A stretch of 63,952 nucleotides of DNA, counting the filler, from Chrysochromulina tobinii (lineage: Eukaryota), in NCBI GenBank assembly GCA_001275005.1. It is 5 parts of 5 records of this genome, joined end to end, with 100 filler letters (N's around TTAATTAATTAA, not from the genome) between each part and the next. Parts side by side here need not be neighbours in the genome. Positions count along the whole stretch, not along the records: positions 14,708 to 27,053 come from JWZX01001430.1; positions 27,154 to 38,911 come from JWZX01001431.1; positions 39,012 to 61,558 come from JWZX01001432.1; 2 more parts are not named here. One strand, given 5' to 3'. The notes under the pieces were generated by a model, which worked only from the letters and a program-made list of their open reading frames with translations, was not told the origin of the DNA and did not search any database. How positions within the stretch are numbered: position 1 is the stretch's first letter; the number at the start of each line of letters is the position of its first letter. This document shows positions 1-63,952 of the stretch, piece after piece. The position numbers were made by a program, and so were the translations under genes.

Positions 1-42
<42 letters not shown>

Positions 43-125
43 CAGTGAGGAGTTCCCCTCTCGAAGGGAGGGGGGGGCTTTAGGAGGGGTACCCTCTCGT
101 ACCCACCTCTCTCGTGCGCGCGCCG

Positions 126-2030
126 TCACTCGGGCATCAAAGTGACAAAGGCCGAGTCCCATGCCGGCACGCTGAGGGCGAGCTGTGTGGTGACACTCGG
201 CAGGATGTCCACACGCTCCCACACGTCACGCACCTTGTACGTCACACCCATCGTCAAATTCAATTTCGTTAGGTTGAGCATGTACTGGAGGGGCATGGGC
301 GAGTGGTTGATGAGCAGAGCCGCTGAGCCACCATGCGGGAGCCTCTTGGACCACAACTGCCCCGCCACCGGCGCGACGCCCACCGTCACCTTTTGGATTC
401 GCCCGATCGGCTCGCCCGTAACGGCTTCAACGGCTGCACGGGCTGGCGCCGTTGCGGGCGCTCCCTCCCAGCTTACCTTCACATTCCAGCCGGCGACCAG
501 ATTGTCGATGGGCAGCTGCAAGTTTCGCTCGTGGTCGGTCACCTCGAGGGTGAGCATGAGCGCCGCCTCGTTGGGCTGCGCGAGGCCCGTGGCCCTCACC
601 ACTATCGGCGGGCTGTACCCTGTGAACTGGTCGTACGAGTAGTTGCCTAGGGGCCCGCTCTTCCAGAGCTCGCGCACCTCCGCCTCAGTGGCCACGTCCG
701 TGAGGAGCAGACGCACCGTCGCCGGCTGCTTGGTCTGGCCTGCTTCGGGCGTGTACCCGGCCTCGTACCGGAATTGCATGCTGATGCTGTCGAGCTTATG
801 CCCGTTACCGATCAGCCCCGATCCGATGCTGATGCGGCTGATTGTACCCGGGTTGCCCGAGCGGATGGCAAGGCCACTCGTCGCGTTGTCACTGTGGGAG
901 TTCGTCAGGGTCGCGCCTCCCGAGAGCCCAAAATCTCCCGCCGAGCTCGAGGGCAGCTCCACACCTGACGGGTCGAATGGGACTGGAGGCATATGGAGGG
1001 TCTCGACGAGAAGACCTGGGTGGCCGTCCCACGCCTGGTTCACCGCGATCGCCTCGAGGTTCCCGATGATGTCGAGCACGGGCTCGAGCTTCGCGTCGGT
1101 CAGCTCCATCCCGAGGATCAAGGGCGACGACGTGATACACCAAGCGCCGAAGTGGGCGCGGTTCCACACGAAGAAGGCGCCGGGCGCAGGTTCGGCCACG
1201 CGGCCCACCTCGAGCATGTCGGGATACGCCCAGCAGCCCGGCCGCGAGAGCGGCACCTCGTAGTCCTGGAACTGGATCGTCGTCTGCAAGTTCTGGAACC
1301 ACGACTCACTGCCCGCGTTGATGTCGCCCGAAGTGCGGTATGAGTTGAAGGGACACCAGTCGAGCGTCGGGCACGAGGAGTCGTCGCTGTCGGTGCAGCG
1401 GCCCCAATGGCAGTTCTCGATGGTGAACGCCTTGCCCGTCTCCCTCATCAGCTCGGCGTACAGCGTCATGTTTCGCTGCGCGCCGCAGCCGTCGATCTTG
1501 ACATCGTCGAAGCCAAAGGCCGCGAGCGAGCGCACGTCGCCCTCGTAGTTGATCGTGTGCTCCGAGCGCTCGCCGCACTTGCAGCCGTTGAGATACCAGC
1601 CGGCCTTGAGCCCCTTGGCGTGGATCTCGTCCACCATCTTCTTCGTGTCGGGGAAGTCGGAGTCGATCGTCGGAGTGCCATCCGAGTCGTGCTGCGTACC
1701 GTTGACGCCAGCACCACAGCCCTCCCAACCCTCATCGACGCCGATATCGCAGTAGCCTATGCCGCAGAGGCTCACGTTGCCATAGATGCCCTTGACCGTC
1801 CGGTTCTTGGCCACGAGCGCATCCGCAGCGGCCAGCATCATCTCCTGCGTGATCCTGTTTCCAAAGGCATTCCACGAGCGCCACCCGAGCTGCGGCGTTC
1901 GCGACAAATTGTTCCAGCCCGCCGGAAAGTCCTTCGAGCGCTTGATCGGCGATGTGTGGAGGAGCGGCGGCGGCGGTGGCGGATGGCGCTGGGTCGAGGC
2001 GGTCGCGAAGGCGACGAGGGTCGCAATCAT
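126..2030 (-). CDS. Secreted glycoside hydrolase family 27 (alpha-galactosidase-like), single exon, with a ~215-aa insertion before the C-terminal beta domain
   Basis: GH27 motifs TPQLGWRSWN, IGVDEGW, VKIDGC (nucleophile), YRTSGDI (acid/base), PGCWAYPDMLEVG, HFGAWCITSSPLILG; C-terminal QLWSKRL..YKVRDVW; hydrophobic N-terminus. Confidence 0.93.
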   Translation of the reverse strand: MIATLVAFATASTQRHPPPPPPLLHTSPIKRSKDFPAGWNNLSRTPQLGWRSWNAFGNRITQEMMLAAADALVAKNRTVKGIYGNVSLCGIGYCDIGVDEGWEGCGAGVNGTQHDSDGTPTIDSDFPDTKKMVDEIHAKGLKAGWYLNGCKCGERSEHTINYEGDVRSLAAFGFDDVKIDGCGAQRNMTLYAELMRETGKAFTIENCHWGRCTDSDDSSCPTLDWCPFNSYRTSGDINAGSESWFQNLQTTIQFQDYEVPLSRPGCWAYPDMLEVGRVAEPAPGAFFVWNRAHFGAWCITSSPLILGMELTDAKLEPVLDIIGNLEAIAVNQAWDGHPGLLVETLHMPPVPFDPSGVELPSSSAGDFGLSGGATLTNSHSDNATSGLAIRSGNPGTISRISIGSGLIGNGHKLDSISMQFRYEAGYTPEAGQTKQPATVRLLLTDVATEAEVRELWKSGPLGNYSYDQFTGYSPPIVVRATGLAQPNEAALMLTLEVTDHERNLQLPIDNLVAGWNVKVSWEGAPATAPARAAVEAVTGEPIGRIQKVTVGVAPVAGQLWSKRLPHGGSAALLINHSPMPLQYMLNLTKLNLTMGVTYKVRDVWERVDILPSVTTQLALSVPAWDSAFVTLMPE

Positions 2031-2938
2031 TTACGGGATACAAAACTGTTTGACCAATCCGCACGAATCCGGTTTAGTCAAGTCAAGTCAAAAGGTAACA
2101 GACGATACCTCCTCCACTCCATGGGCTCGCTAGAGGTACAGCAAGATCTCTTGGGTATCTGGCCATGTGTGTGAATTGGACAGAAGTGGTACTGTATCGG
2201 AATGCGTGCATACATGTTCTGTGGAGATCCTGGCCCTGGATCCTGGATCGTAGACGCCGCATTGAGACTATAACGTTCCGGTTCAAAAACACCGGGGGGA
2301 GCCGGACACACGAGAGACTCTTAAGGGACTCTAGAGAGACTCCGTTCCCAATTCCGTTCCGGTAGGTTGCGTGTCGGAGAGTGCACGAGGCTAGAAAAGT
2401 TGGTCTTTTGTCTCACCCCCTTGGTCTCACCGGACCGTACCTAACGAGGCGGGTAACCTTCGGGCGGCTTCGCGGCTAGAACTCCCCCTTGGCAGAGGGC
2501 GGTTCGTTGAACCCCCCCTAAGTGGATCCCCCACAAGTATAACGGCCAATATGGCCCGGGGTACATCAGCGAGATGACACCCGGTGACCACGGACCCCCC
2601 CCCTTCCCGACACATCGAACCTACATCGAACCCCCCTTTTCCGTAGGGGAAGTTCGGGAGATGGAACACCCATCACAGGGAGGATTTTCCGGTGCTTTTC
2701 AGTTTTCACGGGCGGCCCGCCCCCGGATCTGGGGGGGCGTCGCGCCGTAGGGCGATGATGTCGTGTCGTGGTGGTCCTCGTCGTGACCGGCCCCTGAAGG
2801 TTGCGAGCCTTTCCTTTGCCGAGATTGAACAACTTTTCTCGGAGTTCATTAGCCATCCGCTTTTGGAAAAGTCTTTTTAATTACCATTTACGCGCAGGCG
2901 AGCTTGACAGACCTCCACCTTCTCTTTTCTCAGACACG

Positions 2939-3548
2939 ATGCTCGCGCGCGTCCTTTGCATCGTCGCCTTCTTCGCCTTCTCGTGAGTCCCGCACAGCGA
3001 GCACCATCCATCATGCATCTGAGGCCTTCTGGTGTCACCGATCGTGATTGACCCGTTGGTTTCATCGTGCGCAGTGCCGAGGCTTTCGTGGCTCCCGCTT
3101 CGCCCGCGCTCTCCGTCTCGGTTGCTGCTCGAGGGCAGACGTCCATTGACATGATGGCTGCGCCCAAGAAGGTGCGTTACTACTCGCTCCGCTCTCCGAA
3201 GTTCCATGTGAGGATTGGTCTATGCTGACGATGTCGCCGCTTGCTCCGCTACAGCCGGTGAAGAAGGCGGCGCCAAAGGTCGTCGCTAAGAAGCCTGTCA
3301 AGAAGGTGGTCAAGAAGGCGGCGCCCAAGCCGGTTGCCAAGAAGGCGGCGCCCAAGCCGGTTGCCAAGAAGGTTGCGCCCAAGAAGGTTGCGCCCAAGAA
3401 GGTTGCGCCCAAGAAGGTTGCGCCCAAGAAGTCCGCCGTTAAGAGCGGTTTCCGGCCGGGCAAGCAGATGCCGGCGAGCCAGGCGGTCAACGAGCTCCTC
3501 GGTGGAATCTTCAACGCCTTCAACCTGCTGCGTAGCCTGCCCAAGTAG
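2939..3548 (+). CDS. Small (144 aa) plastid-targeted Lys/Ala/Pro-repeat, histone H1-like basic protein; exons 2939-2982, 3075-3171, 3255-3548
   Basis: Removing GT-AG introns 2983-3074 and 3172-3254 gives [41 protein letters not shown] (signal peptide + ASAFAP-like motif + transit peptide), then KKAAPK/KKVAP repeats. Confidence 0.8.
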
Positions 3549-4318
3549 ACGGAAAGTGTGGAGAGGAGCTCCCCACATGCGCGGAGAAGACACGGGCCTG
3601 TCCGCCTACTGGCTCGTCGCTGTCCTTTAGCGTGAGTGTCGTATGCCGCGGATGAGGAGCGGGGCGCAGAGTTAGGCGATGGGGTTAGGCTAATCCATGG
3701 GCTAATCCTGCGCGTATCAAGCGTATTAAAAAATATGGAAACAACACCTGCCCCAACGGTCAGCCCCAAAACGAAGCGGAGTCCGGGTGTCGTCTCCGCG
3801 GCAGCTCCACGCACTCTCAGTCTTTCACACCTCGGGAACCCGCACAGCACTCGCAAACCCCCCGGAAGGGATTGCGGATTCCGCGGACAGAGCTCAGATG
3901 AGGCGCGCGAGGACGGGGCCATCAAAGCGAGACTACAGTGATCTCACTGTCGGTCTCAGACTGTACTTATAGCATATAGGATAATACTCAAGCGTCTGAG
4001 ACTGAGACGTGAGAGGAGCGAGCGACGCTCACCGTCGGGCACGACGTTCGCCTCCGCAATTCTAAGGGAAAATGTTGCAAATTCATCACAGAAATTTGAG
4101 AATCTTTCGTCAAAACCATTTCAAAAGAAAGAGGGGAGAGGCGCGCGCGTCCCTTTCCCTTACGCGTGTCGCGGGTCACGCTCAGCGGCGCGGCCGGTAC
4201 GGCGCGAGTCGGGGGATCAGGTCCGGGGGGACGAGGGGGAGGTGAGCGCGGACGGAAATGTGGCGCCTTTCCTGCATCGGATGCGGGGAATCAGGCGCGA
4301 TGTTTCGTCACGCTCGGG

Positions 4319-5200
4319 CGAAGGCGCCGAAGGCCCAGACGCCGGCGAACCTCGTGGACAAGGACCTGCTCTACGTGCTTGCCGAGAACGACCTGACGCA
4401 CTTCGCCCCGCTCCTGGCTTCGACAGGTCCTGCTCGGGACCGTCGAGGAGCTCGTAGGTGTCGGCTCGACAGCCGAGGCGCTGCAACGCGTCGCGGAGGC
4501 TGTGCGGGCGCTCGCGCCCCGCGAACAGCACGACGAAGCGCCGTTGCTTTCTGGGTGACTCCGCGCTCGCCGAGATGCTCGATAGGGCGACGGGCGGCCG
4601 AGGGGAGACTCGGTGCACGCCCACGGAATCGGGGCCGACGCAGGCCCTGGGGCTTAACGTCGGCTCGGACGACCCGCACGTGCTTCAGAAGCCTAAGTTC
4701 TACCTAAGTTCAGGCTCACGAACGACCACTCCTGGCCTCCGGCGCCACGAGGGGCGTTCGCGTCCGGCGTCGTCGGCGACGGTCGCGGCGCTCACTGTTG
4801 TCGATCGAGACAAGTTCCTCGGCCTGCTAGGCCGGCTGAACTTCGCCGCCACCTTTTACCCGCGCGGGCGGCAGTGGCTCCACGCGCCGTGGCGGGCGGT
4901 GCGCGCCCAATACCGGACGGCCGCCGACCAGGTGGTCATCTCGAAGGCGGTGCGCGAGCGGCTCAGGCTGTGGGTCACGGAGCTCGGTCAGCCCGACCAC
5001 GAGGGCGTGCCGATCGGCGCGGCGGAGGCGTTCCCGGCCGCGGCCTCCCCCGAGGTCTCGGCGATCTACGCCGACGCGGCGCTCGAGTGCGCGGGCGCCG
5101 GCTTCTGCGCGTGGACGGTCGACGGGGACGAGCTCCTGTACGTACAGGGCGAGTGGTCGAGCGCCGAGCGCGAAAGCTACCTCATCTGCGACCTCGAGCT
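4319..5200. mobile_element. Rearranged DIRS-like retroelement remnant: ORF1 5' fragment (+), inverted methyltransferase-like fragment (-), RT-connection/RNase H fragment (+)
   Basis: 4319-4415 is nearly identical to 61714-61810. 4416-4610 (-) reads RFVVLFAGRERPHSLRDALQRLGCRADTYELLDGPEQDL. 4800-5200 reads FLGLLGRLNFAA..RGRQWL..RLRLW..IYADAA..GFCAW, which resembles the DIRS RT/RNase H junction. Confidence 0.65.
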
Positions 5201-6755
5201 TGGTCGGGGCCCCGCGGGACGGAGTCGGCGTACCCACCACGCAGCACCCACCCGCCCACCCGTGTGCGTGCGTGGGTCTCGTACGAGGCCGACCTTGGGA
5301 GGTGTGTCATGTCGGATCCGGCGTCGGAGCCGTGCCACGAGCTACCAGGAGTGGGCGAAGGGGTACGTGGGTTAGCAGCGCGGGAGCGCCGCCGCCCACC
5401 CCTGGGACCCGTTCTGTTGTGTCAACCGTGTGGAGGTCATCCCCTCGTAGTGAGGAAGAGCTCAGTGAGCTACCCGAGTGTGTGTTGTGTGAACGCCTGG
5501 TACGGCGCGCGGAGCGCGGCGTGAAGAAGCGTGACAAGGCGAACCCGTTTTTTTCTAACGAAAAGCCTGGTGCGCACGCTGTGGAAAGACTTTCCGACGA
5601 AGGGGAAGGGGGGCAGTGGGTGTCGAAGTAACTTAGGCGATCGCTGTTTTTCCAGACGGTCGCACTTAGCTAACTCACGTTCACGCTCATGTAATTTGCC
5701 ATCCTCGGCACATCTCTCTCGGCAAGATGTACGATCAGCACCGGACCGGTCCCGTGGAAACAGCTTATTGACTTGAGCACCTTTTCGAGGTACAGATAGC
5801 AGCAGGAGCGGCCACGGAAGCGTCGGGGGGACGATCAGGAAGCCGTGGCAACTACCGCGCGCAAGACAATGGCGCAAGTGTGCAAGCCCTGATCTGGTCC
5901 CGTAATGCCGTAAACAAACCAGTGTCCTGTGTGGACCCGGTGAACAGAAGGGAACCATCAGAACGAGCTGTTCACACTCTCTCGTGTCTCGAAGCCAAGT
6001 GCTCGATGCTCCTTGATGAGCGGAAGATCAAGGCCGAGTGAAGCCCTGAACCCCGATTAAATGGTACATGTACAAGAACGGATCGTATCTATTAAATATT
6101 TGTAGGCGAGAAGCGGCGAGCTGAGCGCGCACTCTCGAGAGATCGGCGCGCTCCGGGCCCCATGGCGCTCCCGAGAACCCCGACCTAAGATGATGAGCCA
6201 TGAGCGTCTCGCTCTCGGACTAATGAGTCCGCTTCGCTTTGTCTTTTACAGCTCGAGAGCACGAACCGCTTCGGTCGGACGAGTCCTACAAGTAACGAGT
6301 AAGTTACATAGTAACGTTATATGGTGATCCTACATGTACCCGTGACTGATACGTTAATACCGAAAAAGAGCCGTTCTAGGGGTTTCCCCCGGTTTAATTT
6401 CCCTAGAATCATTCTTTGGTAGGATAAACTGGCGCTCTTGCTTGTCCGCCTATCAATGATATCCCCTCGGGCGGCGGGTGGGGACAGTCCACCCTCCGCC
6501 TCAGGATGGAGTAACCTCCACCCCTCTTTCTCAACGGGCGTCAAAAAGCTAAAAGGGGCTGAGAGCGCCGTCAGCCATGGCCGTCAGCGCGCATAAGATT
6601 GATGCGCCATCGGAGGACCTGCGCTCTCAGTCGTCATCCTCATCACGCACCACATCACACCTCCAGGCGGCTCAAGCGAGAGACGATCACCCGCGGCACG
6701 GCGCGCCACGGGCTTGCCGCGGTAGGCCCTCGAGGCTAGCATGCCTTCAAGCAGC

Positions 6756-9700
6756 TCATCGCGCAGTGCGCCGCCGAGAGAGTACCGATTCAGAGGGTTG
6801 GCGGCTGCGGCCGCAGCCTCCGCCGTGGAGGCGTGCCTCGGCGGCAGCGAGCTGCGCGATGGCGGCCTTGGGCTCGAGGAGGGCTAGCTCAGAGCTCGGG
6901 TACTCGTGTGGCAGCCGGCGGCGGCGTGCGGCGGTCGGCTTGGCTAGTGCCGAGTAACCGTTCGCACTCGCCGTGTACAGCGCCAGTGGGTCGGGGGAGG
7001 AGGGTCGAGCGGCGGCGGCAGCGGCGGCGGCGACGACGCCGGCGAGGGCTCCGAGGCCGTAGCGCGCTGCCGAGGCGTCCGTACGAGCGAGCAGGCTGTG
7101 GAGACGCGTCGTCTCGAGCGCCCTCTTCGTATGAGCCGCTTCGACGCGGGCCACCTCCTTGGCTGCCTTGTCCGCGCGGTACTGCGCGACTGCAGGGCGC
7201 GTGGCCTTGTACACCTTCCGCCCGCGCATGATTCGCTGGATGTGCACGACGATGGCGCGCGACTTGGCCACGAAGGTGTACAAGGCTACGCGCCGCCGGT
7301 GCGTGCGCCAGCCGCGCTGGAGGGCTCGGGCAGCCGAGAGCGCGCGCTGCTTGCGACGGCGCGCCAGCAGGCCGCGTCCAAAGCGCTCAATTGTGGTCGC
7401 TGCCGCGCGAGCGTGCGCATACGCGCGCCTGGGGTGGATGGTACGAGCCCGTGCCTGCACACGCTCGATGCGTGCACGTGTGCGCGCGTAGGCGTGCCTC
7501 GCGTGCAGCCGGCGCGCGCTTGCCTGCACACGGATCACGGCACGTCGGGCCGCGGCTCGATTGCCCACGCCGCCTGGCCGGCGCACAGCCCGTCCACGTG
7601 CGAAGCGCTGTATGAGCGTGGCCGCCCTGTCACGGCGCATCCACGGTGCCAGCCGGCGCGCGAGCAGCCCGCGAGCACAGCGCTGGATCTCTAAGATGGA
7701 GAGTCCGACGAGATCCCACGCGTCCTCAAGGCGACGGAGCCGGCGAGCTTCCCGTCGGCCAAACATCCCGCGAGCATGCGCCTCGATCACAATGGCCGCT
7801 CCACACGCATTGCGCCGTCGGCGGCAAGCGGATGCGCGTCGTTCGTAAGTTTGGATGATGATGGCCGCGCGCCGTGCGCGTAGGTACGCTACTCGCGCCA
7901 CGTGGCGACGGTGCGCGGCCGCGATGCGTGTGGCGGCCGCACGCGCGAGGCGTAGCCCTTTGATCGCTTTGTACCGTCGCCAGTTGCTCTGCACCCGCAC
8001 CACGTGGCCGCTCGACACCTCGAGTCTCCGGCGCGCGTGCCAGCCGCGAGCGTGGGCTTGAATGGTGATCGCCGCGGCGATGGCATGCCGATAACGCTTC
8101 CGCGCGGCACGGCCGCGCTCCTCTGCCTCGATCTTCGTGGCCGCCGCCAAAGCTCGTCGGAGCTGCCCGATGGCCAGGTGACGACGCCACGAGCTCTGCA
8201 CCAGCACGATGCGTGCACGAGTGCGAGCGTATCGTCGGCGCTCCCGTCGACCGCGCGCGCGCGCCTGGATGGTCGTCGCCGCCGCCTGGGCGCGCCGCAA
8301 CCGCCGAATCGCCGCCCGTCGGCGCGCCATGGATTGGATTCTTGTGGCGGCGGCCTCTTCGCGATGAGACTGCGCGCGCGCCGCGTCCGCTGCTGAGCGC
8401 AATCTGTTGCGGAGCTTCTTTGCCCAGTACAGACGCCACGCCCCCTGGATCCTGACGGCCGCCTGCCGCGCTTCCAACTCCCGCTGCGCGGCTTCCTCCG
8501 CGGCAGCGAGCGCGGCGGCCGCCGCAGCCGCTTCTCGCCGCCGGCCGAGCTCGATGCGCGCCGCTTTGCCGCGCCATCGCGCCTGGATGAGCACCGCCGC
8601 CGCCCTCTCGCGCTCGTGCGCAGCCACCTTTGTCGCGGCAAGCTTGAGCTCCTTGCGCAGATTCCTCGCGCGGTAGCGCCGCCACCCACCCTGGATGACT
8701 TTGGCTGCCGCCGCGCGCGCGGCTTGCCATGCGGCGTACGCCGCCGCGCGCGCCATCTCCCGCTCCCGACGCTTGTGCTCGGCGCGCCGGCGCGCGACCC
8801 ACCCACGCGCACGGCGCTGCAGACACATCGTGGCATGCAGCTTCTTCAGCTTCTCGTCCCGCTCCCGCCGCTTTCGCTCGGCGCGCCGGCGCGCGGCCCA
8901 CCCACGTGCAAGGCGCTGCGCAAGCATCATCGCATGGAATCTCTGCCGCCGCTCGGCTGCTTTGCGCGCTGCTGTGCGCCGTGCGACTAGGGCGCGCCAG
9001 CGCTTCTGCACGAGGATCACCTGGAAGCCCTCGAAGCGTTCGCCGCGTGTGGCCGCCTCGCGCGCCACGTACTCATACGGATGGCCCTCGCCGACCCGCG
9101 CGCGCACCGTCGAGATGTGAGGCTGCTTCGCGACGCCGTCGGCGAGCATCACTGAGAGGAGGCCGGCCGCGTCAGGTAGCTTGACGAGCAGCGCCTCGAT
9201 GAAAGAGCCGTCGTCACAGGCCATCACGATCGGCGCGCCACGCTTGAGCTTGGCAAGCATCGTGCCGCCGTCGCTATCGAGCGTCGCCCAATCGCGCTTC
9301 GAGAGCGTCGTCGGGATGACCTTACCGGCGTCGTCGAAGACGTGCGCGGCCACGCGCCCGTCCAAGCCGCCCAGGTCGTCCATGATGCCGCCGACGAGCC
9401 CGTAACGCCACACGCCATGCATCGCAAAGGCTGTCGCGCCCTCCACCAGCCCCTGCATCTCACTCGGCAGGCGCGTGCGCCTGAGCGCCGCCAGGGGCAC
9501 CACCTCGCGCACGTTCTCACCCTCGCGCACAATCTCGACGTCGCCACCCTTGCCGAACTTGTACAGGCTGGCGCGCTCGTAGTGCGGGTCGGCGTCCATG
9601 CCGCCGCGCCTCTCGACCGCCACGTGGCTGCCAACAGCGAGATCCGCCCTCACCGGCTCCTCGGCGAGCAGCTGCTCAGGCAGCGCCCAGCGCACACTCT

Positions 9701-11744
9701 GATCGGCGCTGAACTCGACCCGCAGCAGCCCCCCGAGCGCCTCGAGCACCTTGCAAGGCAGGTAGTTGCCGTGCAGACCGACGATGCGTAGCGGGAGCGT
9801 CCAGCGCTCCCGCAGCTCGCTCAGCCCCAGCTTCGCCTCCGTGCCGCTATCGAACTTGGCCACGAAGCCAGCGCCATCGGGACGCTCCAGAAAGGAGCTC
9901 TGGAACGCGCCGCCGTGAGCCCCTTCACTCCGCGCGTGCCAGGCAAGCATCGGGCGCGCGACCGCCACATCGAACTGCATCGGCGCGATGTCGTGCCACG
10001 CAAGCTCGCCGCCGTCGGCCCATCGACGCTCGCCACGCCCGTGGTGCACCAGGTACCGCCCGGCCATCGGGGCGCCGCCTTCGCCCTGGGCATGCGCCTC
10101 CACGAGCGCTTCACGCCAGCTGCCGATCATCGCGAAGACCTCGTCGCCCATCTTGAGCACATGGCGCGGCCGGACGCCGCGTGTGAGCAGCGGCGGCAGT
10201 ACCCGCTCGCGGGATACCTCCCACGCCGTGCCGTCTGCACCCTCGTCGATCTCGCCGTCGCCGTCGGCGTCGCCGCCGCCCTCTCCGCCGTCACGCTCAA
10301 CCGCGACGGCGAGCTCGATCGTACCCTTGCCAGCGAGGGCGCGAGAGAGCTCGTCCTCCGATCGCACCGTCTCGCCATCGACGCGCAGCACCCGATCGCC
10401 CACGCACAGCCCCGCCTCATCCGCCGCGCTGCCTGGTCGGAGCTCGACTATCCGACTGCTCGCATCGAGGACGAAGCCGAAGCCCTGCCCATTGGGCTGT
10501 GAATGTGAATGCTCGTTGGGTTGGGACACACGGACGATCAGGGGCGTCTGGCGCGCGGGGCGGCGCAGGCACACCGTCTCCCCTTCGGAGCGTACCACGA
10601 GCGCCGCACTCAGCCAGCGCGCACTCGCCACACCCTCGCTCGGAGCGACACACACCATCGTGCCCGGCGGCAGCGGCTCGTTGCGCTCCGCCGGTGGCAG
10701 CTCGAGCTCCCGAGGAGATACGATCTCGCACCCCGAGAGCCATCGGACTGAGCCACTCGCGAGCTTGACAGCGTACATGCCGTCCGGGGTGAAGTCATGC
10801 AGCTTGGCTCGCTGGAAACCGCCCGAGGCCACGAGCACTCGAAACGAGGTGTCGAGGCGTGTACGCAGCTGCGCCAGTGCCACGTCACGTGCCTCGCCGG
10901 ACTCGTCCACGCACGTGGCGATCTCCTTCTCGAGGTCGACACTCTGCAGGCTGACCTCGGTAGGCACGCCGCGGGCGTCCAGAGCGAGCACGCGCGAGCC
11001 CTGAAGCAGTCCGGCCGGATCCGCTGCCTCATCCAGTGCTAGCTGGCCGCCGCTCACCCAAACCTTGCGCACGCTCGGATCGGTTGGTGTCGCGTCCAGC
11101 TTGACGCACCGTCCGCGCGCGCGCGAGGGGGAGCCCTCGAGCAAACCGGCACGCCACACGCCGCGCAGTGCGAGCACGCGCTCGCCCACCCGCAAACGCT
11201 GCCCACTGCCCAGCACGTTGCCGTGGATGACGGGCAGGCGCAGCGCACTCGCAGCATGCGTGCTCCGCGTCTTCGCGGCGTCGTCGGCCCGCACCACCCA
11301 GTGCTCCTCGCTCGAGGACGCGCCGGAGATGCCGGCGGCACTCCCGGGAACGCGACGCACCAGCGTGCCCTGCAGCAGCGCGGCCGTCGGCCCGCTCTCG
11401 TCCACCGGCCGCAGGACCGTCGTGCCCGGCTGTAGCGACCGCTGAGCGACCGGCATATCGGGCAGCACGAGCTCGGAGGCAGTGGCCCAGCGTTCGCCAC
11501 TGTCGTCATCAAAACGAACCTGGTAGAATGCCTGCATAACCGTCATCAGCCGAGCGGGCTCGTAGCGGCCCCACAGGCACCAGACCTTCGTGCCCTCGGG
11601 CGGGGGCGCTGCTTTGTGCGAGAGCTCGTCGTCCGTATCGACGGTAGCAGCGATGGCGTCGTCCGCGGCTGGCCTCTTCAGGCTCGCAGCGAGCTCTTCG
11701 TCGGTGTCGACCTCGTCCGCCGCCATATTGAAATTCGTTGGCAT
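6756..11744 (-). CDS. Large intronless protein: repeated Tudor/Agenet-like units, one PDZ domain, long array of IQ calmodulin-binding motifs
   Basis: 1662-aa ORF. PDZ: GFGFVLDASSRIVELRPGSAADEAGLCVGDRVLRVDG. Many IQxxxRGxxxR motifs in the C-terminal half. Repeated G-x-x-V-x-A..W units N-terminally. Start may be the second ATG at 11726. Confidence 0.85.
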   Translation of the reverse strand: MPTNFNMAADEVDTDEELAASLKRPAADDAIAATVDTDDELSHKAAPPPEGTKVWCLWGRYEPARLMTVMQAFYQVRFDDDSGERWATASELVLPDMPVAQRSLQPGTTVLRPVDESGPTAALLQGTLVRRVPGSAAGISGASSSEEHWVVRADDAAKTRSTHAASALRLPVIHGNVLGSGQRLRVGERVLALRGVWRAGLLEGSPSRARGRCVKLDATPTDPSVRKVWVSGGQLALDEAADPAGLLQGSRVLALDARGVPTEVSLQSVDLEKEIATCVDESGEARDVALAQLRTRLDTSFRVLVASGGFQRAKLHDFTPDGMYAVKLASGSVRWLSGCEIVSPRELELPPAERNEPLPPGTMVCVAPSEGVASARWLSAALVVRSEGETVCLRRPARQTPLIVRVSQPNEHSHSQPNGQGFGFVLDASSRIVELRPGSAADEAGLCVGDRVLRVDGETVRSEDELSRALAGKGTIELAVAVERDGGEGGGDADGDGEIDEGADGTAWEVSRERVLPPLLTRGVRPRHVLKMGDEVFAMIGSWREALVEAHAQGEGGAPMAGRYLVHHGRGERRWADGGELAWHDIAPMQFDVAVARPMLAWHARSEGAHGGAFQSSFLERPDGAGFVAKFDSGTEAKLGLSELRERWTLPLRIVGLHGNYLPCKVLEALGGLLRVEFSADQSVRWALPEQLLAEEPVRADLAVGSHVAVERRGGMDADPHYERASLYKFGKGGDVEIVREGENVREVVPLAALRRTRLPSEMQGLVEGATAFAMHGVWRYGLVGGIMDDLGGLDGRVAAHVFDDAGKVIPTTLSKRDWATLDSDGGTMLAKLKRGAPIVMACDDGSFIEALLVKLPDAAGLLSVMLADGVAKQPHISTVRARVGEGHPYEYVAREAATRGERFEGFQVILVQKRWRALVARRTAARKAAERRQRFHAMMLAQRLARGWAARRRAERKRRERDEKLKKLHATMCLQRRARGWVARRRAEHKRREREMARAAAYAAWQAARAAAAKVIQGGWRRYRARNLRKELKLAATKVAAHERERAAAVLIQARWRGKAARIELGRRREAAAAAAALAAAEEAAQRELEARQAAVRIQGAWRLYWAKKLRNRLRSAADAARAQSHREEAAATRIQSMARRRAAIRRLRRAQAAATTIQARARGRRERRRYARTRARIVLVQSSWRRHLAIGQLRRALAAATKIEAEERGRAARKRYRHAIAAAITIQAHARGWHARRRLEVSSGHVVRVQSNWRRYKAIKGLRLARAAATRIAAAHRRHVARVAYLRARRAAIIIQTYERRASACRRRRNACGAAIVIEAHARGMFGRREARRLRRLEDAWDLVGLSILEIQRCARGLLARRLAPWMRRDRAATLIQRFARGRAVRRPGGVGNRAAARRAVIRVQASARRLHARHAYARTRARIERVQARARTIHPRRAYAHARAAATTIERFGRGLLARRRKQRALSAARALQRGWRTHRRRVALYTFVAKSRAIVVHIQRIMRGRKVYKATRPAVAQYRADKAAKEVARVEAAHTKRALETTRLHSLLARTDASAARYGLGALAGVVAAAAAAAARPSSPDPLALYTASANGYSALAKPTAARRRRLPHEYPSSELALLEPKAAIAQLAAAEARLHGGGCGRSRQPSESVLSRRRTAR

Positions 11745-11938
11745 GGATGGAGCGCTCGCGGAGCGCTTCGTGTGGACGGATTTTGCTCAGTACAACGCGC
11801 GAGCTGGGCGCGCTCGCATGAGCACCAAGTACTGTGTCAACCCTTCTGAACTTTTACACACACTCTCACACAGGTACCCGGAGCAACGCGCACGGTCAGG
11901 TTCACGATTGTCGGTGCCGCGCGAAAACGCCTCATTGC

Positions 11939-14182
11939 TCATACGCGAGTGAAATGTAGGCGCTCGGAGGGCTCTCCCGTGCTACAGTGGAACGTATTGC
12001 CACTCCTCAGCTTGAGCTTCAGAGCGCCCAGTCGGCGCTGTGTGTGAGCGAGCTGCTCAGCGAGCCTCTCGATGCGGCTTTCGGCATCAGAGAGCTCGCG
12101 AGCAAGCAAGCCTTGCTCGACGCCAGCCTCAATTGCTGCGGTCAAGTCGTCTGGGATGCCGTCCATCAGGTATTGCACGGCGCGATCGGCGTCGCCAAAG
12201 GCTGCGCGCAGCGCGGCAACCGCCATTTCGCGCGGGAACCCCATAGCCTCGAGCATCGACAGCTTCTCTTCTTCCGCGGGGGAGAAGTGTTGTTGCTCCA
12301 CTGGCGCTGGCGGTGCGGGAGCGGGTGCAGGCGAGGGTGCAGTGTCCGAAGTGGCCACGTCGATATCGTATTGGTCTTCTTTGACAGTCCTGACCGTGAT
12401 CTTCACCATGTCGGCGGAGACACGCCCCTTGAGTAGCGCCGCCCTCGCGTCCTCATTGAGCACCTTGTCTTTCGTGATGAGCTCCTCCCCCACTTCGCCC
12501 TCGCCCGGACCCATCCACTTGCCATCGGAGGCCCATGCGATCCATCTGTCCTCCGTCGCATGCTTCCACACCGGCTTCCCGTTGGCGATGCGTTGTGGCG
12601 CCAGAAAGTAGGTGCCCAGGCACTCCGTCTTGACCTTCAGCTCTCCGCAGAGGCTCATCGAGGTGGGCACGTCCCGGAAGCACTTGCAGGTAGGGGCCTT
12701 GACCCACTGCTTTGCCTTGCCATCATACACCTCCCAGACCGCGGTTGACTGGTGCGGCAGACTGGCTGTGGTATCCTCCAATTTCATGAAGCCTAGGGCA
12801 TTAACGCCGCCCACATGCACGCCCGGCTGTACCTTCCACTTGCCATCGGAGGCCCATGCGATCCATCTGTCCTCCGTCGCATGCTTCCACACTGGCTTCC
12901 CGTGGGCAGTGCGTTGTGGCGCCAGAAAGTAGGTGCCCAGGCACTCCGTCTTGACCTCCAGATCTCCGCAGAGGCTCATCGAGGTGGGCGCGTTCTGGAA
13001 GCACTTGCAGGTAGGGGCCTTGACCCACTGCTTTGCTGTGCCATCATACTCCTCCCAGACCGCGGTCGACTGGTGCGGCAGACTGGCCGTGGCATCCTCC
13101 AATTTCATGAGGTTTGCATTGTTAACGCCCACATCCACGCCCTCCTGTACGATCATCCGGCTGATCGCGTGGGCGCGTAGGTCTTCGAGCCCCTTGAGTA
13201 GCGCCGCGCTCGCGTCCTCATTGAGCACCTTGTCTTTCGTGATGAGCTCCTTGTCTTTCGCGATGAGCTGCATTTGGGCACGGATGAGCTCATCCTTCGC
13301 CTCGACCTCCTTACGGAGCCAATTGATAGTCCCCTGCAGGGCGGTCTTTTCCTCGAGGATGTATCGATGCACTCGATGATCCGAAGTCGAGGCATCCTCT
13401 TTCATCTTGCGCAGTTCCTTCAGCTCGTTCCTCAGCTGGTGATTCTCGACGCCCAGCTTCACCGACCGCAGGGTGAGCGCGCTCTTGCTCCGGCGGCAAT
13501 CGTGGAGCAGCGTTGCGTATTGTCGTACGTGCGCCTGGATCATCTTGGCCGCGCCAAGCTTTCTCAAGAAGGCACGGCGATTGGAGCGAGAGCGCACGAC
13601 GGCCTGCAGGAGAGCAGCGTGCGCCTTGACGGCTGCAAACATGTGTTGGGCAGCTCGGCGTCGGCTTGCCACCTGGAGGGTCGTCGCTGCGAGGCGCGCT
13701 TTGGCGTATGCTGCGACGCAAATCATGCGGCGCCCGCAGGCTTCTAGCGTCGTCGCCGCCTTCTTTTGCGCACGGAACTGCATACGACCACGCCGCCCGC
13801 GGAAGTTGCTCTGCAAGCGAGTCGCGTTTGCCTGCGCGCGCCGCAGCACTCGCATGGCGACGACGCGGCGCCACACGCTGGCGATTACAACCGAGCTTGC
13901 CCTGGCGGGACCGTCCGTCACCAAGCCTGCGATCGCCGCCATCACATGGTCCCTCTGCTTCATGAGTGCCATCTGCTTTTGCGTCTGCTGCTGCATCTGT
14001 TGCATCTGCTGCTGCATTGTGCACATCATGCGGAACATTGTGTTGGGCGTCGGAATATCATTGAGCGGCGTGCGGTCGATGATCTTCGACTCCGCGCGCT
14101 TGAGCCACGAGGGAGTCTCCGACTCGTCGTCACCGACGCCGGGTGTCAGCATCGCTCCCCTCTTTTGAATTGACCGCGACAT
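11939..14182 (-). CDS. Chimeric protein: IQ motifs, coiled coil, duplicated ~107-aa Trp-rich module, Rad23-like UBL fragment + UBA domain
   Basis: Open frame with IQ motifs (LQSNFRGRRGR, IQAHVR). UBA: LEAMGFPREMAVAALRAAFGDADRAVQYLMDGIP. Start uncertain (ATG at 14182 or 14152). Confidence 0.7.
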   Translation of the reverse strand: MSRSIQKRGAMLTPGVGDDESETPSWLKRAESKIIDRTPLNDIPTPNTMFRMMCTMQQQMQQMQQQTQKQMALMKQRDHVMAAIAGLVTDGPARASSVVIASVWRRVVAMRVLRRAQANATRLQSNFRGRRGRMQFRAQKKAATTLEACGRRMICVAAYAKARLAATTLQVASRRRAAQHMFAAVKAHAALLQAVVRSRSNRRAFLRKLGAAKMIQAHVRQYATLLHDCRRSKSALTLRSVKLGVENHQLRNELKELRKMKEDASTSDHRVHRYILEEKTALQGTINWLRKEVEAKDELIRAQMQLIAKDKELITKDKVLNEDASAALLKGLEDLRAHAISRMIVQEGVDVGVNNANLMKLEDATASLPHQSTAVWEEYDGTAKQWVKAPTCKCFQNAPTSMSLCGDLEVKTECLGTYFLAPQRTAHGKPVWKHATEDRWIAWASDGKWKVQPGVHVGGVNALGFMKLEDTTASLPHQSTAVWEVYDGKAKQWVKAPTCKCFRDVPTSMSLCGELKVKTECLGTYFLAPQRIANGKPVWKHATEDRWIAWASDGKWMGPGEGEVGEELITKDKVLNEDARAALLKGRVSADMVKITVRTVKEDQYDIDVATSDTAPSPAPAPAPPAPVEQQHFSPAEEEKLSMLEAMGFPREMAVAALRAAFGDADRAVQYLMDGIPDDLTAAIEAGVEQGLLARELSDAESRIERLAEQLAHTQRRLGALKLKLRSGNTFHCSTGEPSERLHFTRV
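12515..13110. repeat. Intragenic direct duplication, 321-bp period (12515-12789 vs 12836-13110)
   Basis: Two near-identical DNA copies encoding ...LGTYFLAPQR..GKPVWKHATEDRWIAWASDGKW. Confidence 0.9.
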
Positions 14183-14607
14183 CTGCTCGTGTGGCTGTGA
14201 ATCACAAACGCGCACAGACTCTCAGGACCCCCAAGCACGGGGACCTCTACTAGCTTACTGACCGGTAAAAAGTGTGGATTCCGTGCACCTTTTGTCGCTC
14301 GGTCATTGAGATTCGTCGGTGCCCCCCATAGGTCTTTCTGGATGGTTTATTCGTGCGGCCACGATAGAATCGGGGACACTCTTGAACGAAGCCGCGTTCG
14401 GGCGGTACGCACATCAAACTTGACCGAAACAGCGAAAATGGGCGTCGGACGAAAGTGTCCCCGATCGCGTTCGCTCCGCCGCCATCTCATTGCTCTGGCC
14501 ACTTTCGGACTCACCAGCTGCCGTCGCGTATCCGAGCGACAAAATGGCGTCTACGAGCAAGCCAAACACCCCAAATTTGGAAGGCGCCGCTGCCGCGGCG
14601 GCACTGT

Positions 14608-14707
14608 NNNNNNNNNNNNNNNNNNNNNNNNNNNNNNNNNNNNNNNNNNNNTTAATTAATTAANNNNNNNNNNNNNNNNNNNNNNNNNNNNNNNNNNNNN
14701 NNNNNNN
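14608..14707. other. Artificial contig linker
   Basis: 44 N + TTAATTAATTAA (stops in six frames) + 44 N. Confidence 0.98.
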
Positions 14708-15521
14708 CCCACCGCATCCCCCACCCGCCCCCAACCTGCTGCGTGACTTGATACGCGACGCCCTTGCGCCCCTGCACGCGTACGTAGCAGAGGCACCCAC
14801 GTACCAACCGTACGCCCTCGGCGCGCTGCTCCTCCTCAGCCTCACAGTGTGCGCGCGCTATCTCGAGCTGCGAGATCGCGCAGGGCGCGCCGGCCAAAAG
14901 GCCTTTTTGACGAAGCTCAGTTTGGGCGCGAGCGTGGACGAAGCCCGGGCTGCGTCCTGCCTCGCGGAGTGTGAGCTCCTCATCACGGCATTCCAAATCT
15001 GCTGCCTGCCCTGCGCGCTCACCACGGCGCTCATCGGCTTCGCGTCCGAGCGCCGTTATGAGCACTTGGGCGAGGAGCGCGCTGGTGAGCGCGGCGGTGG
15101 TGAGCGCGGCGATGCGCGCGGCCGCTCGCCGCCCCGCACGCCCCCTCGCACGCTCGTCGCCGCCGCCAAGAGGGGACTCGAGACCGCCACGCCACCGGCA
15201 CAGTTTGGACACCCAGCGCCCACGCTGATCGCCCTCGATGGCCAGTTGGTCACCGCCCAGCACGGCGCGTACGGAGCCCAGCACGGCGCGTTCGGAGCCC
15301 AGCACGGCGCGCTCAATGGCCCATTGGTCACCACCACCACCGCGCGCTCGTCCCTACCGGTAACCGGAGCCCCCCCCCCACCACCACCGGGGCCGGGCCG
15401 CCGGGGCTCCCCCCCGCCCAGTCGCAGGGGGCCGAGCCACGCGCCCGAGACGGCGCCCAGTCGCAGGGGGCCGAGCCACGCGCCCGAGACGGCGCCCGAG
15501 GACGCCTCGGTCGAGGCGTGA
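14708..15521 (+). CDS. 5'-truncated hypothetical ORF with short tandem peptide repeats (possibly TE-derived)
   Basis: Long open frame near the contig edge ending at TGA 15519-15521; 21-bp (AQHGAxG x3) and 39-bp (PSRRGPSHAPETA x2) repeats; no recognised domain. Confidence 0.35.
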
Positions 15522-16467
15522 GGGCGCCCACGACGGCGCCCGACGGCACTCCCGCGTGGCCTCCCCTTGTGCCACTTCGGGGCATATGCTCTCGTGGGCA
15601 ATATGGATTGCATGCGGATCAGTTACGGTACAGTGACGGATCACAGTGCTGGGATGCTCGTGAGTGTGAATGCATGCGGATCAGTGACGGATCACCAACT
15701 CGATTGTGGGATGCGACGCGCCCCCTGCCTTGCATGCAAGTGCCCACCACGGCGCTGGTTGGTCAAGTCGATGGTGGGATGCGACGGCGGCGAACATGGA
15801 CGGCGGATGGGACGCTATGATAGAATACGCTATGAATACATCTGTACTGATATGAATGATGGTGCACAATCCCGAAGTCGGAGACTGAAAACAGTCCCGA
15901 AGTCGGTGTGCGTGTCGTGTGGTCGTGTGGTCGGCCTTGTGTGCCCGGCGCGCTCCGACTGCCCACGTCGCACGTCGCACGTGTGGGCCACGGTCATGTG
16001 ATGGCGCGTGCTGTGTCGAAGTATTTCAAGAGGTGCAGGTGCCGGAACAGCTCTCAGCTTCGGATGGTGAGCCGCCCCTGCCCGCCTGCGTTTGCCGTTT
16101 CTCAAATTCCGAATGTAACAAAAAATTGGCCTTGGTGACTCGGGCGTGCGGTGCGTCTTCACTCTGCCGGAACAAGAACGAAGTAACCTACAAAGGTGAA
16201 CATAAACGCTCCGTCGGATGCGGATTGAGGGGCGACGGGCGTGTGGAGCTGGAGCCGCGACACCGCCGAGACCCAGAGCCAGTCGAGCGACGCCCAGACC
16301 CGCGGGACGGTGATTCGGACCGGGCGATTCACGCGCGTGTTCTGTCTGCCACAAGACCGCGCATGGAGCCCTCCGCGGCCTTCCACCCCTCCCTCTGAGT
16401 CTCGCTCTAATTGCCCTAATTGCCCTAATTGCCCTCTGAGTCTCGCTCTCTCTCTCTCTCTCTCTCT

Positions 16468-17844
16468 CTACCCATGGCAGCGGATGCTCTCGGCCGCATT
16501 CTTGGCGGACGACTGGCCGCCCTTTTGGAGCTTCCGTTGGTGGATCTTCTCCGCCGGCCAGAAGACCTTCGCGGGGCGCACCTGTGGGGAGAGTATTGCG
16601 CCGTGGTGAGCACTTGCATGCCGAGCCGGCCAGAAGATCTTCGCGGGGCGCACCTCTGTCACTACCTTACGCCGATAGCGCATCTGACGCTGCTGCTCCT
16701 TCTCAATCGACAAGAGAGCGGCCGCTCGCTGCGCCTCGTTGTGCGGGTACAGGCCCGTGCGGTACTGGGTGCCCACGTCGTTCGCGCCGTCCGGCGTCGT
16801 CGCCATGTTCAGCCGCGTGCTGTCCCAAATTTGGGTCGAGAGAAGAAAGAAGCTTCTCAGAGCTCAATCAGAGTAATCATAGTAATCATAGGTCAACCAA
16901 GGACAATCAAGCGCACACACCTGTCCACGGTCGAAAGAAGCTTATCGCAGAGCGCTTCGTAGCTGACCAGTTTAGGATCATAGGTGAGCATCAGAGCCTC
17001 GGTATGCCCAGTGAGGCCGGAGCTCACCTCCGCATAGCTCGGCCGCTCCGTGCGACCCTGCGTGTACCCGACGCACGTCTGGATCACCCCGGGCAGCCGT
17101 TGGAAGTGCAGCTCCGTCCCCCAGAAGCACCCGCCTGCAATTAGGGCAATTAGGGCAATTAGGGCAATTAGGGCAATTAGGGCAATTAGGGCAATTAGGG
17201 CGAGACTCAGAGGGAGGGGTCCCCCAGAAGCACCCGCCTGCAAAGGTCGCCACCTCATACTTGCCGTCGGCCGAGCGCATGGGCACCTCGCCCGCGAGCG
17301 CCCACGCAGCGGCCTGGCTCGCGAGCGAGTTGACGGCGGCGCCCTCGCTCTCGAGGCCCTCGCTGTAGTGGTCCACTTTGCCCACGCCCGCCATGCGCGC
17401 CAGCTGATAGGACATGTACGCGATGAGGACCACGCCGCCGCTGAAGGACGTGTACGGGAAATCGGACAGCGCGGCCCCGTTTGCGATCCAGCTCACGATG
17501 GCCACATTAGCCGCCAGATCCTTGAGAGTCAACCCAACGATCGCCGTATACGCGATCGCGTACAGCGACGGGAAGGGAATTTCGGCGAGCACGTTCGTCT
17601 CTCCCGCGACCGCCGCCGGCACAATGGTCGGCGGTGGCTCCTTGACCTTTTCGGCCATCCGGAGCGCGTGCGAGCGGACGGCGACCGCTGCCGGCACAAT
17701 GGTCGGCGGTGGCTCCTTGACCTTTTCGGCCATCCGGAGCGCGTGCGAGCGGACGGCCGTGGGTCGCACGCGCGCATGTACGTTTGGCGCGAAGCTTGCG
17801 CTCGCAGCGTGCAGCACACTCAGCAACGAGAAGACAAAACGCAT
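16468..17844 (-). CDS. msrA: Plastid-targeted peptide methionine sulfoxide reductase A (366 aa); exons 17844-17238, 17134-16921, 16819-16654, 16581-16468
   Basis: Spliced product has ATFAGGCFWGTE, VGYTQG, GLTGHTEA, NDVGTQYRTG, FWPAEKIHQ, CHG*. N-terminal ASASFAP motif. Intron phases are consistent; the first intron is GC-AG. Confidence 0.92.
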
Positions 17845-18356
17845 GTTGCGAAAATACATGAAAGTTCGCGGAAACTCCGTACTCGTGTGGCGCAGACAAG
17901 TCAATTCATGTCAAGCCCACCGGCGTCAGATACGCGGAACATTCGGGCCCCAATGTGTCGGGCAGGGGCGGGTGTGGCATGCAAAGGCATGCGCCAACGT
18001 ACGTCCCGATCGCGGCCCGCGCCGAATGATCAATTAGGCTTGCGTCGTGAGGTCGTGTCGACGTCGTCTCGCCGCCGGCCGCGGCGGTCAGGACGGGGGG
18101 GGCGCGCGCGGTGCGGGTCGGACACTCGAGTGAACCTGTCTCGTGATTATATTATAATTAAGGACGGGATGGCACCCAGCCATTACAAAAGGGCTCACAG
18201 GCTGTCAGTGGTAAGACTTTCTGAAGAACCTCACCACGGTCGCCCCGCCGCCAATGTGTGAATGTGAAACCCACCCCAGAAGACGAGCTATCTGCGCGCG
18301 CTCGCTCCTCGCTCTCACTGCCGTGTGTGTTGTGCAGATCACATCACTGACGTTCA

Positions 18357-21300
18357 CTACAACAGGAAGCGGTCGTCGAGCAGCGTCTTGGCAGCGATGT
18401 TGCGCGACGCCAGCTCGGAGCGCACGGCGCGTAGCACAAAGTCGAAGATGTACGCGAAGAAGATGGCGATGTACGTATTCTGGGTCGCCATGTCGAAGAG
18501 GCAGTACGTGAGCACCATGAACATGACGACGTCGTACTCACGCCCCGCGAGCAGCAGGCGCTTGAACCGCCCCTCGGTGTCTTCGAGGAAGATGGAGCGC
18601 TCGCCGTACCCCTGATGAGGGAGGCAATCAGCATGAGGAGGGAGGCTCTCAGCATGAGGGAAGCAATCAGCATGGTTTCGGTGTCCACTCAGTGATCACT
18701 CAGTGGCGATCAGAGGTAATAGGAGGCCATCAGAAGTAATAGGAGGCCATCGGAGGTAATAGGAGGCCATCAGAGGTAATAGGAGGCCATCAGAGGTAAT
18801 AGGAGGCCATCGGAGGTAATAGGAGGCCATCAGAGGTAATAGGAGGCCATCAGAGGTAATAGGAGGCCATCAGAGGTAATAGGAGGCCATCAGAGGTAAT
18901 AGGAGGCCATCAGAAGTAATAGGAGGCCATCAGAGGTAATAGGAGGCCATCAGAGGCAATAGGAGGCCATCAGAGGTAATAGGAGGCCATCGGAGGTAAT
19001 AGGAGGTCATCAGAGGTAATAGGAGGCCATCAGAGGTAATAGGAGGTCATCGGAGGTTATTCGTGTGCGGGGGGCTCGTCGGGTTTCGTCGCACCATATC
19101 GGGCGGTAGGCCGTACTGCTCGTTGCCTATTTTGGCACGCACGATCGGCTTCTCCGCAGGCGCGCCGCCCGCCGCCCGCTCATCGAGGTTGCTTGCCGCC
19201 TGCGGCGACGGCGTCGCGAGATACCCCATCAGGTACCTGTGGGGAAGGGAGGGCGCCGTGGTGAACACATGCATGCACGGCGTCGCGAGCTACCCCATCA
19301 GGTACCAGAGCAATCAGGGTTCGTCAGGGCTCATCGGGTTCGTCAGGGTTCGTCAGGGTTCGTCAGGGCGAGCACCGATTGGCTCCCGCTGGCGCTTGAG
19401 TCAATCAGTCTCAGGTTCGTCGGGGTTCGTCAGGGTTCGTCAGGGCGAGCACCGATTGAGCTCCCGCTGGCGCTTGAGTCCTTCGTCAGGCGCGGCGCGA
19501 AACCCCTTGGTGCGCACACTGACGGGACCCCGGGTCGTACGCACGTTCCGACGGCCGGGCGGCGGTCGGCGCGTCGGCTCCGCGTAGAGGACGCCCGCGA
19601 AGGCCGCGTCGTACTTTTCGCGCATCCGGCGCGAGAGGTAGATCTCGTACCTGTGGGGAAGGGGAGGGCGCCGTGGTGAGCACATGCATGCAAGGCGGTA
19701 CTTTTCGCGCAGCCGGTGCGCGAGAGGTAGAATCTCATCTCGTATGTACGTTTGTACGTTCGAGTCCGGTGTGAAGCCGCGCGTCGTGACGAGGCTCTCG
19801 GCCTGTGGGGAAAGCGAGGGCGCCGGGGTGAGCACATGCATGCAAGGCGGAGGAGGGCTTCCATTCGAAGAGCGCTGTGGTGAGCGCCTCGAGCTTGAGG
19901 TTGGCGTTGAGGTGCGCCATGTCGGCGATCAACAGCAATCAGCAGCAATCAGTAGCAATCAGCCGCACTCACCTCGAGCTTGAGGTTGGCGTTGAGCTGC
20001 GCCATGTCGGCGTCCGCGTGATCGTGCGCCGAGCGCCCGTGCAGATAGAAGCCGAAGTGCTTCTCCTCGAGCAGGATGCAGCTGATGTTGGTCACCTGAT
20101 GAGGGGCGCAATCATTCGCAATCTGTGAGGCAATGAGTGGCAATCCCCTCGAGCACGATGCAGCTGATGATGGTCACCGCGAGCAGATCGACAAACTTCC
20201 CACAGGGCTCGTCAGGGTTCGTCAGGGTTCGTCAGGGTTCGTCAGGGCTCGTCAGGGCTCGTCAGGGCACGTCAGGGCTCTCACCGCGAGCAGATCGACG
20301 AACTGCCACACCCTGTCCTTGATGCGACGCTGCCAGAAGGCCCACATGAACAGGTACTGGGAGAGGGAGGCTGCGAGGAGGAGGCCGGTCGAGAGGGCGA
20401 AGCGCAAGAGCATGTGCTCGGGCGTCGAGGCGTCGCCGTTGCCTTTCGGGACGAGGCGGATGGCGTCCACTAGCCCCAACCCCTCCTGCGCATGGCGATC
20501 CGAGGTGATCCGAGGCGATCAGAAGCGATCAGAAGCGATCAGAGGTCCTCAGAGGCCCTCAGAGGTAATAAGAGGCGATAAGAGGCGATCTGAGGCAATC
20601 CGAGGCGATCTGAGTCAATCAGAGTCAATCCGCGGCGATCCGCGGCGATCCGAGGCAATCACGTACCTGGACGAAGAGGAGGACGAGGAGGCTGAGCTCG
20701 CTCGAGATCGTGCGAGCATCCTGTGGGGAGAGGGGGGGAGGCGCCGTGGTGAGCACTTGCATGCGCCTCGGGAGAGAGCCTCAGTGACGATCCGACTGAC
20801 CTGCAGCTTGACCCACTCGTTGGCGACGAAGATCGTGCGCCACACGGAGACGGGCGTGCTGCCGCCACCTGCGTGGGGCGGGGGGGAGCGCCGTGGTGAG
20901 CACGTGCATGCACGGAGACGGACGAGATGCTGCTGTTACCGATCTTTTCGCCCGCGTCCTCCTCATCTTTGGCCCCGACGCCGGCGGAGCGCGGCTGCCG
21001 AACACGAGGAGGACAGAGGGGGTCAGTGGCTGATGAGGGAAGCCATCAGTGGCTGATGAGGGAGGAAATCAGAAGGTGCTCACCTGCTCCCAATCAGGGG
21101 CAATCAAGCGTAATCCAGCATAATCAAAAGGTCCTCACCTGCTCCCAATCAGGGGCAATCAAGCGTAATCCAACGTCATCCAAAGTGGCTCACCTGCTCC
21201 CAATCGATGAAGAAGAGGTCGTGCTGCGTCTGCACGAGGAGCAGGTCGATCATTTGGAGGCACTGGGCGATGAAGAGGATGATGATGAAGACCTGGAAGG

Positions 21301-24300
21301 GCATCCACGGGCCGACCATGTACATGCTGTCGAGCGGGCGGGCGACGGGCATGAAGAAGAAGAGTTCGTTCTGAGCTTTGTAGAGGATCATCCACCACGT
21401 ACAGATGAAGTACAAGAGGAAGAAGAAGACGGTGGCGAAAGCACCCGCAACCTGGAAGACCACATCAGGAAGACCACGCGGTGACACGTTGCCATATTAG
21501 GCGACGAGCCGTCAGGAGCAATTAGGGCAGCGCAATCAGCGCAATCAAGCGCCGTCCTGGGCACCTGGCAGAGGACGCGGTGGTAGTCGCCGAAGTTGCC
21601 CGAGGTGCGCTGCACAAGCACGTACACGTAGATGGCCGAGAGGATGAGGCAGAGCACGATGGCGATGATGAAGAGCATATTGATCGTCTGGTCCGAAGGT
21701 TGCCATATTAGGCAATTAATGTGTGTCAGAGAGAGCCAATCATGGGCACCATCAATGGTAATCAAGGGCAATCAGCGCACCTGGCCCGAGTTCTCGAACT
21801 CAAGGGTAATCAAAGGTAATCAAGGGCAATCAGCGCACTTGGTCCGAGTTCTCGAACTCAAGGGTAATCAAAGGTAATCAAGGGCAATCAGCGCACCTGG
21901 TCCGAGTTCTCGAACTCCATCGTGTATGTCATCCGGAAGAGTGCCGGAGCAATCACGCCAGATCGCTCGAGCTCAGCCTCAAACTCGAGGGGTGACGTGG
22001 CGGCGGCGGGCTTGATGATGTCCGCGTACTCGATCTCGAGCTGGGGAGGTAGCATCTGCCGAGGGAGGTGATCAGAGGCAATCAAGGGAGCTTCGATCTC
22101 GAGCTGGGGAGGAAGCATCTGCCGAGGGAGGTGATCAGAGGTCATCGTAGGCTATCAGAGGCAATCAAGGGAGCTGGGGAGGAAGCATCTGCCGAGGGAG
22201 GCGATCAGAGGTCATCGTAGGCTATCAGAGGCAATCAAGGGAGCTGAGGAGGAAGCATCTGCCGAGGGAGGCGATCAGAGGTCATCGTAGGCTATCAGAG
22301 GCAATCAAGGGAGCTGAGGAGGAAGCATCTGCCGAGGAGGTGATCAGAGAGGCCATCAGCAGCACTCACCTGTGAAGGTGTCCCGTCGTTGCTCTTGACG
22401 ATGATTGTGAGCTTTGCCGAGCGTAGGTAACGCACCTGATGAGGGAGGCAATCCGAGGCTCATTAGTGCTCATCAGAGGAGCTGCCGCCGAGCGTAGGTG
22501 ACGCACCGCCTCGGGAAGCTTGCCCGAGGCTCATTAGTGCTCATCAATGCTCATTAGTGCTCATCAGTGCTCATCAGGTACGCACCGCCTCGGGAAGCTT
22601 GCCCGAGCTCGCACCGCCGCCGCCAGCTGAGACGCCCGAGACGGCGTCGAGCACGTAGAAGCGGCGCGTGAGCTGATCGTCAGTCGTGAGTCCCCCCGGC
22701 TTGTTGACGACCTGTGCGTTGCGCTTGTAGTTGGTCACCCGCACCGGGATCGGGTAGAGGAAGCATGAGCCGCTCGACGCGGCGGAGGTGGTCGAACCAG
22801 GGGGAGGGGGCGACGTGGCGGAGGTGGTTGACGCGCCGCCCTGAGCACAAGCTCGCCCGAGCTCCTCGATGGGTGTGAGCGAGTGCTCCCCGGTTTCGTC
22901 ATAGTAGAGGTACCTGATGAGGGGAGGCAATCAGTGGCTGATGAGGGAGGCAATCCGCGACCCTCAGTGGCCATCAAGATGCCCTCGATTTCGCACACAG
23001 GTGCCATCAAGAGGCGATCAAGAGGGTCATCAGGCACGTACATGTCGTACAGCACCACGTCGGTTCGCTGCGAGAGGAGCCTCAAGGCGGGCACCTGTGG
23101 GGAGAGGACGCCGTGGTGAGCACTTGCATGCTGGGGTGGTATCGTCGTCGGTTCACGAGAGGCGCGCAAGGCGAGCTCAAGGCGAGCTCAAGGCGAGCTC
23201 GCACGCACCTCGCACGCGAGCTCCAAATCGGTACCGACATTGAGGAAGGCGGACGGGTCCGATGCACCGCCAGGGCAGAGCTGAAGCTGATCGGAGAGCT
23301 CCTGCGAGATGATGAGGGAGGCAATCAGGGAGGTAATCAGGGAGGTAATCAGGGAGGTCATCAGAGCTGAAGCTGATCGGAGAGCTCCTGCGAGATGATG
23401 AGGGAGGCAATCAGGGAGGTAATCCTCCTGCGAGATGATGGATGAGGGAGGCAATCAGAGGCTCCAGCAGGCCGAAATACAGGCCGAAATACAGGCCGAG
23501 ATACAGGCCGAGATACAGGCCGAGATACAGGCCGAGATACAGGCCGAGAAACGTGCCCTTCCAGCACTCGACGCGCAATCGATGCGCAATATTTGCGCAA
23601 TATTTGCGCAATCAATGCGTACTCTAGGCGCACTCAAGGCGCACTCAAGGCGCACTCGAGGCGTACCTGCAGGCCGAGGTACGTGCCGTTCAGGCTGTAG
23701 GCTGCCAGCAGAAAGCGCAGCCTCGAGCCGGCCGCCATAGGCAGCGCGAGTGTGAACGGGATGGACGGTGCTGCGCGCGTGATCGCTTGGTCGCCCCGAT
23801 CGTAAAAGAGGCCGGGGAGAAACCGCACCTGTGGGGAGAGAAGGGCGCCGTGGTGAGCACATGCATGCTTGGTCGCCCCGATCGTAGAAGAGGCCGGGGA
23901 GAAACCGCACCTGTGGGGAGAGAAGGGCGCCGTGGTGAGCACATGCATGCTTGGTCGCCCCGATCGTAAAAGAGGCCGGGGAGAAACCGCACCTGCATGC
24001 CAGTGGGGAGGGCCATGAGCATGAGCGCGATCTTAGTAAGGAAGGGCACTTGGGCATGCATGCAATCACGCACCCATTCTTCGTTGCTGTCGACCGAGTT
24101 GAGCGCGTTCGAGGCCTTCAGATACTCGAACGCCTTGCATGCATCATTGTCTTCATCGTAGTTGGCGAGCACGCACCTGTGGGGAGAGCAGGGCGCCGTG
24201 GTGAGCACTTGCATGCATAATTGTCTTCATCGTAGTTGGCGAGCACGCACAGGTTGCCGACGGCCTGGCATGCCCGGGTGCCCGCGAGGAGCGTCTGTCG

Positions 24301-25092
24301 GTTCGGCTCCGGCGCGGCGATCGCACGCCGGCACGCGGCAAAATTGGGCTCGAAGAGTTGCATGATGGCTATCGAATCCGTCACGCTCTCAGAGAGGCTG
24401 GCTCCTTGTCCAGGGAGGATGGCGTCGAAATCCTTCTTGAAGTCGAGGCGGATGCTGTCCGGCCGCGTGCTGCCTTCGGGCTGGTACACGCACGACTCGT
24501 CACGCCCCCAGAGCCCGCCGGTGTGAAGCCGGTTTGTGAAGGCCGGCGACGGGCACGCGCACACGTAGCCTGACGTGGCAGTCGCCTGCATGAGCGCATC
24601 GGAGCAGTCGACGCAGACGCCATTGGAGGGCTGCTGGCCAGTGGGACAACGCCGGCACTCAAAGCTCGGCAGCAGTGCGCCGTTCTCGTCGCGTTCCACG
24701 AGCACTTGGCCCGATCCGGCCGGGCACCCGCACGTTCTGCGCACGAATCCGGGCACGATCTGGCTTGTGTAGATCGTCGAAGTGCCGTTGCACAAGAGGC
24801 AGCTCCGACCATCGCGCGTCGCGGCTTGGTTTGCCGGGCATGCGTTGCACGAACCCGTCGTCGTGTCACCGTCCGAGAGCGCCCTGCTCCCCGAGCACTG
24901 GCATGAAGTGCCGAGCGAGTCGGGCGCGGTATTCGTAGGGCAATCGTAGCAGCGGAGCGTGGAGACGTCGAGATACTGGTTCGGGCCCGTGCATGCCGGG
25001 TAGGAGAAGGCGTCGTACTGGCCGCGAGCCGCAGGCGGCAGCGCGACGAGAAGCAGCAGGCGCAAGTCGAGAGCCTTCATGAGTTCCTTCAT
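18357..25092 (-). CDS. TMEM67: Meckelin (TMEM67/MKS3), ciliary transition-zone protein; 19 exons, 1111 aa
   Basis: Cys-rich N-terminus, ACQAVGNLCVL, HDLFFIDWE, VSVWRTIFVANEWVKLQ, QFVDLLAVTNIS, GFYLHGRSAH, RNIAAKTLLDDRFLL*. One continuous frame results from removing introns 24177-24250, 23829-24073, 23302-23666, 23095-23208, 22914-23041, 22436-22585, 22056-22369, 21688-21896, 21452-21564, 20995-21193, 20869-20939, 20721-20800, 20486-20666, 20096-20284, 19803-19972, 19651-19749, 19237-19452, 18612-19094. Confidence 0.93.
18709..19060. repeat. Intronic 20-bp minisatellite (AGGAGGCCATCAGAGGTAAT), ~17 copies
   Basis: Directly visible tandem array inside the last meckelin intron. Confidence 0.95.
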
Positions 25093-26639
25093 GGGCCTGA
25101 CGAGAGGGTCGAAGCGCGTTGTATCGAGCCTCGGCGGCCTCCGGAACCTCGGAGGGCCCGGTTTTGAGTCACAATGCCGAGGGGCCACCTCCCGGTACTG
25201 AGAAACCAAAAATCACGACCGGGCATGCAAATGTATTACTGTGAACACGTCCGTGATCAATTATGTCAATGTGGTCGATCGGCAGCGTGGCGCGCTGGCT
25301 TTACGGCGGGTTAACACGGCCAAAATTAGGTCAACAACGTGGACATGACGCTGGTGCCCGGGTCTGGTGCATGGCGACCACGCCAAGGCCAACGAGCACG
25401 CTTCTAATCAACATATGAAGCGCTGGCGCTTGCCAAGCTCACTACTGGTGATCGCAACCGCTCACCACGCCCGCGCCCGCATGATCGCGTCTCACAGCTG
25501 GACACACACGCACATTTTTCATAATCTGCACACGAACGTACGACTGCACACATGAGCGTACACACACACGCATGTGCCCTTGAGCCAACCTCTCTTTCCA
25601 TCGCCGAATACCATGCCGAAGACACATTCAACACCTCATCACCATCTGACGCCCTCCTCAACTTAATCGCCTAATCCTCTTCGTCGTCGTCGCTGCTGCT
25701 GCTGCTGCTGCTGTGCGCAGGCGGGCGGGCAACATCATCACTATCGCCATCATCGTCACTCTCGTCTGTCTGACTGTCTCGCTCCGGCCCACGCCGTAGT
25801 CACACTCGGCCGCCTGCCTCCTCCTCATCTTCCTCCGCCTGTTTGTATATTCCAAGTATAGCGATGCCGACTCGTAAAAATTGAAAATATGCGATGGGGA
25901 TGGCCGATGCGCGCGACCCCCGAAGTTCGGGTCTAGTTCGGGTCCCGAACGCGGAACACCGGCGCGGTAGCGCCGCGCCAGGTCGTACGTGGTCGGAGAT
26001 CAGACACGCCTGTCGCCTCGCCTTCACGGCGGAGTCAGACCGGAGAGGAGACGGACCCGCGCCGGACCGACGACATAATTTTGATACATGATCTCTCACA
26101 TGATCTCATGATGCGATGAAATGTGTCCCCGTCGAAGTAGCATGTACGATGAAGAGGAGTTGAGGACCAGCGCAGCCACGCTGGGGCAGTCGTGGTAAAG
26201 GTGGTATACACCGGCGTCGCGCTCACCGTCCACGCCGTGCCGGTGCGGCTCTACGCGAGTACGCGTTCGTGTACGTTCCACGCGCGACATCGGTATCCGG
26301 CATGGTTATCAATCCGGATAATTGTTTCCCCGGCGGGGCGCGCGCGGTCGGGCGGGTGCGCGGGCCGGGCGGCGGCGGTCCGCGCTCCCGCGTCGTGTGA
26401 CACGTGCGCCCGGGGCGTTCACCACCCGACCCCCGGCCGGGAGATAATTCGAGTACACCAGTGAACTATACGGATACAGTACGGTACCGGTCGAGAGTTA
26501 CGAGTAGTGTTACGCGTTAAGCACCCTGAGCATCCGCCCCCACTCCGCACTCGCCACTCGCCCCACGCCCCGCCACCGAACACCGCGACACGGACACTCA
26601 CACAGAGGACACCAGGACTCGCGTCATCGTCAACCTGCA

Positions 26640-27008
26640 CTCTCACGCCAACATCTCCTTCAAATTCTCCCACCGCAATACAGGGGGTCCCACCAATTGG
26701 TTGGGTAGCTTGTTCAGTAACAAATCTCTGTGCATCTAACTGTGCAGCAGCATGGTGGTACAGTCGATGAGCGGCGCTGGCTGTGTGGGTGTTGGCACCA
26801 GTGGCACCCGGCCCGTGGTGACGTACTCGTTGTACAAGGAGGTCGGTGGGTTCTTGTGCTCACTTGTAAAAGGGCAGCCGCAGAGGTGGGACTGTAATCT
26901 TCCTGTACTCGTCAATTTCGGCAGTCCACGTTGCGCACTGGAACGCACTGCAAATGCACAATAATAGGGATTGGGGGAATTTTCAATACAAGAAAAGGGA
27001 ATTTTCAA
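26640..27008 (-). pseudogene. Degraded coding relic of a dispersed repeat (possible TE), second copy at 31953-32050
   Basis: ~95 bp shared between two contigs. Both copies end in a similar peptide (GPPVLRWENLKEMLA* / GPPELRWGNLKGMSA*). In-frame TAG at 26736-26738. Confidence 0.4.
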
Positions 27009-27053
27009 TACAAGATATCATTATATATCATCTTATATCTTGATTATATCATT

Positions 27054-27153
27054 NNNNNNNNNNNNNNNNNNNNNNNNNNNNNNNNNNNNNNNNNNNNTTA
27101 ATTAATTAANNNNNNNNNNNNNNNNNNNNNNNNNNNNNNNNNNNNNNNNNNNN
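27054..27153. other. Artificial contig linker
   Basis: 44 N + TTAATTAATTAA + 44 N. Confidence 0.98.
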
Positions 27154-27580
27154 CGCCCGGCTGCCGACCCGCCCGCGAGGAATGAGCCCGCGGAGCGTGG
27201 TCGCGCCTGTGAGTTATTAGTGCCATTTCTTCTACAGACTCTCTCTTCTCTCCTTCTCCTTCCTTTCCCTTCTTCTTCTTTTTCTTTTATTTCTTCAACC
27301 GTTAGAAAAACGCCGCCGACTTCCGGAAGAGTGCCCGCGCAGTTTGGTAACCGCCGATTACGGTTCTCATTCGCGATCCCATGGAACTTGAAATTTGTTC
27401 TCACGACAGATCCCCCACTTGCCACCGTTTAAAGCGCGCAGTGGTTCATGCGAACAGCCGTACAGCCCACTGCGCTGCCCAGAGGCCGTCCGCTCCCACG
27501 AGTCACGATGCGAAACGCGGAGAGCTCTCTGGGCGCCATGCTGGGCGCCGGGCACACGCACGCAGCCGCCGCTGGCTCGC

Positions 27581-28762
27581 TTAGTACCCGGGGACGCGGA
27601 TTTCGTCGGGGCTCATGTCGAGAATGCGCAGCCCGCGCCTGTCGGCCACCGCCTGCGCCGAAGAGCAGCGCTGGAGGGCATTGACTAGGGCGTACGCGAC
27701 GGTCGTCGGGTTGCGAGATCCGTGAATCTTAACGGAGACGTCCGAGATCCCAAAGGCGCTCAGCAGCTTCCACACGACCCAGCTGCATCGCGTGCCGCTG
27801 CCCGGGCGGCGCAGCCTCATCACGAGCTTCGTGCGCGCGAACCGCTCGTCGAAGGCATGGAACATAGTGCGCTGATCGAAGCGCTCGATGTGCACGAGGT
27901 TCTTGCGAGCGGCGACTGTCGCCTTGTACAGGGCGTTGCCCGCGACAACGTCCTTGCCCATCCCGATGCCCGCGGTCCCCTGCCCGTTGCCCACCACCAC
28001 CAGCGTCGAGTACGAGCCGCGCTTCGTCTCCGACATCGATTTGGAGACTCGCCGGTTGTTGAGCATGTACCCGAAATACTGTCCATCGGGCAGCCCACCG
28101 GACTCACGGAGCTTGAGAGAGTCGTGGAAGGAGCGCGCGATTTGGAGGTTGCGCGCGAGGTCCTCCTTGAACAGCTCCTCCGAGTTCAGCCCCTCGGCGA
28201 AGTCTTCGAGCGGGGGCATCGACGGCGGCGGCAGCAGACCCTCAGGCCCAAGGTCCTCGAGCAACTCAAGCAGCTCCGCGCGCCGCGCCGGCTCGACATC
28301 CGGCTGCGCGAGGAGCGCGGCGCGGGCGCGCTTGGCCCGCTCAGCACCCGAGCGGCTGCCCGATTCGGGCACCGCCGAGCCCGTGCGCAGCGCCGTCTCG
28401 CCGTCAAGCCAGAGGTACTCGTCGCCGTCGCCCTCGGCGAGGGTGAGCGCGTCGTCGGCGAGGAAGTACTCGTCGTCGTCGAGGTCGACTCCGCGCACCT
28501 CGGACTTCGCCTTCATGCCCTTCTGCTTGGAGCCCATGCCTATCCTAATACTGTCCTTTTTTCTGTCCTGGTCAAAGCCGACGTCCTGCCAAAACTCCTG
28601 CTGCGAGAGTCCGCCCCACTTGGCCCAGAAGTTGCGCTTGCGCCGCTTGCCCTCGGGCGTCTCGCTCGGTGGCACGTAGCAAAGCGTCCGCGCGCGCGGC
28701 GCGGCGACGCAGCGCAGCGCCGGAGGCGTCGCGCGCAGGGAGCCGAGTAAGCTCCTTCGCAT
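27581..28762 (-). CDS. MRPS5: Organellar (probably mitochondrial) ribosomal protein uS5
   Basis: YSTLVVVGNGQGTAGIGMGK, ARKNLVHIERFDQRTMFH, AFGISDVSVKIHGSRNP; Arg-rich presequence-like N-terminus MRRSLLGSLRATPPALR. Confidence 0.85.
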   Translation of the reverse strand: MRRSLLGSLRATPPALRCVAAPRARTLCYVPPSETPEGKRRKRNFWAKWGGLSQQEFWQDVGFDQDRKKDSIRIGMGSKQKGMKAKSEVRGVDLDDDEYFLADDALTLAEGDGDEYLWLDGETALRTGSAVPESGSRSGAERAKRARAALLAQPDVEPARRAELLELLEDLGPEGLLPPPSMPPLEDFAEGLNSEELFKEDLARNLQIARSFHDSLKLRESGGLPDGQYFGYMLNNRRVSKSMSETKRGSYSTLVVVGNGQGTAGIGMGKDVVAGNALYKATVAARKNLVHIERFDQRTMFHAFDERFARTKLVMRLRRPGSGTRCSWVVWKLLSAFGISDVSVKIHGSRNPTTVAYALVNALQRCSSAQAVADRRGLRILDMSPDEIRVPGY

Positions 28763-28946
28763 GCCTCGCAGCCACGCTCTTCTAGAACTTGATCCGGCTC
28801 GCAATCGCAATGGCGCTTCGTCGATAAGGTCTCGACTGGGGCCCTAGGGGAGGCTTCGTCGTGTGTGTTGATCTGGAACGACCTCAAAAGCGAGACATTT
28901 GCGTGTTTCCCGGATCGGCGACCTCTGCTCGTCAAGCTCCCGGCCC

Positions 28947-30334
28947 ATGGTGCTCGAGCTGCTGCTGTTGCTCTTGCCACACGTGGCGGCCGCCTCGGTG
29001 GCGGCGCCTGCCTGGCAGCTCACCACGCCGCTACGGAGGCACGCGCCGCCGCAGCTGGCGCTCGCGCCGGCGGAGGTCCGCCCGCGACGCCGGCAGCAGA
29101 GGGAGGATGCGAGAGTGGCGGTGCGCTTTGTGCCTTCCTTCAAGGCGGCGCAGCGTGCGCGTGGCGTCGTGCACGGCTCCGGCGACTCGTCCGAGTACGT
29201 GGTCACGCCGCGCGCCTCGCCTGCCGAGATCCGGGCCATGCTCAACGGCCTGTGCTCGACAGGACAGCTCGAGCCGGCGATCTCGCTGCTCGCCCACCGG
29301 TTGGCGACGTCCGCGCGCGGAAGCGATGCCGAGGGTCTTTCGAGCATCGTGCTCAACGCGTGCGCCAATGCCGGCCGGATGGACCTCACCCGCGGCGTGC
29401 TCACGGCGATGCGTGAGCACCATGTGCCCATCGGCCTGCTCACGTTCTGCATCCTCATCAAGGGATATGGCCGGGCAGGCGACGTGGATCGTGTGACGCG
29501 CACGTACACGGCGATGCAGCAGCTGCGGCTCGCGCCCGACCTGGCGACCCTCAACGCGCTGCTCGACGCGTACGCACGCAACGGGCGGCTTGCCGAGGCC
29601 GAGGGAGTGCTTGTCGAGATGGACAAGGCAGCTGTCGAGCCGTCGAGCCGAACTTACAACACGTTGATCAAGGGCTACTCGAACGCGCACCGGCTGCAGG
29701 AGGCGTTCGGCGTGGTGCGCCGGATGCGGAGCGCACTTGGCCCGAACGGGCCGAATGAAGTCACCTACTCGACGCTCATCCACGCGTGCGTGCGCGATGG
29801 GCAGCTCGGGCGTGCGCGTACAATCCTTTCGTGGCTCGGCGACGATGCCAACCCACTGCGGCCCGACGTGTGGGCGTACACGGCGCTGCTGCGCGGGCTG
29901 CTCGCGGACAGCGGCGGGGGCGCGCGGCGCGTGGACGAGGCGCTCGCCCTGCTGGACGAAATGCTCAAGCTCGGCGTCAGTCCGAACGAGGCGACCGTCT
30001 CGACGCTCATCACCGGCTGCTTCGATCGAGGCAATGTGAGTGCTGCGCGCGAGGCGGCTGACACTGTGCGCACGCATGCATCGCAAGTGGGCGACGCGCG
30101 GCTCGCACTCGCGACGGACGAGGCGATGATCGTCGGGCTGTGCCGGCCGCGCCAGCCAACGTCGGCGGCCGATGACGCGAGTCATCAGGTCTCCCTACCA
30201 CTCGACACGGGACGCGCGCGAGATCCGCAGAGACTGCGCGACGCGCTCCGCCTCTTTGTGAGCTGCCAGAGCAGCAGCGTGAGCCGGGGCAACAGCGCGA
30301 GCCGCAGCCCGAACGGTGGCGGCGCCAGCAGCGG

Positions 30335-30369
<35 letters not shown>

Positions 30370-31603
30370 CCAGCTCCAGCGCCACCAGCAACAGCAGCGG
30401 CCAGAGGAGCGACGCTTATGCGGCGGCCAACGGCTCGGCCGACGGCCTACGGCTCGGCACACGTACATGTAACGCTCTGCTCGCGGCGCTCGTCGCCTCG
30501 GGAGAGGTGAGCTCGGCGACCCATGTGCTGCTGAGCGACGTGATTGCCTCTGATGACCTCGAATGACCTCTGATGGCCTCCCTCATCAGGTGAGCTCGGC
30601 GACCCATGTGCTGCGCGCCATGGAGGAGGGTGCCGCGCACCCGCCGAATGCGTACTCGTACTGCATCATGATGAGCGCGTATGGCGCGCGCAACCAGCTC
30701 GGGAACGCCGAACGCTTGTGGAAGCTGCTCTGGCAGCAGGGGTGGGTGGACACCGTCGTTCTCAACTGTTGGCTCCAGGCGTGCATTACCAACGGCGAGG
30801 TACAGCGTGCGCTCCTCGCGCCGAGCCTCTGGGCATCTGCATGCACGTGCTCACGATGGCGCTCGCTCCCCTCTCCCCGCAGGTGCCGCGTGCGCTCCAG
30901 GCGTTCCAAACGGCCAAAAAGGAACTTCCCAGCCTGCAGCTGGACAAGGTGACCTTCGGGACCCTCATCAACGGCCAACTGAGCGACGTGATTGCCTCTA
31001 ATGACCTCTGATGCCCCCCCTCATCAGGTGACCTTCGGGACCCTCATCAACGGCCTCACCCGACCCTACGGCGCGAACAACAATGTGGCGAGCGCGCGAC
31101 GCGCCCTCCAGCTCTGGGCCGAGATGCGCCTGCTCGGACTCGCGCCCGACGCGCGGATCGTCACGCCGCTCTTCGACGCATGCACCCGGCACGTGGGTGT
31201 CGAGACAGTGCTCAAGCTGCGCGTCGAGCTCGTGCGCATGGGCTGGAATGTCGCCGCACTCCGCCCCCACGACCAGGTGCTCATCGCCGCGCTACCTTCA
31301 CTCAAAGAGGTGCTTCGCGATCAGCCCAAGTGGGAGGCTCTCGGCGTGCGTCTCCCTCCCACGCTGGGCTCCGAACAGGCGCAGCTCAGCCTCACCATGC
31401 CCGCGCTCCCGACCGCCGTCGTCCCTCCCGCGGCGACGTCGGTCCCACGGGCCGGCCGTGCGGAGTTTGAGCACGACGACGGCACGGAGGTGCCGTGCGT
31501 CGTTGAGGATGACGAGTGCGCCGCGCAACCCGCGAGCGCAGGCGAGGAGATCTGGGAGCGCCATGCGTGGAATAGCATGGACGGCTCCTGGAGGTACATA
31601 TAA
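28947..31603 (+). CDS. Pentatricopeptide repeat (PPR) protein with signal peptide, 803 aa; introns 30507-30589, 30800-30882, 30949-31027
   Basis: PPR motifs TFCILIKGYGRAG, TLNALLDAYARNG, TYNTLIKGYS, PNEVTYSTLIHAC, VTFGTLINGL; removing the three phase-0 introns restores the frame. Confidence 0.9.
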
Positions 31604-32284
31604 AATCTCTGTTCCATCTGTGTCCCTTCCTTTTCGATCGGTTCCTCTACGTCTACCTTTGTGCTTCTTGTAATCTCGGACTCGAGTCGACCAGTCGTGC
31701 GCGACTCCACTTCTCCAGACGGACTGCACAGAGACCGGGATGTCGGATCCACGAACGTGCGCAATGCCCGCAATGGTCGGATCAAGGCCACGTGTCATAC
31801 AGGGCCTAAATCACGGCCGACTGGACTCCTTAGGCTAATGCTGGTGTGCACTCGAGTCCACGACAAGCAGCGAGGAGAACAAGCAGGTTTCCATGCCCGG
31901 GTCCCGTCGTGTCACCAGGTGCCGTTCCATGTCCCATGTTGCATGCCGCCTTACTCTCACGCCGACATCCCCTTCAAATTCCCCCACCGCAATTCAGGGG
32001 GTCCTGCCAATGTGTAGGTAGCTTGGTAAGTTACAAGTTCTCTCTGTGCACTCGAGTACTGATTGCCGGCCGTCACACGAGCGATAACTAATAGTAAAGT
32101 ACAGCCGGGATCCCCTGTGAGCGCCTCCCACGCACGCCTTTTCGGGGCTTGTGGGTGTGTGTCTGGCCGAGAGGGCCCTGAAACGAACGAACGAACAGCC
32201 GGGATCCCTCGGGAACTCATTCACACACTCTTCGACCCACACGCGGCGAGAAACTCGCGCGTCGGCCTAAAAGAAGAAGACGCC

Positions 32285-35200
32285 ATGGCCACCACCAAGA
32301 CCGAAGAAGGCGTCCACGTGCTGGGTTCGGGCAATACCTTTGAGCGCCCGTTGACGGTCAACGAGCCTTGTGCCTTCTCCTTTGCCTTCTCTGTGGACGG
32401 CAACCTACCGCTCGAGTTCTCGGTGATGCTCCGCGCCAAGGGCAAGGACATGCAGCTGCTGCCAGCAAGTAGATATGCGGAGCTCGACGGAGAGGTGCTT
32501 CTTCCGGGTGCCGGCACGTGCATCGCACGGTGGCACAACCCGTCCGGCTGGGTGTTTAATGCGCCGGCGGCCACGCTGTACTTCAAGCTGCAGGTGCTCA
32601 AGCAGACCCCGATGCCCGCACTCAAGAGCCCGGCCGCCGCGCCGGCGCCCCCTGCGCCCGCCGAGCCGGCCAGCGCCGAGCCGGTCGAGCCGCCGAGCCC
32701 GGAGCCCCCCTCGAGCGCCATGCTCGCCGCCATCGACGCGGCCGTCGAGGTGGCCAAGGCGAAGGCCGCCGGGGCAGCTAATGCCGCGGCGGCTGAGGCT
32801 GGGGCGGCCGAAGCGGTGAGGGCGAAGGCCGCCGCGGCGGCGCAAGCTGAGGAGGCCGCTGCCGCGGCGGCGCAAGCTGAGGAGGCCGCTGCCGCGGCTG
32901 CGGAGCAGGCAGCCGCGGCGGAGGCTGCCAAGGCGGAGGCGGAGGCGGAGGCGGCGGCCATGGAGGCTGCGAAGGCGGAAATGGAAGCGCAGGCGGCGGA
33001 GGCGGCGGCCGCGGCGAGCGCCGCCCTGAGCGCCGCCATCGAGGCAGCCATCGAGGCAGAGGCGGCGGAGAACCCCGGGGAAGCGCCCCCACCGTGGGTT
33101 CCGTCAACTTCGTCGGTTGCATCATGGGTGACCCACGAAGGGCTGCTTCAGAAGCGCACGAGCGCGAGCGTGCCGGCCGGGGGCATACACGAGGTGTGAA
33201 GTGAAGCATGGGCTGTGAAGCGCACACAGTTGCTCCGCCTGATCGAGCTCTGATGTGCTCTGAGTGCGACTGATGGCCGCTGAGTACATCGTAATTGTGG
33301 CTCCGCCCCTGAGCTCAAGCTGTGATGACCCCTAATGACCTCTGATGACCCTAATGACCTCTGATGACCCCCGATGACCCCTGATGACCTCGAACCGCCT
33401 CCAATGACCCCTGATGACCTCTGATGACCCCTGATGGCCTCCGATGGCCTCTGATGGCCCCTGATGACCTCAAACCGTCTCCAATGGCCTCAGGTGAAGC
33501 TGACTGTGCCGAGTGGCGGCGCCCTCCTGCTCACCACGGCGCCCGCTCCCTTCCCCACAGGTGAAGCTGACTGTGCCCAGTGGCGGCGCCCTCTTCCTCT
33601 CGTGCACGCTCGGACCGAACAAGCCGGCGTCCTTCTCCGCGTACATGGCCCCGCTCACGACGGCGCTCCACGAGCCGCCCGCGACGGCGCGTGGGGAGAC
33701 GTACGCGGTGGTGCGCGCGGCGCCGTCGGAGATTGACAAGCTCATTGGGTACCCTCTGCCAGCGGCCGCCGAGCATGCTCTCTCTGCGAGGCACGCGAAC
33801 GCGACGCTCCTCGGCAAGGCGGCGAGAGACGCTGCGATCGAGCTGGAGTGGGCCTACGAAGTGAATACCAACGGCCAGCGGGCCTTCACAGAGGCCATCG
33901 AGCTGACCGATACGGCGCTCGTGCGCCTCGAGATCGACGGTGCGTGCGAGCTGACGCTGTCTTGGGAACATGTGTCCACGACGTGGATCTTTCGCGATAG
34001 TGAGACGCCGTTGGCGTGGAGCGCGACGCTGCTGCGCCTCGTGCCTGACATGGGCGCTGAGCTGGGCGCCGGCGGCACACCCACCGCCCCCTCAGCCACC
34101 ACCACCACCTCCTCCTCCTCCTCCTCCTCCTCCTCCTCCTCCTCGCCGCCACCGCCGCCGCTTCCGCAACCCGCGTCGCCAACAACGTTGTCACCGCAGC
34201 CGCCGCTGCCTCCACAACTAGCCACCGGCACCACCGGCGTCACACGCCCACACTGGTCGCCGCACCGGTCGTCGCCGCTCGCCCGTCCCGCCCAATACGA
34301 CGCGCCCGATACGGCGCGCGAGCTCGCGAGCTCGCCGTCGGCGTCCACGCCGCCCGCCAACCCGGCGCCTGCTCAACACGACGCGCTCGATCAGGCACCC
34401 ACGCCGCCGTCGGCGAGCTCGCCGCCGCCGCCGCCGCCCACGACGGCGGGCGCCCAATACGACGCCCTCATGCAAAAGGCGATGGACGAAGCTCTCGCTA
34501 AGGCTCTAGCAGGCGCGACTTTGACGAAGCCGGCGTTCGTCAACGTCGCGCCTGTGCTGGCGGAGGCGCCCGCCTCGGCGCCCGCCTCGGCCGCTCATCA
34601 CGGCGCCACGGCGCCCATCACGCCCGCCCATCACGCCGCCCACCACGCCCTCACGTGCCGCCCCTGCGCCCGACACGGCGCCATCTCCAGGAACGGTTAC
34701 CTCCGTCGAGAGGACCACCGGCGCCGTGGCGGGCGCATCCGTCGAGGATAGGGGCGCTTCCCTCGTCGCCTCTCTGAGGGTCGATGCCGAGTCTGCTGTA
34801 GCTGACGACGGCGAGGGCGAGGCGCCCCGCACCGGCTTTCGAACGCGGATGCCGCCGCCCTCGCCCTCGCCCTCGAACGAGAATGTCCGTGACATGCCCT
34901 CCAGTTTGCGCCTGCCTTTGGCGCAGGAGGACGAGGACGAGGACGAGGACGAGGAGGACGACGACGAGGACGAGGAGGACGACGAGGATCTTTCGCAGAT
35001 CACCCGCCACCCCTCCCTCGGCGCCGACGGCGGCGACGGCAGCCTGCGCTACTCGACGTCTGCCGAGTGGGCATTGATTGAGCAAGGGAAGCTGAATGGG
35101 GTGCCCGCCACGACGCTCGACGCTCGAGAGCCCACCGAGGCGCCCAACACGACGCGGTCGCTGCCCGGCCCGGCGCCCCCCCCTGACCCTGAGGAGGAGG

Positions 35201-35637
35201 CGAGGGAGGCGGAGGCGGAGGCGCAGCGCGCCCAGGCATGGGCAAGCATGGGCGTCCCCGTCATCTTCGACTGCGCATCGGCCAGATTAGGCACTTGCTC
35301 GTCGGCGGTCACCGCCGTCACCGCCGCTGCCGCCCTCGCCGCCACCGGTGTCGCAGGTGGCGGCGCTCACGACGGCGCTCCGGAGTACGTGGGCGAGGGG
35401 CCGCTGCCCACCTCGGCGCTCAAGCTGCTCGACGAGCTCAATCTGGCCAAGTACAAGAAGAAGTTTCGTCACGAGGACCTGACGGAGGTGAGCATGTTCC
35501 TCGCGATGCTCGAGGTCGGAGCACACGGGGCCGCCGACCTGCGCGCCATCCTTCGCGAAGTCGGCATGTCGCTCGGCCATCGAGAGAAGGTGCTACTTGC
35601 CCTCACGACGCGCCCGGCCCCCACCACGGTCCACTGA
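32285..35637 (+). CDS. GOLD-domain protein with low-complexity linkers and C-terminal SAM domain; intron 33194-33560; apparent frameshift between 34510 and 34749
   Basis: GOLD-like LEFSV..DGEVLLPGAGTCIARWHNPSGW..LYFKLQV and a second unit GACELTLSWEHVSTTW. SAM-like LLDELNLAKYKKKFRHEDL..LREVGMSLGHREKVL lies in a different frame. Confidence 0.65.
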
Positions 35638-35813
35638 GCGCTCGTCACGACGCGGTGGCCCCCAAAGAACGAATCTCTGAGCGCTCGTCACGACGCGTTG
35701 GCCCCCAAAGAACGAATCTCTGAGCGCTCGTCACGACGCGGTGGCCCCCAAAGAACGAATCTCTGAGCGCTCGTCACGACGCGGTGGCCCCCAAAGAACG
35801 AATCTCTGAGCGC
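35635..35813. repeat. 43-bp tandem repeat, 4 copies plus a partial, starting at the stop codon of the upstream gene
   Basis: TGAGCGCTCGTCACGACGCGGTGGCCCCCAAAGAACGAATCTC at 35635, 35678, 35721, 35764; no spacers. Confidence 0.95.
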
Positions 35814-36260
35814 GGTGCGGCGCGGCGGCGGCGGCGGCAGGCGGCAGGCGGAGGGCGCAGAGGGCTTCGTCTCGGCTCCCGTTGCTGACGAAACTGACGA
35901 AACTGACGTCGCGTCGGTCGGAGCCGCAGAGGGCTCCGTCTCGCGCGCGAGTAGCTGGGAGCGCACTTGACCTGTGGGGACTTTTTCGTGGGAGAATCTC
36001 GGAGTCGGGGCTGGTCCGGGCGCGTTTTTCAACTTTCAAGCGTTCTCGCTCTACACGACTTGTACACGCGCTTCATGAAACGGGAGTCGGGTCCAAGTTA
36101 CGAACCGACCAAAAACGGTGAAACTTGCGGCCAATCCTCGACTCACCCGCGGCGCGGCCGGCACGCGACGAAGCTCCGCGACCGTGCTGACAACCGTCTT
36201 GACGGCTGGCTCGAGAGCGCGACCGTTGCCTCGCGTGAAAGGCCTTTAAGCGCGCGAAAG

Positions 36261-38911
36261 ATGTACGGCCAGAGTGGAGTCAAGGACATCATACGCCGCC
36301 GGAGCCAAGGGAATGAGGAAGACACCATGCCGTTGCTCGGTGGGAACGCCTCACCAAGCGAATTCTTTCGGCCAGGTGGCAACGCGTCCGTCGCAACGCC
36401 TCAGAAGTTGCAGAAAGTGCAAACCTTGCCGCAAACCTCAGAGGCAAGCCGCGACCAAGACTTGGAAGAGACACGATCAATTGGTGCTTCGTCTCACCAT
36501 GCTGATGAGCCCGAGGAGCTCTCAAAGGATGAGGTGCAGATGATCAAGGCGAGGACGATGTTTCAGATGGTCGAGGACATCCAGAGTTCCGGAGGCAGCG
36601 CCAAAAAGCTACTCTTCCTGACGAATTCGCAGGCGGAGTACTTGAGCAGCAGCCAGCAGACGTTGGTGAAGATGCTTGATGCGCTCGAGCTTCCCAAGCC
36701 CAAGCTCGTGATCAATATACTCATGTCTCAGGGCTTCCGCGCAAACACCGATATCCAGGGAGATCGGCCGTTTGCTTGTGAAAAACAAGAAGCTGGCCTC
36801 GTCAACCACCGCCCTGCATTCCTATCGTTGGAAGAGGAGCGGGCTGCCGAAGGGAAGATCGAGCGATTCATGGCCGATGTGTTGCTGCCTCTCGCTGCTC
36901 AAACCAATGCCATCGTGCTTTGCAGTGCGGACCCTTCAAGCTGTGTCCTCAGCGCGGCGCTGACGCGCGTGTTCGGCTTGCTTCGGGCGAAGTGGGGAGC
37001 CAAACCGCCCTTCACGCTCATATCCGTCTTCGGCTCCGTCCACAACTTATACCGCAACTCTGATTTGAATGCGTCGTGGCGCGAGATGCGCAAGCTGTCC
37101 AGATCATGGCGCCAGCGCGATCGTATGCTCACAGAGATGGTCGCGCGGCAGTACACCGGACCTGACGGAGAGATCACCTTTAGGGATCAAGATCTTGACC
37201 CGAATGCCACGGTCCTCCTTGTGGTCGATGGCATCAATACGAAGAAGATGAAGTGTGCCGACAAGACCAGCTACAACAAACTCGTTACCGAGCTTGTTCG
37301 TCACCTGGCGGGCACGTTGCCCTCGCTGAGTATGAAGACTGGCAACTCCGACAAGGGTACTCTATCCGAAGCCTTCTCTTCGAGCCTCGCGATGGCCATG
37401 GATTCGGCTTGCTCTGGAACTCCGCTCCTACTTCTGGACGCGCGAACGCGACCATTTCTGGTTGCGTCGGATCGTGCGAGTCTGATTGAAGCGGCAAAGG
37501 AAGCCTGCTCCGCGATCGGGGACTCTTTGTTTCAGGCAGGCCTCTGCGAAACTTTCGATACCTGCACCGTCTCGTTTTTCCACAAGGTCCTGTTCGAAGA
37601 TGGTATGAAGCTTATCCAGACAACAAACGTCAGAGATGCTGCGGATACCTTGCTTAAGCGTCTTAAGCCAGCGATGGTTCCGCTTCATGAGGCGATCTCC
37701 TTTGCCAAGGAAGGGCTTTCCACGCAAGCTAGGAACAATGAGCAGCGCTTCAAGCCACCGTCTGCACATCAGATTCATGAGGTGTGCGCGTCGCATCTTT
37801 TCTCTCCCCGCTACTCTCTCATGCGCCCTGCGCCTCATGCGCCCTGCGCTCGCCGCTGCGCATCCGATGGCGCTTCAATATGCTCACGACACTTACCTTG
37901 CGGCTGCTTGGATGCCACAGGTGGCCGTATGGATCGCAGACAAGTACTTTCAAGACGCGTGGCAGCTTCTCCCCGATCGTGAGACTCGCGAGCAGACGGG
38001 CCAGACCTATCAAGACCTTTACCGGGATCGCAGCACAGCAATGGCGGCCATCACTTCTACCATCTTGAGCTCTCCCAACGTTCACCACGTCAATTTAGAT
38101 GATGAGGACGGTTCGAAAAAGCTGGTTGACCAGCTCGTCCGTCTCGACCGCCTCCCGCGGGAAACGCCGATCGAGGGCTTGCTTCTGATGCAAGAGGCGT
38201 GGTGCGCATACGATGTGGCGATGCACCTCGCCGATCGCTACAAGGGCATCAGCAAGTTGATCTTCTTCTTACAGCTGCTTCTCATCTTTGCAGTCATGGT
38301 GGCGACCGCTTTGGCAGCACTATCCTGCCCTTGGGCTGGCGAAGGCGAAGCTCACCGGCAGCTGGGCTCAATGGAGCTGGCAGCGGCGACTTCAACGAGC
38401 TTGAACCTCCTGCACAGTATGACGTCCATGCCCCGCGCGAGTTACGTCAACATCGCCTTCATCCTCTCCGCGTTCGCCTCGGTTCTAATTTCAGTGGATT
38501 CCGTCATCAATGCAAAGCTGCGCTGGCGGCAGTTGCGCAACGGTGCCGGGACTCTGGAATCTTACTTATGGTGCTACCGCACTCGAGTAGGCTCCTTTGA
38601 GCTCGACCAGAATTCAGACTCACGCTCCTCCGAACTCGCCCTTTGCAATGCACTCATCCGCTGGCGTCAGGAGATCGTCTCTGGCGGTGACCTCCAGGTG
38701 AGTGGATTCGGCCAGGCATACCCAGAATACATTTACAAGCACGCGCAGAACACGGGCATTCTCCCTGATGGCGAAGACGACCACCACTCACCCGTGCAGC
38801 CGCAAAAGTACGTCGACTTGCGCATCATACCGTCGATTGCGTTTTACCAGGATCGGATCCCCAAGTATGCGATGGTGCGCTACGTGCTTCGCATGATGCT
38901 CCTCACGTCCA
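36261..38911 (+). CDS. TRPM-type SLOG (LSDAT-like) domain + SLATT/DUF4231-like transmembrane domains; intron 37782-37920; 3'-truncated by the gap
   Basis: LELPKPKLVINI and VLLPLAAQTNAIVL resemble the TRPM MHR1/2 SLOG domain. Two TM helices followed by RWRQLRNGAGTLESYLWCYRTRVG, then YVDLRIIPSIAFYQ, resemble tandem SLATT units. Confidence 0.65.
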
Positions 38912-39011
38912 NNNNNNNNNNNNNNNNNNNNNNNNNNNNNNNNNNNNNNNNNNNNTTAATTAATTAANNNNNNNNNNNNNNNNNNNNNNNNNNNNNNNNN
39001 NNNNNNNNNNN
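38912..39011. other. Artificial contig linker
   Basis: 44 N + TTAATTAATTAA + 44 N. Confidence 0.98.
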
Positions 39012-40886
39012 GCCGCCACCGCCGATGCCGCCACCGCCGATGCCGCCACCGCCGATGCTTCCGCCTCTGCTGCCACCGATCGTGCCGCCACCGCCAATGC
39101 TGCCGCCACCACCCACGCTGCCACAGCCGCCGATGCTGTTGCCGCCACAGCCGATGCTGCCACCGATGCTGCCGCCCATGCCGCCTCCCATGCTGCCGCA
39201 ACCGCCAATGCCGCCTCCACCGCCAATGCTGCCGCCACCGCCAATGCTGCCGCCGCCACCGCTGACGCTGCCGCCACCGCCGATGCTACCGCCGATGCTT
39301 CTACCGCCACCGATGCTACCGCCGATGCTTCTACCGCCACCGATGCTACCGCCGATGCTTCTACCGCCACCGATGCTCCCGACACCGGCGCTCTCGTCCG
39401 CCAACGTGCCCGCCTCAGCCACGGCCAGCTCGCCCCGAGATCTCGCCTCAGCAACAGCCGGCTCGCCGTACTCTTCGCCGACACGCGCTTCGGCTCTGTT
39501 GGCATCATGCGCACTGGCCCCCGACACGTTGCCTTCGTCGGCCTTGGTACCCAGTGGCTCCAACGGCGCCGACGGGTCTGGGTGCGCAGCTCCGGCCGCC
39601 GCCGACTGCTGCGACGCTGGCCAAGCCGATTGACCTCCGCTCACCTGAACCGAGCTGCCTCGCGGTGGCTCATCCCCGGACAGCGCCTCAGAGGTAGCCA
39701 GCGACTCAGAGCGGGGCGGCATCCTGCCACTGGCTACCTCGCCCGCCAGTGCAGGCAGCGGCAAGCCTACCTGTCCTGTGGGCTGTTGTTGTCCATGGGC
39801 GTGGGTGCGCATCTGGGCCTGCAGCAGTGCAAACTGCTCCGGGGTTAGGTTCGCGGGGATGCTGGCGTGCATCGGCAGCGGCGCGTGCTGCTGCTGCTGC
39901 ATCGCCATCTGCTGCTTCTGCTGCTGCATCCGAATCTGCTGCTGCTGCTGCAGCTGGAGCATTTGCTGCTGCTGCAACTGCATCTGCATCTGCATCTGCT
40001 GCTGCTGCGCAGTTGGCATCGACGCAGCCGCCATCACCATCTGCATCTGAAGCTGCATCTGCTGCTGCTGCTGCTGCTGCATCTGCATCTGCTGCTGCTG
40101 CTGCTGCTGCTGCATCTGCTGCTGCGGCTGCTGCGGCGGCGGCGGCGGCAGCTGCGGCGGCGGCGGCGGCGGCGGCGGCTGGCCCATCGTATGGTGCTCG
40201 CCCCCTGCGCCACCACCCACCGCCTCGGCTGCCGCTTCCTGCGCCTTGAGCACCGCCTCGCGCAGGGAGCGGTTGGGAAGCACCTTGGTACCGTTGGCTT
40301 GCCAGTTGACACGACAGCTCGGGCACTCGCCTTTCTGCTTGATGTACTGCTGCAGCGGCTCTTTGGAAAATGAGGTGCCGCAGCACGTGGTGATGACCGC
40401 ATCGACAAAGACGCGCCCGCTCAGAGGATCGATAAGCTTGGTGCCGTACGAGCCACCACCCGCCCGCGCTGCCGCCGCCGCGCGCGCGGCGGCTTCGGCG
40501 GCTGCGATGCCCGGCACTGGGAGCATCGCTGCTGCCGCCACCACGTCCGAGGAGTCGGCATTGCCTGCTTCAGACGGGTCGCCAGTGCCTACATTACCGC
40601 TGCCCTGACCCGCGCCCTCCTCGTCCACGGCTGTGCCAACGATGGCCTCGCGCCGCAGTTGTGGAACGCGCTTGACGAGCACGGCCGTATTGCGAGGGAT
40701 GAGCGCGTTCTCCTCGTACACTTCACCCGTCTGCGCGTTGGACAGTTCCAGCACGAACAGGTCCTTGCCCTTGACGATCTTCTGCTCTGCGACGATCTTT
40801 TCGCGCAGCTCAATGAGCGGGATGTGGGGGCCGTCGAATTTCACGCTGAACGTGTCGTTGCTTGACTTGAACTTGTACTGCGCCAT
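39012..40886 (-). CDS. DWNN + U-box/RING-like protein (RBBP6/Mpe1 family) with polyQ and Gly-rich tail; 3'-truncated by the gap
   Basis: DWNN: YKFKSS..VKFDGPHIPLIELREKI..NAQTGEVYEENALIPRNTAVLVKRVP. RING/U-box: DAVITTCCGTSF..CPSCR..PNRSLREAV. Confidence 0.85.
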
Positions 40887-41225
40887 GCCGCGAAGTCGCG
40901 GGGTGTGCACGAGGCCTCCCGACGCGTTGGGCGTCGTTTTGATCACACAAAACTTAGGAACAACCTGGGCCGGTTTACGGGTACCTTCAAACGCGCTCCA
41001 TCCACTTTGTTGACACTTCCAGGCATGCAATTGGGATCTATGTATTGTTCTAATTTGGGTTGTCTTCTTCCCGTTTCTTTTGCGAACCTAGGTTCCTACA
41101 CGCTGCAGACCTGCAGTCGAAAGCTGCAACGACGGTCTGGTTGGGAGGAGAGGAGAGCTTCTCTTGGTATAGGGCCTGCAGCTTCTGACGGTCTGTGCCC
41201 TTACCGGCGCTCGAGCGGGCGGGAG

Positions 41226-44200
41226 ATGTCAGAACTTGCCACCACGAGTGTGCTTGTGCCCCCTATTGGCGCGGGACCTGAGACCAAGGCAAGGAGTCCG
41301 CGTGTCACCATCTTGGAGAGCCCTCGAGGGCCTGGCCTGTATTCAAGGACCCGCATCAGCTGCGACAGCCCTCGCCACAGCCCTGGTCTTAGCCTTCGTC
41401 GGCCCAGTGATCGGCCCAGCAAGGAAACTAACCTGAGCCCTGACAGCTCTTCCCCTCGGAGCAGGAGCCCTTCGCTCCAAAAGTTTGACCCTTTCAAGAG
41501 ATCGAAATCGCCAGTAACCCCAGCGGCCCAAGCGGCCCTTGCAAGCTTTGAAGTGGCGCACACTCCGGAGCTTGTGCGGGCTCAGTCTATGGCGAGAAGC
41601 ATGCTTGCAAGGAAGAAAGTCAAGGAGACCCTCTCTGCTCAAAAGTCCACATCCTCCTTCCGCGACCTGGACAGATTTTGCAATGCTACGAGGAAGGAGC
41701 TCTTAGAGCTCTTCGTCGAGCCGAACGTGCCTATACGCATTCGCGTCGCATACCCCCCGACAGGGCACGAGAGCCGGGCGGGCTCGTTTCAGATGATTGG
41801 ACCGCCGGCCAATCTTGCGACACTACTCTTGTCGTTTGGGCTCAAGCCAGACGCTGCGGCGCCACAGGGAGTCATTTCGCCCAAGTGCCAAGTGACTCTG
41901 CCCGACGAGATCAAGCTCGCCGTGGGAATTCCTCTCGCGGCGACGCACTTTGCCTTCCTCTACCCTTTGAGGCAGTTTAAGGATATGAACGTCTCGACCG
42001 GCATGAATCTCTCCGAAGAGATCTGGTGCTTCGCCCTCATCCTCGGCGGCTTCGCATACTTTGCGCACGACGGCGAAATCCTCGCCATCAATGCGATGAC
42101 CATCGTCCCCTCGGCGGTCGTCTTGCCCTTCATCGGCCCGTATGCGGTGAGCGCGCGTTCCTCGCTGAGCCTCATGAAGCACAAGCGCCTCACACACGTC
42201 ACCGTGCACGGGCTCCTTGACGTGGGCTTCAAGCGTCTTGCTTGGGTGCATCCGGGCGAGCAGCTAGATGTCGAGCACCCGAGCACCGAAGACGAGCACC
42301 ACGGCGGCCATCCGCACGGAGGCTTCGTGTACGAGATGAGCGACGGGCGGGTCGTGCTATTCAGCCTTGTGGCCAACGTGGGGGCACTCAAGGAGGACGA
42401 GATCAACCGCAACGGCGCCTTTGTGAAGGCGTTCATCAGCGTGCGAAAGCTGTTTGTCGACTCGGTGGACCATCACGAGATGCTCAAGGCCAACCGGTTC
42501 CTCTTCCGGCGTCTGCTCCGCGAGCTTGGAAAGCTGACGGTCATCCTAGGCATCTATTTTGGAGTGAGCTGTGCCTTCTTCTGCCCTGTCCAGAAGTGGA
42601 CTGCCCTCGAGGCCATCTACTTTGCATCCGTCACCGCTTCGACAGTGGGGTATGGCGATCTCGTCCCAACCGAATACTGGGCGGCGCGGGCCATCACGAT
42701 CGTCATGATCTTTGTGGGAGTCCTCGTCATCCTACCATCCTTGTCCGCGGTGATGACGCTCGCCCTCAAGCAGCTCTCGTACGAAAAGTGGGTTCGCAAG
42801 CTGACTCGGGCAGCCAGCTCACTATCCAGCTCACTCTTCAGACGTAAGGCCCCCATTCTCGTCCGTCAAGAAAAGTCAGTCCAAGATCTTCTTGCTGGGA
42901 TTCCGGCGCGAGGGAAACCCAAGCCGAAGCTTAAGCCGAAGCTTGCTCGAAGCCCTCGAAGCCCGGCTTCGAGCACGAACAAGCTTCGGCTTCCTCTGCG
43001 ATCTCCGCATGACGAGGAGAAGGGGACGCCGATCAAGCCGAGGCTTGTTCGGCGTCCAACCCTCGAGGAAAAGGAGAAGGCGGTGCGGCTTGACGCGACC
43101 GGGCGCGCGCTCCTGGAGTCCAGCTGGCGTTTCTATCCGAAGAACCTGGCGCCCTCGCTCTTCCTCAATGTGGTGCTGCAGCTCTGCTCCGCGTATTTCT
43201 TCGTGCTCATCGAGAGGTGGGATTACGGCACCGCCCTTTATCATTGCCTCGTGACCGCCTCCACAGTTGGCTATGGCGACGTCCGTATCAACACCACGGA
43301 AGGGCGCTCGTGGGCGGTCGTTCACGTCCTCTTGTCGTGCGCGCTGCTCGGCAGCACCATCGAGATCTTTGATGACCTGCGCTTGGAGCGCATCAAAGAG
43401 TCAAAGATGATCGCGGCCCTCAACCAGCAGCTCACGCCTACGCTCCTAAAGCGCATCGAGATCCACTCTGCGGCGCTGCGCCCCGACGTGCGACGCGACG
43501 CGGCGGGCGTGACCGAGCTTGAGTTTGTCATCAGCATGGCCATCGAGCTTGGAATGGTCGACCTGAAGCAGCTGCAGCCCTTCATTGAGCAGTTCCGGCT
43601 TCTCGATGTGCAGGGCGATGGGCGCGTCGGCATGACCGACCTCAACGCGCTGGTGGCGCTTAATGAGGCCATTAGGAAGGGCTCGGGCGCCGATTCCATT
43701 CGGTCGATGAATGATCTGCTACTCAAGAAGAAGCACCAAAGTGAAGGCGACGTGACTTGGTGCTCGGCCAGCAGCACAAGGGGCAAAAGGGGCTATGCCC
43801 AAGAAGGCCATTGGGGCAAGAAGGTCGCTGCCCATCTAGGGAGCACAGGTCTCAGAGCCCCGCCTCCGAAGAAAGCCGACAAGGTGCTCTTTGGGAGTTC
43901 CCTCGTGGCCATGTGGATAGCCCGTCGTAACCGACGAATCCGCGAGAATCACCGCGAGAGCACGTCGAGTAAGGTTCACCCAGGTCCCACCGCTTCACCA
44001 GGACCACTGCCATCGCCGACATCATCTTCTCGCAATCTTTTGCCTCGCTTCAATATCTCTCCGACATCATCTTCTCGCAATCTTTTGCCTCGCTTCAACA
44101 TCTCTCCGACATCATCTTCTCGCAATCTTGTGCACTCTCCTACCTTGCACCCGCAAGTGCCTCCTCTATTTCCACCCGTTATTCCACTTGTGGACCCAGC

Positions 44201-44795
44201 CGAGGATTCAGCGGAGGGCGTTGGAATTGCACCTCACGTTCCCGCGCTTTCGATCCCAGCCTGCCGGCCATCCGACGCAGCAACAGGTGGCGGACCGTGG
44301 GGTCAAACGTCAAAACGGTGGTCTCCAACCTTGTCTCGAGAGACATCGGAGCCATCGCCACGTCCAGTAACATCAGCGAGAGTGGTGACCGTTGGTAGCC
44401 CAACCCCAATGCCGCCGTCGCCCGCCGTCGCAGTGGCGCCCGCCGTCGAGGGCCTGGACGACGGGCACGCGTATGTACGGGTGCCGCTCGCTTTACCCGC
44501 ACGTTCACCGCTCGCGCCCGAGGCGGCGCACAGCGCCGGCCACGCCCAGCCTTCGGTGCGTAATTCGATGTGCGAGGGCCAGACACGCCGGCACGCCGAC
44601 GAGGCGACACCTCTGCCAGAGACGTCGCCACGTTGGGCGCAGGTGTCGCCACGTCGGTCCGCGGAGGAGGTAACTCGCGAGTTGCCTCGCGAGCCGCCCG
44701 AGGACACGGTGCTTAACCTTGGCGCCGAGTCTGCCTTTTCGAACGAGCTCGATGGCTCTGTAGCTCATGCTACTGTGCCAGTACAAGACATGTAG
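41226..44795 (+). CDS. Two-pore-domain (TPK/KCO-like) potassium channel with C-terminal EF-hand-like motifs, intronless
   Basis: Two pore loops YFASVTASTVGYGD and YHCLVTASTVGYGD, each flanked by TM helices; FRLLDVQGDGRVGMTDL EF-hand; start taken as ATG 41226. Confidence 0.88.
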   Translation: MSELATTSVLVPPIGAGPETKARSPRVTILESPRGPGLYSRTRISCDSPRHSPGLSLRRPSDRPSKETNLSPDSSSPRSRSPSLQKFDPFKRSKSPVTPAAQAALASFEVAHTPELVRAQSMARSMLARKKVKETLSAQKSTSSFRDLDRFCNATRKELLELFVEPNVPIRIRVAYPPTGHESRAGSFQMIGPPANLATLLLSFGLKPDAAAPQGVISPKCQVTLPDEIKLAVGIPLAATHFAFLYPLRQFKDMNVSTGMNLSEEIWCFALILGGFAYFAHDGEILAINAMTIVPSAVVLPFIGPYAVSARSSLSLMKHKRLTHVTVHGLLDVGFKRLAWVHPGEQLDVEHPSTEDEHHGGHPHGGFVYEMSDGRVVLFSLVANVGALKEDEINRNGAFVKAFISVRKLFVDSVDHHEMLKANRFLFRRLLRELGKLTVILGIYFGVSCAFFCPVQKWTALEAIYFASVTASTVGYGDLVPTEYWAARAITIVMIFVGVLVILPSLSAVMTLALKQLSYEKWVRKLTRAASSLSSSLFRRKAPILVRQEKSVQDLLAGIPARGKPKPKLKPKLARSPRSPASSTNKLRLPLRSPHDEEKGTPIKPRLVRRPTLEEKEKAVRLDATGRALLESSWRFYPKNLAPSLFLNVVLQLCSAYFFVLIERWDYGTALYHCLVTASTVGYGDVRINTTEGRSWAVVHVLLSCALLGSTIEIFDDLRLERIKESKMIAALNQQLTPTLLKRIEIHSAALRPDVRRDAAGVTELEFVISMAIELGMVDLKQLQPFIEQFRLLDVQGDGRVGMTDLNALVALNEAIRKGSGADSIRSMNDLLLKKKHQSEGDVTWCSASSTRGKRGYAQEGHWGKKVAAHLGSTGLRAPPPKKADKVLFGSSLVAMWIARRNRRIRENHRESTSSKVHPGPTASPGPLPSPTSSSRNLLPRFNISPTSSSRNLLPRFNISPTSSSRNLVHSPTLHPQVPPLFPPVIPLVDPAEDSAEGVGIAPHVPALSIPACRPSDAATGGGPWGQTSKRWSPTLSRETSEPSPRPVTSARVVTVGSPTPMPPSPAVAVAPAVEGLDDGHAYVRVPLALPARSPLAPEAAHSAGHAQPSVRNSMCEGQTRRHADEATPLPETSPRWAQVSPRRSAEEVTRELPREPPEDTVLNLGAESAFSNELDGSVAHATVPVQDM

Positions 44796-44968
44796 CACAG
44801 CATACTTATTTGCATTTACATGTACTCGGTAGTCGGTAGTTGTCACGACGGGCGGTACAAGACATGTAGCACAGCATACTTATTTGCATGTACATGTACT
44901 CGGTAGTCGGTAGTTTTTACGACGGGCAGTACAGGACTTTTACGACGGGCAGTACAGGACATGTAGCG
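44781..44968. repeat. 74-bp imperfect tandem duplication spanning the K+ channel stop codon
   Basis: GTACAAGACATGTAGCACAGCATACTTATTTGCAT... occurs twice, followed by shorter GTACAGGAC restarts. Confidence 0.85.
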
Positions 44969-45059
44969 CTCCTACAAGTAGTCGGTGGGATCACAAATTC
45001 ACACACACATTCACACACATTCCCTGGGCGAGCGGAATCGTGGCGCTTCTGGTGCTGGG

Positions 45060-45707
45060 ATGTCGACGTCCGTCGTCGACGAGCGTGATTCAGACGGACG
45101 GACTGCGCTACACCGTGCGGCAGCGGCGGGGCGCTTGGATCTTGTCGAGGATGCGATAAAGCGCGGAGCAGCCACCGACACCAAGGATGATGGTGGCTGG
45201 CGGCCGTTGCACTCGGCGGCCTCAGCTGGACACACGGAAGTGGTCGCCTTTCTTCTGGGTCCAAGCGGCGGCGATATCGAGGTCAACAGCCGGGTGGACG
45301 GATCCGGCTCGACTGCACTCATTTTTGCCGCGTCCAAGGGCCACGCCGACGTGTTGCGCGTGCTGATCGAAGCAAAGGCGGACCTGCTTGCGCGTGACGC
45401 GTCCAAAGCGACCGCGTTGCATCGCGCCGCTGGTCGTGGGCACGCCCTCATCATACCGATACTCATAAATGCCATGCGTCACCACGCTGGCACCATCGAG
45501 GAGCGCGACGGCAACGGCCAGACGGCCTTCCATGTCGCGTGTACCATGGAGGAATGGAATGCGTGCATCGCACTCGCGGAGGCGGGCGCCGACATCACGA
45601 CGGTGGATAACGAAGGCAACGCAGCAGCCATGTTGCTCTCGCCGAGCCTGCGCAACCAACTCGGGCTCGTGGAGAAGGAAGCGGAAGGCGAGGCGATGCA
45701 GGAGTAG
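45060..45707 (+). CDS. Ankyrin-repeat protein, gankyrin/PSMD10 (Nas6)-like
   Basis: Consecutive ANK motifs DGRTALHRAA, GWRPLHSAASAG, GSTALIFAASKG, ATALHRAAGRG, GQTAFHVAC; ~215 aa. Confidence 0.85.
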   Translation: MSTSVVDERDSDGRTALHRAAAAGRLDLVEDAIKRGAATDTKDDGGWRPLHSAASAGHTEVVAFLLGPSGGDIEVNSRVDGSGSTALIFAASKGHADVLRVLIEAKADLLARDASKATALHRAAGRGHALIIPILINAMRHHAGTIEERDGNGQTAFHVACTMEEWNACIALAEAGADITTVDNEGNAAAMLLSPSLRNQLGLVEKEAEGEAMQE

Positions 45708-46224
45708 GCGCGGGCCAATCTTACCGTCCTACCGTCCTACTTCCTACTGGCGATCGCGCAATCGGGCGGCGGTGGAGGGGTCTTGTGGTTCGGGCGCGCG
45801 TGTTGGCGGATGCGGGTGCTTCCAAAAGTACCGGTAACAATCGACACAAGTCTCCCACTCCGAACACCTTATCGGGGCGGACCCACCCCCCCGCCTCCCT
45901 CGTCCCTGTCGGGTTGGTTTCACACCAGACACATAGCGAGGCGCTCCCCTCTCGCCTGTGGCGTCTGAGCGACAAGCCAGGAGATCTCACCTCCTTAGCG
46001 GCGCCCAGCTTGCTGGCCTCCTGCCAGTAGTCACCGGGCGCGCTCGCATGAGGCCATGAGCGCCATAGATGAGAATCGCAGTACTTTGTCGACCCGTTTG
46101 AACTTTTCACACATGGTCGAAAGACGCGCGACAATAGAGACCACGTAATGGCAAATAAACGTGATCGTGAGCGCGGCTCGAGAGTTCGTCTAAACGCGCC
46201 CGGCGCGACGCGTGTGTCGGCAAC

Positions 46225-49200
46225 ATGGCGTCAGCCACGGCGGCTTCGGCTGCTGGTCCTGTGACATCAGCAGCTGCTGCTGCACTGCTCAGCAATGATG
46301 GCCCGGCCTGGCAGGCGGCCGCTGCCGTGCTCATCGGCCAAGTGCTCACGGGCGACCCTCGGTACAAGTCGGTGGCCGCGATTGGCGATATCCGGCGTGC
46401 GGCAGCCTCGAGCGCAACAGCCCGCAGTTTGCTTGTCGGCAGCACTGCGTTAGTGACGGGTCTCGCTGGTGTGCTGCGGCCGCTTACCGATCGGTCATGC
46501 TACCAGCTGAGCCATCAGCTGCCATCAGCTGAGACCATGGCTGCCGCCGAGGTTGCTGAAGCTGTCGTGTGGCTCTTTGGCTGGCTGCTGCCCGTTCCGC
46601 AGAACGCGGCGGTGCTGCACGTGCGCGGCGACGCCGCGCTGCTGCTACGGATGTCGCGCCAGGGCGCCACTCGCGGGCTGCGCCATGCGGCCCTCGTCGC
46701 GTACACGATCCTTCACGTCGCCGACGGCTCGGCGACGGACGTCGCCTCAGCCATCGAGGCTCTCATCGCGTCGACGAGAGAGGGCATCGCGCTCGTGAGG
46801 GCGCGCGTGGCGGGCGCCGACACAAATGATGCGTCGTGGCGTGTTGTCAGCTGCCTGAGCGCCTTGTGGCACCTGCTCGGAGGTCGGAGCATGCCCCATC
46901 CCGACGGCATCAGGCGGGATGTGAGCGCGCCTAGTTCGGTGTTGGCGATTTCGTCACTCCGGCGCGCGGCGCGCGAGGCCTTTGAGCGGGCCGATGGGCT
47001 GCTGCGCCTCAAGGAGCTCATCGGTGCGCTCGACGCCGCATTCATTGGCGACGCCATCGATGCGTCTTCCGCTTCCCCATCCGCCGCGCAGGCCACCGCG
47101 CAGGCCGCGGCGCATTCACAAGCGCATTCACAAGCGCATTCACAAGCGCAGGCACAAGCGCAGGCACAAGCGCAGGCACAAGCGCAGGCACAAGCGCAGG
47201 CGGAGGCGCTCTGGCTCTTGCGTGCGGCGCTGCGAGTGCTCGGCGCGTCGGTGCGCTCGGAGCCCGAGCTGGCAGCGCGCTCGTGGGCGTTCTTGGGCGG
47301 CACCGAGGGGGTCGTCGCCCTCTTGGGCGGCTGCGGCTTGCTGCACAGTGGGCACGCGATCTCCGTGCTCGAGGAGATCCTCGAGCTCACCTCGGGATCG
47401 GAGGCGCAGCTCTGGGCAGCGGCGGCGGTTGTGCTGCGCCTGCTGCCGCGGCTGCTTCGTGACGTGGCGGCGGCAGCCTCACTCCTCGAGGCAGTCGAAC
47501 GACGAGCGCTGAGCAGCGAGGCTACTGCGGTGCAGCTCTCCCGCGCTGGCTTGCTCTGCGCGGCCGTCCACCTCCTACGTCAGTTGTGGAAGGGCATCGA
47601 TGCGTCGTCTTGGGCGGATCGCGTGCACGATGCAGCAGCGGACGACGAGTCGGCTGCCAACGAGGAGCCGCGCCCGAGTGCAGCCGTGCCCGAGCACGTC
47701 GCGGCCGGTGCAGCGTCGCGTCCAGTTTCGTCAGCTTCGGCGGGCTCGCCACTGCTGCGCACGCTGCTGCGCTTGACGGTGCGCCTGGCGCGTGCGTGGA
47801 GCTCGCCGCAGGAGGTGCGGCTGCTGCTGCAGGCGGCGGCGGGCGCCGACGACGTCGCAGCTGGGGCTGACGGAGCGGCCAGCCCGTCGTCAGTGCGCTG
47901 GCTCGCCCTGCTCGTCGCGGCGACCCGTCCCGTAGGCCCATCCCTCCCCTACATGCACCTCTCGCCGCCCGACGAGAGGGCTTCCAAACATGGATTGGTG
48001 GCCGAGACGGCGCTCCTGAAGGTGGGGATGCTCGAGCGTGCGTGGCCACCCGCGGCGGGCTATAGCGCGGGCGCGTGGGTGCGTCGGCCCCCGCTCCCAT
48101 CCGGCGCTCAAGGTGGCGCTCAAGGTGGCGGCTCGTATGTGGACGAGCCGCCTTTTGCGCTCTTCGCGTTTGAGACGGCCGATGGGAGGAGCCGTGTCGT
48201 CTGTGAACTACATGCTGCGGCAGGTGGGAGTGCAAGCCTGACGCTGGTGACGGGCTCGAGCGCGAAGACGATGCGTAAGGGCGTCGCGCTGCCGTTGGTG
48301 CCCGGCAACTGGCATCACGTGTGCCTCGTGCATGAGCGGCGTCGACCTCTCAACGCGTCCCCGCTCGTTGTCTACGTCGACGGCGTCGCGCACTTCCGCG
48401 GTACCTTTCAGTTCCCTCCGTTTGACTGCTGCCACTCCGTCGACGCCAAGGTGGGCTATGTCAACGCGGATGAGCTCGGCGGCGGCGGCGGCGGCGGCGG
48501 CGACGGCGAGGGCGGCGGCGAGGGCGGCGGCGAGGGCGGCGGCGGCGGTGAGGGGGGCAGAGGCGGCGCACGCGCCCTGGGATGGCACCTCGGCCCCCTC
48601 TTCGTCGCGGAGGTGTTGCTGAGCGACGCGCAGGTGCGTGAGGCGTGTGCGATGGGGTGCTCGCCGCCCTGGGTGCTTCCACAGCTCGGTGAAACGCAGA
48701 TCGACGAGCTGCGAGTCGAGATCATGACGTGCTGGTTGCAGTCGGCGATGGCCACGTCAGCGGCGGCCATCGAAGCGGCCGTGAGCTCGAGTGGTGGCGG
48801 CACAGTAGAGAGCCACGAGCTTCGGATTCCGCCCGCCAAGATCCTGATGCTGCTCAACGGCCACTTTGACGAAACGCCATTTGACCAGAGGGAGCCGGCG
48901 CGCGTGCGCCCGCGCAGCCTGCCGCAGTCCCTCGCGGCGGCGGGTGGCCCCGCAGCGCTCTTGATGGTGGTCCGCCACGCCAACGACACACGGAGTCTGG
49001 TGCTCGCCCTGCGTCTCGTGGGCCACTTCCTCACGCTGCATCCGCTCAACGTGCGCGCGCCTGATGACGGACGAGCATGTTCTGATGATGACCTCTGACG
49101 ACCTCTGATATGACGCCCTTGATTGCCTCCCTCATCAGTTGCGCCTGATGACGGACGAGCATGCGGACTTTGGGTTGCGCTTCCTCTTACGCGCCAAAGC

Positions 49201-52200
49201 GCAGCCCTTGCTCGCCGAGGCGCTCTGCGACGCGTTGCTCGAGCTCTGCTGCAAGCAGCACCCACGCACCGCCGCGGCCGCGCGCGCGTTTGACGAAGCC
49301 CTTGAGGGCCTTGCGGCGTCCGCGGGCGCGCTGGCTGACGAAACGGACGAGCTCGCTGAGCACCTGCTCGCCGTGCACATCTCGCCCACATCTCGCGAGC
49401 ATCAGCCGGTACTCGCCAACCGCTCACTGCTCAAGGTGCAGCCGCTCGATAGCGCGCTCTGATGACCTCTGATGACCTCCGATGACGCCATGGATTGCCT
49501 CCCTCATCAGGTGCTGCTGCTCGATAGCGCGCTCTGGGCGCGCGCGACGCCCAAGGCGCAGCGCCACTGGCTGCAGCGGCTGCATGGGCTGCTGTCGGAG
49601 GACGAGGTGGGCACCTCCAATGCCAGCTACCTTGTGGATGCCGGCATGCTCGACAGCATGATGACGCTGCTGGCTTCGGGTCGGCTGCTCGCGGGTGGAT
49701 GCCATCTGCTGGCTGCGCGGCTCGTGCTGCGTACGTGGCACTCAGTCCAGTTCTCGATGGAGGTGACGCGGCGAGTGCATGACTTCCTCGCGGCCACCGC
49801 CCGCCCGCAGCATGCGGACGTGCAGCTGCTCTGCGTGCGCATGCTCGCGCGCATGGTGGAGCACGCGAGCACTTCGCTCGGGGAGGTGGTTTCGTCACGC
49901 GCCGCCGCGAGCGCTGCCACGCGCGCCGTGGTGGCCACGCCGGCGGCAGCCGGCGAGCCGGCGCCGCCGGCCGAGTCTGCGGGCGTACACGCGGGCGCGA
50001 GGGCGGTGCTGGCGGTACTCCAGCCGCCGCTGCTCCTCTCGTTTCTGCAGCCCGAGCACGGCGGACACAACAAGGTTCTCGTCGCGGCGGTCATGCGCTT
50101 GATCGTCAATCTGCTGCTGCTCTCGCAACGGTACCCGGAGCATGTCACCTTTGCGAAGCAGATGGGCGAGTCCCGAGGGTTTGAGAAGCTCTTCGGCGTT
50201 CTCCCGTTGCATGCGGGGGTACCGGACGTGTACCTATCCCTCCTCGCGCTCGCCACCAGCCAGACGCTCGACACGGTGGAGAACAAGGCGCCGCCAGAGA
50301 CGGCGGAGCAGCTGGCCGAGGCCTGTGCGCTGCTCCAGCTCACCTGATGACCTCTGATGACCTCGGATGGCCTCTGATGACCTCAGATGACCTCAGATGA
50401 CCTCTGATGACATCTGATGGCCTCTGATGGCCTCTGATGGCCTCTGATGACATCTGATGGCCTCTGATGGCCTCTGATGACCTCTGATGACCTCTGATGA
50501 CATCTGATGGCCTCTGATGGCCTCTGATGACCTCTGATGACCTCTGATGGCCTCCCTCATCAGGTGCGCTGCTCCTCGCCACGCCCTCCGCCTCGCCCTC
50601 GACGCCCCGACGCCCCAGCATCTCGTCGCCGCTCGGCACGGCGCTCGGCTTGCCCCAGGGCGCTCTCGCGCGCGCCGCCGCCGAGGCAGCGGCGCGGCTG
50701 CAGCAGCGTGCGAGCGGCAGCAGCAGCAGCAGCAGCGGCGCAGCCAGTGGCACGCCAAGCGCTCGGGACGTCGCCGAGGATGGCGCGGCTCCGGCGATTG
50801 AGTGGATCCCGATCAGCCTCGGATTGATAGCCGTCATGTGCCGTGAAGCCCTTCGCACCAAGCGCGCCCCTCCGAGCACGAGCGCCGCATCGAGCGGCTC
50901 GACGAGGGACGAGGGCGCCGTACCGAGCGCCGCCGACGGCTTTGAACTCGTGGGTGCCGAGGCGACGTCCACGGAGCTCACCGTGAGCAGCAGCAGCAGC
51001 AGCAGCAGCAGCCGCGAGGGTGAGGCAGCTGGCACACCAACGGTCGACCGCGCCGTCCCGGTCGACCGCGGCGGCGGCGGCGGCGGCGGCAGCAGCAGCG
51101 GCAGCACGGCCGCTGGGGTGTCGAGCGCACACATGGAACGCGAGCAGGCGGCGGCGAGCGCGTTGCATCTCTTTGTGGCGGTGCTGCCCTCGCTCCGAAC
51201 ACTCGTGATGACCTCTGATGACTCCTGATGACCTCTAATGACGCCCTTGATTGCCTCCCTCATCAGGTGTTGCCCTCGCTCCGAACACTCGTGATGACGG
51301 CGTCCATCTTCGAAGGGGTTCTCCTATCTCCCGCCTCCGAGCTCCTAGGCCGCCTGTGTGCCTCGCTCGGTGCTGTGTGGCTGAGCACCTCCGCCTCGGG
51401 CGCCGCCGCCTCGTACGCTGTCACCGCCGTTCCCTCGTCCGCGCATTCGGGCAGCGCGCGCGCGCTGCCGAGCGCCGTGCCGAGCGCCACGACCGCCCCG
51501 ACCGACCAAGGTGGCAGCGCCGTACTGGGCAGCTCGACACCGCGCCCATCGACGGACGTGGTCAAGGCAACGGTCGAAGGGGACGCGGCGCTGGATGCCC
51601 TCGTGGAGATGCTCAGTACGGCGCTGCTCGATGTGCCGTCGACGCTCGTCTCAAGCGCCGGCCAGACGAGCCTCGATCTGCTCATGGATCCGCTCCCCTC
51701 CCTCGCTCATTCACGGATCGCCTTTGACGTGTGGCTGCGCTTCCGCTGTCTGCTGATTCGAAAGCTCTTCAGTGCGCTGCACCAGGGGCTGATGAGTCGT
51801 TCGGGACCCTTGACGGAGGCGCATGCAAAGGCGCTTGCGCTCCTCTACCGGCGTGTCCTCCGGTTGCAAGCGATCGTGATCCACCCCGTGGACGCGGCGA
51901 CGCCATCTCCCTCGAGCTCCTCGATATCTTCTTCGATCTCATCGAGCACCCCCGACGCTGCCACGTCGAGCACAAGAGACGTCACGTCCCCGGCTGGCTC
52001 TGCTGACGCGCCGCCTCCACCGCCACCAGTGCCCCCAGCACACTCAGCACCCCCGCCGCCCCTGCCGCCTCCACCGACGGCGCCACGGGCACCGCAGGCC
52101 CCAGATCAGGCCTCAGAACAGGCCACTGATCTGCTGCCGCACGCGGAGATGCTCGCCGTCGTCCTCATCCTGCTCGAGCGCGGTGTGGGCGATGAGCGGC

Positions 52201-55200
52201 ACCGGCTCGTCGCGAGAGCGGCGGAGGTGGCGGCCAAGGTGGCCGAGAAGAAGGAGGAGGCCAGGGCGGCCGTTTCGAGCCTCGTCTCCTGGGTCAAGGC
52301 CAAATCGGGCAAGTTTGCGGTGCCCGAAACGGCCGCCGAGACGGCGCCCAAGCCGACGCCGAAGCCGACGCGCGTGACCGACGTGCCGACGGTGCTCGCC
52401 CTCGCACTCCGCCTGCTGTGCGCGCGCTTTCCGCCACGCGAGCCGCGTGCGTCTTCGGAGACGTTGCTGCCGCTCCTCGGCGACGTGGCGATGGTTGTGA
52501 CGACCCTCTCGATGGGCCGCGACGAGGAGTCGCTCGACCACGTGGTGCTCGCGCAGCAAAAGGAGGTCGTCGGCGTGCTCGCGTGGCGCCTCTTCTGCCT
52601 CTTCGACCACCCCGACCGCGACGTGCAGCGCGGCGCGATCGCCCAGTGGGTGGCACTGCTCAACACGGCGCGCTGGCTCGAGCGCGAGGCCTTCGGCGAA
52701 TCGCCCCTCCTCTTCAATTGGCAGCCGTTGCACGCGGGCAACCTCACGGCCACCTCATACGGGGCCTTCGTCGAGGCGCACCACGCGGATACGGCCGCAC
52801 TCTTCCGAACGAGCATCGAGCTCTTCTCGATGCACGAGGAGGAGAGCTTGCGGTCCGAGGCGGATGCTTGGGTGGCGACGTTTACGCGTGAGCAGGGCTC
52901 GCGCCTTGCCGTTGAGCATGGCATGCGACGCGCCGCCGCCAAGTTGCTCGACGAGTGCCGTGCCTCCTCCGCTGGGCTCCTCGAAGGCTGCACCAACGCT
53001 TTCGAGCGTCGGCAGCGCGCCGTCGCGAGCGCCGAGATGGCGCGCGACGCCGACCACAGCCGAGCAGTCGGCCTGACGTTGCAGCGCTACGAGCTCGCCG
53101 TGGCCTGCTACACGCCCGCGCCGGACGACGTGCTGCGCCGACCTGTCAAGTGGGCTCTGGACGTGCATTGCGTCTCGGATCAGGGCATGCGTCGCAAGCT
53201 AGAGCGGCTAGTCGAGCCCATTGAGGTGGTGGCACCGCCAGCGCCGCCGCTGAGCGCAGCGCCGTCGCGGGCGCCGAGCTCGCCCGCCACGCCGTTGAAG
53301 GCGGTGCCTGTGACGGCCGCAGCGGCCTCGGGCGCTGTCTCGGGCGAGGCCGACACAGCACCGGCCGACGATCATGGCGCCGCCGCCATCCCCGTCGCCG
53401 GCGCCACCCCCGTCGCCGGCAGGGAGCCCGTGGGGGCGAGCGAGGACAAGGAGGCTGTTGACAAGGAGGCTGCTAACAAGGAGGCTGCTAACAAGGAGGC
53501 TGCTGACAAGGAGGTCCCTGCGAGTGTGGAGCGTAGCTTGACCCTTCCCCGCATGGCTCGTGGGCTGACCTTTTGGCTCGCGCCCAAGATCGAAGCTCCG
53601 GTAGGGGTGCCTGCTGGTCCGCAGGGTGAGCGGCTGACTGAATTGCTCGACTGCCCCTCGCTTCGCAAGCCGTCCGACGTGGTGAGCGTCGCGCACGTTC
53701 GCGGCCTCGATGCGGCCAAGGCCCTGCTCGCTCTGCTCCCCGGCTGCATTGCCCTCCTGTACGGATACACGCTCGGCACGCCCGATGCCGATGGCTTCCT
53801 CACCGCCATCCCGAGTGGCAACGCTGGCAACAGCGCCGGCGAGGCGCCCACGTGCATCTCGACGCCGTCGGCGGCGGCGGCCTCGGCCGAGGCGTTGCAG
53901 CAGCACCTCGCGCGGCTCGATGACGTGGCCGCCGTGCGGTTCGGGCTCGCGCCCCACGCGCCCAAGTACCGGCGCATCTCGTACATGGAGCTCGCGGAGG
54001 TGGCGCGACGGCGCTACCAGCTGCAGCCCTGGGCCATCGAGATGTGCCTGCATGATGGCGAGACGGTGCTGCTGTACGTGGTCGAGGGGGAGGCGGCGCG
54101 CGACGCGCTCTACGCACGGCTGCTCGCCATCGTGCCCAAGAACGGCGCCGCCGACGGCCTCGCCGAGCCTTCGTCGGGCGTGAGCGCGCTCGGTACGGCG
54201 CGCTCGTTGCTCTCGTTCACCTCCGAAAAGGCGGAGCTCATCGACGCGTGGCAGCGCGGCGCCACCAACAATTTCGAGTACCTGATGCAGCTCAACACGC
54301 TCTCCGGGCGCTGCTTCGACGACCTGATGCAGTACCCAGTCTTCCCGTGGGTGCTGCGCGAGTACGACAAGCCGGCGATCAACCTTCGCTCGCCCGCGTG
54401 CTACCGCGAGCTCTCGCAGCCGATGGGCGCCCAGACGGACGCGCGGGCGGCACAGTTTCGTCAGCGCTACCTCGACTGGAGCTCGTCGGGCGAGGACACG
54501 CCGCCCTTCCACTACGGCACCCACTACTCCTCCGCCGCGGCCGTCAGCTCGTACCTAATTAGGTTAGAGCCCTTCTCGGCCCTCCACTGCGCGCTCCAAG
54601 ACGGGCGCATCGACCTGGCCGACCGGCTCTTCCACTCCGTCGGCGAGGAATGGAAGCTTGCGAGTGGCGAGAGGGGCTCGGACACGGGCTGCGTCAAGGA
54701 GCTCGTGCCAGAGCTCTTCTACCTATGGGAGGCGCTGCTGAACCTCAACGGCCTCGAGCTCGGCCGTCGGCAGGACGGCACCGCACTCAACCACGTGGCA
54801 CTGCCGCGCTGGGCGCGCGGCTCGGCGTGGCGGCTCGTGCGCACCCTCCGGCAGGCGCTCGAGGCGCCGCACACGAGCCGCGAGCTTCCACAGTGGATCG
54901 ACCTCATCTTCGGGTGCATGCAGCAGGGCGAGGCCGCCGTGGGCGCTCTCAACGTCTTCCTGCCCGTCACGTACATCGGAGCCGTCGATCTCGCGAGCCT
55001 TGACGAAGGGCGGCGCGCCGCGGCCCTGTCGCAGATCCAGCTCGTCGGCCAGACGCCCCAGCAGCTGTGGACCAAGACGCCCCATCCGGCCCGCCAGGCG
55101 GCCGCCGCGCTCAATACGGTGCCGCTCATCCCCCTCCTTGTCGCCCTGGCCGCCAACCAGCACCTCCTCGCCACCCGAGAGACCTCGAGCGAGCCGCCGG

Positions 55201-56540
55201 CCAAGCTGCCCGTGCTAGGGATCCTAGTGAGCCCGGGCGGCGAGCGCATCACGCCCTTGCCGCGCCAATCGGCCGCGCTGCCCCGGGCGTCACTCATCGT
55301 ACGCTGGGGCTTTGCGGATGGCAGCCTGCGTTTCTACCGGCGTGAGAAAGGGAGCGCCACCTTCTTCACGCCCAACGCCGCCGCGCAGCCGACGCCCTCG
55401 CTGCTCATGGCGCGGCTGCACGGCGGCGAGGTGATCGATGCATGCTGCGTTTCGTCAGACTCGGGATGGCTCGCGACGGGTGACCGCACCGGCGGCGTGG
55501 CCGTGTGGCGCCTCAAGCACCGGCAGACCGGCGTGGCGATGCGCGCGCACGGGCGGCTCGCGGGGCATGCAGCCCCTATCGTGCACCTCGCCATCTCCGT
55601 GGCGCACCGCGCCCTCGCGAGCGTGGCCGCAGACGGCGTGATGCTCCTCTGGGACCTGCGCAAGTGCCTCCTCATGCATGCGCTGCGCGTGGCTCCGGAC
55701 ACGTCGGCGCCTCTCGGCGCTGGCGCCGCGCGCAGTGCAGGGGGCGGAGGGGGCGTGCACGGCAGCGGCAGCGGCGGCGGTGGCGGCGGTGGCGGCGGCG
55801 GCGGTGGCGGCGGCGGTGGCAGCGGCGGCGGTGGCAGCGGCGCCGGTGGCGACGGCGGAGCAGGATGCGGTGTCGGAGGCCTGAGTGGCGGTGGCGAGCC
55901 GTGCGCGTCGTCTCGCGGCGCCGTGGCGGGCGCCGTGGCGGCGCTGTGTATGATCGAGGAGACGGCGGAGACGCTCGTGGCGACGCCCACCCAGCTGCAG
56001 CTTTGGTCGGCCAATGGCTCGTTGCTGGCGGCGAGTCGCGATGCCTTCCCCCGCCCCACGTGCCTCACGCTGCTCCGCACGCCTGAGTGGATGGTCGAGA
56101 CACTGCCGATGGTGGCGAGCGGACACTTGGACGGCACGGTTCGCTTCTGGACCATCCGCGAGCCTCAGCAGGCGCCGACGCTGCCCGAGCTCCCCCGCGC
56201 GCTCTCGCGCCTGCCGGTGCGCGCCTTTGGCCTGCCTGCGTGGGAGCTGAGTGAGCTCCGTCCTCTGCGCCTCGAGCGCGCCATCTCGAGCGCCGAGGGT
56301 GCCGCGGCGGTGGCAGTCACAAGCGTGGGCGTCGGCGAAGGCTACGAGAAGCTCCTCTGGACCGCCGATGCCAGCGGCGGCGTGCGTTCCTGGCGCGTTC
56401 CCGGCGCTGAGGCCGCTGGGGTGGATGGAAGCACCAAACCGCCGCCGCCGCCGCCGCCGGATGATAGCCCATCCAGACCCAGGCTCGTGAGCGTGAGCAT
56501 GAGCGAGGCCAGCGAGAAGGTGACGATGATGCAGTTTTGA
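46225..56540 (+). CDS. BEACH-domain protein (ConA/LamG-like, PH, BEACH, WD40; LvsA/WDFY3-like), 3275 aa; introns 49051-49138, 49436-49510, 50325-50563, 51181-51266
   Basis: WHHVCLVH..VYVDG; RRRYQLQPWAIE; NNFEYLMQLNTLSGR..LMQYPVFPWVL, HYGTHYSS, KELVPELFY, WIDLIFG; WD40 repeats. Intron removal joins five ORFs in frame. Confidence 0.93.
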
Positions 56541-57340
56541 ACTGGGCGTCGGGGCGTGGGAACTGTGGTGTGTTTGAAGAGGTGACTCGTGCTCTGTGGG
56601 GCACGGCAACACCCCAAGTGCCGCTGCCGGCGGATGTGGAAAGCAGTGGGGTGCCGAGCACGCGGCAGCGGCGCCCCTGGCGAGTGGCCCTGGCCAGTGC
56701 GCGCCACGCGCGGCCCCGCGGACCGCGGCGGTGAGACGGTGAGACGTGACTCAAACACGATTCGCATGATTTTGTATGCGCTACTTCGACAGGATTGGGC
56801 GCGGGCGTGATCCGTTGATCGTCGGATCTGCCGAGTGCCGTGGGTGCGCGCCGAGCCACGAGCACGATCGTGCAGACGCTGCGCGACTCTGTCACACCGA
56901 CGTTTGGCCTCGTCCGACGCACCCGCTCCCGGCTCCCCCGCCGACGGTGGACGGACGGCAATGAGGAGTGCAGCCTCAGTCTGCGCTCGAGACTCGCACA
57001 CGAAAACGCGCTTTCGAGCAATCGAGGCAGGGTGGCCGAGGCACGAGGGACAAAGGGGGAGAGTCGGACCGGTCCGGCGGGGCCGGAACTTCGGACCGTT
57101 TCATTTGCCGGTTTGCGTTTCGGTCACTTTTCTCCCCTCACATCAAGGTTGCACGCCACAATCACACCACATCAAGCACACTCACGCCGCGCTCGCCTAC
57201 GCCACTTCACAGCACCCCTTTCCGTATTCCGTCCGCTACGCTCATACCGAGATACACAGGGCGTGAACGCAGTATCATTACCGCTCGCTACACACTAGTT
57301 CGCTCCGAGTGCCTTCAAGCTTCATGCATTGGCACACATC

Positions 57341-60300
57341 TCACAGTTGCAGCTGAAAGCCAGCCTTTCCTTGCACTGCTTTACGAATCGAGGCCTCCCC
57401 TTCCTCTTTGAGATAGTTGTCACAAAGACTGCGCGGCACAAGGGTCGATGTCTGATCAATCACTTTGGAAAAGCAGGGGAGTTCGAAAAACAGGGGAGTC
57501 GCAAACTTACTCCATTTTTGTCAGCGCGCCATTAACGCGCAGGGCGTCGGCGATTGCAGTGATGCCCTCTGCAGTGTAGGTGCCGCTGACGCGGCCGGAT
57601 GGATGTTGGACCACTCCGCAGAGAGCGGTTTTGGAGAGGTCCAGGCTCGTCAGCCCGCCGTTGACGCGCAGAGCGTCGGCAATCGCTGTGATGCCCTCTG
57701 CAGTGTATGTTCCTTGGCCATATTCATTGATGCCGCACAGGTGGTTGCCTGAGAGGTCCAGCTGCAATACCATTCAAAGCAAGCAAGGGTTAGAACATAG
57801 AAAAGGCTCATCTAGGGGGGTCAGAAAGCGAGCACCTGTGTCAGGGCGCCTGTGACAACGGCCTGTGACAGGTCCGACGCCAGCAGGATTGCATCAGGCG
57901 GCTTGAGGTTCTGCTTGGAGAAGTCAGCGGTGGTCTGGTCGCGCCGGATGCCGCAGAGCGAGATGCCCTTCTGCTTGGCGACCTCAGCGAGCATCTTGGC
58001 GGACTTCTTATTGAGCCGATTGCCCAGGAGGTTGGTCACCGTCAGCCCGCCGTTAACGCGAAGGGCGTCGGCAATCGCTGTGATGCCCTCGGCGGTGTAG
58101 GTGCCACCGCGATAGATCACTCCACAGAGTGCGTTGTGCGAGAGGTTCAGCTGCAATACCATTCAAAGCCAAGGCAAGGGTTAGAGAACAAGAAAGGCAT
58201 CTCGAGGGGGGCAGAAAGCGAGCATCAGCGAGCACCTGTATCAAGGCGCCATTGACGCTGATCAAGGAGGCGATAACAACCAAAGAGGCAACGCCAATAT
58301 TCTTGCGAGAGAGGTCGAGCGTCTCGACGGGGTCGGTGCCCTTGAGCTTCTTGACAGAAAGAGCATACCCGTCCAAGTTCACCTATGCACGAGGGACCTC
58401 CAGAAGTCAGTGCATGTGCTGAGGGAGCACAGCTGAGCTCAGCGTACCTCCGTCAGCGCGCCTGTGACAACGGCCTGTGACAGGTCCGACGCCAGCAGGA
58501 TAGCATCGGGCGGCTTGAGGTTCTGCTTGGAGAAGTCAGCGGTGGTCTGTTCCCGCTGAATGCCGCAGAGAGAGATCCCCTTCTGCTTGGCGACTTCAGC
58601 GAGCATCTTGGCGGACTCCGCATCCAGTTGATTGCGCAGGAGGTTGGCTACCGTCAGCCCGCCTGTGACGGCCACCATGGCCGCCACTGACTTTGCTCCC
58701 ACTGGACCGATGCCGTTGTCCTCGAAGTTGAGCGACGCGAGCTTGATCTCTTTGTTGCTCTTGATGGCCTCGCAGACTGCGTTTACGCCCTCATCCCTGA
58801 GGCTGTTGAACGACAAATTCAGGGCCGTCAGCGCGCCGTTGACAACAAGAGCGGCGGCGAGCTCCTTGATGCCCGTCATGTCCCTACCACGGTTAGTGAG
58901 ATGATTTTCGGACAGGTCGACGCTCGTCAGCGCGCCGTTGACGCGAATGGCGTTGGCAATCGCTGTGATGCCCTCGGCGGTGTAGGTGCCTTGTTGGTTG
59001 TGAAAGCTGATGTCATTCCAGATGCCACACAGATGGTTTCTGGAGAGGTCGATGCTTGTCAGCCCGCCATTGACGCGCAAAGCGTCGGCAATCGCCGTGA
59101 TGCCCTCTGCAGTGTAGGTGCCGCCGTAGGCGTTCACTCCGCAGAGTGAGTTGTTGGAGAGGTCCAGGCTCGTCAGCGCGCCTGTGACAACGGCCTGTGA
59201 CAGGTCTGACGCCAGCAGGATCGCATCGGGCGGCTGGATGCGCTTGTTGTGGAAGTCAGCGGTGGTCTGGTCGCGCTGGATGCCGCAGAGCGAGATGCCC
59301 TTCTGCTTGGCGACCTCAGCGAGCATCTTGGCGGACTCCGCATCGAGCTGATTGCCCAGGAGGTTGGTCACCGTCAGCGCGCCGTTGACGCCAAGAGCGG
59401 CGGCGAGCTCCTTGACGCCCGTCATGTCCGTGCCGTAGTTTGTGAGGTGATTTCCGGACAGGTTGATGCTCGTCAGCCCGCCTGTGACAACGGCCTGTGT
59501 CAGGTCCGACGCAAGCAGGATCGCATCAGGCGGCTTGAGGTTCTGCTTGGAGAAGTCAGCGGTGGTCTGGTCGCGCTGGATGCCGCAGAGTGAGATGCCC
59601 TTCTGCTTGGCGACCTCAGCGAGCATCTTGGCGGACTCCGCATCAAGCTGATTGCCCAGGAGGTTGGTCACCGTCAGCGCGCCATTGACGCTGATCAAGG
59701 AGGCAATCACAACTGAAGAGGCAACGCCAAGAATCTTCCACGAGAGGTCGAGCATCTCGACGGGGTCGGTGCCCTTGAGCTTCTTGACAGGGAGAGCAAA
59801 CCCATCCAAGTTCACCTATGCGTGAGGGACCTCCAGAAGTCAGTGCAAGAGGGAGCACATCTGGGCTGAGGAGCTCAGCGTACCTCCGTCAGCGCGCCGT
59901 TGACGCCAAGAGCGGCGGCGAGCTCCTTGACGCCCGTCATGTCATCACCGTAGTCGGTGAGATTGTTATCGGACAGGTCAACGCTCGTCAGCGCGCCCAT
60001 GGCAGGAATGAGATACGAAATGAGCATGACCGCAGGCCCACGGAGCCCCTTATTGCACAAGTCCAGCACTGGCAAGGTGTCCTCCCGCATGTGCTGCACC
60101 GGAATGCCGAATGCCACACCTGAGCCCGCACATGCGACGGCTGCGATCGTCAGCTTCAACGGTGCCTCTCCGTCGCCTGAGATGCAGCTGTGCAGAGCAG
60201 CCTTAGCAGTTCCACGAAGCAACGAAGGCGGCGGCAGCGGAACGTCAGCAAAGCCGAACGGGGGCGGCGGCGGAGCGTTAGCAAAGCCGCCGAACAGGCC

Positions 60301-61362
60301 GCCATCAAAAGGATTTGGGGCACCAAATGCATCAAAGCCGCCGAAAAGGCCGCCACCAAAATGATTCGCCTCCTGGACGCCCAGATTTGCGGCCCGTACT
60401 TTCGCCACGTCCACCACAAAGCCGTAGCCATGGAGGCGCGCCAGCCCTGGCAGCATCCGCCCCGCTAAGGCCGCGTCCCCGGGACGGCCGGCCTCGATGA
60501 GCAGCTCAACGTCCAGGTCGGTGATCTCTTCCAGATGTGTGGGTGCCGGCTGCCCGCGGCCACGGCACAGGCGCGAGCAGAGGGCATGCCGCGACAGTGC
60601 ACGCCAAAACCGATTCACGCCCTTGAGCTCGCACAGCGTGGCCACGTCCACCATTTCCAGGGCAGACTCCCTCGCATCCGTAGTGGCTGGCACTCCCGAG
60701 AGCGAGGGCTGCCGCAAAGGTGCGAGTGGTGCGGTGGAGCTGGCCACGCCGAGCTGCTGCGGCGCCTCGTAGCCTTCTGGCAGAAACGCCGACTCAGCGA
60801 GTGCCGCCTTGAGCTCGGCGCCATCAAAGTCGCTACCCGCGCCAAGCAGCGCACGGAGCTCGTCAGCATTCTTGCCGTTGACCCAGGAAGCGATGACAGA
60901 CTGATTGTGCTCGAGCAGCATAGGGGCATCCAGAAACAGGGCGCCCTCGACGTGTTCCATGAGCTGCAACAGCGAATGCTCATCAGAACTCGGCGACAAT
61001 GGATTGCCGGCGTAACCCTCGTATCGGAGCTCCTCAAACGACTTGTTTTGGTGTTGCTCCATCCGATGCACACCGGGGACGCCAAGTGCGCCCAGCATCT
61101 CCGGCATGCGAACCAGCGCGCGAAGCGTCGAGGCTGTGACAATGGGCACCGGATACACGCCGTCCTCGGAGCTGGCATCGTCCATGAGATCCTTCAAATG
61201 ACCAGCGAGTCGAGCCACCTCGCGAGACATCGTGACCTCTTCTCCGTCTCGCGCTCGCACGCGGATTGGCTCATCATCACGTGTGGCCTTCTTCGCCGCG
61301 GGCGCCTCTTCCTGCTCCTCGGCGTGCGATCCAGCTACGATCGTCTCGCCCGAGAGGCTCAT
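57341..61362 (-). CDS. SKP1-like + F-box-like + RI-type LRR (NLRC3-like) protein, 1215 aa; introns 59816-59883, 58383-58447, 58151-58235, 57762-57835, 57429-57510
   Basis: SKP1-like IRVRARDGEEVTMSREVARLAGHLKDLM and LFLDAPMLL..IASWVNGKNADELRALLG. F-box-like VATLCELKGVNRFWRAL. Repeated LTSxDLSxNxL / AIADALRVNGxLT LRRs. All exon phases are consistent. Confidence 0.85.
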
Positions 61363-61558
61363 CGTGCGTACACGCCGTAAGTCGACCAACAGATCGTTGC
61401 TTTCGCGACAGCGTTCTGTACCTGCGGTGAGCCGGGGGAGGCGACAATTCGGTGCCGGTAGAACCCCACAGGTGCGCCGGAGTCCGCGGACTCCGGCGCC
61501 ATTGGCCAGTACTGGCTGAGCTCTCGGCTGCCGACGCGGCCATCCCACCTGCGCGAAC

Positions 61559-61658
61559 NNNNNNNNNNNNNNNNNNNNNNNNNNNNNNNNNNNNNNNNNN
61601 NNTTAATTAATTAANNNNNNNNNNNNNNNNNNNNNNNNNNNNNNNNNNNNNNNNNNNN
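61559..61658. other. Artificial contig linker
   Basis: 44 N + TTAATTAATTAA + 44 N. Confidence 0.98.
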
Positions 61659-61676
61659 GCGCCCGAGCCGCCGCCC

Positions 61677-63952
61677 ATGGTGACCACGCCCAAAGGCAGG
61701 AAGCCGGCGACGCCGAAGGCGCCGAAGGCCCAGACGCCGGCGAACCCCGTGGACAAGGACCTGCTCTACGCGCTTTCTGAGAACGACCTAATGCACTTCG
61801 CCCCGCTCCTCGTCAAGGCCGGGGTGGTGACGAAACGGGCGTTCTTGAAGCACACGTGCGACGAGCTCTTCGAGTCGCTCACGCGCAAGCACGTCTGGCC
61901 GCACTTTAAGGCGTCGAGCGTCGAGGTCAGGGCCCTCATTTCCATCGGCCTGGAGGCACCGGCGACGATGACGCCGCCGAAACCCACGTGGGAGCAGGCG
62001 CTCGCGCCCGTCGCGCCGACCTCTACGGGCTCCTTCGGCGCCTCCTTCGGCGTCCCGAAGCCCGCGGCCGCCAAGACGGCTCAGCGCGTCTCGTTTGTCC
62101 CCGCGAGCGCCCCCCCGGGGCACCTGCCCGGTGCCTCGGAACCGATCCGGGTCTACGCGCTCGCACCGCCGTCACCATTGGCGCGCGACGTGGGCAACCC
62201 GATGCTCGGCGCCGTCGAGATGTCGCCGTACGTCAAGGCCCTCTTCGCGCGCGTCGCGGACTCGGAGCTCAAGCCCGAGATCTTCTGGAAACTCGCAGCG
62301 TCGCTTAACGGGCCGATGACGCAGGCGGCGATGGCCATCGACGACTCCCCGGAGGACGGCGTCGGCGTTCTCGAGCTCATCCTCGCGGATAGGCTCGGCA
62401 ACGGCATGGCCCTGAGCGAGCTCAACATGCCCGACGATGGGCTGCGCCAGGTCAAGAACCGCGTCCTCGGGTGGACCCGGGCGCCGCTCACGGCCCACGC
62501 GCCACCGGCATCCGCCTCGCACGGCCGAGACGGGGAGGCGCCCGCCCAAGAGGCGAGCATGGCGTCGCTAGCCGGCCTAGCCGTCGCGGCCGCGTCGGGC
62601 ATGGGGCGCCAGCACGACGGCAAGACCGGCGAGGAGACGTCTGCGTCCGAGTCTCGCCTGCAGGCGGCGTACGACGACGCGCCGGTGAAGAACGCCATCT
62701 TCGACCTGCAGCGTGTCATGTTGTCGGAAACGAAGGATGCCGACAAGCTGGCCGCGTTCAAGCGCGAGGTCGAGCGCAACGCGAAGCTCGCGCCGGTCCT
62801 CGCGTCTGCGTTCCATCGGCGCCCGCAAGGTGCGTTCGCCATGTCGCCGCGCGCGATAGAGCTAGAGGGGGCGGTCCGAGATGTCGTGTCGGGGGCGCGC
62901 CAGGGGATGCGTGCGCTGGCCGAGTCGCTCGGGACAGTGCCGCCCCACGCCGAGGTCGACGCGCTCCTCAAGGCCGTCCAGGCTGGGCGCCTGCACGGGT
63001 GCTCGAACGGCCAGCACAACTTGTCCCTCAAGATCGTCGCGGACGCCGGGGCAAAGATCGAGTGGCTGTCCCAGGCTGCGACGTCGCCGAAGCCGACCGG
63101 AGATGCTGCTGCGGTAGCCGTCGGGCGCCAACTCGCGATGACGATGCCCTTCCTCATGATGTCGTACGCGGCGCTCCACCCGTGGGACGAGACGGTGCGT
63201 CAGACCTTCGACCTTGTGAACGCGGCGATGGCTCGCGGTTACGGTAACTCGGGCGTGGCCTCGGCGGTCAAGAACGTACTGCTGCCGTTCCTGCGCGCGC
63301 TGGAGGAGCAGATGGACACGTTCCAGAAGAGCGCTTCGGCTACCCTCCCCAAGCTCGCGGCAGTCTGGGCGAAAGTCGTCGCGGTCGCGCCGACTAAGGC
63401 ATGGCTCTCGAGCGCGGAGTCGTCCTTCTCGACCGAGTCGAACAACTCCGAGAAGAAGGAGCTGCAGGCGCTTAAGACAGAGGTAAGACGGAGGTGCAGA
63501 CGGCGCTCGCGGCGCTCAAGAAGGCGCAGGCGACTCCGAAAGCGCCGTACAAGCCGCCGGGCACGCCGGCCGCGGCTCCAGAGGACCTCCGGAAGACCGT
63601 CGACGAGAAGAAGGCCGCCAAGAAGGCGAAGAAGGCTCGGCAGGCGGCCCGGAAGGCGGCGCGCGAGGCGGGTGAGGCCGTCGGGGCTGATACCGCGGAC
63701 GAGGCCGAAGATGAGTGAGTCGGCTACGCCCGTCCCGATGACGGGGGCCGGTTGCAAGGCGCGACCGGTCCCCCAGGCGGGAGTAACGACGAGATGGGCA
63801 CGTCAAGAGCGGAAGCGACCGAAATCAAGGATCGGCCAGCCGTCATCGTCACTTCCGAGCACGAGCTCGGAGGCGGCGCGGCGGCGACGTTCGAGACGAC
63901 GGACGCGAGGGGAGATGCCCCCGCGCTCGAGGCGCAGGCGAGCGCGCTCCAT
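61677..63952 (+). mobile_element. ORF1 (gag-like) of the DIRS-like element family seen at 4319-5200, frameshifted near its end, followed by the probable start of ORF2
   Basis: Long open frame from ATG 61677 (MVTTPKGRKPATPKAPKAQTPANPVDKDLLYAL...); absent from the ORF track because it never stops in the window. Its 5' end matches 4319-4415. An 11-bp duplication at 63473-63494 shifts the frame away from the natural Lys/Ala/Glu-rich end at 63718. Confidence 0.55.

What the first reader, a model, noticed from the sequence alone, without database searches (positions are those of the whole stretch)
16553..51298. Candidate intron-generating system: exon-start duplication + shared branch-point/AG cassette
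Seen: in five unrelated genes (msrA, TMEM67, PPR, GOLD/SAM, BEACH) introns have the form exon1 | X' - cassette - AG | X - exon2, where X' is a direct copy of the first bases of the downstream exon. Examples: 17135-17237 (25-nt repeat, GC donor), 16582-16653 (31 nt, 1 mismatch), 24177-24250 (43 nt, 1 mismatch), 30507-30589 (27 nt), 30949-31027 (30 nt), 33494-33560 (33 nt), 49051-49138 (23 nt), 49436-49510 (26 nt), 50325-50563 (12 nt), 51181-51266 (32 nt). More diverged copies occur at 19651-19749, 20869-20939 and 30800-30882. The donor is the GT/GC at the start of X', and the cassette (family A or B) supplies branch point, pyrimidine tract and AG, so splicing restores the protein. Known: introner elements of Micromonas and Aureococcus co-opt splice sites from short target-site duplications and carry terminal inverted repeats. 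Here the duplications are long and variable, I see no TIRs, the 3' end is fixed and the 5' end ragged. Inference: ongoing intron gain by templated insertion of intron 3' ends at staggered breaks, or by reverse transcription of lariat tails. I cannot check whether this has already been reported for this lineage.
Basis: partly seen in the sequence, partly recalled or inferred. Interest (0 to 1): 0.92.

Follow-up and report, generated by a model that had tools for sequence, protein, structure and literature searches.

The report
New introns patched from borrowed DNA
In this haptophyte alga many introns consist of a copy of the neighbouring exon plus filler copied from other introns or nearby DNA, one of them is missing from a 99%-identical relative, and they are likely made by DNA-break repair rather than by a transposon, which would give a traceable source for new intron sequence.

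Summary
The pattern is real. 12 of 29 introns in five genes start with a copy of the downstream exon (0 of 812 mismatched pairs); 23 of 29 hold an exon copy somewhere. RNA contigs fit removal of four, and other DNA assemblies hold the duplications.

Gain is supported. A genomic contig 99.0% identical in exons lacks msrA intron 17135-17237 exactly (one contig, no raw reads). That intron's filler matches an inverted source about 750 bases away which the relative also partly holds. None of 18 TMEM67 intron positions recurs in more distant loci, some of which have their own exon-copy introns with other fillers, including (CCCTAA)n.

Corrections: 33494 is not the donor (RNA: 33194-33560); in 17135 the AG comes from the duplication; cassette A usually starts at a fixed motif.

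Junction microhomology is enriched (mean 1.8 vs 0.3 bases); no inverted ends. Best reading: repair synthesis that duplicates the target and copies an intron tail, filtered by splicing (0.5). Rivals: reverse transcription, a replitron-like element. Closest: Daphnia break-repair introns and introners. The scan noted this footprint before in another piece of this genome.

The parts
17135..17237 (-). msrA intron, youngest case: 25-base target duplication (TTGCAG|GC...) supplies both splice sites; filler C = 19-21 unique bases plus (CCCTAATTG)7; absent from L022
   Evidence: splicing not tested by RNA (retention would stop the frame at 288 of 366 residues)
16385..16446 (+). Inverted source of filler C just past the msrA stop codon; itself a 14-15-base duplication around (CCCTAATTG)n; partly present at the end of L022
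   Evidence: 19 of 19 and 15 of 15 bases identical
16582..16653 (-). msrA intron, 29-base exon-start copy + cassette A; shared with L022
   Evidence: in frame (72 bases), not tested by RNA
16820..16920 (-). msrA intron of mirror type (diverged copy of the upstream exon end at its 3' end); L022 has an extra acceptor-spanning duplication (149 bases)
19237..19452 (-). TMEM67 intron; 29-base exon-start copy + cassette A nested at its 3' end, plus donor-spanning duplication missing from L022
   Evidence: RNA joint
19651..19749 (-). TMEM67 intron, diverged exon-start copy used as donor + cassette A whose upstream flank matches neighbour 19803
   Evidence: RNA arithmetic
19803..19972 (-). TMEM67 intron with 40-base copy of the upstream exon end + unexplained 42-base spacer + cassette A
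20096..20284 (-). TMEM67 intron holding a contiguous copy of the spliced junction (exon end + exon start) between 10-mer repeats and cassette B
20869..20939 (-). TMEM67 intron, diverged exon-start copy used as donor + cassette A
   Evidence: RNA arithmetic (score 11, marginal)
21688..21896 (-). TMEM67 intron with donor-spanning tandem units; 0, 1 and 2 extra units in L014, L013 and the window
22056..22369 (-). TMEM67 intron with acceptor-spanning 70-base tandem array; the exon copy starts AT (no donor); 161, 314 and 846 bases in L013, window and L015
22436..22585 (-). TMEM67 intron: exon-start copy + cassette B with a later donor-spanning duplication
23302..23666 (-). TMEM67 intron with nested 26-base exon-start copy (starts GA, no donor), 5-base microhomology
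23829..24073 (-). TMEM67 intron: two units of 44-base exon-start copy + cassette A behind an older, different acceptor
   Evidence: RNA length fits to within one base
24177..24250 (-). TMEM67 intron, 43-base exon-start copy + cassette A, 9-base microhomology
   Evidence: protein continuity with P0001; not bridged by RNA
30507..30589 (+). PPR intron, 25-base copy + cassette B; shares a 21-base segment with 30949
   Evidence: RNA contigs run past it but the upstream piece was not listed
30800..30882 (+). PPR intron, diverged copy + 23-base spacer + cassette A
   Evidence: RNA arithmetic
30949..31027 (+). PPR intron, 28-base copy + cassette B
   Evidence: RNA arithmetic and DNA contigs
33194..33560 (+). 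True intron of the unnamed gene at 32285-35637; 33-base copy + truncated cassette A (33494-33560) nested behind an older B-type CAG
   Evidence: RNA joint
49051..49138 (+). BEACH intron, copy + cassette B (88 bases restores the frame, 84 does not)
   Evidence: no RNA
49436..49510 (+). BEACH intron, 26-base copy + cassette B, 5-base microhomology
   Evidence: no RNA
50325..50563 (+). BEACH intron, 12-base copy + long 10-mer array + cassette B
   Evidence: no RNA
51181..51266 (+). BEACH intron, 32-base copy + cassette B, 7-base microhomology
   Evidence: no RNA
15697..15787 (+). Cassette-A fragment without pyrimidine tract or AG, between 23-base direct repeats (2 mismatches), outside any recognised gene
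   Evidence: surrounding ORFs have no Pfam match; also in L015

Best explanation
These introns carry a copy of the flanking exon plus a borrowed filler, and they are likely new introns made by the host's own break-repair synthesis: a broken DNA end would copy a stretch of another intron's 3' end, or other handy DNA, and rejoin a few tens of bases back, which duplicates the target. Steps: (1) a staggered break or stalled strand end at a proto-splice site in an exon (inferred); (2) the end pairs by a few bases with a template, most often the ...CAG|GT end of an existing intron, and copies it (microhomology and shared tails shown; synthesis inferred); (3) it rejoins 12-44 bases back, leaving exon copy, filler, exon (structure shown); (4) only products whose duplicated GT/GC works as a donor, and that end in a branch point, pyrimidine tract and AG, survive in exons (splicing supported by RNA for four; selection inferred); (5) each survivor becomes a new template and a new target, so tails spread as families and junctions are hit again (nested and mirror copies shown; feedback inferred). 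Whether the template is DNA or pre-mRNA is open.
For: Exact presence/absence of 17135-17237 against a 99.0%-identical genomic contig (18 differences in 1864 exon bases) that keeps its 11 other covered introns. Its filler matches an inverted unique source about 750 bases away (19 of 19 bases), with short overlaps at both joints (AC; TTGC), the geometry of snap-back templated insertion (recalled). Microhomology at the copy/filler joint: mean 1.84 vs 0.29 bases in the null; 4 of 19 have 5 or more vs 0.045 expected; 0 of 3000 randomisations reached either. Fillers are of many kinds: A, B, local antisense DNA, and in other haptophyte-clade loci 10-mers or (CCCTAA)n (6 of 13 introns with a copy vs 7 of 156 mismatched pairs; 0 of 11 in two outgroup loci). 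Mirror copies of the upstream exon end (8 of 29) and splice-site-spanning tandem units of variable number. A cassette-A piece without its 3' end between 23-base repeats outside genes. Weak signs of copying from neighbours: A tails are more alike when close (rho -0.44, p 0.02, 11 copies), and two PPR introns share 21 bases. No significant hairpin in 8 cassettes. No consistent terminal inverted repeat (27 of 29 best matches 7 bases or fewer).
Against: Cassette A starts at GCATGCA in 10 of 11 intronic copies, and loose ends of over 100 contigs per DNA run share that start; a defined element explains this more simply, unless the motif is kept by splicing selection. 10 of 19 joints show no microhomology. 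The neighbour effect fails for B (p 0.09 and 0.65) and for A within TMEM67 alone (p 0.23). The polymorphism rests on one contig, could be a loss or an assembly collapse of a 25-base repeat, and involves filler C, not A or B; all five A/B exon-start-copy introns covered by L013, L019 or L022 are shared. Splicing of that GC intron was not tested. No genome was held, so nothing is genome-wide.
Confidence: 0.5

Rival explanations
1. Target-primed reverse transcription: a non-LTR retroelement enzyme nicks an exon, primes on the 3' end of an excised intron or pre-mRNA tail and inserts it with a variable target duplication and a microhomology-joined 5' end.
For: A fixed AG 3' end, variable 12-44-base duplications, 5' microhomology and sense orientation of all genic A/B copies are the recalled hallmarks. 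In 6 of 12 simple cases the upstream exon does not end in AG, so the AG came with the filler. Non-LTR-derived introners are tabulated, including one Pavlovales family called 'co-opt 5' carry 3'' (PMC12130899 supplement row).
Against: Filler C is antisense to its host gene and not an intron tail. Cassette A reaches about 12 bases past its putative branch A. Mirror copies of exon ends, cis tandem arrays, the 3'-truncated copy at 15697-15787 and (CCCTAA)n fillers need another process. No poly(A) tail is seen at the 3' ends. Orientation in exons is forced by selection.
Confidence: 0.2
2. Cassette A (perhaps B too) is a short non-autonomous element moved by a transposase, e.g. a replitron-like HUH enzyme, with one precise end, one fuzzy end carrying parental flank, and variable target duplications; it is an introner of unusual type.
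For: Sharp start of A at GCATGCA. 19651 carries 6 extra bases matching the flank of neighbour 19803. Replitron-1 insertions in Chlamydomonas have a precise end, fuzzy ends from the parental flank and variable target duplications, and one replitron protein is reported from a Chrysochromulina tobinii locus (PMC10288648 passages). Introners are tabulated for many marine Chrysochromulina assemblies (PMC9860276 supplement).
Against: A is only about 42 bases, with a variable pyrimidine tract, no terminal direct or inverted repeats and no significant hairpin. B has no defined 5' end. It does not explain filler C, mirror copies or other fillers in relatives. No transposase was sought: no genome was held.
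Confidence: 0.15
3. Old introns are being remodelled, not gained: spliced mRNA or cDNA overwrites the 5' part of an existing intron, or a duplicated acceptor survives loss of the first intron; shared tails come from gene conversion.
For: 7 of 19 exon-start copies are nested in larger introns, two as contiguous copies of the spliced junction. ORF fragments from other organisms that run into introns suggest four TMEM67 positions are shared (DWEQ|, KLQ|, LLQ|, Q|V). One outgroup intron lies one base from the last TMEM67 intron.
Against: L022 has an uninterrupted exon at 17135. 0 of 18 positions match in 15 aligned loci, six of which carry introns of their own. The four suggested shared positions all follow a phase-0 Gln codon and none is a simple exon-copy intron. 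In 22436 the outer donor is itself an exon-start copy followed by the intron's own filler, which puts the exon-copy intron first. Phase 0 in 21 of 29.
Confidence: 0.1
4. The duplications are assembly artefacts or chance.
For: No long reads were seen; tandem arrays differ in length between assemblies.
Against: 0 of 812 null pairs; independent short-read contigs span the structures; strains 98.6-99.8% identical in exons carry them with their own substitutions; RNA lacks them.
Confidence: 0.02

Closest known systems
Intron gain by repair of staggered double-strand breaks in Daphnia pulex (Li et al. 2014, PMC4202315; passages read)
   Same: [quoted passage not shown]
   Different: Daphnia exon-intron repeats are 4-12 bases and the source of most fillers is unknown; here repeats are 12-44 bases, fillers trace to other introns' tails or a local inverted source, and tails form high-copy families that supply branch point and acceptor.
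Introners that take the donor from the target duplication: Symbiodinium and Polarella glacialis classes 4/5 and 6/8/10 (bioRxiv 10.1101/2020.10.14.339549, parts 1-2 of 4 read); surveys of Gozashti et al. 2022 and 2025 (passages and supplement rows)
   Same: Families of related introns; donor from the duplicated target and acceptor from the insert; phase-0 bias.
   Different: Those have fixed 3-8-base duplications and end-to-end similarity, often inverted ends. Here the duplication is long and variable and only the 3' part is shared. The 2025 tables give 0 families for Chrysochromulina tobinii, but list an Emiliania huxleyi family of 5 with '10bp terminal direct repeats', 'co-opt 5' carry 3'', which may be the same thing; its sequences were not seen.
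Tandem genomic duplication of an AGGT proto-splice site (reviewed in PMC3443670, passages)
   Same: 17135-17237 takes both splice sites from a duplicated CAG|GC.
   Different: Here the duplication is too short to be an intron alone and is completed by a copied filler; in 6 of 12 simple cases the AG is not in the target.
Replitron-1/N1 insertions in Chlamydomonas reinhardtii (PMC10288648, passages)
   Same: One precise end, one fuzzy end with parental flank, variable target duplication.
   Different: Those are 0.9-3.6 kb elements with short terminal direct repeats and an RG target; none of these is seen here, and intron creation was not among the passages read.

Membership tests
Introner (transposon-derived intron family) | Many related introns at unrelated sites | tested here: met
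   11 A-type and about 10 B-type tails among 29 introns; contigs of other loci pile up on both cassettes
Introner (transposon-derived intron family) | Similarity along the whole intron | tested here: not met
   Only the last 40-45 bases align; upstream is locus-specific
Introner (transposon-derived intron family) | Presence/absence among close relatives | tested here: inconclusive
   Met for 17135 (filler C); 0 of 5 covered A/B exon-start-copy introns differ in presence
MITE-type introner | Terminal inverted repeats | tested here: not met
   Best inverted match near the ends is 7 bases or fewer in 27 of 29, with 8 and 10 in two, no shared motif
MITE-type introner | Short target duplication of fixed length | tested here: not met
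   12-44 bases, variable
Break-repair neointrons (Daphnia type) | Exon-terminal direct repeat at the opposite intron end | tested here: met
   12 of 29 vs 0 of 812
Break-repair neointrons (Daphnia type) | Derived intron-bearing allele against intronless relatives | tested here: inconclusive
   One contig for msrA 17135, no msrA outgroup; TMEM67 positions absent from distant loci
Break-repair neointrons (Daphnia type) | Microhomology or templated filler at the joints | tested here: met
   absent at 10 of 19 joints
Break-repair neointrons (Daphnia type) | Dependence on end-joining enzymes | not testable with these tools
   needs experiment
Non-LTR (target-primed) insertions | Fixed 3' end, variable duplication, 5' truncation | tested here: inconclusive
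   3' end fixed in genes but not at 15697-15787; only 1 of 11 A copies is 5'-truncated
Non-LTR (target-primed) insertions | Autonomous partner sharing the 3' end | not testable with these tools
   no genome held
Replitron / HUH element | Short terminal direct repeats and a terminal hairpin | tested here: not met
   No significant fold in 8 cassettes, z -1.33 to +1.37; no terminal repeat in the alignment
Replitron / HUH element | Cognate transposase with matching ends | not testable with these tools
   no genome held

The most novel reading that the evidence does not exclude
Haptophytes run a transposase-free, self-feeding intron factory: repair of breaks at proto-splice sites duplicates the target and fills the gap with whatever gives a branch point, namely tails of existing introns in this lineage and telomeric CCCTAA repeats (possibly added by telomerase) in another. 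Each new intron is a template and a target for the next, so intron families amplify without being transposons, and most introns of such genomes are young.
Probability: 0.35. Interest if true: 0.9.

Novelty: new variant of a known kind. Interest (0 to 1): 0.76.

Why it matters
Where new intron sequence comes from is an old open question. Current surveys credit transposons, and the Daphnia break-repair introns mostly have no identifiable source. Here the duplicated target, the filler and, in one case, its source and an intron-less relative can all be read, in a lineage with cultures and RNA data. If repair copies intron tails, intron families can arise with no transposon, searches that need end-to-end similarity would miss them, and gain could be tested directly by resequencing or induced breaks. 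The telomere-repeat introns in relatives suggest that one mechanism feeds on different fillers.

Tried and rejected
No whole genome was held, so there is no genome-wide count. Cassette scans gave little: viral contigs 1, 0 and 0 loci; prokaryote genomes 0 and 15 single 18-base matches in prokaryote records, about the number chance gives, not used. Joint tables of both read layings were filled by cassette copies from other loci, so junctions were read from piece coordinates; the joined-form look-up in other runs was not given. A GC donor at 49055, used, breaks the frame and was replaced by 49051. Start codons were off and were redone. Spacers in 19803, 20721, 23095 and 30800 have no clear source in the window. 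The careful tree did not finish; the quick tree is used, with L017, L018 and L020 left out. L002, L003, L006 and L007 may be transcripts, so their lack of introns is not counted as absence. Ten literature searches listed no paper on this intron form in haptophytes. The library lacks most subscription papers, the Emiliania genome paper was not held, files 13-14 of PMC12130899 were not searched, and the PMC9860276 supplement is cut.


Full report
Setting. The window is eukaryotic and about 63% G+C. Its TMEM67 protein falls in a strongly supported clade with a protein named Prymnesium parvum by its source (quick tree), so it is a haptophyte; 'Chrysochromulina-like' is my recalled guess. Pfam confirms msrA, Meckelin/TMEM67, PPR and BEACH, but not GOLD or SAM. 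No genome was held.

The observation. All 13 listed places have the stated form. I modelled 29 introns in the five genes. They restore open frames for msrA (366 residues), PPR (803), BEACH (3275) and TMEM67 (18 introns); the fifth gene needs one more, unverified intron. 12 of 29 begin with a copy of the downstream exon start against 0 of 812 mismatched pairs; 19 hold such a copy anywhere, 8 hold a copy of the upstream exon end, 23 hold either. 21 of 29 are in phase 0 and 18 of 29 downstream exons start with GT, against 4.7% of exonic positions. No consistent inverted ends exist and the cassettes do not fold better than shuffles. Contigs of two other DNA runs span 30949-31027 and 33494-33560 without a differing letter.

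Splicing. RNA contigs are collinear with the exons. The gaps between listed pieces (66 bases; 176, 178, 125, 60 and 149) equal the modelled exon sums. That supports removal of 30800-30882, 30949-31027, 19651-19749 and 20869-20939 from the GT at the start of the copy; it is arithmetic, not a displayed alignment. Direct joints show 33194-33560 and 19237-19452, so the copies at 33494 and 19305 are inside larger introns. Seven exon-start copies are nested in this way, two of them starting with AT or GA.

Gain or remodelling. One scan fetched 21 TMEM67 loci. Six are near-identical to the window (L013-L016, L019, L022); L015 matches it at 2035 of 2035 exon bases. L022 differs at 18 of 1864 exon bases, holds intergenic DNA and 11 other introns, and lacks msrA 17135-17237 exactly, with a single copy of the 25-base target. 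This is one contig: a loss, or collapse of the repeat in assembly, is not excluded, though L022 keeps three other copies of 29-31 bases. The five A/B exon-start-copy introns covered by L013, L019 or L022 are all shared. Splice-site-spanning tandem units vary in number between strains. In the 15 other loci, spliced alignment places introns at none of the window's 18 positions. Six of these loci have introns of their own, four may be transcripts and three are short. Near misses are one intron one base from the last position and one five bases from 20869 in a poorly aligned part. Full-length single-frame proteins on contigs of 17.7 and 22.6 kb also point to intronless relatives. Against this, ORF fragments that run into introns suggest four shared positions, all after a Gln codon and none of the simple exon-copy type (read from translations only).

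Where the filler comes from. The 17135 filler matches, on the opposite strand, DNA just past the msrA stop codon (19 of 19 bases), and the end of L022 holds part of that source. Overlaps of 2 and 4 bases lie at the two joints, and the AG belongs to the duplicated target. Across 19 copy/filler joints, microhomology averages 1.84 bases against 0.29; four have 5-9 bases against 0.045 expected; ten have none. A tails are somewhat more alike when close (p 0.02), B tails are not (p 0.09), and two PPR introns share 21 bases found nowhere else in the window. A cassette-A fragment without pyrimidine tract or AG sits between 23-base repeats at 15697-15787, where ORFs have no Pfam match; this suggests the fixed 3' end in genes comes from selection (one case). 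On the other side, A starts at GCATGCA in 10 of 11 intronic copies, which suits a defined element or a selected splicing motif.

Other haptophytes. In five loci of the same clade, 6 of 13 introns begin with an exon-start copy of 7-22 bases (7 of 156 mismatched pairs; 0 of 11 in two outgroup loci). Their fillers are unrelated to A and B: 10-mers in L003, and in L005, L010 and L011 mostly (CCCTAA)n, always on the sense strand (83 CCCTAA, 0 TTAGGG). TTAGGG is the haptophyte telomere repeat (PMC3622300, passages), and CCCTAAC reads as a branch point (recalled). L010 906-1027 is an 18 of 18 copy followed by such repeats, then duplicated across its acceptor.

Mechanism. Shown: long variable duplications, splicing for four, microhomology, one polymorphism with a local inverted source, repeated events at junctions, and the same form with other fillers in relatives. 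Inferred: a break or stalled end primes on a template, most easily an existing ...CAG|GT intron end, copies it and rejoins upstream; splicing selects the survivors, which become new templates and targets. I give this 0.5, target-primed reverse transcription 0.2, a replitron-like element 0.15 and remodelling 0.1. More than one may operate. That the simple exon-copy introns are gains I put near 0.85.

Known and new. It works like Daphnia break-repair intron gain (PMC4202315, passages: repeats of 4-12 bases, sources mostly unknown) and like introners that take their donor from the target duplication (bioRxiv 10.1101/2020.10.14.339549, parts 1-2; bioRxiv 10.1101/2022.06.06.494994, passages). It fails the tests for MITE-type introners and for end-to-end similarity. 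The 2025 survey lists no family for Chrysochromulina tobinii and a five-member Emiliania family with 10-base terminal direct repeats (PMC12130899 supplement rows). Replitron-1 insertions have similar ends (PMC10288648, passages). Reviews were read in passages (PMC3443670; PMC11282704), as were two haptophyte genome papers that say nothing of this in the passages shown (PMC4580454; PMC12480563). Ten searches listed no description of this form; subscription papers and unseen supplements may hold one. Hallmarks of theta-mediated repair, target-primed reverse transcription and telomerase insertion are recalled.

Verdict: real, a new variant of a known kind, interest 0.76.

Noticed in passing
L005 840-1988, L010 37-2648, L011 2173-2535: TMEM67 introns of another haptophyte-clade lineage are built largely of telomeric (CCCTAA)n, always C-rich on the sense strand, ending CCCTAACCAG; possible telomerase-filled introns.
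   Followed up: partly
window 33194-33560, 23829-24073, 22056-22369, 23302-23666: Internal AG|GT (33493/33494, 23992, 23910) and AG|exon-copy junctions inside introns are candidate recursive or alternative splice sites.
   Followed up: no
L013 1566-1814 and L014 787-1003: After the DWEQ donor both contigs continue into sequence unlike the window's intron 20995-21193: a different intron body or an insertion in that strain.
   Followed up: no
protein P0001 (Prymnesium parvum TMEM67), about residues 750-1420: A mis-annotated retained intron of tandem repeats whose end translates like cassette A, at a position the window lacks; cassette A may be older than this lineage.
   Followed up: partly
protein P0038: An ORF fragment runs into an intron at DWEQ| that seems to hold a copy of the upstream exon end, while the similar P0027 is continuous there: possible parallel gain.
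   Followed up: no
L001 4370-4554: A contig of the viral collection ends in a nested intron of the same kind (exon-end copy, 10-mer repeats, cassette A), so it is probably host DNA or a virus carrying a host-type intron.
   Followed up: partly
window 34513-34690 (+): Candidate further intron with a GC donor and CCCATCACG-type repeats in the gene at 32285-35637; the only candidate found with AG before the donor that restores the frame.
   Followed up: partly
window 6756-11786, 40866-44795, 51267-56540 against 18357-25092: Intron density is very uneven: frames of 1300-1770 residues have no intron while TMEM67 has 18.
   Followed up: no
window 16468-17844 (-): msrA is fused to a long N-terminal region with hydrophobic stretches; 17606-17757 is a 75-base in-frame tandem duplication absent from L022.
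   Followed up: no
window 31930-32170: A high-copy dispersed repeat lies between the PPR gene and the next gene (many contigs laid).
   Followed up: no
window 57500-60100 (-): Leucine-rich-repeat gene with repeated, mutually similar A+T-richer introns of a different type (57765-57835, 58145-58235).
   Followed up: no
window 14608-14707, 27054-27153, 38912-39011, 61559-61658: Four N-TTAATTAATTAA-N joints: the window is stitched from several contigs, so distances across them are not real.
   Followed up: no

What the first reader, a model, noticed from the sequence alone, without database searches (positions are those of the whole stretch)
20096..22585. Introns containing a copy of their own spliced exon-exon junction
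Seen: inside intron 22436-22585, bases 22479-22528 read (sense) CTCGGGCAAGCTTCCCGAGGCG|GTGCGTCACCTACGCTCGGC, the upstream exon end joined directly to the downstream exon start. Inside intron 20096-20284, bases 20147-20204 likewise read ...GTCGATCTGCTCGCG|GTGACCATCATCAGCTGCATCGTGCTCGAGG. Each copy has repeat cassettes on both sides. Inference: the intronless state is fossilised within the intron, either copied from spliced mRNA/cDNA or an intronless allele, or left by two successive insert-and-duplicate events at one site. Either way it indicates these positions were once intron-free or were repaired from an intron-free template.
Basis: partly seen in the sequence, partly recalled or inferred. 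Interest (0 to 1): 0.8.

Follow-up and report, generated by a model that had tools for sequence, protein, structure and literature searches.

The report
Old splice sites buried inside introns
Two introns of a freshwater alga's meckelin gene each contain a 42-51-base near-copy of the spliced exon-exon junction; this is most likely the intron's original start, buried when the same spot was duplicated twice in an organism whose new introns appear to arise by copying flanking exon sequence, not a copy made from mRNA.

Summary
Real and not an artefact. Introns 6 (22585-22436) and 14 (20284-20096) of a Chrysochromulina-group meckelin (TMEM67) gene hold junction copies (41/42 and 48/51 identical; 2 of 18 introns, control 0 of 306). 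Four RNA runs remove both introns whole; another assembly and three diverged alleles keep the nested form. Most introns here carry half of such a copy: either the downstream-exon start at the donor followed by a shared acceptor cassette (67-86 nt unit), or the upstream-exon end plus donor repeated. Both halves vary between alleles, and one cassette intron is absent from an allele. The embedded junctions lie 71 and 82 nt from the acceptor, where the donor of a plain cassette intron would be, and two double hits are what independence predicts (1.3-2.0). Best reading (0.8): duplicate-and-insert intron gain, then a second duplication of the donor region; no cDNA needed. Mismatches in the copies are later decay. 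The scan already noted the cassette family in this genome (e1-2577349). The copying enzyme and template are unknown.

The parts
18357..25092 (-). Host gene: meckelin/TMEM67, 19 exons, 18 introns, 1111 codons plus stop
   Evidence: Pfam PF09773 on 4 of 5 exon peptides; open frame; 6 of 6 RNA-contig length checks fit; joints; spliced database protein P0003 matches exons 15-19
22436..22585 (-). Intron 6 (150 nt, GT-AG, phase 0), nested form; two-unit tandem of 79 + 71 nt bounded by the 5-mer CTCGG
22529..22585 (-). Intron 6 outer part: donor in use (first 6 nt equal the downstream-exon start) plus 10-mer repeats that occur nowhere else in the window but in this intron's own 3' cassette
22507..22528 (-). 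Copy of upstream-exon end (22/22)
22487..22506 (-). Copy of downstream-exon start (19/20); begins with GT, inferred former donor, 71 nt from the acceptor
22436..22486 (-). Acceptor cassette, family B (ends in the 18-mer found 15 times in the window)
20096..20284 (-). Intron 14 (189 nt, GT-AG, phase 0), nested form; 198-238 nt in three other alleles, 82 nt in L013
20198..20284 (-). Intron 14 outer part: donor in use (GTGAG; first 4 nt equal the downstream-exon start) plus 10-mer repeats shared in the window only with intron 17
20178..20197 (-). Copy of upstream-exon end (19/20 here; 20/20 in L006, L010, L014)
20147..20177 (-). Copy of downstream-exon start (29/31); begins with GT, inferred former donor, 82 nt from the acceptor
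20096..20146 (-). Acceptor cassette, family B
24177..24250 (-). Intron 1: plain first-step form (43-nt copy of the downstream-exon start + 31-nt family A cassette, 74 nt)
19237..19452 (-). Intron 17: second-step duplication (upstream-exon end + own donor) present in the window strain, absent in L006, L010, L013
16582..16653 (-). Plain first-step intron candidate in the neighbouring msrA gene (29-nt copy + family A cassette); present in window, L006-L009, absent in L010
   Evidence: not RNA-confirmed
17135..17237 (-). GC-AG intron candidate in msrA with a 19-nt copy of the downstream-exon start; present in window strain, absent in L006 and L010
   Evidence: not RNA-confirmed

Best explanation
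The embedded junction is likely the intron's original 5' splice site, left inside the intron by two successive local duplications at one site. Step 1 (layout shown, event inferred): a 30-60-nt acceptor-carrying cassette shared across the genome is inserted into an exon together with a 12-44-nt duplication of the target; the GT at the start of the first copy serves as donor, so the new intron starts with a copy of the downstream exon and its donor reads like the spliced junction. Step 2 (layout and allelic variation shown, order inferred): the upstream-exon end plus donor is duplicated again with filler repeats; the outer donor is used (shown by RNA contigs) and the old one is stranded inside. 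In intron 6 step 2 looks like a plain tandem duplication between two CTCGG microhomologies, followed by a small deletion and repeat growth in the outer unit; in intron 14 the filler resembles intron 17, 830 nt away. The copies then decay neutrally. The likeliest chemistry for both steps is microhomology-guided templated synthesis at staggered breaks or stalled forks (inferred; enzyme and template not tested). The copy has no function that I can show; use of the inner donor would shift the frame (+79, +107 nt).
For: (a) Half-copies are the rule: upstream-exon copy score 12 or more in 7 of 18 introns (null 1 of 272), downstream-exon copy in 8 of 18 (null 0 of 272); at cassette acceptors window-wide 13 of 26 score 20 or more, null 0 of 508 (sites not all independent, the two targets included). 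(b) Inner GT to acceptor is 71 and 82 nt; plain units listed are 67, 69, 72, 74, 75, 79, 82, 82, 83, 86 nt (two longer: 99, 239; list picked by hand). (c) Where an intron does not start with a downstream-exon copy, the upstream-exon copy is followed by the intron's own start (intron 8: 53 and 24 nt vs 0 to the exon; intron 10: 5 and 6 vs 0; intron 17). (d) Overlap of the two classes expected 1.3-2.0 of 18, observed 2, P 0.41-0.69 (classes set by hand). (e) Both steps vary between alleles: step-1 intron 16653-16582 absent in L010 (its longest exact repeat is 17 nt, read from the sequence), step-2 copy in intron 17 absent in 3 of 3 diverged alleles, intron 10 has 2 or 3 copies. (f) Intron 6 filler motif occurs 4 times in the window, all within intron 6. 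(g) A mirror-image case (acceptor region duplicated) exists in L006 and L010 and not in the window. (h) Copy mismatches differ among alleles and change residues invariant or nearly so in homologues: Y to H, N to I or T, L to V.
Against: No allele with a demonstrably ancestral one-step form of intron 6 or 14 was found. L013 has the predicted 82-nt form but differs from nested L010 at only 1 of 729 columns (others 12-21), so it is more likely a deletion between 24-nt repeats or an assembly collapse than a survivor. No diverged allele covers intron 6. The age order (downstream copy older) is not significant: 3/53 vs 0/42 mismatches, P 0.25. Filler of intron 14 is not a copy of its own 3' cassette, so step 2 there is not a simple tandem duplication. 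An upstream-first order cannot be excluded on splicing grounds alone (cryptic AGs 3 and 18 nt inside the upstream copies would keep the frame; read from the sequence). Gain versus loss in msrA has no close outgroup. Counts rest on 18 introns of one gene and 26 sites in one window.
Confidence: 0.8

Rival explanations
1. One complex repair event on an intron-free allele: a break at the future junction is repaired by iterative template switching (cassette, then junction region from the sister chromatid or homologue, then cassette), giving the nested intron in one go.
For: Same end product; templated insertions with several switches are known for polymerase theta and MMBIR (search listing and abstracts only). 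The intron 14 filler is foreign to its own cassette. Age difference between the two half-copies is not significant.
Against: Both single steps are common and vary between alleles on their own, and their expected overlap already equals the observed number. Intron 6 reads as a clean two-unit tandem of an existing intron.
Confidence: 0.12
2. The copy was written from spliced mRNA or cDNA (or from a co-existing intronless allele) into a pre-existing intron during break repair.
For: The copy is collinear with the mRNA across the junction; the gene is transcribed.
Against: Does not predict that the intron's first 4-6 nt equal the downstream-exon start, that the inner GT lies one standard unit from the acceptor, or that upstream-exon copies in other introns run into intron sequence rather than the next exon. 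No intronless allele of intron 14 among the 4 diverged alleles that cover it. Copy mismatches are not exon states of any allele seen.
Confidence: 0.06
3. Assembly artefact (haplotype mis-merge) or a functional microexon.
For: Repeat-rich introns differ in length between assemblies of the same strain (intron 7: 314 vs 846; intron 18: 483 vs 623). Contigs drop rare splice variants.
Against: Identical in L009 and L011, present with private SNPs in L006, L010, L014; unbroken unitigs over the copies; whole-intron joints in 4 of 4 RNA runs, which may be one campaign; copies carry substitutions at invariant residues.
Confidence: 0.02

Closest known systems
Introners that carry the 3' splice site and take the donor from the target duplication (Symbiodinium; Polarella classes 4, 5, 6, 8, 10; bioRxiv 10.1101/2020.10.14.339549, parts 1-2 of 4 read; PMC9860276, passages and supplement look-ups)
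   Same: Shared sequence among introns at unrelated loci; acceptor carried, donor co-opted from the duplicated target; strong phase-0 bias (13 of 18).
   Different: Published duplications are short (3-9 bp; 3, 4, 5 or 8 nt per class); here 12-44 nt and variable, often with 1-2 mismatches; only the 3' 30-60 nt are shared, with ragged 5' ends; no terminal inverted repeat. The marine Chrysochromulina example in PMC9860276 has a 4-bp duplication and carries the 5' site. C. tobinii is in that paper's genome list but the name occurs nowhere else in the stored (cut) supplement.
Amphioxus 'mirages' (PMC3087553, passages)
   Same: Tandem duplication of an exon/intron boundary, at 5' or 3' side, copy number differing between haplotypes, regular splicing undisturbed: this is step 2 (introns 6, 8, 10, 17; acceptor side in introns 2, 3, 7).
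   Different: There the duplicated boundary is exon plus ordinary intron; here it falls on an intron that starts with a copy of the next exon, which yields the look of a spliced junction.
Break-repair neointrons of Daphnia pulex (PMC4202315, passages)
   Same: Direct repeat of exon sequence at the far end of a new intron; presence/absence in populations; further internal repeats from later events in young introns (55 of 90).
   Different: Repeats there are 4-12 bp and no genome-wide acceptor cassette is described in the passages seen.
Intron gain by tandem genomic duplication of an AGGT-bearing segment (PMC3443670, passages)
   Same: Duplicated exon segment supplies the donor and leaves the coding sequence intact.
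   Different: The acceptor here comes from an added cassette, not from the duplicated segment.

Membership tests
Introner (TSD type) | Related sequence in introns at unrelated loci | tested here: met
   Family A 24-mer 12 hits, family B 18-mer 15 hits, chance 0.00-0.01, on several contigs of the window; only the 3' part is shared
Introner (TSD type) | One splice site carried, the other co-opted from the target duplication | tested here: met
Introner (TSD type) | Short target duplication of fixed length per family (3-9 nt) | tested here: not met
   12-44 nt, variable within a cassette family
Introner (TSD type) | Terminal inverted repeats (present in many, not all families) | tested here: not met
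   longest terminal inverted match 1-4 nt in 10 of 11 cassettes, 7 nt in one
Introner (TSD type) | Recent activity (presence/absence between alleles) | tested here: met
   msrA 16653-16582 absent in L010; 17237-17135 absent in L006 and L010; polarity not fixed, introns not RNA-confirmed
Introner (TSD type) | Mobilised by a transposase or retroelement of the genome | not testable with these tools
   no genome held
Mirage (exon/intron boundary tandem duplication) | Head-to-tail copies of an exon/intron boundary | tested here: met
   introns 6, 8, 10, 17 at the donor; 2, 3, 7 at the acceptor
Mirage (exon/intron boundary tandem duplication) | Copy number varies between haplotypes; normal splicing persists | tested here: met
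Tandem genomic duplication (AGGT) intron gain | Both splice sites come from the duplicated exon segment | tested here: not met
   upstream exons of introns 6 and 14 end in GCG; the acceptor lies in the cassette
RNA/cDNA-templated insertion | Copy crosses a junction that the DNA cannot explain (a second, neighbouring junction) | tested here: inconclusive
   copies (up to 44 nt) are shorter than the shortest exon (53 nt), so no second junction can be crossed in this gene
Microexon | Segment included in mRNA | tested here: not met
   whole-intron joints in 4 of 4 RNA runs; contigs hide rare forms

The most novel reading that the evidence does not exclude
Self-propagating intron ends: with no dedicated transposon, the 3' ends of existing introns (as excised RNA or as DNA) are the templates copied into staggered breaks, giving fixed AG ends, ragged 5' ends with occasional microhomology and 12-44-nt duplications; every new intron becomes a further template, the process is still running in natural populations of a cultured alga, and repeated hits on one site leave dated layers such as these buried junctions.
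Probability: 0.25. Interest if true: 0.82.

Novelty: new variant of a known kind. Interest (0 to 1): 0.5.

Why it matters
The buried junction by itself is a by-product, and a warning: a spliced-looking junction inside an intron is not proof of RNA-templated repair. What it exposes matters more: an intron-gain process with long, variable duplications and a shared acceptor cassette, with intron-bearing and intron-free alleles side by side in the Chrysochromulina parva/tobinii group. Known introners have short duplications; break-repair introns lack a shared cassette. If confirmed genome-wide, the source of new introns (transposon, DNA repair or intron RNA) could be tested directly by population sequencing and mutation accumulation in culture.

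Tried and rejected
No whole genome is held, so counts are window-only. Protein search with exon 10 found nothing. Cassette scans of viral contigs gave 1 locus with the match at its end and 0, genome contigs 0: no extra sequence for statistics. The first read-laying at 90% likeness was swamped by cassette matches from other loci; only its piece table was used. L013 was first taken as the ancestral intermediate and then rejected as such. L001-L005 are uninterrupted over the junctions but may be transcripts, so they were not used as intron-free evidence. Mismatch-based dating of the two half-copies is not significant. My first exon models had boundary slips (one base at exon 2, so the phases printed there after intron 1 are wrong; corrected); the start given for the 17237 intron was wrong (corrected). 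Replitrons were looked at as a mover with variable duplications (PMC10288648, passages): no direct terminal repeat test was run, left as a lead. PMC12130899 (passages) does not contain the words Chrysochromulina or haptophyte in its main text. Literature searches found no description of this cassette family or of nested junction copies in haptophytes; subscription papers, the C. parva and C. tobinii nuclear genome papers and the supplements of the bioRxiv preprint were not seen, and the PMC9860276 supplement is cut (two cassette motifs 0 hits).
Full report
1. Observation. The two introns lie on the minus strand of a meckelin (TMEM67) gene, 25092-18357, with 19 exons (Pfam PF09773 on 4 of 5 exon peptides; open frame of 1111 codons). 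The organism belongs to the Chrysochromulina parva/tobinii group: a gene on the next contig of the window is 392/393 identical to a named C. parva protein, and both contigs share the intron cassettes. Intron 6 (22585-22436) holds 22/22 nt of the upstream-exon end joined to 19/20 nt of the downstream-exon start; intron 14 (20284-20096) holds 19/20 and 29/31. Matches that span the intron's own junction by 10 nt or more on each side occur in 2 of 18 introns, against 0 of 306 pairings with other junctions and 1 of 612 half-own pairings.

2. Not a microexon, not a mis-merge. RNA contigs of 4 of 4 runs join across both introns whole (skips of 150 and 189 nt, GT..AG), and no joint from the inner GT is listed (the runs may be one campaign and contigs drop rare forms). 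Six of six length checks fit the exon model. One unitig covers all of intron 6 without a difference (record 3) and a DNA unitig covers the copy in intron 14 (record 20). Of 14 loci from one metagenome scan, L009 covers both introns and L011 intron 14, identical to the window although L009 differs in repeat lengths elsewhere; L006, L010 and L014 are diverged alleles (12-21 differences in 729 columns) that keep nested intron 14 with other repeat counts.

3. Half-copies are the rule. A copy of the upstream exon scores 12 or more in 7 of 18 introns (null 1 of 272) and of the downstream exon in 8 of 18 (null 0 of 272). Over the window, 13 of 26 cassette acceptors have a downstream-exon copy scoring 20 or more upstream (null 0 of 508; some sites share an intron). 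The commonest layout is: GT-starting copy of the downstream exon (12-44 nt, 0-2 mismatches), then a 31-58-nt cassette ending in AG. Two cassette families recur (12 and 15 hits, chance about 0). They have no terminal inverted repeats. The copy's end overlaps the cassette's start in some cases (9 nt in intron 1, 7 nt at 51181, 5 nt at 49436) and not in others; this was read and not tested against a null. In such an intron the donor itself reads as the spliced junction. The second layout repeats the upstream-exon end together with the donor (introns 8, 10, 17; intron 15 uninformative); there the copy runs into the intron's own start and not into the next exon.

4. Nesting. The inner GT of introns 6 and 14 lies 71 and 82 nt from the acceptor, within the 67-86 nt of ten plain units (two others 99 and 239; hand-picked list). 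The outer donors repeat the first 6 and 4 nt of the downstream exon. Intron 6 is a two-unit tandem (79 + 71 nt) bounded by CTCGG, and its filler motif occurs in the window only inside this intron. The filler of intron 14 is shared only with intron 17. With 4-6 introns in the first class and 6-7 in the second, 1.3-2.0 double hits are expected and 2 are seen (hand-set classes, small numbers).

5. Both steps vary between alleles. In the neighbouring msrA gene the plain cassette intron 16653-16582 is present in the window and L006-L009 and absent in L010; the 17237-17135 intron is absent in L006 and L010. The donor duplication in intron 17 is absent from L006, L010 and L013. L006 and L010 carry a mirror-image buried junction in another msrA intron that the window lacks. 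These msrA introns are not RNA-confirmed and their polarity lacks a close outgroup. A genomic homologue at 36% identity (L012, with an intron of its own) is uninterrupted at all of the first 14 positions, including those of introns 6 and 14, which fits lineage-specific gain but could be loss there. L013 shows the predicted 82-nt one-step form of intron 14, but it is 1 of 729 columns from nested L010, so I count it as a likely reversion or collapse, not as the ancestor.

6. Mismatches. They differ among alleles (the Phe codon change and the last G are private to the window strain; the Asn codon reads Thr or Ile in the copy) and alter residues conserved in 12 homologues (Y, N, L). They are decay of the copy, not an older exon state. 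The downstream copies are not significantly more decayed than the upstream ones (P 0.25).

7. Mechanism. Shown: layouts, splicing of the outer donor, allelic variation of each layer. Inferred: order of events, and microhomology-guided templated synthesis at breaks or forks as the chemistry. Untested: enzyme, and whether the cassette template is DNA or excised intron RNA. I put 0.8 on two successive events, 0.12 on one multi-switch repair event on an intron-free allele, 0.06 on an mRNA, cDNA or allelic template, 0.02 on artefact or microexon.

8. Known systems. Step 1 works like introners that carry the acceptor and co-opt the donor (bioRxiv 10.1101/2020.10.14.339549, parts 1-2 read; PMC9860276, passages) but fails the short fixed duplication, so I do not file it as a member of those families. 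It also resembles Daphnia break-repair introns (4-12-bp repeats; PMC4202315, passages) and AGGT tandem duplication (PMC3443670, passages), differing in repeat length and in the shared cassette. Step 2 meets the description of amphioxus mirages (PMC3087553, passages; the lead came from earlier scan notes). C. tobinii was in the genome list of PMC9860276 but its name appears only there in the stored, cut supplement, whereas many marine Chrysochromulina bins are listed with introners. Nine literature searches found no account of this family or of the nested copies (listed under Tried and rejected); coverage is incomplete. The scan noted the same footprint on another piece of this genome (e1-2577349); that is a lead, not independent support.

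9. Verdict. Observation confirmed; interpretation partly supported (two-event option). New variant of a known kind, interest 0.5: the buried junction is a predictable by-product, while the underlying polymorphic intron-gain process deserves a genome-wide look.

Noticed in passing
L006 3841-3989 and the same intron in L010; window 16920-16820 (-): Mirror-image buried junction: in L006 and L010 this msrA intron candidate holds an upstream-exon copy ending in AG followed by about 11 nt of the downstream exon, then a second acceptor region; the window strain has the single form.
   Followed up: partly
window 17237-17135 and 16653-16582 (-): Two msrA intron candidates with presence/absence between alleles; the first has a GC donor and an exact 25-nt flanking repeat, so collapse in the alleles is not excluded.
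   Followed up: partly
window 17757-17625 (-): Tandem duplication (period about 75 nt) over the msrA start region; the 58-nt probe occurs twice in window, L007, L009 and once in L006, L010.
   Followed up: partly
window 23666-23302 and 23208-23095 (-): Introns 3 and 4 hold short, decayed junction-like matches (scores 12 and 11), possibly older cases of the same nesting.
   Followed up: no
window 21896-21688 and 21564-21452 (-): Introns 8 and 9 are the mirror class: they end in a copy of the upstream-exon end that supplies the AG (9 and 4 nt exact), after a shared motif with a CTAAT branch-like site.
   Followed up: no
window 22369-22056 and 19094-18612 (-): Repeat arrays are longer in assembly L009 (846 vs 314; 623 vs 483 nt), so the window may collapse repeats; intron 18 is only 158-178 nt in L006 and L010.
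   Followed up: no
window 14608-14707, 27054-27153, 38912-39011, 61559-61658: Four linkers of 44 N, a 12-base spacer (seen at two of them as a stop-codon linker) and 44 N: the window is five contigs joined.
   Followed up: yes
window 30507-31027, 33494-33560, 49054-51266 (+): Seven more cassette intron candidates with 12-33-nt copies of the downstream-exon start on other contigs; not RNA-confirmed, host genes not identified by a call.
   Followed up: partly
window 27581-28762 (-): Intronless ribosomal protein S5-like gene, 392/393 identical to a Chrysochromulina parva protein; used to place the organism.
   Followed up: yes
window 15732-15755 (+): A family A cassette match apparently outside any gene, next to a short local repeat.
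   Followed up: no

What the first reader, a model, noticed from the sequence alone, without database searches (positions are those of the whole stretch)
24134..51298. Duplicated exon copies end at microhomology with the cassette
Seen: the switch from exon copy to cassette falls where the two share bases. GCATGCAAG (9 nt) at 24208-24216 matches the family A start; TGATGAC (7 nt) at 51206-51212; CTCTG at 49457-49461 and in intron 23302-23666; GATTG in the donor copies of 20995-21193. Duplication length therefore seems set by where the exon resembles the cassette. Known: such junctions typify polymerase-theta-mediated end joining, template switching and 5' junctions of target-primed reverse transcription, not DDE transposase TSDs. 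Inference: the mechanism is repair- or RT-based rather than cut-and-paste.
Basis: partly seen in the sequence, partly recalled or inferred. Interest (0 to 1): 0.72.

Follow-up and report, generated by a model that had tools for sequence, protein, structure and literature searches.

The report
Introns seeded by neighbouring introns
In this freshwater alga, many short introns consist of a 20-40-base copy of the exon they interrupt joined to a piece of another intron, which in the traceable cases sits nearby on the same stretch of DNA, so new introns likely arise when DNA repair borrows a neighbouring intron as a patch, with no sign of a jumping gene.

Summary
The five matches are at the stated places. 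Three are junctions of true insertion introns; two are local tandem duplications across existing splice sites. The alga is a Chrysochromulina. The meckelin introns are spliced in RNA. In 134 metagenome loci plus the window, 139 of 192 family-A introns begin with a copy of the downstream exon (null 4 of 384). Microhomology at the copy-cassette junction exceeds chance (at least 5 nt in 14 of 115, against 5-7 expected), but over half show no direct join, and an intron-length window of about 65-95 nt also shapes copy length. The larger result is the template. Cassettes resemble introns of the same locus far more than others, daughters carry pieces of the mother's own exon copy, all 18 youngest cassettes differ, one allele pair shows the empty site, and some copies are inverted or lack the acceptor. 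Best reading: local template-switch repair copies part of a neighbouring intron into a duplicated site, and selection keeps what splices. An RNA template is not excluded. No enzyme was identified. The scan noted a similar cluster in another protist (e1-9786159).

The parts
24177..24250 (-). Family-A intron of the meckelin gene: GT donor and 43-nt copy of the downstream exon, then cassette with predicted branch site and CCCCACAG acceptor
   Evidence: RNA joint with 31 letters fitting both sides, 3 of 4 runs; sequence
24208..24216 (-). Microhomology GCATGCAAG shared by exon copy and cassette (11 nt contiguous against the library)
24134..24176 (-). Exon stretch that was duplicated
23829..24073 (-). 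Compound intron: an older intron plus two tandem 82-nt units of exon copy and A cassette at its acceptor
   Evidence: RNA joint skips 245 nt in 3 of 4 runs
23302..23666 (-). Intron with a local tandem duplication across its own acceptor (internal exon copy 23362-23387 ending in CTCTG)
   Evidence: RNA joint in 4 of 4 runs
20995..21193 (-). Intron with two internal copies of its own donor region starting at GATTG (21139-21150, 21084-21095)
   Evidence: RNA joint in 4 of 4 runs
18360..25090 (-). Host gene meckelin/TMEM67, intron-rich
   Evidence: Pfam PF09773 on two exons; RNA contigs
30507..30589 (+). Family-B intron with 25-nt exon copy; shares the private lead-in CTGAGCGACGTGATTGCCTCT with the next one
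   Evidence: not covered by RNA
30949..31027 (+). Family-B intron with 28-nt exon copy, sister of 30507-30589
   Evidence: not covered by RNA
33494..33560 (+). Family-A intron truncated inside the core, with 33-nt exon copy
   Evidence: seen in the near-identical locus L024; not covered by RNA
49051..49138 (+). Family-B intron of the BEACH gene with exon copy and no clear overlap; shares ATGACGCCCTTGATTG with 51181-51266
   Evidence: reading-frame test
49436..49510 (+). Family-B intron, 26-nt exon copy ending in CTCTG
   Evidence: reading-frame test
50325..50563 (+). Family-B intron with expanded 10-nt repeats and 12-nt exon copy
   Evidence: reading-frame test
51181..51266 (+). Family-B intron, 32-nt exon copy ending in TGATGAC (51206-51212)
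   Evidence: reading-frame test
46225..56540 (+). Host BEACH-domain gene, 3275 aa after removal of four B introns
15696..15786 (+). A-cassette piece without the CCCCACAG end between two 23-nt repeats
16582..16653 (-). Family-A intron with 29-nt exon copy in the next gene
   Evidence: splicing not among the joints shown
19237..19305 (-). Family-A unit with 29-nt exon copy in meckelin

Best explanation
These are spliceosomal introns made of a duplicated exon stretch plus part of another intron, and they likely arise by local template-switch repair: synthesis at a break copies the exon, switches (often at a few shared bases) onto a nearby intron, copies part of it, and returns 20-40 nt upstream. 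The duplicate supplies the GT donor and the borrowed piece supplies branch site and AG, so splicing restores the original message exactly. Selection would keep events that start at a usable GT and give about 65-95 nt. Each new intron can then serve as a template, so the family would spread in chains within genes with no master element. Shown: anatomy, splicing, microhomology excess, local kinship, one empty allele. Inferred: DNA rather than RNA as template, breaks as trigger, selection as the filter. Unknown: the enzyme.
For: Exon copy in 139 of 192 A introns, null 4 of 384. Same-locus kinship among culture-series loci: 7 of 128 within-locus pairs against 23 of 6772 between; permutation 10 pairs against 0.97 (maximum 7 in 5000); B 9 of 158 against 35 of 4486. 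Daughters carry the mother's exon-copy bases and private variants: L063 (5-nt overlap), L039 (5-nt overlap), L052; L051/L111 across contigs. Empty site: L079 has an 81-nt intron absent from L009, with a perfect 33-nt copy and 50 nt identical to the intron about 450 nt downstream in L009. No master: 18 of 18 youngest and 110 of 115 cassettes distinct. Free 3' ends: acceptor-less copy after a stop codon (L007/L028), return inside the cassette (L002, L019, L054), mirror geometry in which the cassette gives the donor (L073, L046). An inverted internal piece in L122 shares a private base with a sense copy about 340 nt away. Microhomology excess.
Against: Only about 6-11% of within-locus pairs are clearly related, so most mothers are unseen, and some kin lie on other contigs (L051/L111, L063/L069). 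Related local pairs share no more exon-start sequence than random in A (2.2 against 2.3 nt, n=12) and only slightly more in B (2.8 against 2.1, p=0.046, n=12), which a DNA template with homology-guided return would favour. 343 of 349 cassette pieces near an acceptor are in sense, also expected of RNA routes. Kinship does not fall with distance from 0.1 to 6 kb. GCATGCA is kept in 93% although chain copying should erode it. There is one empty site and one clear inverted copy; the mother was not seen in the L079 strain itself, and that pair could be a precise loss.
Confidence: 0.6

Rival explanations
1. Same local chains, but RNA-templated: the gene's own pre-mRNA or excised intron is reverse transcribed or used as a repair template near its locus (template switching during reverse transcription, partial reverse splicing, RNA-templated repair).
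For: Same-locus bias flat over 0.1-6 kb; 98% sense; most copies end at AG; no excess homology at the acceptor junction in A.
Against: Inverted internal piece in L122, mirror geometry and copies ending inside the cassette do not start at an intron's 3' end. Sense and AG bias are also explained by selection and by the search pattern. No RT family was found in 10 window ORFs.
Confidence: 0.22
2. The microhomology is secondary: longer insertions were later shortened by slippage deletions between exon copy and cassette, and local kinship comes from gene conversion between neighbouring cassettes.
For: Local tandem duplications at microhomology are common here (23302-23666, 20995-21193; copy-number differences).
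Against: Young introns already show it (10 of 27 direct joins have 5 nt or more, best-match library). Daughters hold the mother's exon-copy bases. The L079 intron has a perfect copy and a 50-nt identical neighbour.
Confidence: 0.08
3. SINE-like non-LTR retroelements with a few master copies insert by target-primed reverse transcription, giving variable duplications and 5' microhomology.
For: Geometry (duplication, variable 5' end, usual 3' end) matches; a few longer lead-ins recur on unlinked contigs.
Against: All 18 youngest cassettes differ; strong local kinship; no tail; free 3' ends; duplications mostly 19-41 nt.
Confidence: 0.07
4. Non-autonomous DDE transposon introners.
For: B cassettes can pair CTGATGA with TCATCAG.
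Against: Duplication 12-55 nt, not fixed; 5' ends vary; folding no better than shuffles in the three window introns (z 0.66, 0.01, -0.62).
Confidence: 0.03

Closest known systems
[quoted passage not shown]
   Same: Donor within 5 kb, microhomology 2-9 nt, filler, sometimes a target duplication, no poly(A).
   Different: There the target duplication is occasional (4-21 nt), templates are arbitrary and intron creation is not the reported outcome; here a duplication of typically 19-41 nt is the rule and supplies the donor.
Intron gain at staggered breaks in Daphnia pulex (PMC4202315; passages)
   Same: New introns flanked by a repeat of the adjacent exon; presence-absence alleles; later internal duplications.
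   Different: Repeats are 4-12 bp and the source of most inserts is stated as unknown; here inserts are related and traceable to neighbouring introns.
Introners (PMC9860276 passages and table rows; PMC12130899 parts 1-2 of 7 and table rows)
   Same: Repeated intron sequence in unrelated genes; one splice site carried, one co-opted from the duplication; reported in marine Chrysochromulina MAGs.
   Different: Introners are near-identical end to end with 3-9 bp duplications; the Chrysochromulina example has a 4-bp duplication and carries the 5' site. C. tobinii is listed with 0 families. Here half the intron is locus-specific and there is no master.
Same-gene intron duplications in fungi and near-identical intron pairs in Oikopleura (PMC3609843, PMC3879977; passages)
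   Same: Related introns inside one gene.
   Different: Rare (82 members in 24 fungi; four pairs in Oikopleura), whole introns, no long exon copy described in the passages read.
Intron from tandem exon duplication (Hellsten 2011) and RT template switching (Roy and Irimia 2009), both seen only as cited in PMC3609843
   Same: Duplicated exon sequence gives splice sites; template switching was proposed as a route.
   Different: Here duplication is coupled to capture of a ready branch-acceptor module from another intron, at large scale.

Membership tests
Introner (TE-derived intron family) | Homologous introns in unrelated genes | tested here: met
   About 190 distinct A and 97 B acceptors
Introner (TE-derived intron family) | Near-identical end to end, from one or few masters | tested here: not met
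   5' part is a copy of the host exon; 18 of 18 youngest cassettes distinct
DDE cut-and-paste element | Fixed short duplication and terminal inverted repeats | tested here: not met
   Copies 12-55 nt, variable 5' ends
Non-LTR retroelement / SINE | Fixed 3' end with tail or repeat | tested here: not met
   Copies end inside the cassette or are internal pieces
Non-LTR retroelement / SINE | Variable duplication and 5' microhomology | tested here: met
Non-LTR retroelement / SINE | Autonomous RT partner sharing the 3' end | not testable with these tools
   No whole genome held; no RT family in 10 window ORFs
Repair-mediated proximal duplication (SDSA / alt-EJ templated insertion) | Template close to the insertion | tested here: met
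   for the traceable minority
Repair-mediated proximal duplication (SDSA / alt-EJ templated insertion) | Microhomology or filler at junctions, both ends free, either orientation | tested here: met
   inverted case n=1
Polymerase-theta-mediated end joining | Dependence on POLQ | not testable with these tools
   No genome and no genetics
Reverse-splicing intron transposition | Whole intron inserted seamlessly without duplication | tested here: not met
   Partial introns with long duplications
Spliceosomal intron | Removed at GT-AG from RNA | tested here: met
   Meckelin introns in RNA contigs; BEACH introns by reading frame only

The most novel reading that the evidence does not exclude
A self-propagating, transposon-free intron factory: ordinary break repair uses existing introns as patches, every new intron becomes the next template, and this has built a large share of a genome's introns while staying invisible to introner surveys.
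Probability: 0.5. Interest if true: 0.9.

Novelty: new variant of a known kind. Interest (0 to 1): 0.78.

Why it matters
Where new introns come from is a long-standing question, and mass gain is currently credited to transposons (PMC12130899). Here hundreds of introns carry their own birth record: target, template and junction can each be read, and alleles with and without an intron exist. That makes a repair-based route countable and testable in a cultured alga. It also explains why such introns escape similarity searches, since half of each is locus-specific, and predicts easy precise loss through the flanking repeats.

Tried and rejected
No whole genome or source records could be searched, so POLQ, Ku/Lig4 and RT genes were not checked. 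No cassette match in viral contigs or phages; no Rfam family in 15000-26000. No RT or transposase Pfam family in 10 candidate window ORFs. Assembly artefact rejected: L024 repeats window 30528-36475 at 99.9%, copies differ from exons by substitutions, and RNA skips them. Special folding of the introns rejected. The idea that mismatches near the donor improve it was not supported (mismatch rate lowest there). The best-match library statistic (20 of 115 at 5 nt or more) is inflated when an intron's own daughter is in the library, so the three-supporter statistic is the headline. Automatic geometry classes were noisy; about a dozen free-end cases of 160 flanked cores were judged by eye. A general scan for duplication-plus-spacer units (551 found, 160 neither A nor B, output cut) did not settle whether non-intron templates are used. 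Ten literature searches found no description of this architecture; subscription papers, SI PDFs and GitHub consensus files of the introner papers, and files 13-14 of PMC12130899, were not seen, and Vaughn and Bennetzen 2014 was not held.
Full report
Setting. The window is GC-rich eukaryotic DNA. Its S5 protein falls in a 90% cluster with a Chrysochromulina parva protein, so the organism is a Chrysochromulina. The finding spans a meckelin gene (18360-25090, minus) and a BEACH gene (46225-56540, plus). Two intron 3' modules recur: A (GCATGCA-N-GTGCTCACCACGGCGC, pyrimidine tract, CCCCACAG) and B (10-nt repeats such as TGATGACCTC, then GCCTCCCTCATCAG). CTCAC and CTGAT resemble branch-site consensus (recalled, not tested).

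Splicing. RNA contigs of four runs show 12 GT-AG joints in meckelin among the 15 joints listed (29 more were not shown), including 24177-24250, 23302-23666 and 20995-21193. The BEACH introns were tested by reading frame: removing 49051-49138, 49436-49510, 50325-50563 and 51181-51266 gives 3275 aa, and keeping any one truncates it.

The five cited junctions. All are present. Three end the exon copy in insertion introns. The CTCTG in 23302-23666 and the GATTG copies in 20995-21193 belong to tandem duplications across a site that already existed; they repeat that intron's own private ends.

Larger sample. The pattern demanded the core and the acceptor, so it over-counts intact 3' ends. Of 192 distinct A acceptors with enough flank, 139 have an upstream copy of the next exon starting at GT or GC; swapped exons give 4 of 384. 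I dropped 11 tandem or long cases, leaving 128 (median copy 31 nt, median intron 78 nt), and 115 with an intact core for junction tests. Of 97 B acceptors, 25 were clean insertions.

Microhomology. Real and simulated blunt joins went through one pipeline. With templates supported by three other introns, 50 of 115 A introns join directly; 14 have 5 nt or more (4.6-6.6 expected) and 7 have 7 nt or more (1.1-2.1 expected), p<=0.003. In B, 14 of 25 join directly and 4 have 5 nt or more (0.3-0.5 expected). So the excess is real. It does not fix the length: most direct joins have 2-4 nt, only 26 of 63 sit at the best match available, and in 42 young introns copy and remainder compensate (rho -0.43; variance 80 against 169 when shuffled, 0 of 5000 as low). 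A length window is a second determinant, likely through selection.

The template is a neighbour. Upstream of GCATGCA, introns of one locus resemble each other far more than others: among 118 culture-series introns 7 of 128 within-locus pairs score 8 or more against 23 of 6772 between, and label permutation gives 10 pairs against 0.97. B shows the same (9 of 158 against 35 of 4486). In L063 a daughter 1.7 kb away switches at a 5-nt overlap into the mother's exon-copy region and carries two of its private bases; L039 does likewise at 2.5 kb. In the window, 30507-30589 and 30949-31027 share a private lead-in, as do 49051-49138 and 51181-51266. L010 holds a clan in one helicase-like gene. L079 has an 81-nt intron missing from the L009 allele: a perfect 33-nt copy plus 50 nt identical to the intron about 450 nt downstream in L009, with a 2-nt overlap. 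That cassette occurs in only 2 of 115 introns. All 18 introns with perfect copies have different cassettes, against a master element.

Ends are not fixed. After a stop codon, L007/L028 carry a cassette that returns to the duplicate before any acceptor; window 15696-15786 is similar. L002 and L019 take both splice sites from the duplicate; L073 and L046 show the mirror form, where the borrowed piece gives the donor and the duplicated upstream exon gives AG. L122 holds an inverted internal piece sharing a private base with a sense copy about 340 nt away. These fit a two-switch templated patch better than priming from an RNA 3' end.

Against. Most mothers are unseen; kinship is flat over 0.1-6 kb; 343 of 349 pieces are sense; exon-start sharing between kin is not raised in A and barely in B; the GCATGCA palindrome persists in 93% without explanation; the empty site and the inversion are single cases. 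An RNA template therefore remains the main rival.

Mechanism. Shown: duplication, capture, microhomology excess, local kinship, splicing. Inferred: a staggered break or stalled strand, two template switches on nearby DNA, and selection for GT start and length. Not tested: enzyme.

Comparison. It works like repair-mediated proximal duplication (PMC2671141) and like staggered-break intron gain in Daphnia (PMC4202315, repeats 4-12 bp, sources mostly unknown). It fails the introner tests of end-to-end identity and fixed short duplication; C. tobinii is listed with 0 families, and neither cassette motif was found in the stored, cut supplement of PMC9860276. Same-gene intron copies are known but rare. 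Ten searches found no account of this combination, within the limits given. I rate it a new variant of known repair-based intron gain, with an even chance of being a distinct self-propagating route.

Noticed in passing
L043, L046, L068, L073, L095: A lead-in that starts with a GT donor and fuses B-type repeats to the A core, with a private CACAGCG variant, recurs on unlinked contigs; it may be a more mobile subfamily or the origin of the commonest A lead-in.
   Followed up: partly
L010:1160-1200 (-): An A-core copy lies in frame inside apparent coding sequence with no acceptor.
   Followed up: no
family A positions -8 to -2: The palindromic GCATGCA is kept in 93% of copies while conservation drops sharply just upstream; role unknown.
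   Followed up: partly
L029:4089, L030:2122, L073:4199-4936, L099:183, L117:379: Other units have the same duplication-plus-spacer build with different short repeats resembling branch sites, so the process may not be limited to A and B.
   Followed up: partly
window 21688-21896 and 22436-22579 (-): More introns with tandem copies across their donors; RNA uses the outermost sites.
   Followed up: partly
window 4320-4420 and 61670-63952: Related sequence, the second a 763-aa open frame without a Pfam match; 4700-5200 looked by eye like a decayed retroelement piece, but Pfam found nothing.
   Followed up: partly
window 57500-60000 (-): Gene built of repeated leucine-rich-like units with duplicated exon-intron blocks.
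   Followed up: no
L006, L063, L069, L110: The A cassette forms minisatellites of 39-56 nt units inside introns.
   Followed up: no
L015/L044, L094/L128, L054/L116, L007/L028: Strains differ in the copy number of intron repeat units.
   Followed up: partly

Follow-up and report, generated by a model that had tools for sequence, protein, structure and literature searches.

Abutting cassette-intron units with AG|GT joints in a Chrysochromulina tobinii meckelin gene, a probable by-product of duplication

Intron 2 of a meckelin gene of Chrysochromulina tobinii (24073-23829, minus strand; 245 nt) consists of three abutting pieces of 81, 82 and 82 nt, and both joints (23993/23992 and 23911/23910) read AG|GT. 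The locus therefore raises the question whether these joints are working ratchet points at which the intron is removed piece by piece, as an earlier note on this DNA proposed, or whether they follow from the way in which the intron was made. The question was addressed in a window of 63,952 nucleotides, the whole stretch of DNA that was analysed, which joins several genomic contigs by N spacers, and with RNA contigs, related proteins and metagenome contigs. The gene and the parts needed here are:

18357..25092, minus strand: meckelin (TMEM67) gene, 19 exons, 18 GT..CAG introns, 1111 aa
24177..24250, minus strand: intron 1, a single unit of the cassette family (exon-start copy plus cassette), with no AG preceding its GT
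24074..24176, minus strand: exon 2, from an RNA joint and the alignment to protein P0012
23993..24073, minus strand: first piece of intron 2, 81 nt, GT..CAG, degenerate and cassette-like
23911..23992, minus strand: unit 1 of intron 2, 82 nt, a 44-nt copy of the exon 3 start plus a 38-nt acceptor cassette
23829..23910, minus strand: unit 2 of intron 2, 82 nt, differing from unit 1 by T>C at position 24
23667..23828, minus strand: exon 3, from RNA and the alignment to P0012

At six checkpoints the gene model agrees with the offsets of RNA contigs (960, 1267, 126, 179, 181 and 3), and protein P0021 matches it gap-free over residues 400-1111 (707/712 identical). When the translation was searched in five pieces, Pfam PF09773 scored above the cut-off in one of them, at the C-terminus, and one more match was found mid-protein. 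The layout of intron 2 is as the earlier note had described it. The cassettes of units 1 and 2 are identical, and the sole difference between the units, the T/C at position 24, is synonymous in the exon frame. Unit 2 is the source of the acceptor used in the mature mRNA, and the first 5 bases of the 81-nt piece are also those of exon 3.

The RNA evidence consists of assembled contigs of mature RNA, with runs X12, X14, X15 and X17 mapping at intron 2. Rows X18-X21, each with a share of 0.03 or less, were given no weight as evidence, including on habitat. Contigs that skip exactly 245 nt, with CT..AC ends, are present in three of these four runs (X12, X15 and X17), and the spliced protein aligns to the homolog P0012 with no gap across the junction. 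All 245 nt are thus removed, as had been claimed. Introns 1 and 2 are both excised precisely, restoring the coding sequence (RNA; P0012 alignment); for intron 1 this is read from the offsets of X15 record 21. The frame was also said to force the removal of all three pieces. Retention of one or two of the 82-nt units does shift the frame, but the 81-nt piece retained alone is in frame and stop-free, so that frame logic alone is insufficient to force its removal. A coding role of the 81-nt piece was rejected: the RNA speaks against it, as do the alignments to P0012 and P0020, in which the piece opens a gap of 26-27 residues.

We consider it probable that the intron 2 stack is a by-product of duplication and is spliced mostly in one step, from the outermost donor to the outermost acceptor. 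Removal of the whole 245 nt in three of four RNA runs speaks for this reading. Against it stands the fact that mature RNA hides the route: intermediates and mis-spliced forms may be degraded or lost from contigs, and unproductive cuts in the control introns described below could likewise be degraded. Moreover, each 82-nt unit carries a full signal set at normal intron size. Finally, the only spliced contig of the fourth run, X14, skips 81 nt, and the only contig that continues through the exon copy enters the cassette.

This X14 joint (23987-24069) occurs in one 54-letter contig of depth 2.7 with a short side of 24 letters. The 24 letters are the same in unit 1 and exon 3 and unlike unit 2; the contig thus excludes a join to unit 2, and a first-step intermediate and full splicing look the same in it. 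As a candidate for the predicted intermediate the joint was rejected, because its short side lies within the 44 nt common to unit 1 and exon 3. X14 further contains the 81-nt piece in unspliced form (depth 3.7), and one contig covers unit 1 (depth 3.1), as would be expected from unspliced RNA or from DNA; the exon 3 contig begins at exon position 57. The layout of the X14 contigs is compatible with a first-step intermediate and equally with full splicing plus unspliced RNA. A joint 24074-23910 was absent from the three joints listed in the four runs, and this absence means little, since contigs drop rare forms. Mapping over a wide stretch of the meckelin gene, which included a DNA run, was crowded by other cassette copies, left 187 joints and 2778 pieces out of its listing, and is silent on rare forms.

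Is intron 2 an isolated case? A cassette search of metagenome contigs returned at least 142 stretches, and one more was found in viral contigs. Similar cassette introns occupy many unrelated coding sites (at least 181 distinct cassettes from at least 142 loci plus the window). For 181 distinct cassettes with acceptor and flanks, taken among the matches listed from these loci and the window, we compared the sequence upstream of each cassette with the start of the downstream exon. A copy of the exon start scoring above the 99th percentile of shuffled pairs preceded 109 of the 181 cassettes, and exon sequence 70-130 nt further on, used as control, passed the same threshold in 10/175 among the matches listed. 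The combination of exon-start copy and cassette, which the earlier note had described, thus exceeds chance. Among the matches listed, the copy starts exactly at exon base 1 in 91/109 cases and is 16-58 nt long, the median unit length is 78 nt, and the two bases after the acceptor are GT in 144/181 and GC in 16/181. The cassette itself contains a branch-like CTCAC, pyrimidines and CAG, with pyrimidine tails that differ between copies. Exon-start copies together with acceptor-bearing cassettes indicate that the donor comes from the exon copy and the acceptor from the cassette.

The target does not have to provide an AG. Among the matches listed, 58 of 102 copies (starting with GT, GC or otherwise) had no preceding AG or GT pairing, and 55 begin with GT or GC without an AG. 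An AG before the copy was no commoner after intron-like (14/33) than after exon-like sequence (25/69; p 0.66; among the matches listed), by a motif rule that mislabels some rows (29/181 exon starts also carry the motif). Identical cassettes occurred in only 4/16118 between-locus pairs among the matches listed, a rarity that makes unit 2, with a cassette identical to that of unit 1, best read as a local copy of unit 1. Exon copy and cassette start overlapped by at least 2 bases in 7/15 non-tandem in-register cases among the matches listed, against 14% under the null; the test covered 19 rows, with 4 tandem stacks left out. No inverted ends were apparent by eye among the printed cassettes. A short fixed target duplication, as in DNA-transposon introners, is absent, the copies being 16-58 nt long; by PMC9860276, not every introner needs such a duplication or inverted ends. 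Terminal direct repeats, a transposase and an enzyme for template-switching synthesis were likewise not seen.

Within the window, related inserts were found at further places. A second stacked site had been described in the earlier note, and its sequence is as claimed:

33194..33560, plus strand: 300-nt repeat-rich piece followed by a 67-nt unit (33-nt exon-start copy plus cassette), predicted from sequence

Its AG|GT lies at 33493/33494, and in the predicted frame the reading is kept only if all 367 nt are removed. A PPR gene (Pfam) on the plus strand has three short introns (30507-30589, about 30800-30882 and 30949-31027), each beginning with a duplicate of the start of the exon that follows. 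A second type of cassette is found in two of the three, and introns of this build thus come from at least two cassette families. At approximately 17135-17237 (minus strand) lies a 103-nt GC-AG intron-like insert that contains a copy of 19 nt of the exon start as well as a 9-nt tandem array; the surrounding gene presumably resembles a methionine sulfoxide reductase. A cassette copy without acceptor is found at 15710-15770 (plus strand) in apparently intergenic DNA, with an approximately 20-nt direct repeat on both flanks, and the element looks like it also lands outside genes.

How could the AG|GT joints have formed? An intron of the cassette family leaves its target in the DNA twice, as donor and as exon start. 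A second event at either target copy, or slippage between the copies, would then bring an AG and a GT into direct contact, in that order and without an intervening exon. Because the intron regenerates its own target, such a second hit or slippage yields AG|GT automatically. Unit 2 would be a slippage copy of unit 1. The units themselves might be made by DNA synthesis that switches template via short homologies into the cassette and re-enters at a GT motif, a step that we propose tentatively; the base overlaps at the switch points and the junction-crossing copies in introns 6 and 14 fit such template-switching synthesis. These two introns each hold a 45-50-nt copy that crosses the spliced junction, joining upstream exon end and downstream exon start, as if from an intron-free form or from several template switches. 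The earlier note had suggested that new mini-introns insert exactly at existing splice junctions. Units do pile up there, with up to five at locus L051, whereas unit 2 of intron 2 seems to have been copied in tandem on the spot and not newly inserted.

For splicing, we propose that the spliceosome would ignore the inner splice-site copies, as under exon-centred site choice, and that donors rebuilt at fresh junctions would not be reused, a safeguard that animals owe to the exon junction complex. This complex keeps regenerated 5' and 3' sites from being used in flies (PMC8184009). From human data, PMC9225289 describes exon definition as favouring outer sites through exon-centric proximity, and intron definition as pairing the nearest sites; the latter would speak for stepwise removal.

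Other meckelin introns with inner copies of their own junctions provide controls:

23302..23666, minus strand: intron 3 (control), GA after the inner copy of the acceptor (23387), excised whole
22436..22585, minus strand: intron 6 (control), repeats its spliced junction internally, with CG|GT at 22506 (P0021)
22056..22369, minus strand: intron 7 (control), four inner acceptor copies, each followed by AT (P0021)
21688..21896, minus strand: intron 8, donor-side duplicates with AA|GT (21838) and AG|GT (21780)
20995..21193, minus strand: intron 10, the third site of the earlier note, 55+55+89 nt, donor-side duplicates with AG|GT at 21138 and 21083
20096..20284, minus strand: intron 14 (control), repeats its spliced junction internally, with CG|GT at 20177
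19237..19452, minus strand: intron 17 (control), complete inner 69-nt GT..CAG unit with TG before it, excised whole

Across the 18 meckelin introns, inner junction copies read AG|GT in five cases, AG|AT in four, CG|GT in two, and AG|GA, TG|GT, AA|GT and AG|GC in one each; eight further matches belong to short tandem arrays within introns 3 and 4. Introns whose inner copies are other than AG|GT are still excised whole in the main mRNA, as seen from RNA offsets and P0021. Whole removal of intron 3 is given by the same 150-letter offset in X12, X13 and X15 and that of intron 17 by X13 record 13; the RNA offsets at introns 8 (126), 10 (179) and 14 (181) equal those of the model, and X12 record 9 terminates at 22055, at the edge of intron 7. 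In introns 3 and 7 the inner acceptors match the one that is used, but GA or AT follows. For intron 10 the same layout as in intron 2 had been claimed. The two 55-nt GT..AG units are real; they are, however, donor-side duplicates followed by an 89-nt rest, with an inner AG that copies the upstream exon end, unlike the layout of intron 2. The acceptor of intron 8 (21688-21700, minus strand) is likewise similar to the upstream exon end, both terminating in TCGGACCAG, and an exon-end copy appears to serve there as 3' splice site. Within intron 6, a few contigs of DNA run X1 and RNA run X13 have G instead of A at position 22477, which may stem from another locus or allele.

One could suppose that the AG|GT joints are true ratchet points and that the 245 nt can be removed only in three steps. 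Two perfect AG|GT joints with intact acceptors speak for this, and elsewhere stacks reach five intact units: L051 (2100-2440) has five consecutive 72-74-nt units, each with an intact cassette and CAG|GT. (That stack is followed by an array of donor-side 39-nt repeats.) We nevertheless regard obligatory recursion as highly improbable. An inner AGGT is absent from longer meckelin introns (314, 365 and 483 nt), so that no length limit forces piecewise removal; equivalent stacks carry AG|GA, AG|AT or AG|AC; and the inner AG has been lost from some stacks, the inner joint being AA|GT in L019 (about 1470), L046 (about 1466) and L047 (minus strand, about 150). In L039 (minus strand, 1508-1590) an inner end reads GG|CC where the outer one is AG|CC. 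These altered inner ends possibly reflect decay of inner acceptors. The longest meckelin intron (18612-19094, minus strand; 483 nt) consists largely of a 20-nt repeat in 17.6 copies.

A milder version accepts the origin by duplication and holds that, at AG|GT joints, a sizeable share of transcripts loses units singly, by ratchet or inner unit first, with the same mRNA as outcome. By sequence, any cut from a GT to a later AG would leave a smaller valid stack, and the units match the modal intron in length (median 78 nt, among the matches listed) and have donors in range. The X14 contig layout is compatible with it, and in Lipomyces starkeyi one complex intron is excised in one or two reactions, as far as described in PMC7138796. 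If inner joints were used in this way, GT or GC might be expected to be enriched after inner acceptors. We found 66 cassette pairs 25-110 nt apart among the matches listed, with an acceptor-like end on both members in 21 and an inner cassette without acceptor in 26. In stacks keeping the inner AG, GT or GC follows in 21/25, and in the background of acceptor-like sites in 200/238 (84%; among the matches listed), that is, there is no enrichment above background at this small sample size and by sequence comparison alone. The 25 stacks remained from 33 rows after two duplicates were dropped and six without inner AG set aside; three of the rows (L004, L017 and L055) are possibly single introns, and the rule misses four AG|GT stacks (L018, L033, L067 and L083), with which the count becomes 25/29.

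The missing enrichment argues against optional stepwise removal, as does the absence of the 24074-23910 joint, at low power, and as do the donors that splicing rebuilds. Ten of the 18 mature meckelin junctions rebuild N|GT, some as strong donors, and these persist in the mRNA; at junctions 1 and 6 the rebuilt 9-mer equals the donor just used and is nevertheless retained. Elsewhere in the gene, rebuilt donors are thus not reused in the main mRNA. At intron 2 the genomic donor of the 82-nt unit scores 7.0, within the range of true donors. The donor rebuilt at the intron 2 site, by contrast, scores 0.6, near the bottom of the leave-one-out true donors (0.4-11.4; only 18 donors), and a 5'-to-3' ratchet requires the reuse of exactly such a donor. 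We therefore judge removal of units one by one in a sizeable share of transcripts to be possible, yet on the unlikely side. The earlier proposal of a working AG|GT ratchet finds no support here: inner copies other than AG|GT are as common in the meckelin gene, they pose no bar to whole removal, and AG|GT is not enriched.

The number of units could itself be questioned. If the two-unit count were an assembly artefact, for example two alleles chained, the genome would hold one unit. The count does come from the assembly of the window alone, the intron 2 site being in none of the 142 loci listed, and the single difference between the units is synonymous in the exon frame, as for an allele. On the other hand, one X14 contig stops exactly one base before the variable position, as at a fork; such stacks are present in many other assemblies; and at least one AG|GT joint, between the 81-nt piece and unit 1, is covered by X14 contigs. 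An artefact is in our view quite improbable.

A bolder formulation would be that an intron-making element with unusually long target duplications re-hits its own footprint and builds stacks of up to five introns separated by zero-length exons, with unit-by-unit removal as the main route. We hold this to be doubtful. If true, intron gain would have given rise directly to recursive splicing in a eukaryote with short introns. On the preferred reading of duplication and one-step removal, an intronic AG|GT is expected from duplication alone and is by itself no evidence of recursion. Whichever route is taken, the stacks amount to a natural experiment with duplicated splice sites, repeated at dozens of loci, that tests by what means a protist with short introns selects among inner and outer splice sites that are identical. 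They also test how re-splicing at the mRNA donors rebuilt by cassette introns is avoided. An acceptor cassette with a 16-58-nt exon copy, in turn, extends the known introner and tandem-duplication routes of intron gain.

We found no published description of the cassette-intron family or its stacks; the supplements and online tables of PMC9860276 and PMC12130899, which lay outside the search, may list the family. Its closest parallels are introners that carry the 3' splice site and obtain the 5' site from the target-site duplication, as depicted for Symbiodinium in PMC9860276 (Fig. 2B), and the acceptor-carrying classes 4/5 and 6/8/10 of Polarella in bioRxiv 10.1101/2020.10.14.339549. As in these, the acceptor comes with the cassette, the GT donor is provided by the duplicated target, and splicing restores the coding sequence. 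In Symbiodinium and Polarella the duplication described there is 3-9 nt long, whereas that of the cassette family varies from 16 to 58 nt. In the Chrysochromulina introner that PMC9860276 describes, the duplications are 4 bp long and it is the 5' site that the element carries, opposite to the cassette family.

Introns can also be gained via tandem genomic duplication of AGGT-containing exon sequence, as outlined in PMC3443670. There, too, a duplicated exon stretch yields the splice sites and AG|GT arises from duplication; the cassette family differs in that it needs no AG in the target and takes its acceptor from a common cassette. From its sequence, the cassette family works like an acceptor-carrying introner crossed with intron gain by tandem duplication, with much longer and variable duplications. 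A more distant analogy is provided by Replitron-1, whose insertions show variable-length target duplications and a fixed orientation at a short target (PMC10288648). The variable duplications are alike; unlike Replitron-1, the cassette family shows neither terminal direct repeats nor a transposase, and the available part of PMC10288648 does not describe intron-making by Replitron-1.

Recursive splicing with zero-length exons shares with intron 2 a 3' site directly followed by a 5' site. Recursion was said in the earlier note to be known mainly from very long animal introns. It is not confined to these, since in Schizosaccharomyces pombe recursive use of inner sites in the 336-nt SPNCRNA.445 intron is reported, from spliceosome-bound RNA, in bioRxiv 10.1101/226894. 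In the recursive-splicing systems as there and elsewhere described the sites are conserved, whereas in intron 2 they are young duplicates, unenriched, and no unambiguous intermediate was seen in the contigs (low power). Fungal stwintrons and complex intervening sequences are short and are removed by consecutive reactions, in one case also by a single reaction, according to PMC7138796; like them, intron 2 is a short composite intron, one whose layout would allow consecutive removal reactions. In a stwintron an inner intron interrupts the donor, branch point or acceptor of the outer one. The three pieces of intron 2 abut with unbroken ends and interrupt no signal, and hence, unlike in the stwintrons described, no order of removal is forced.
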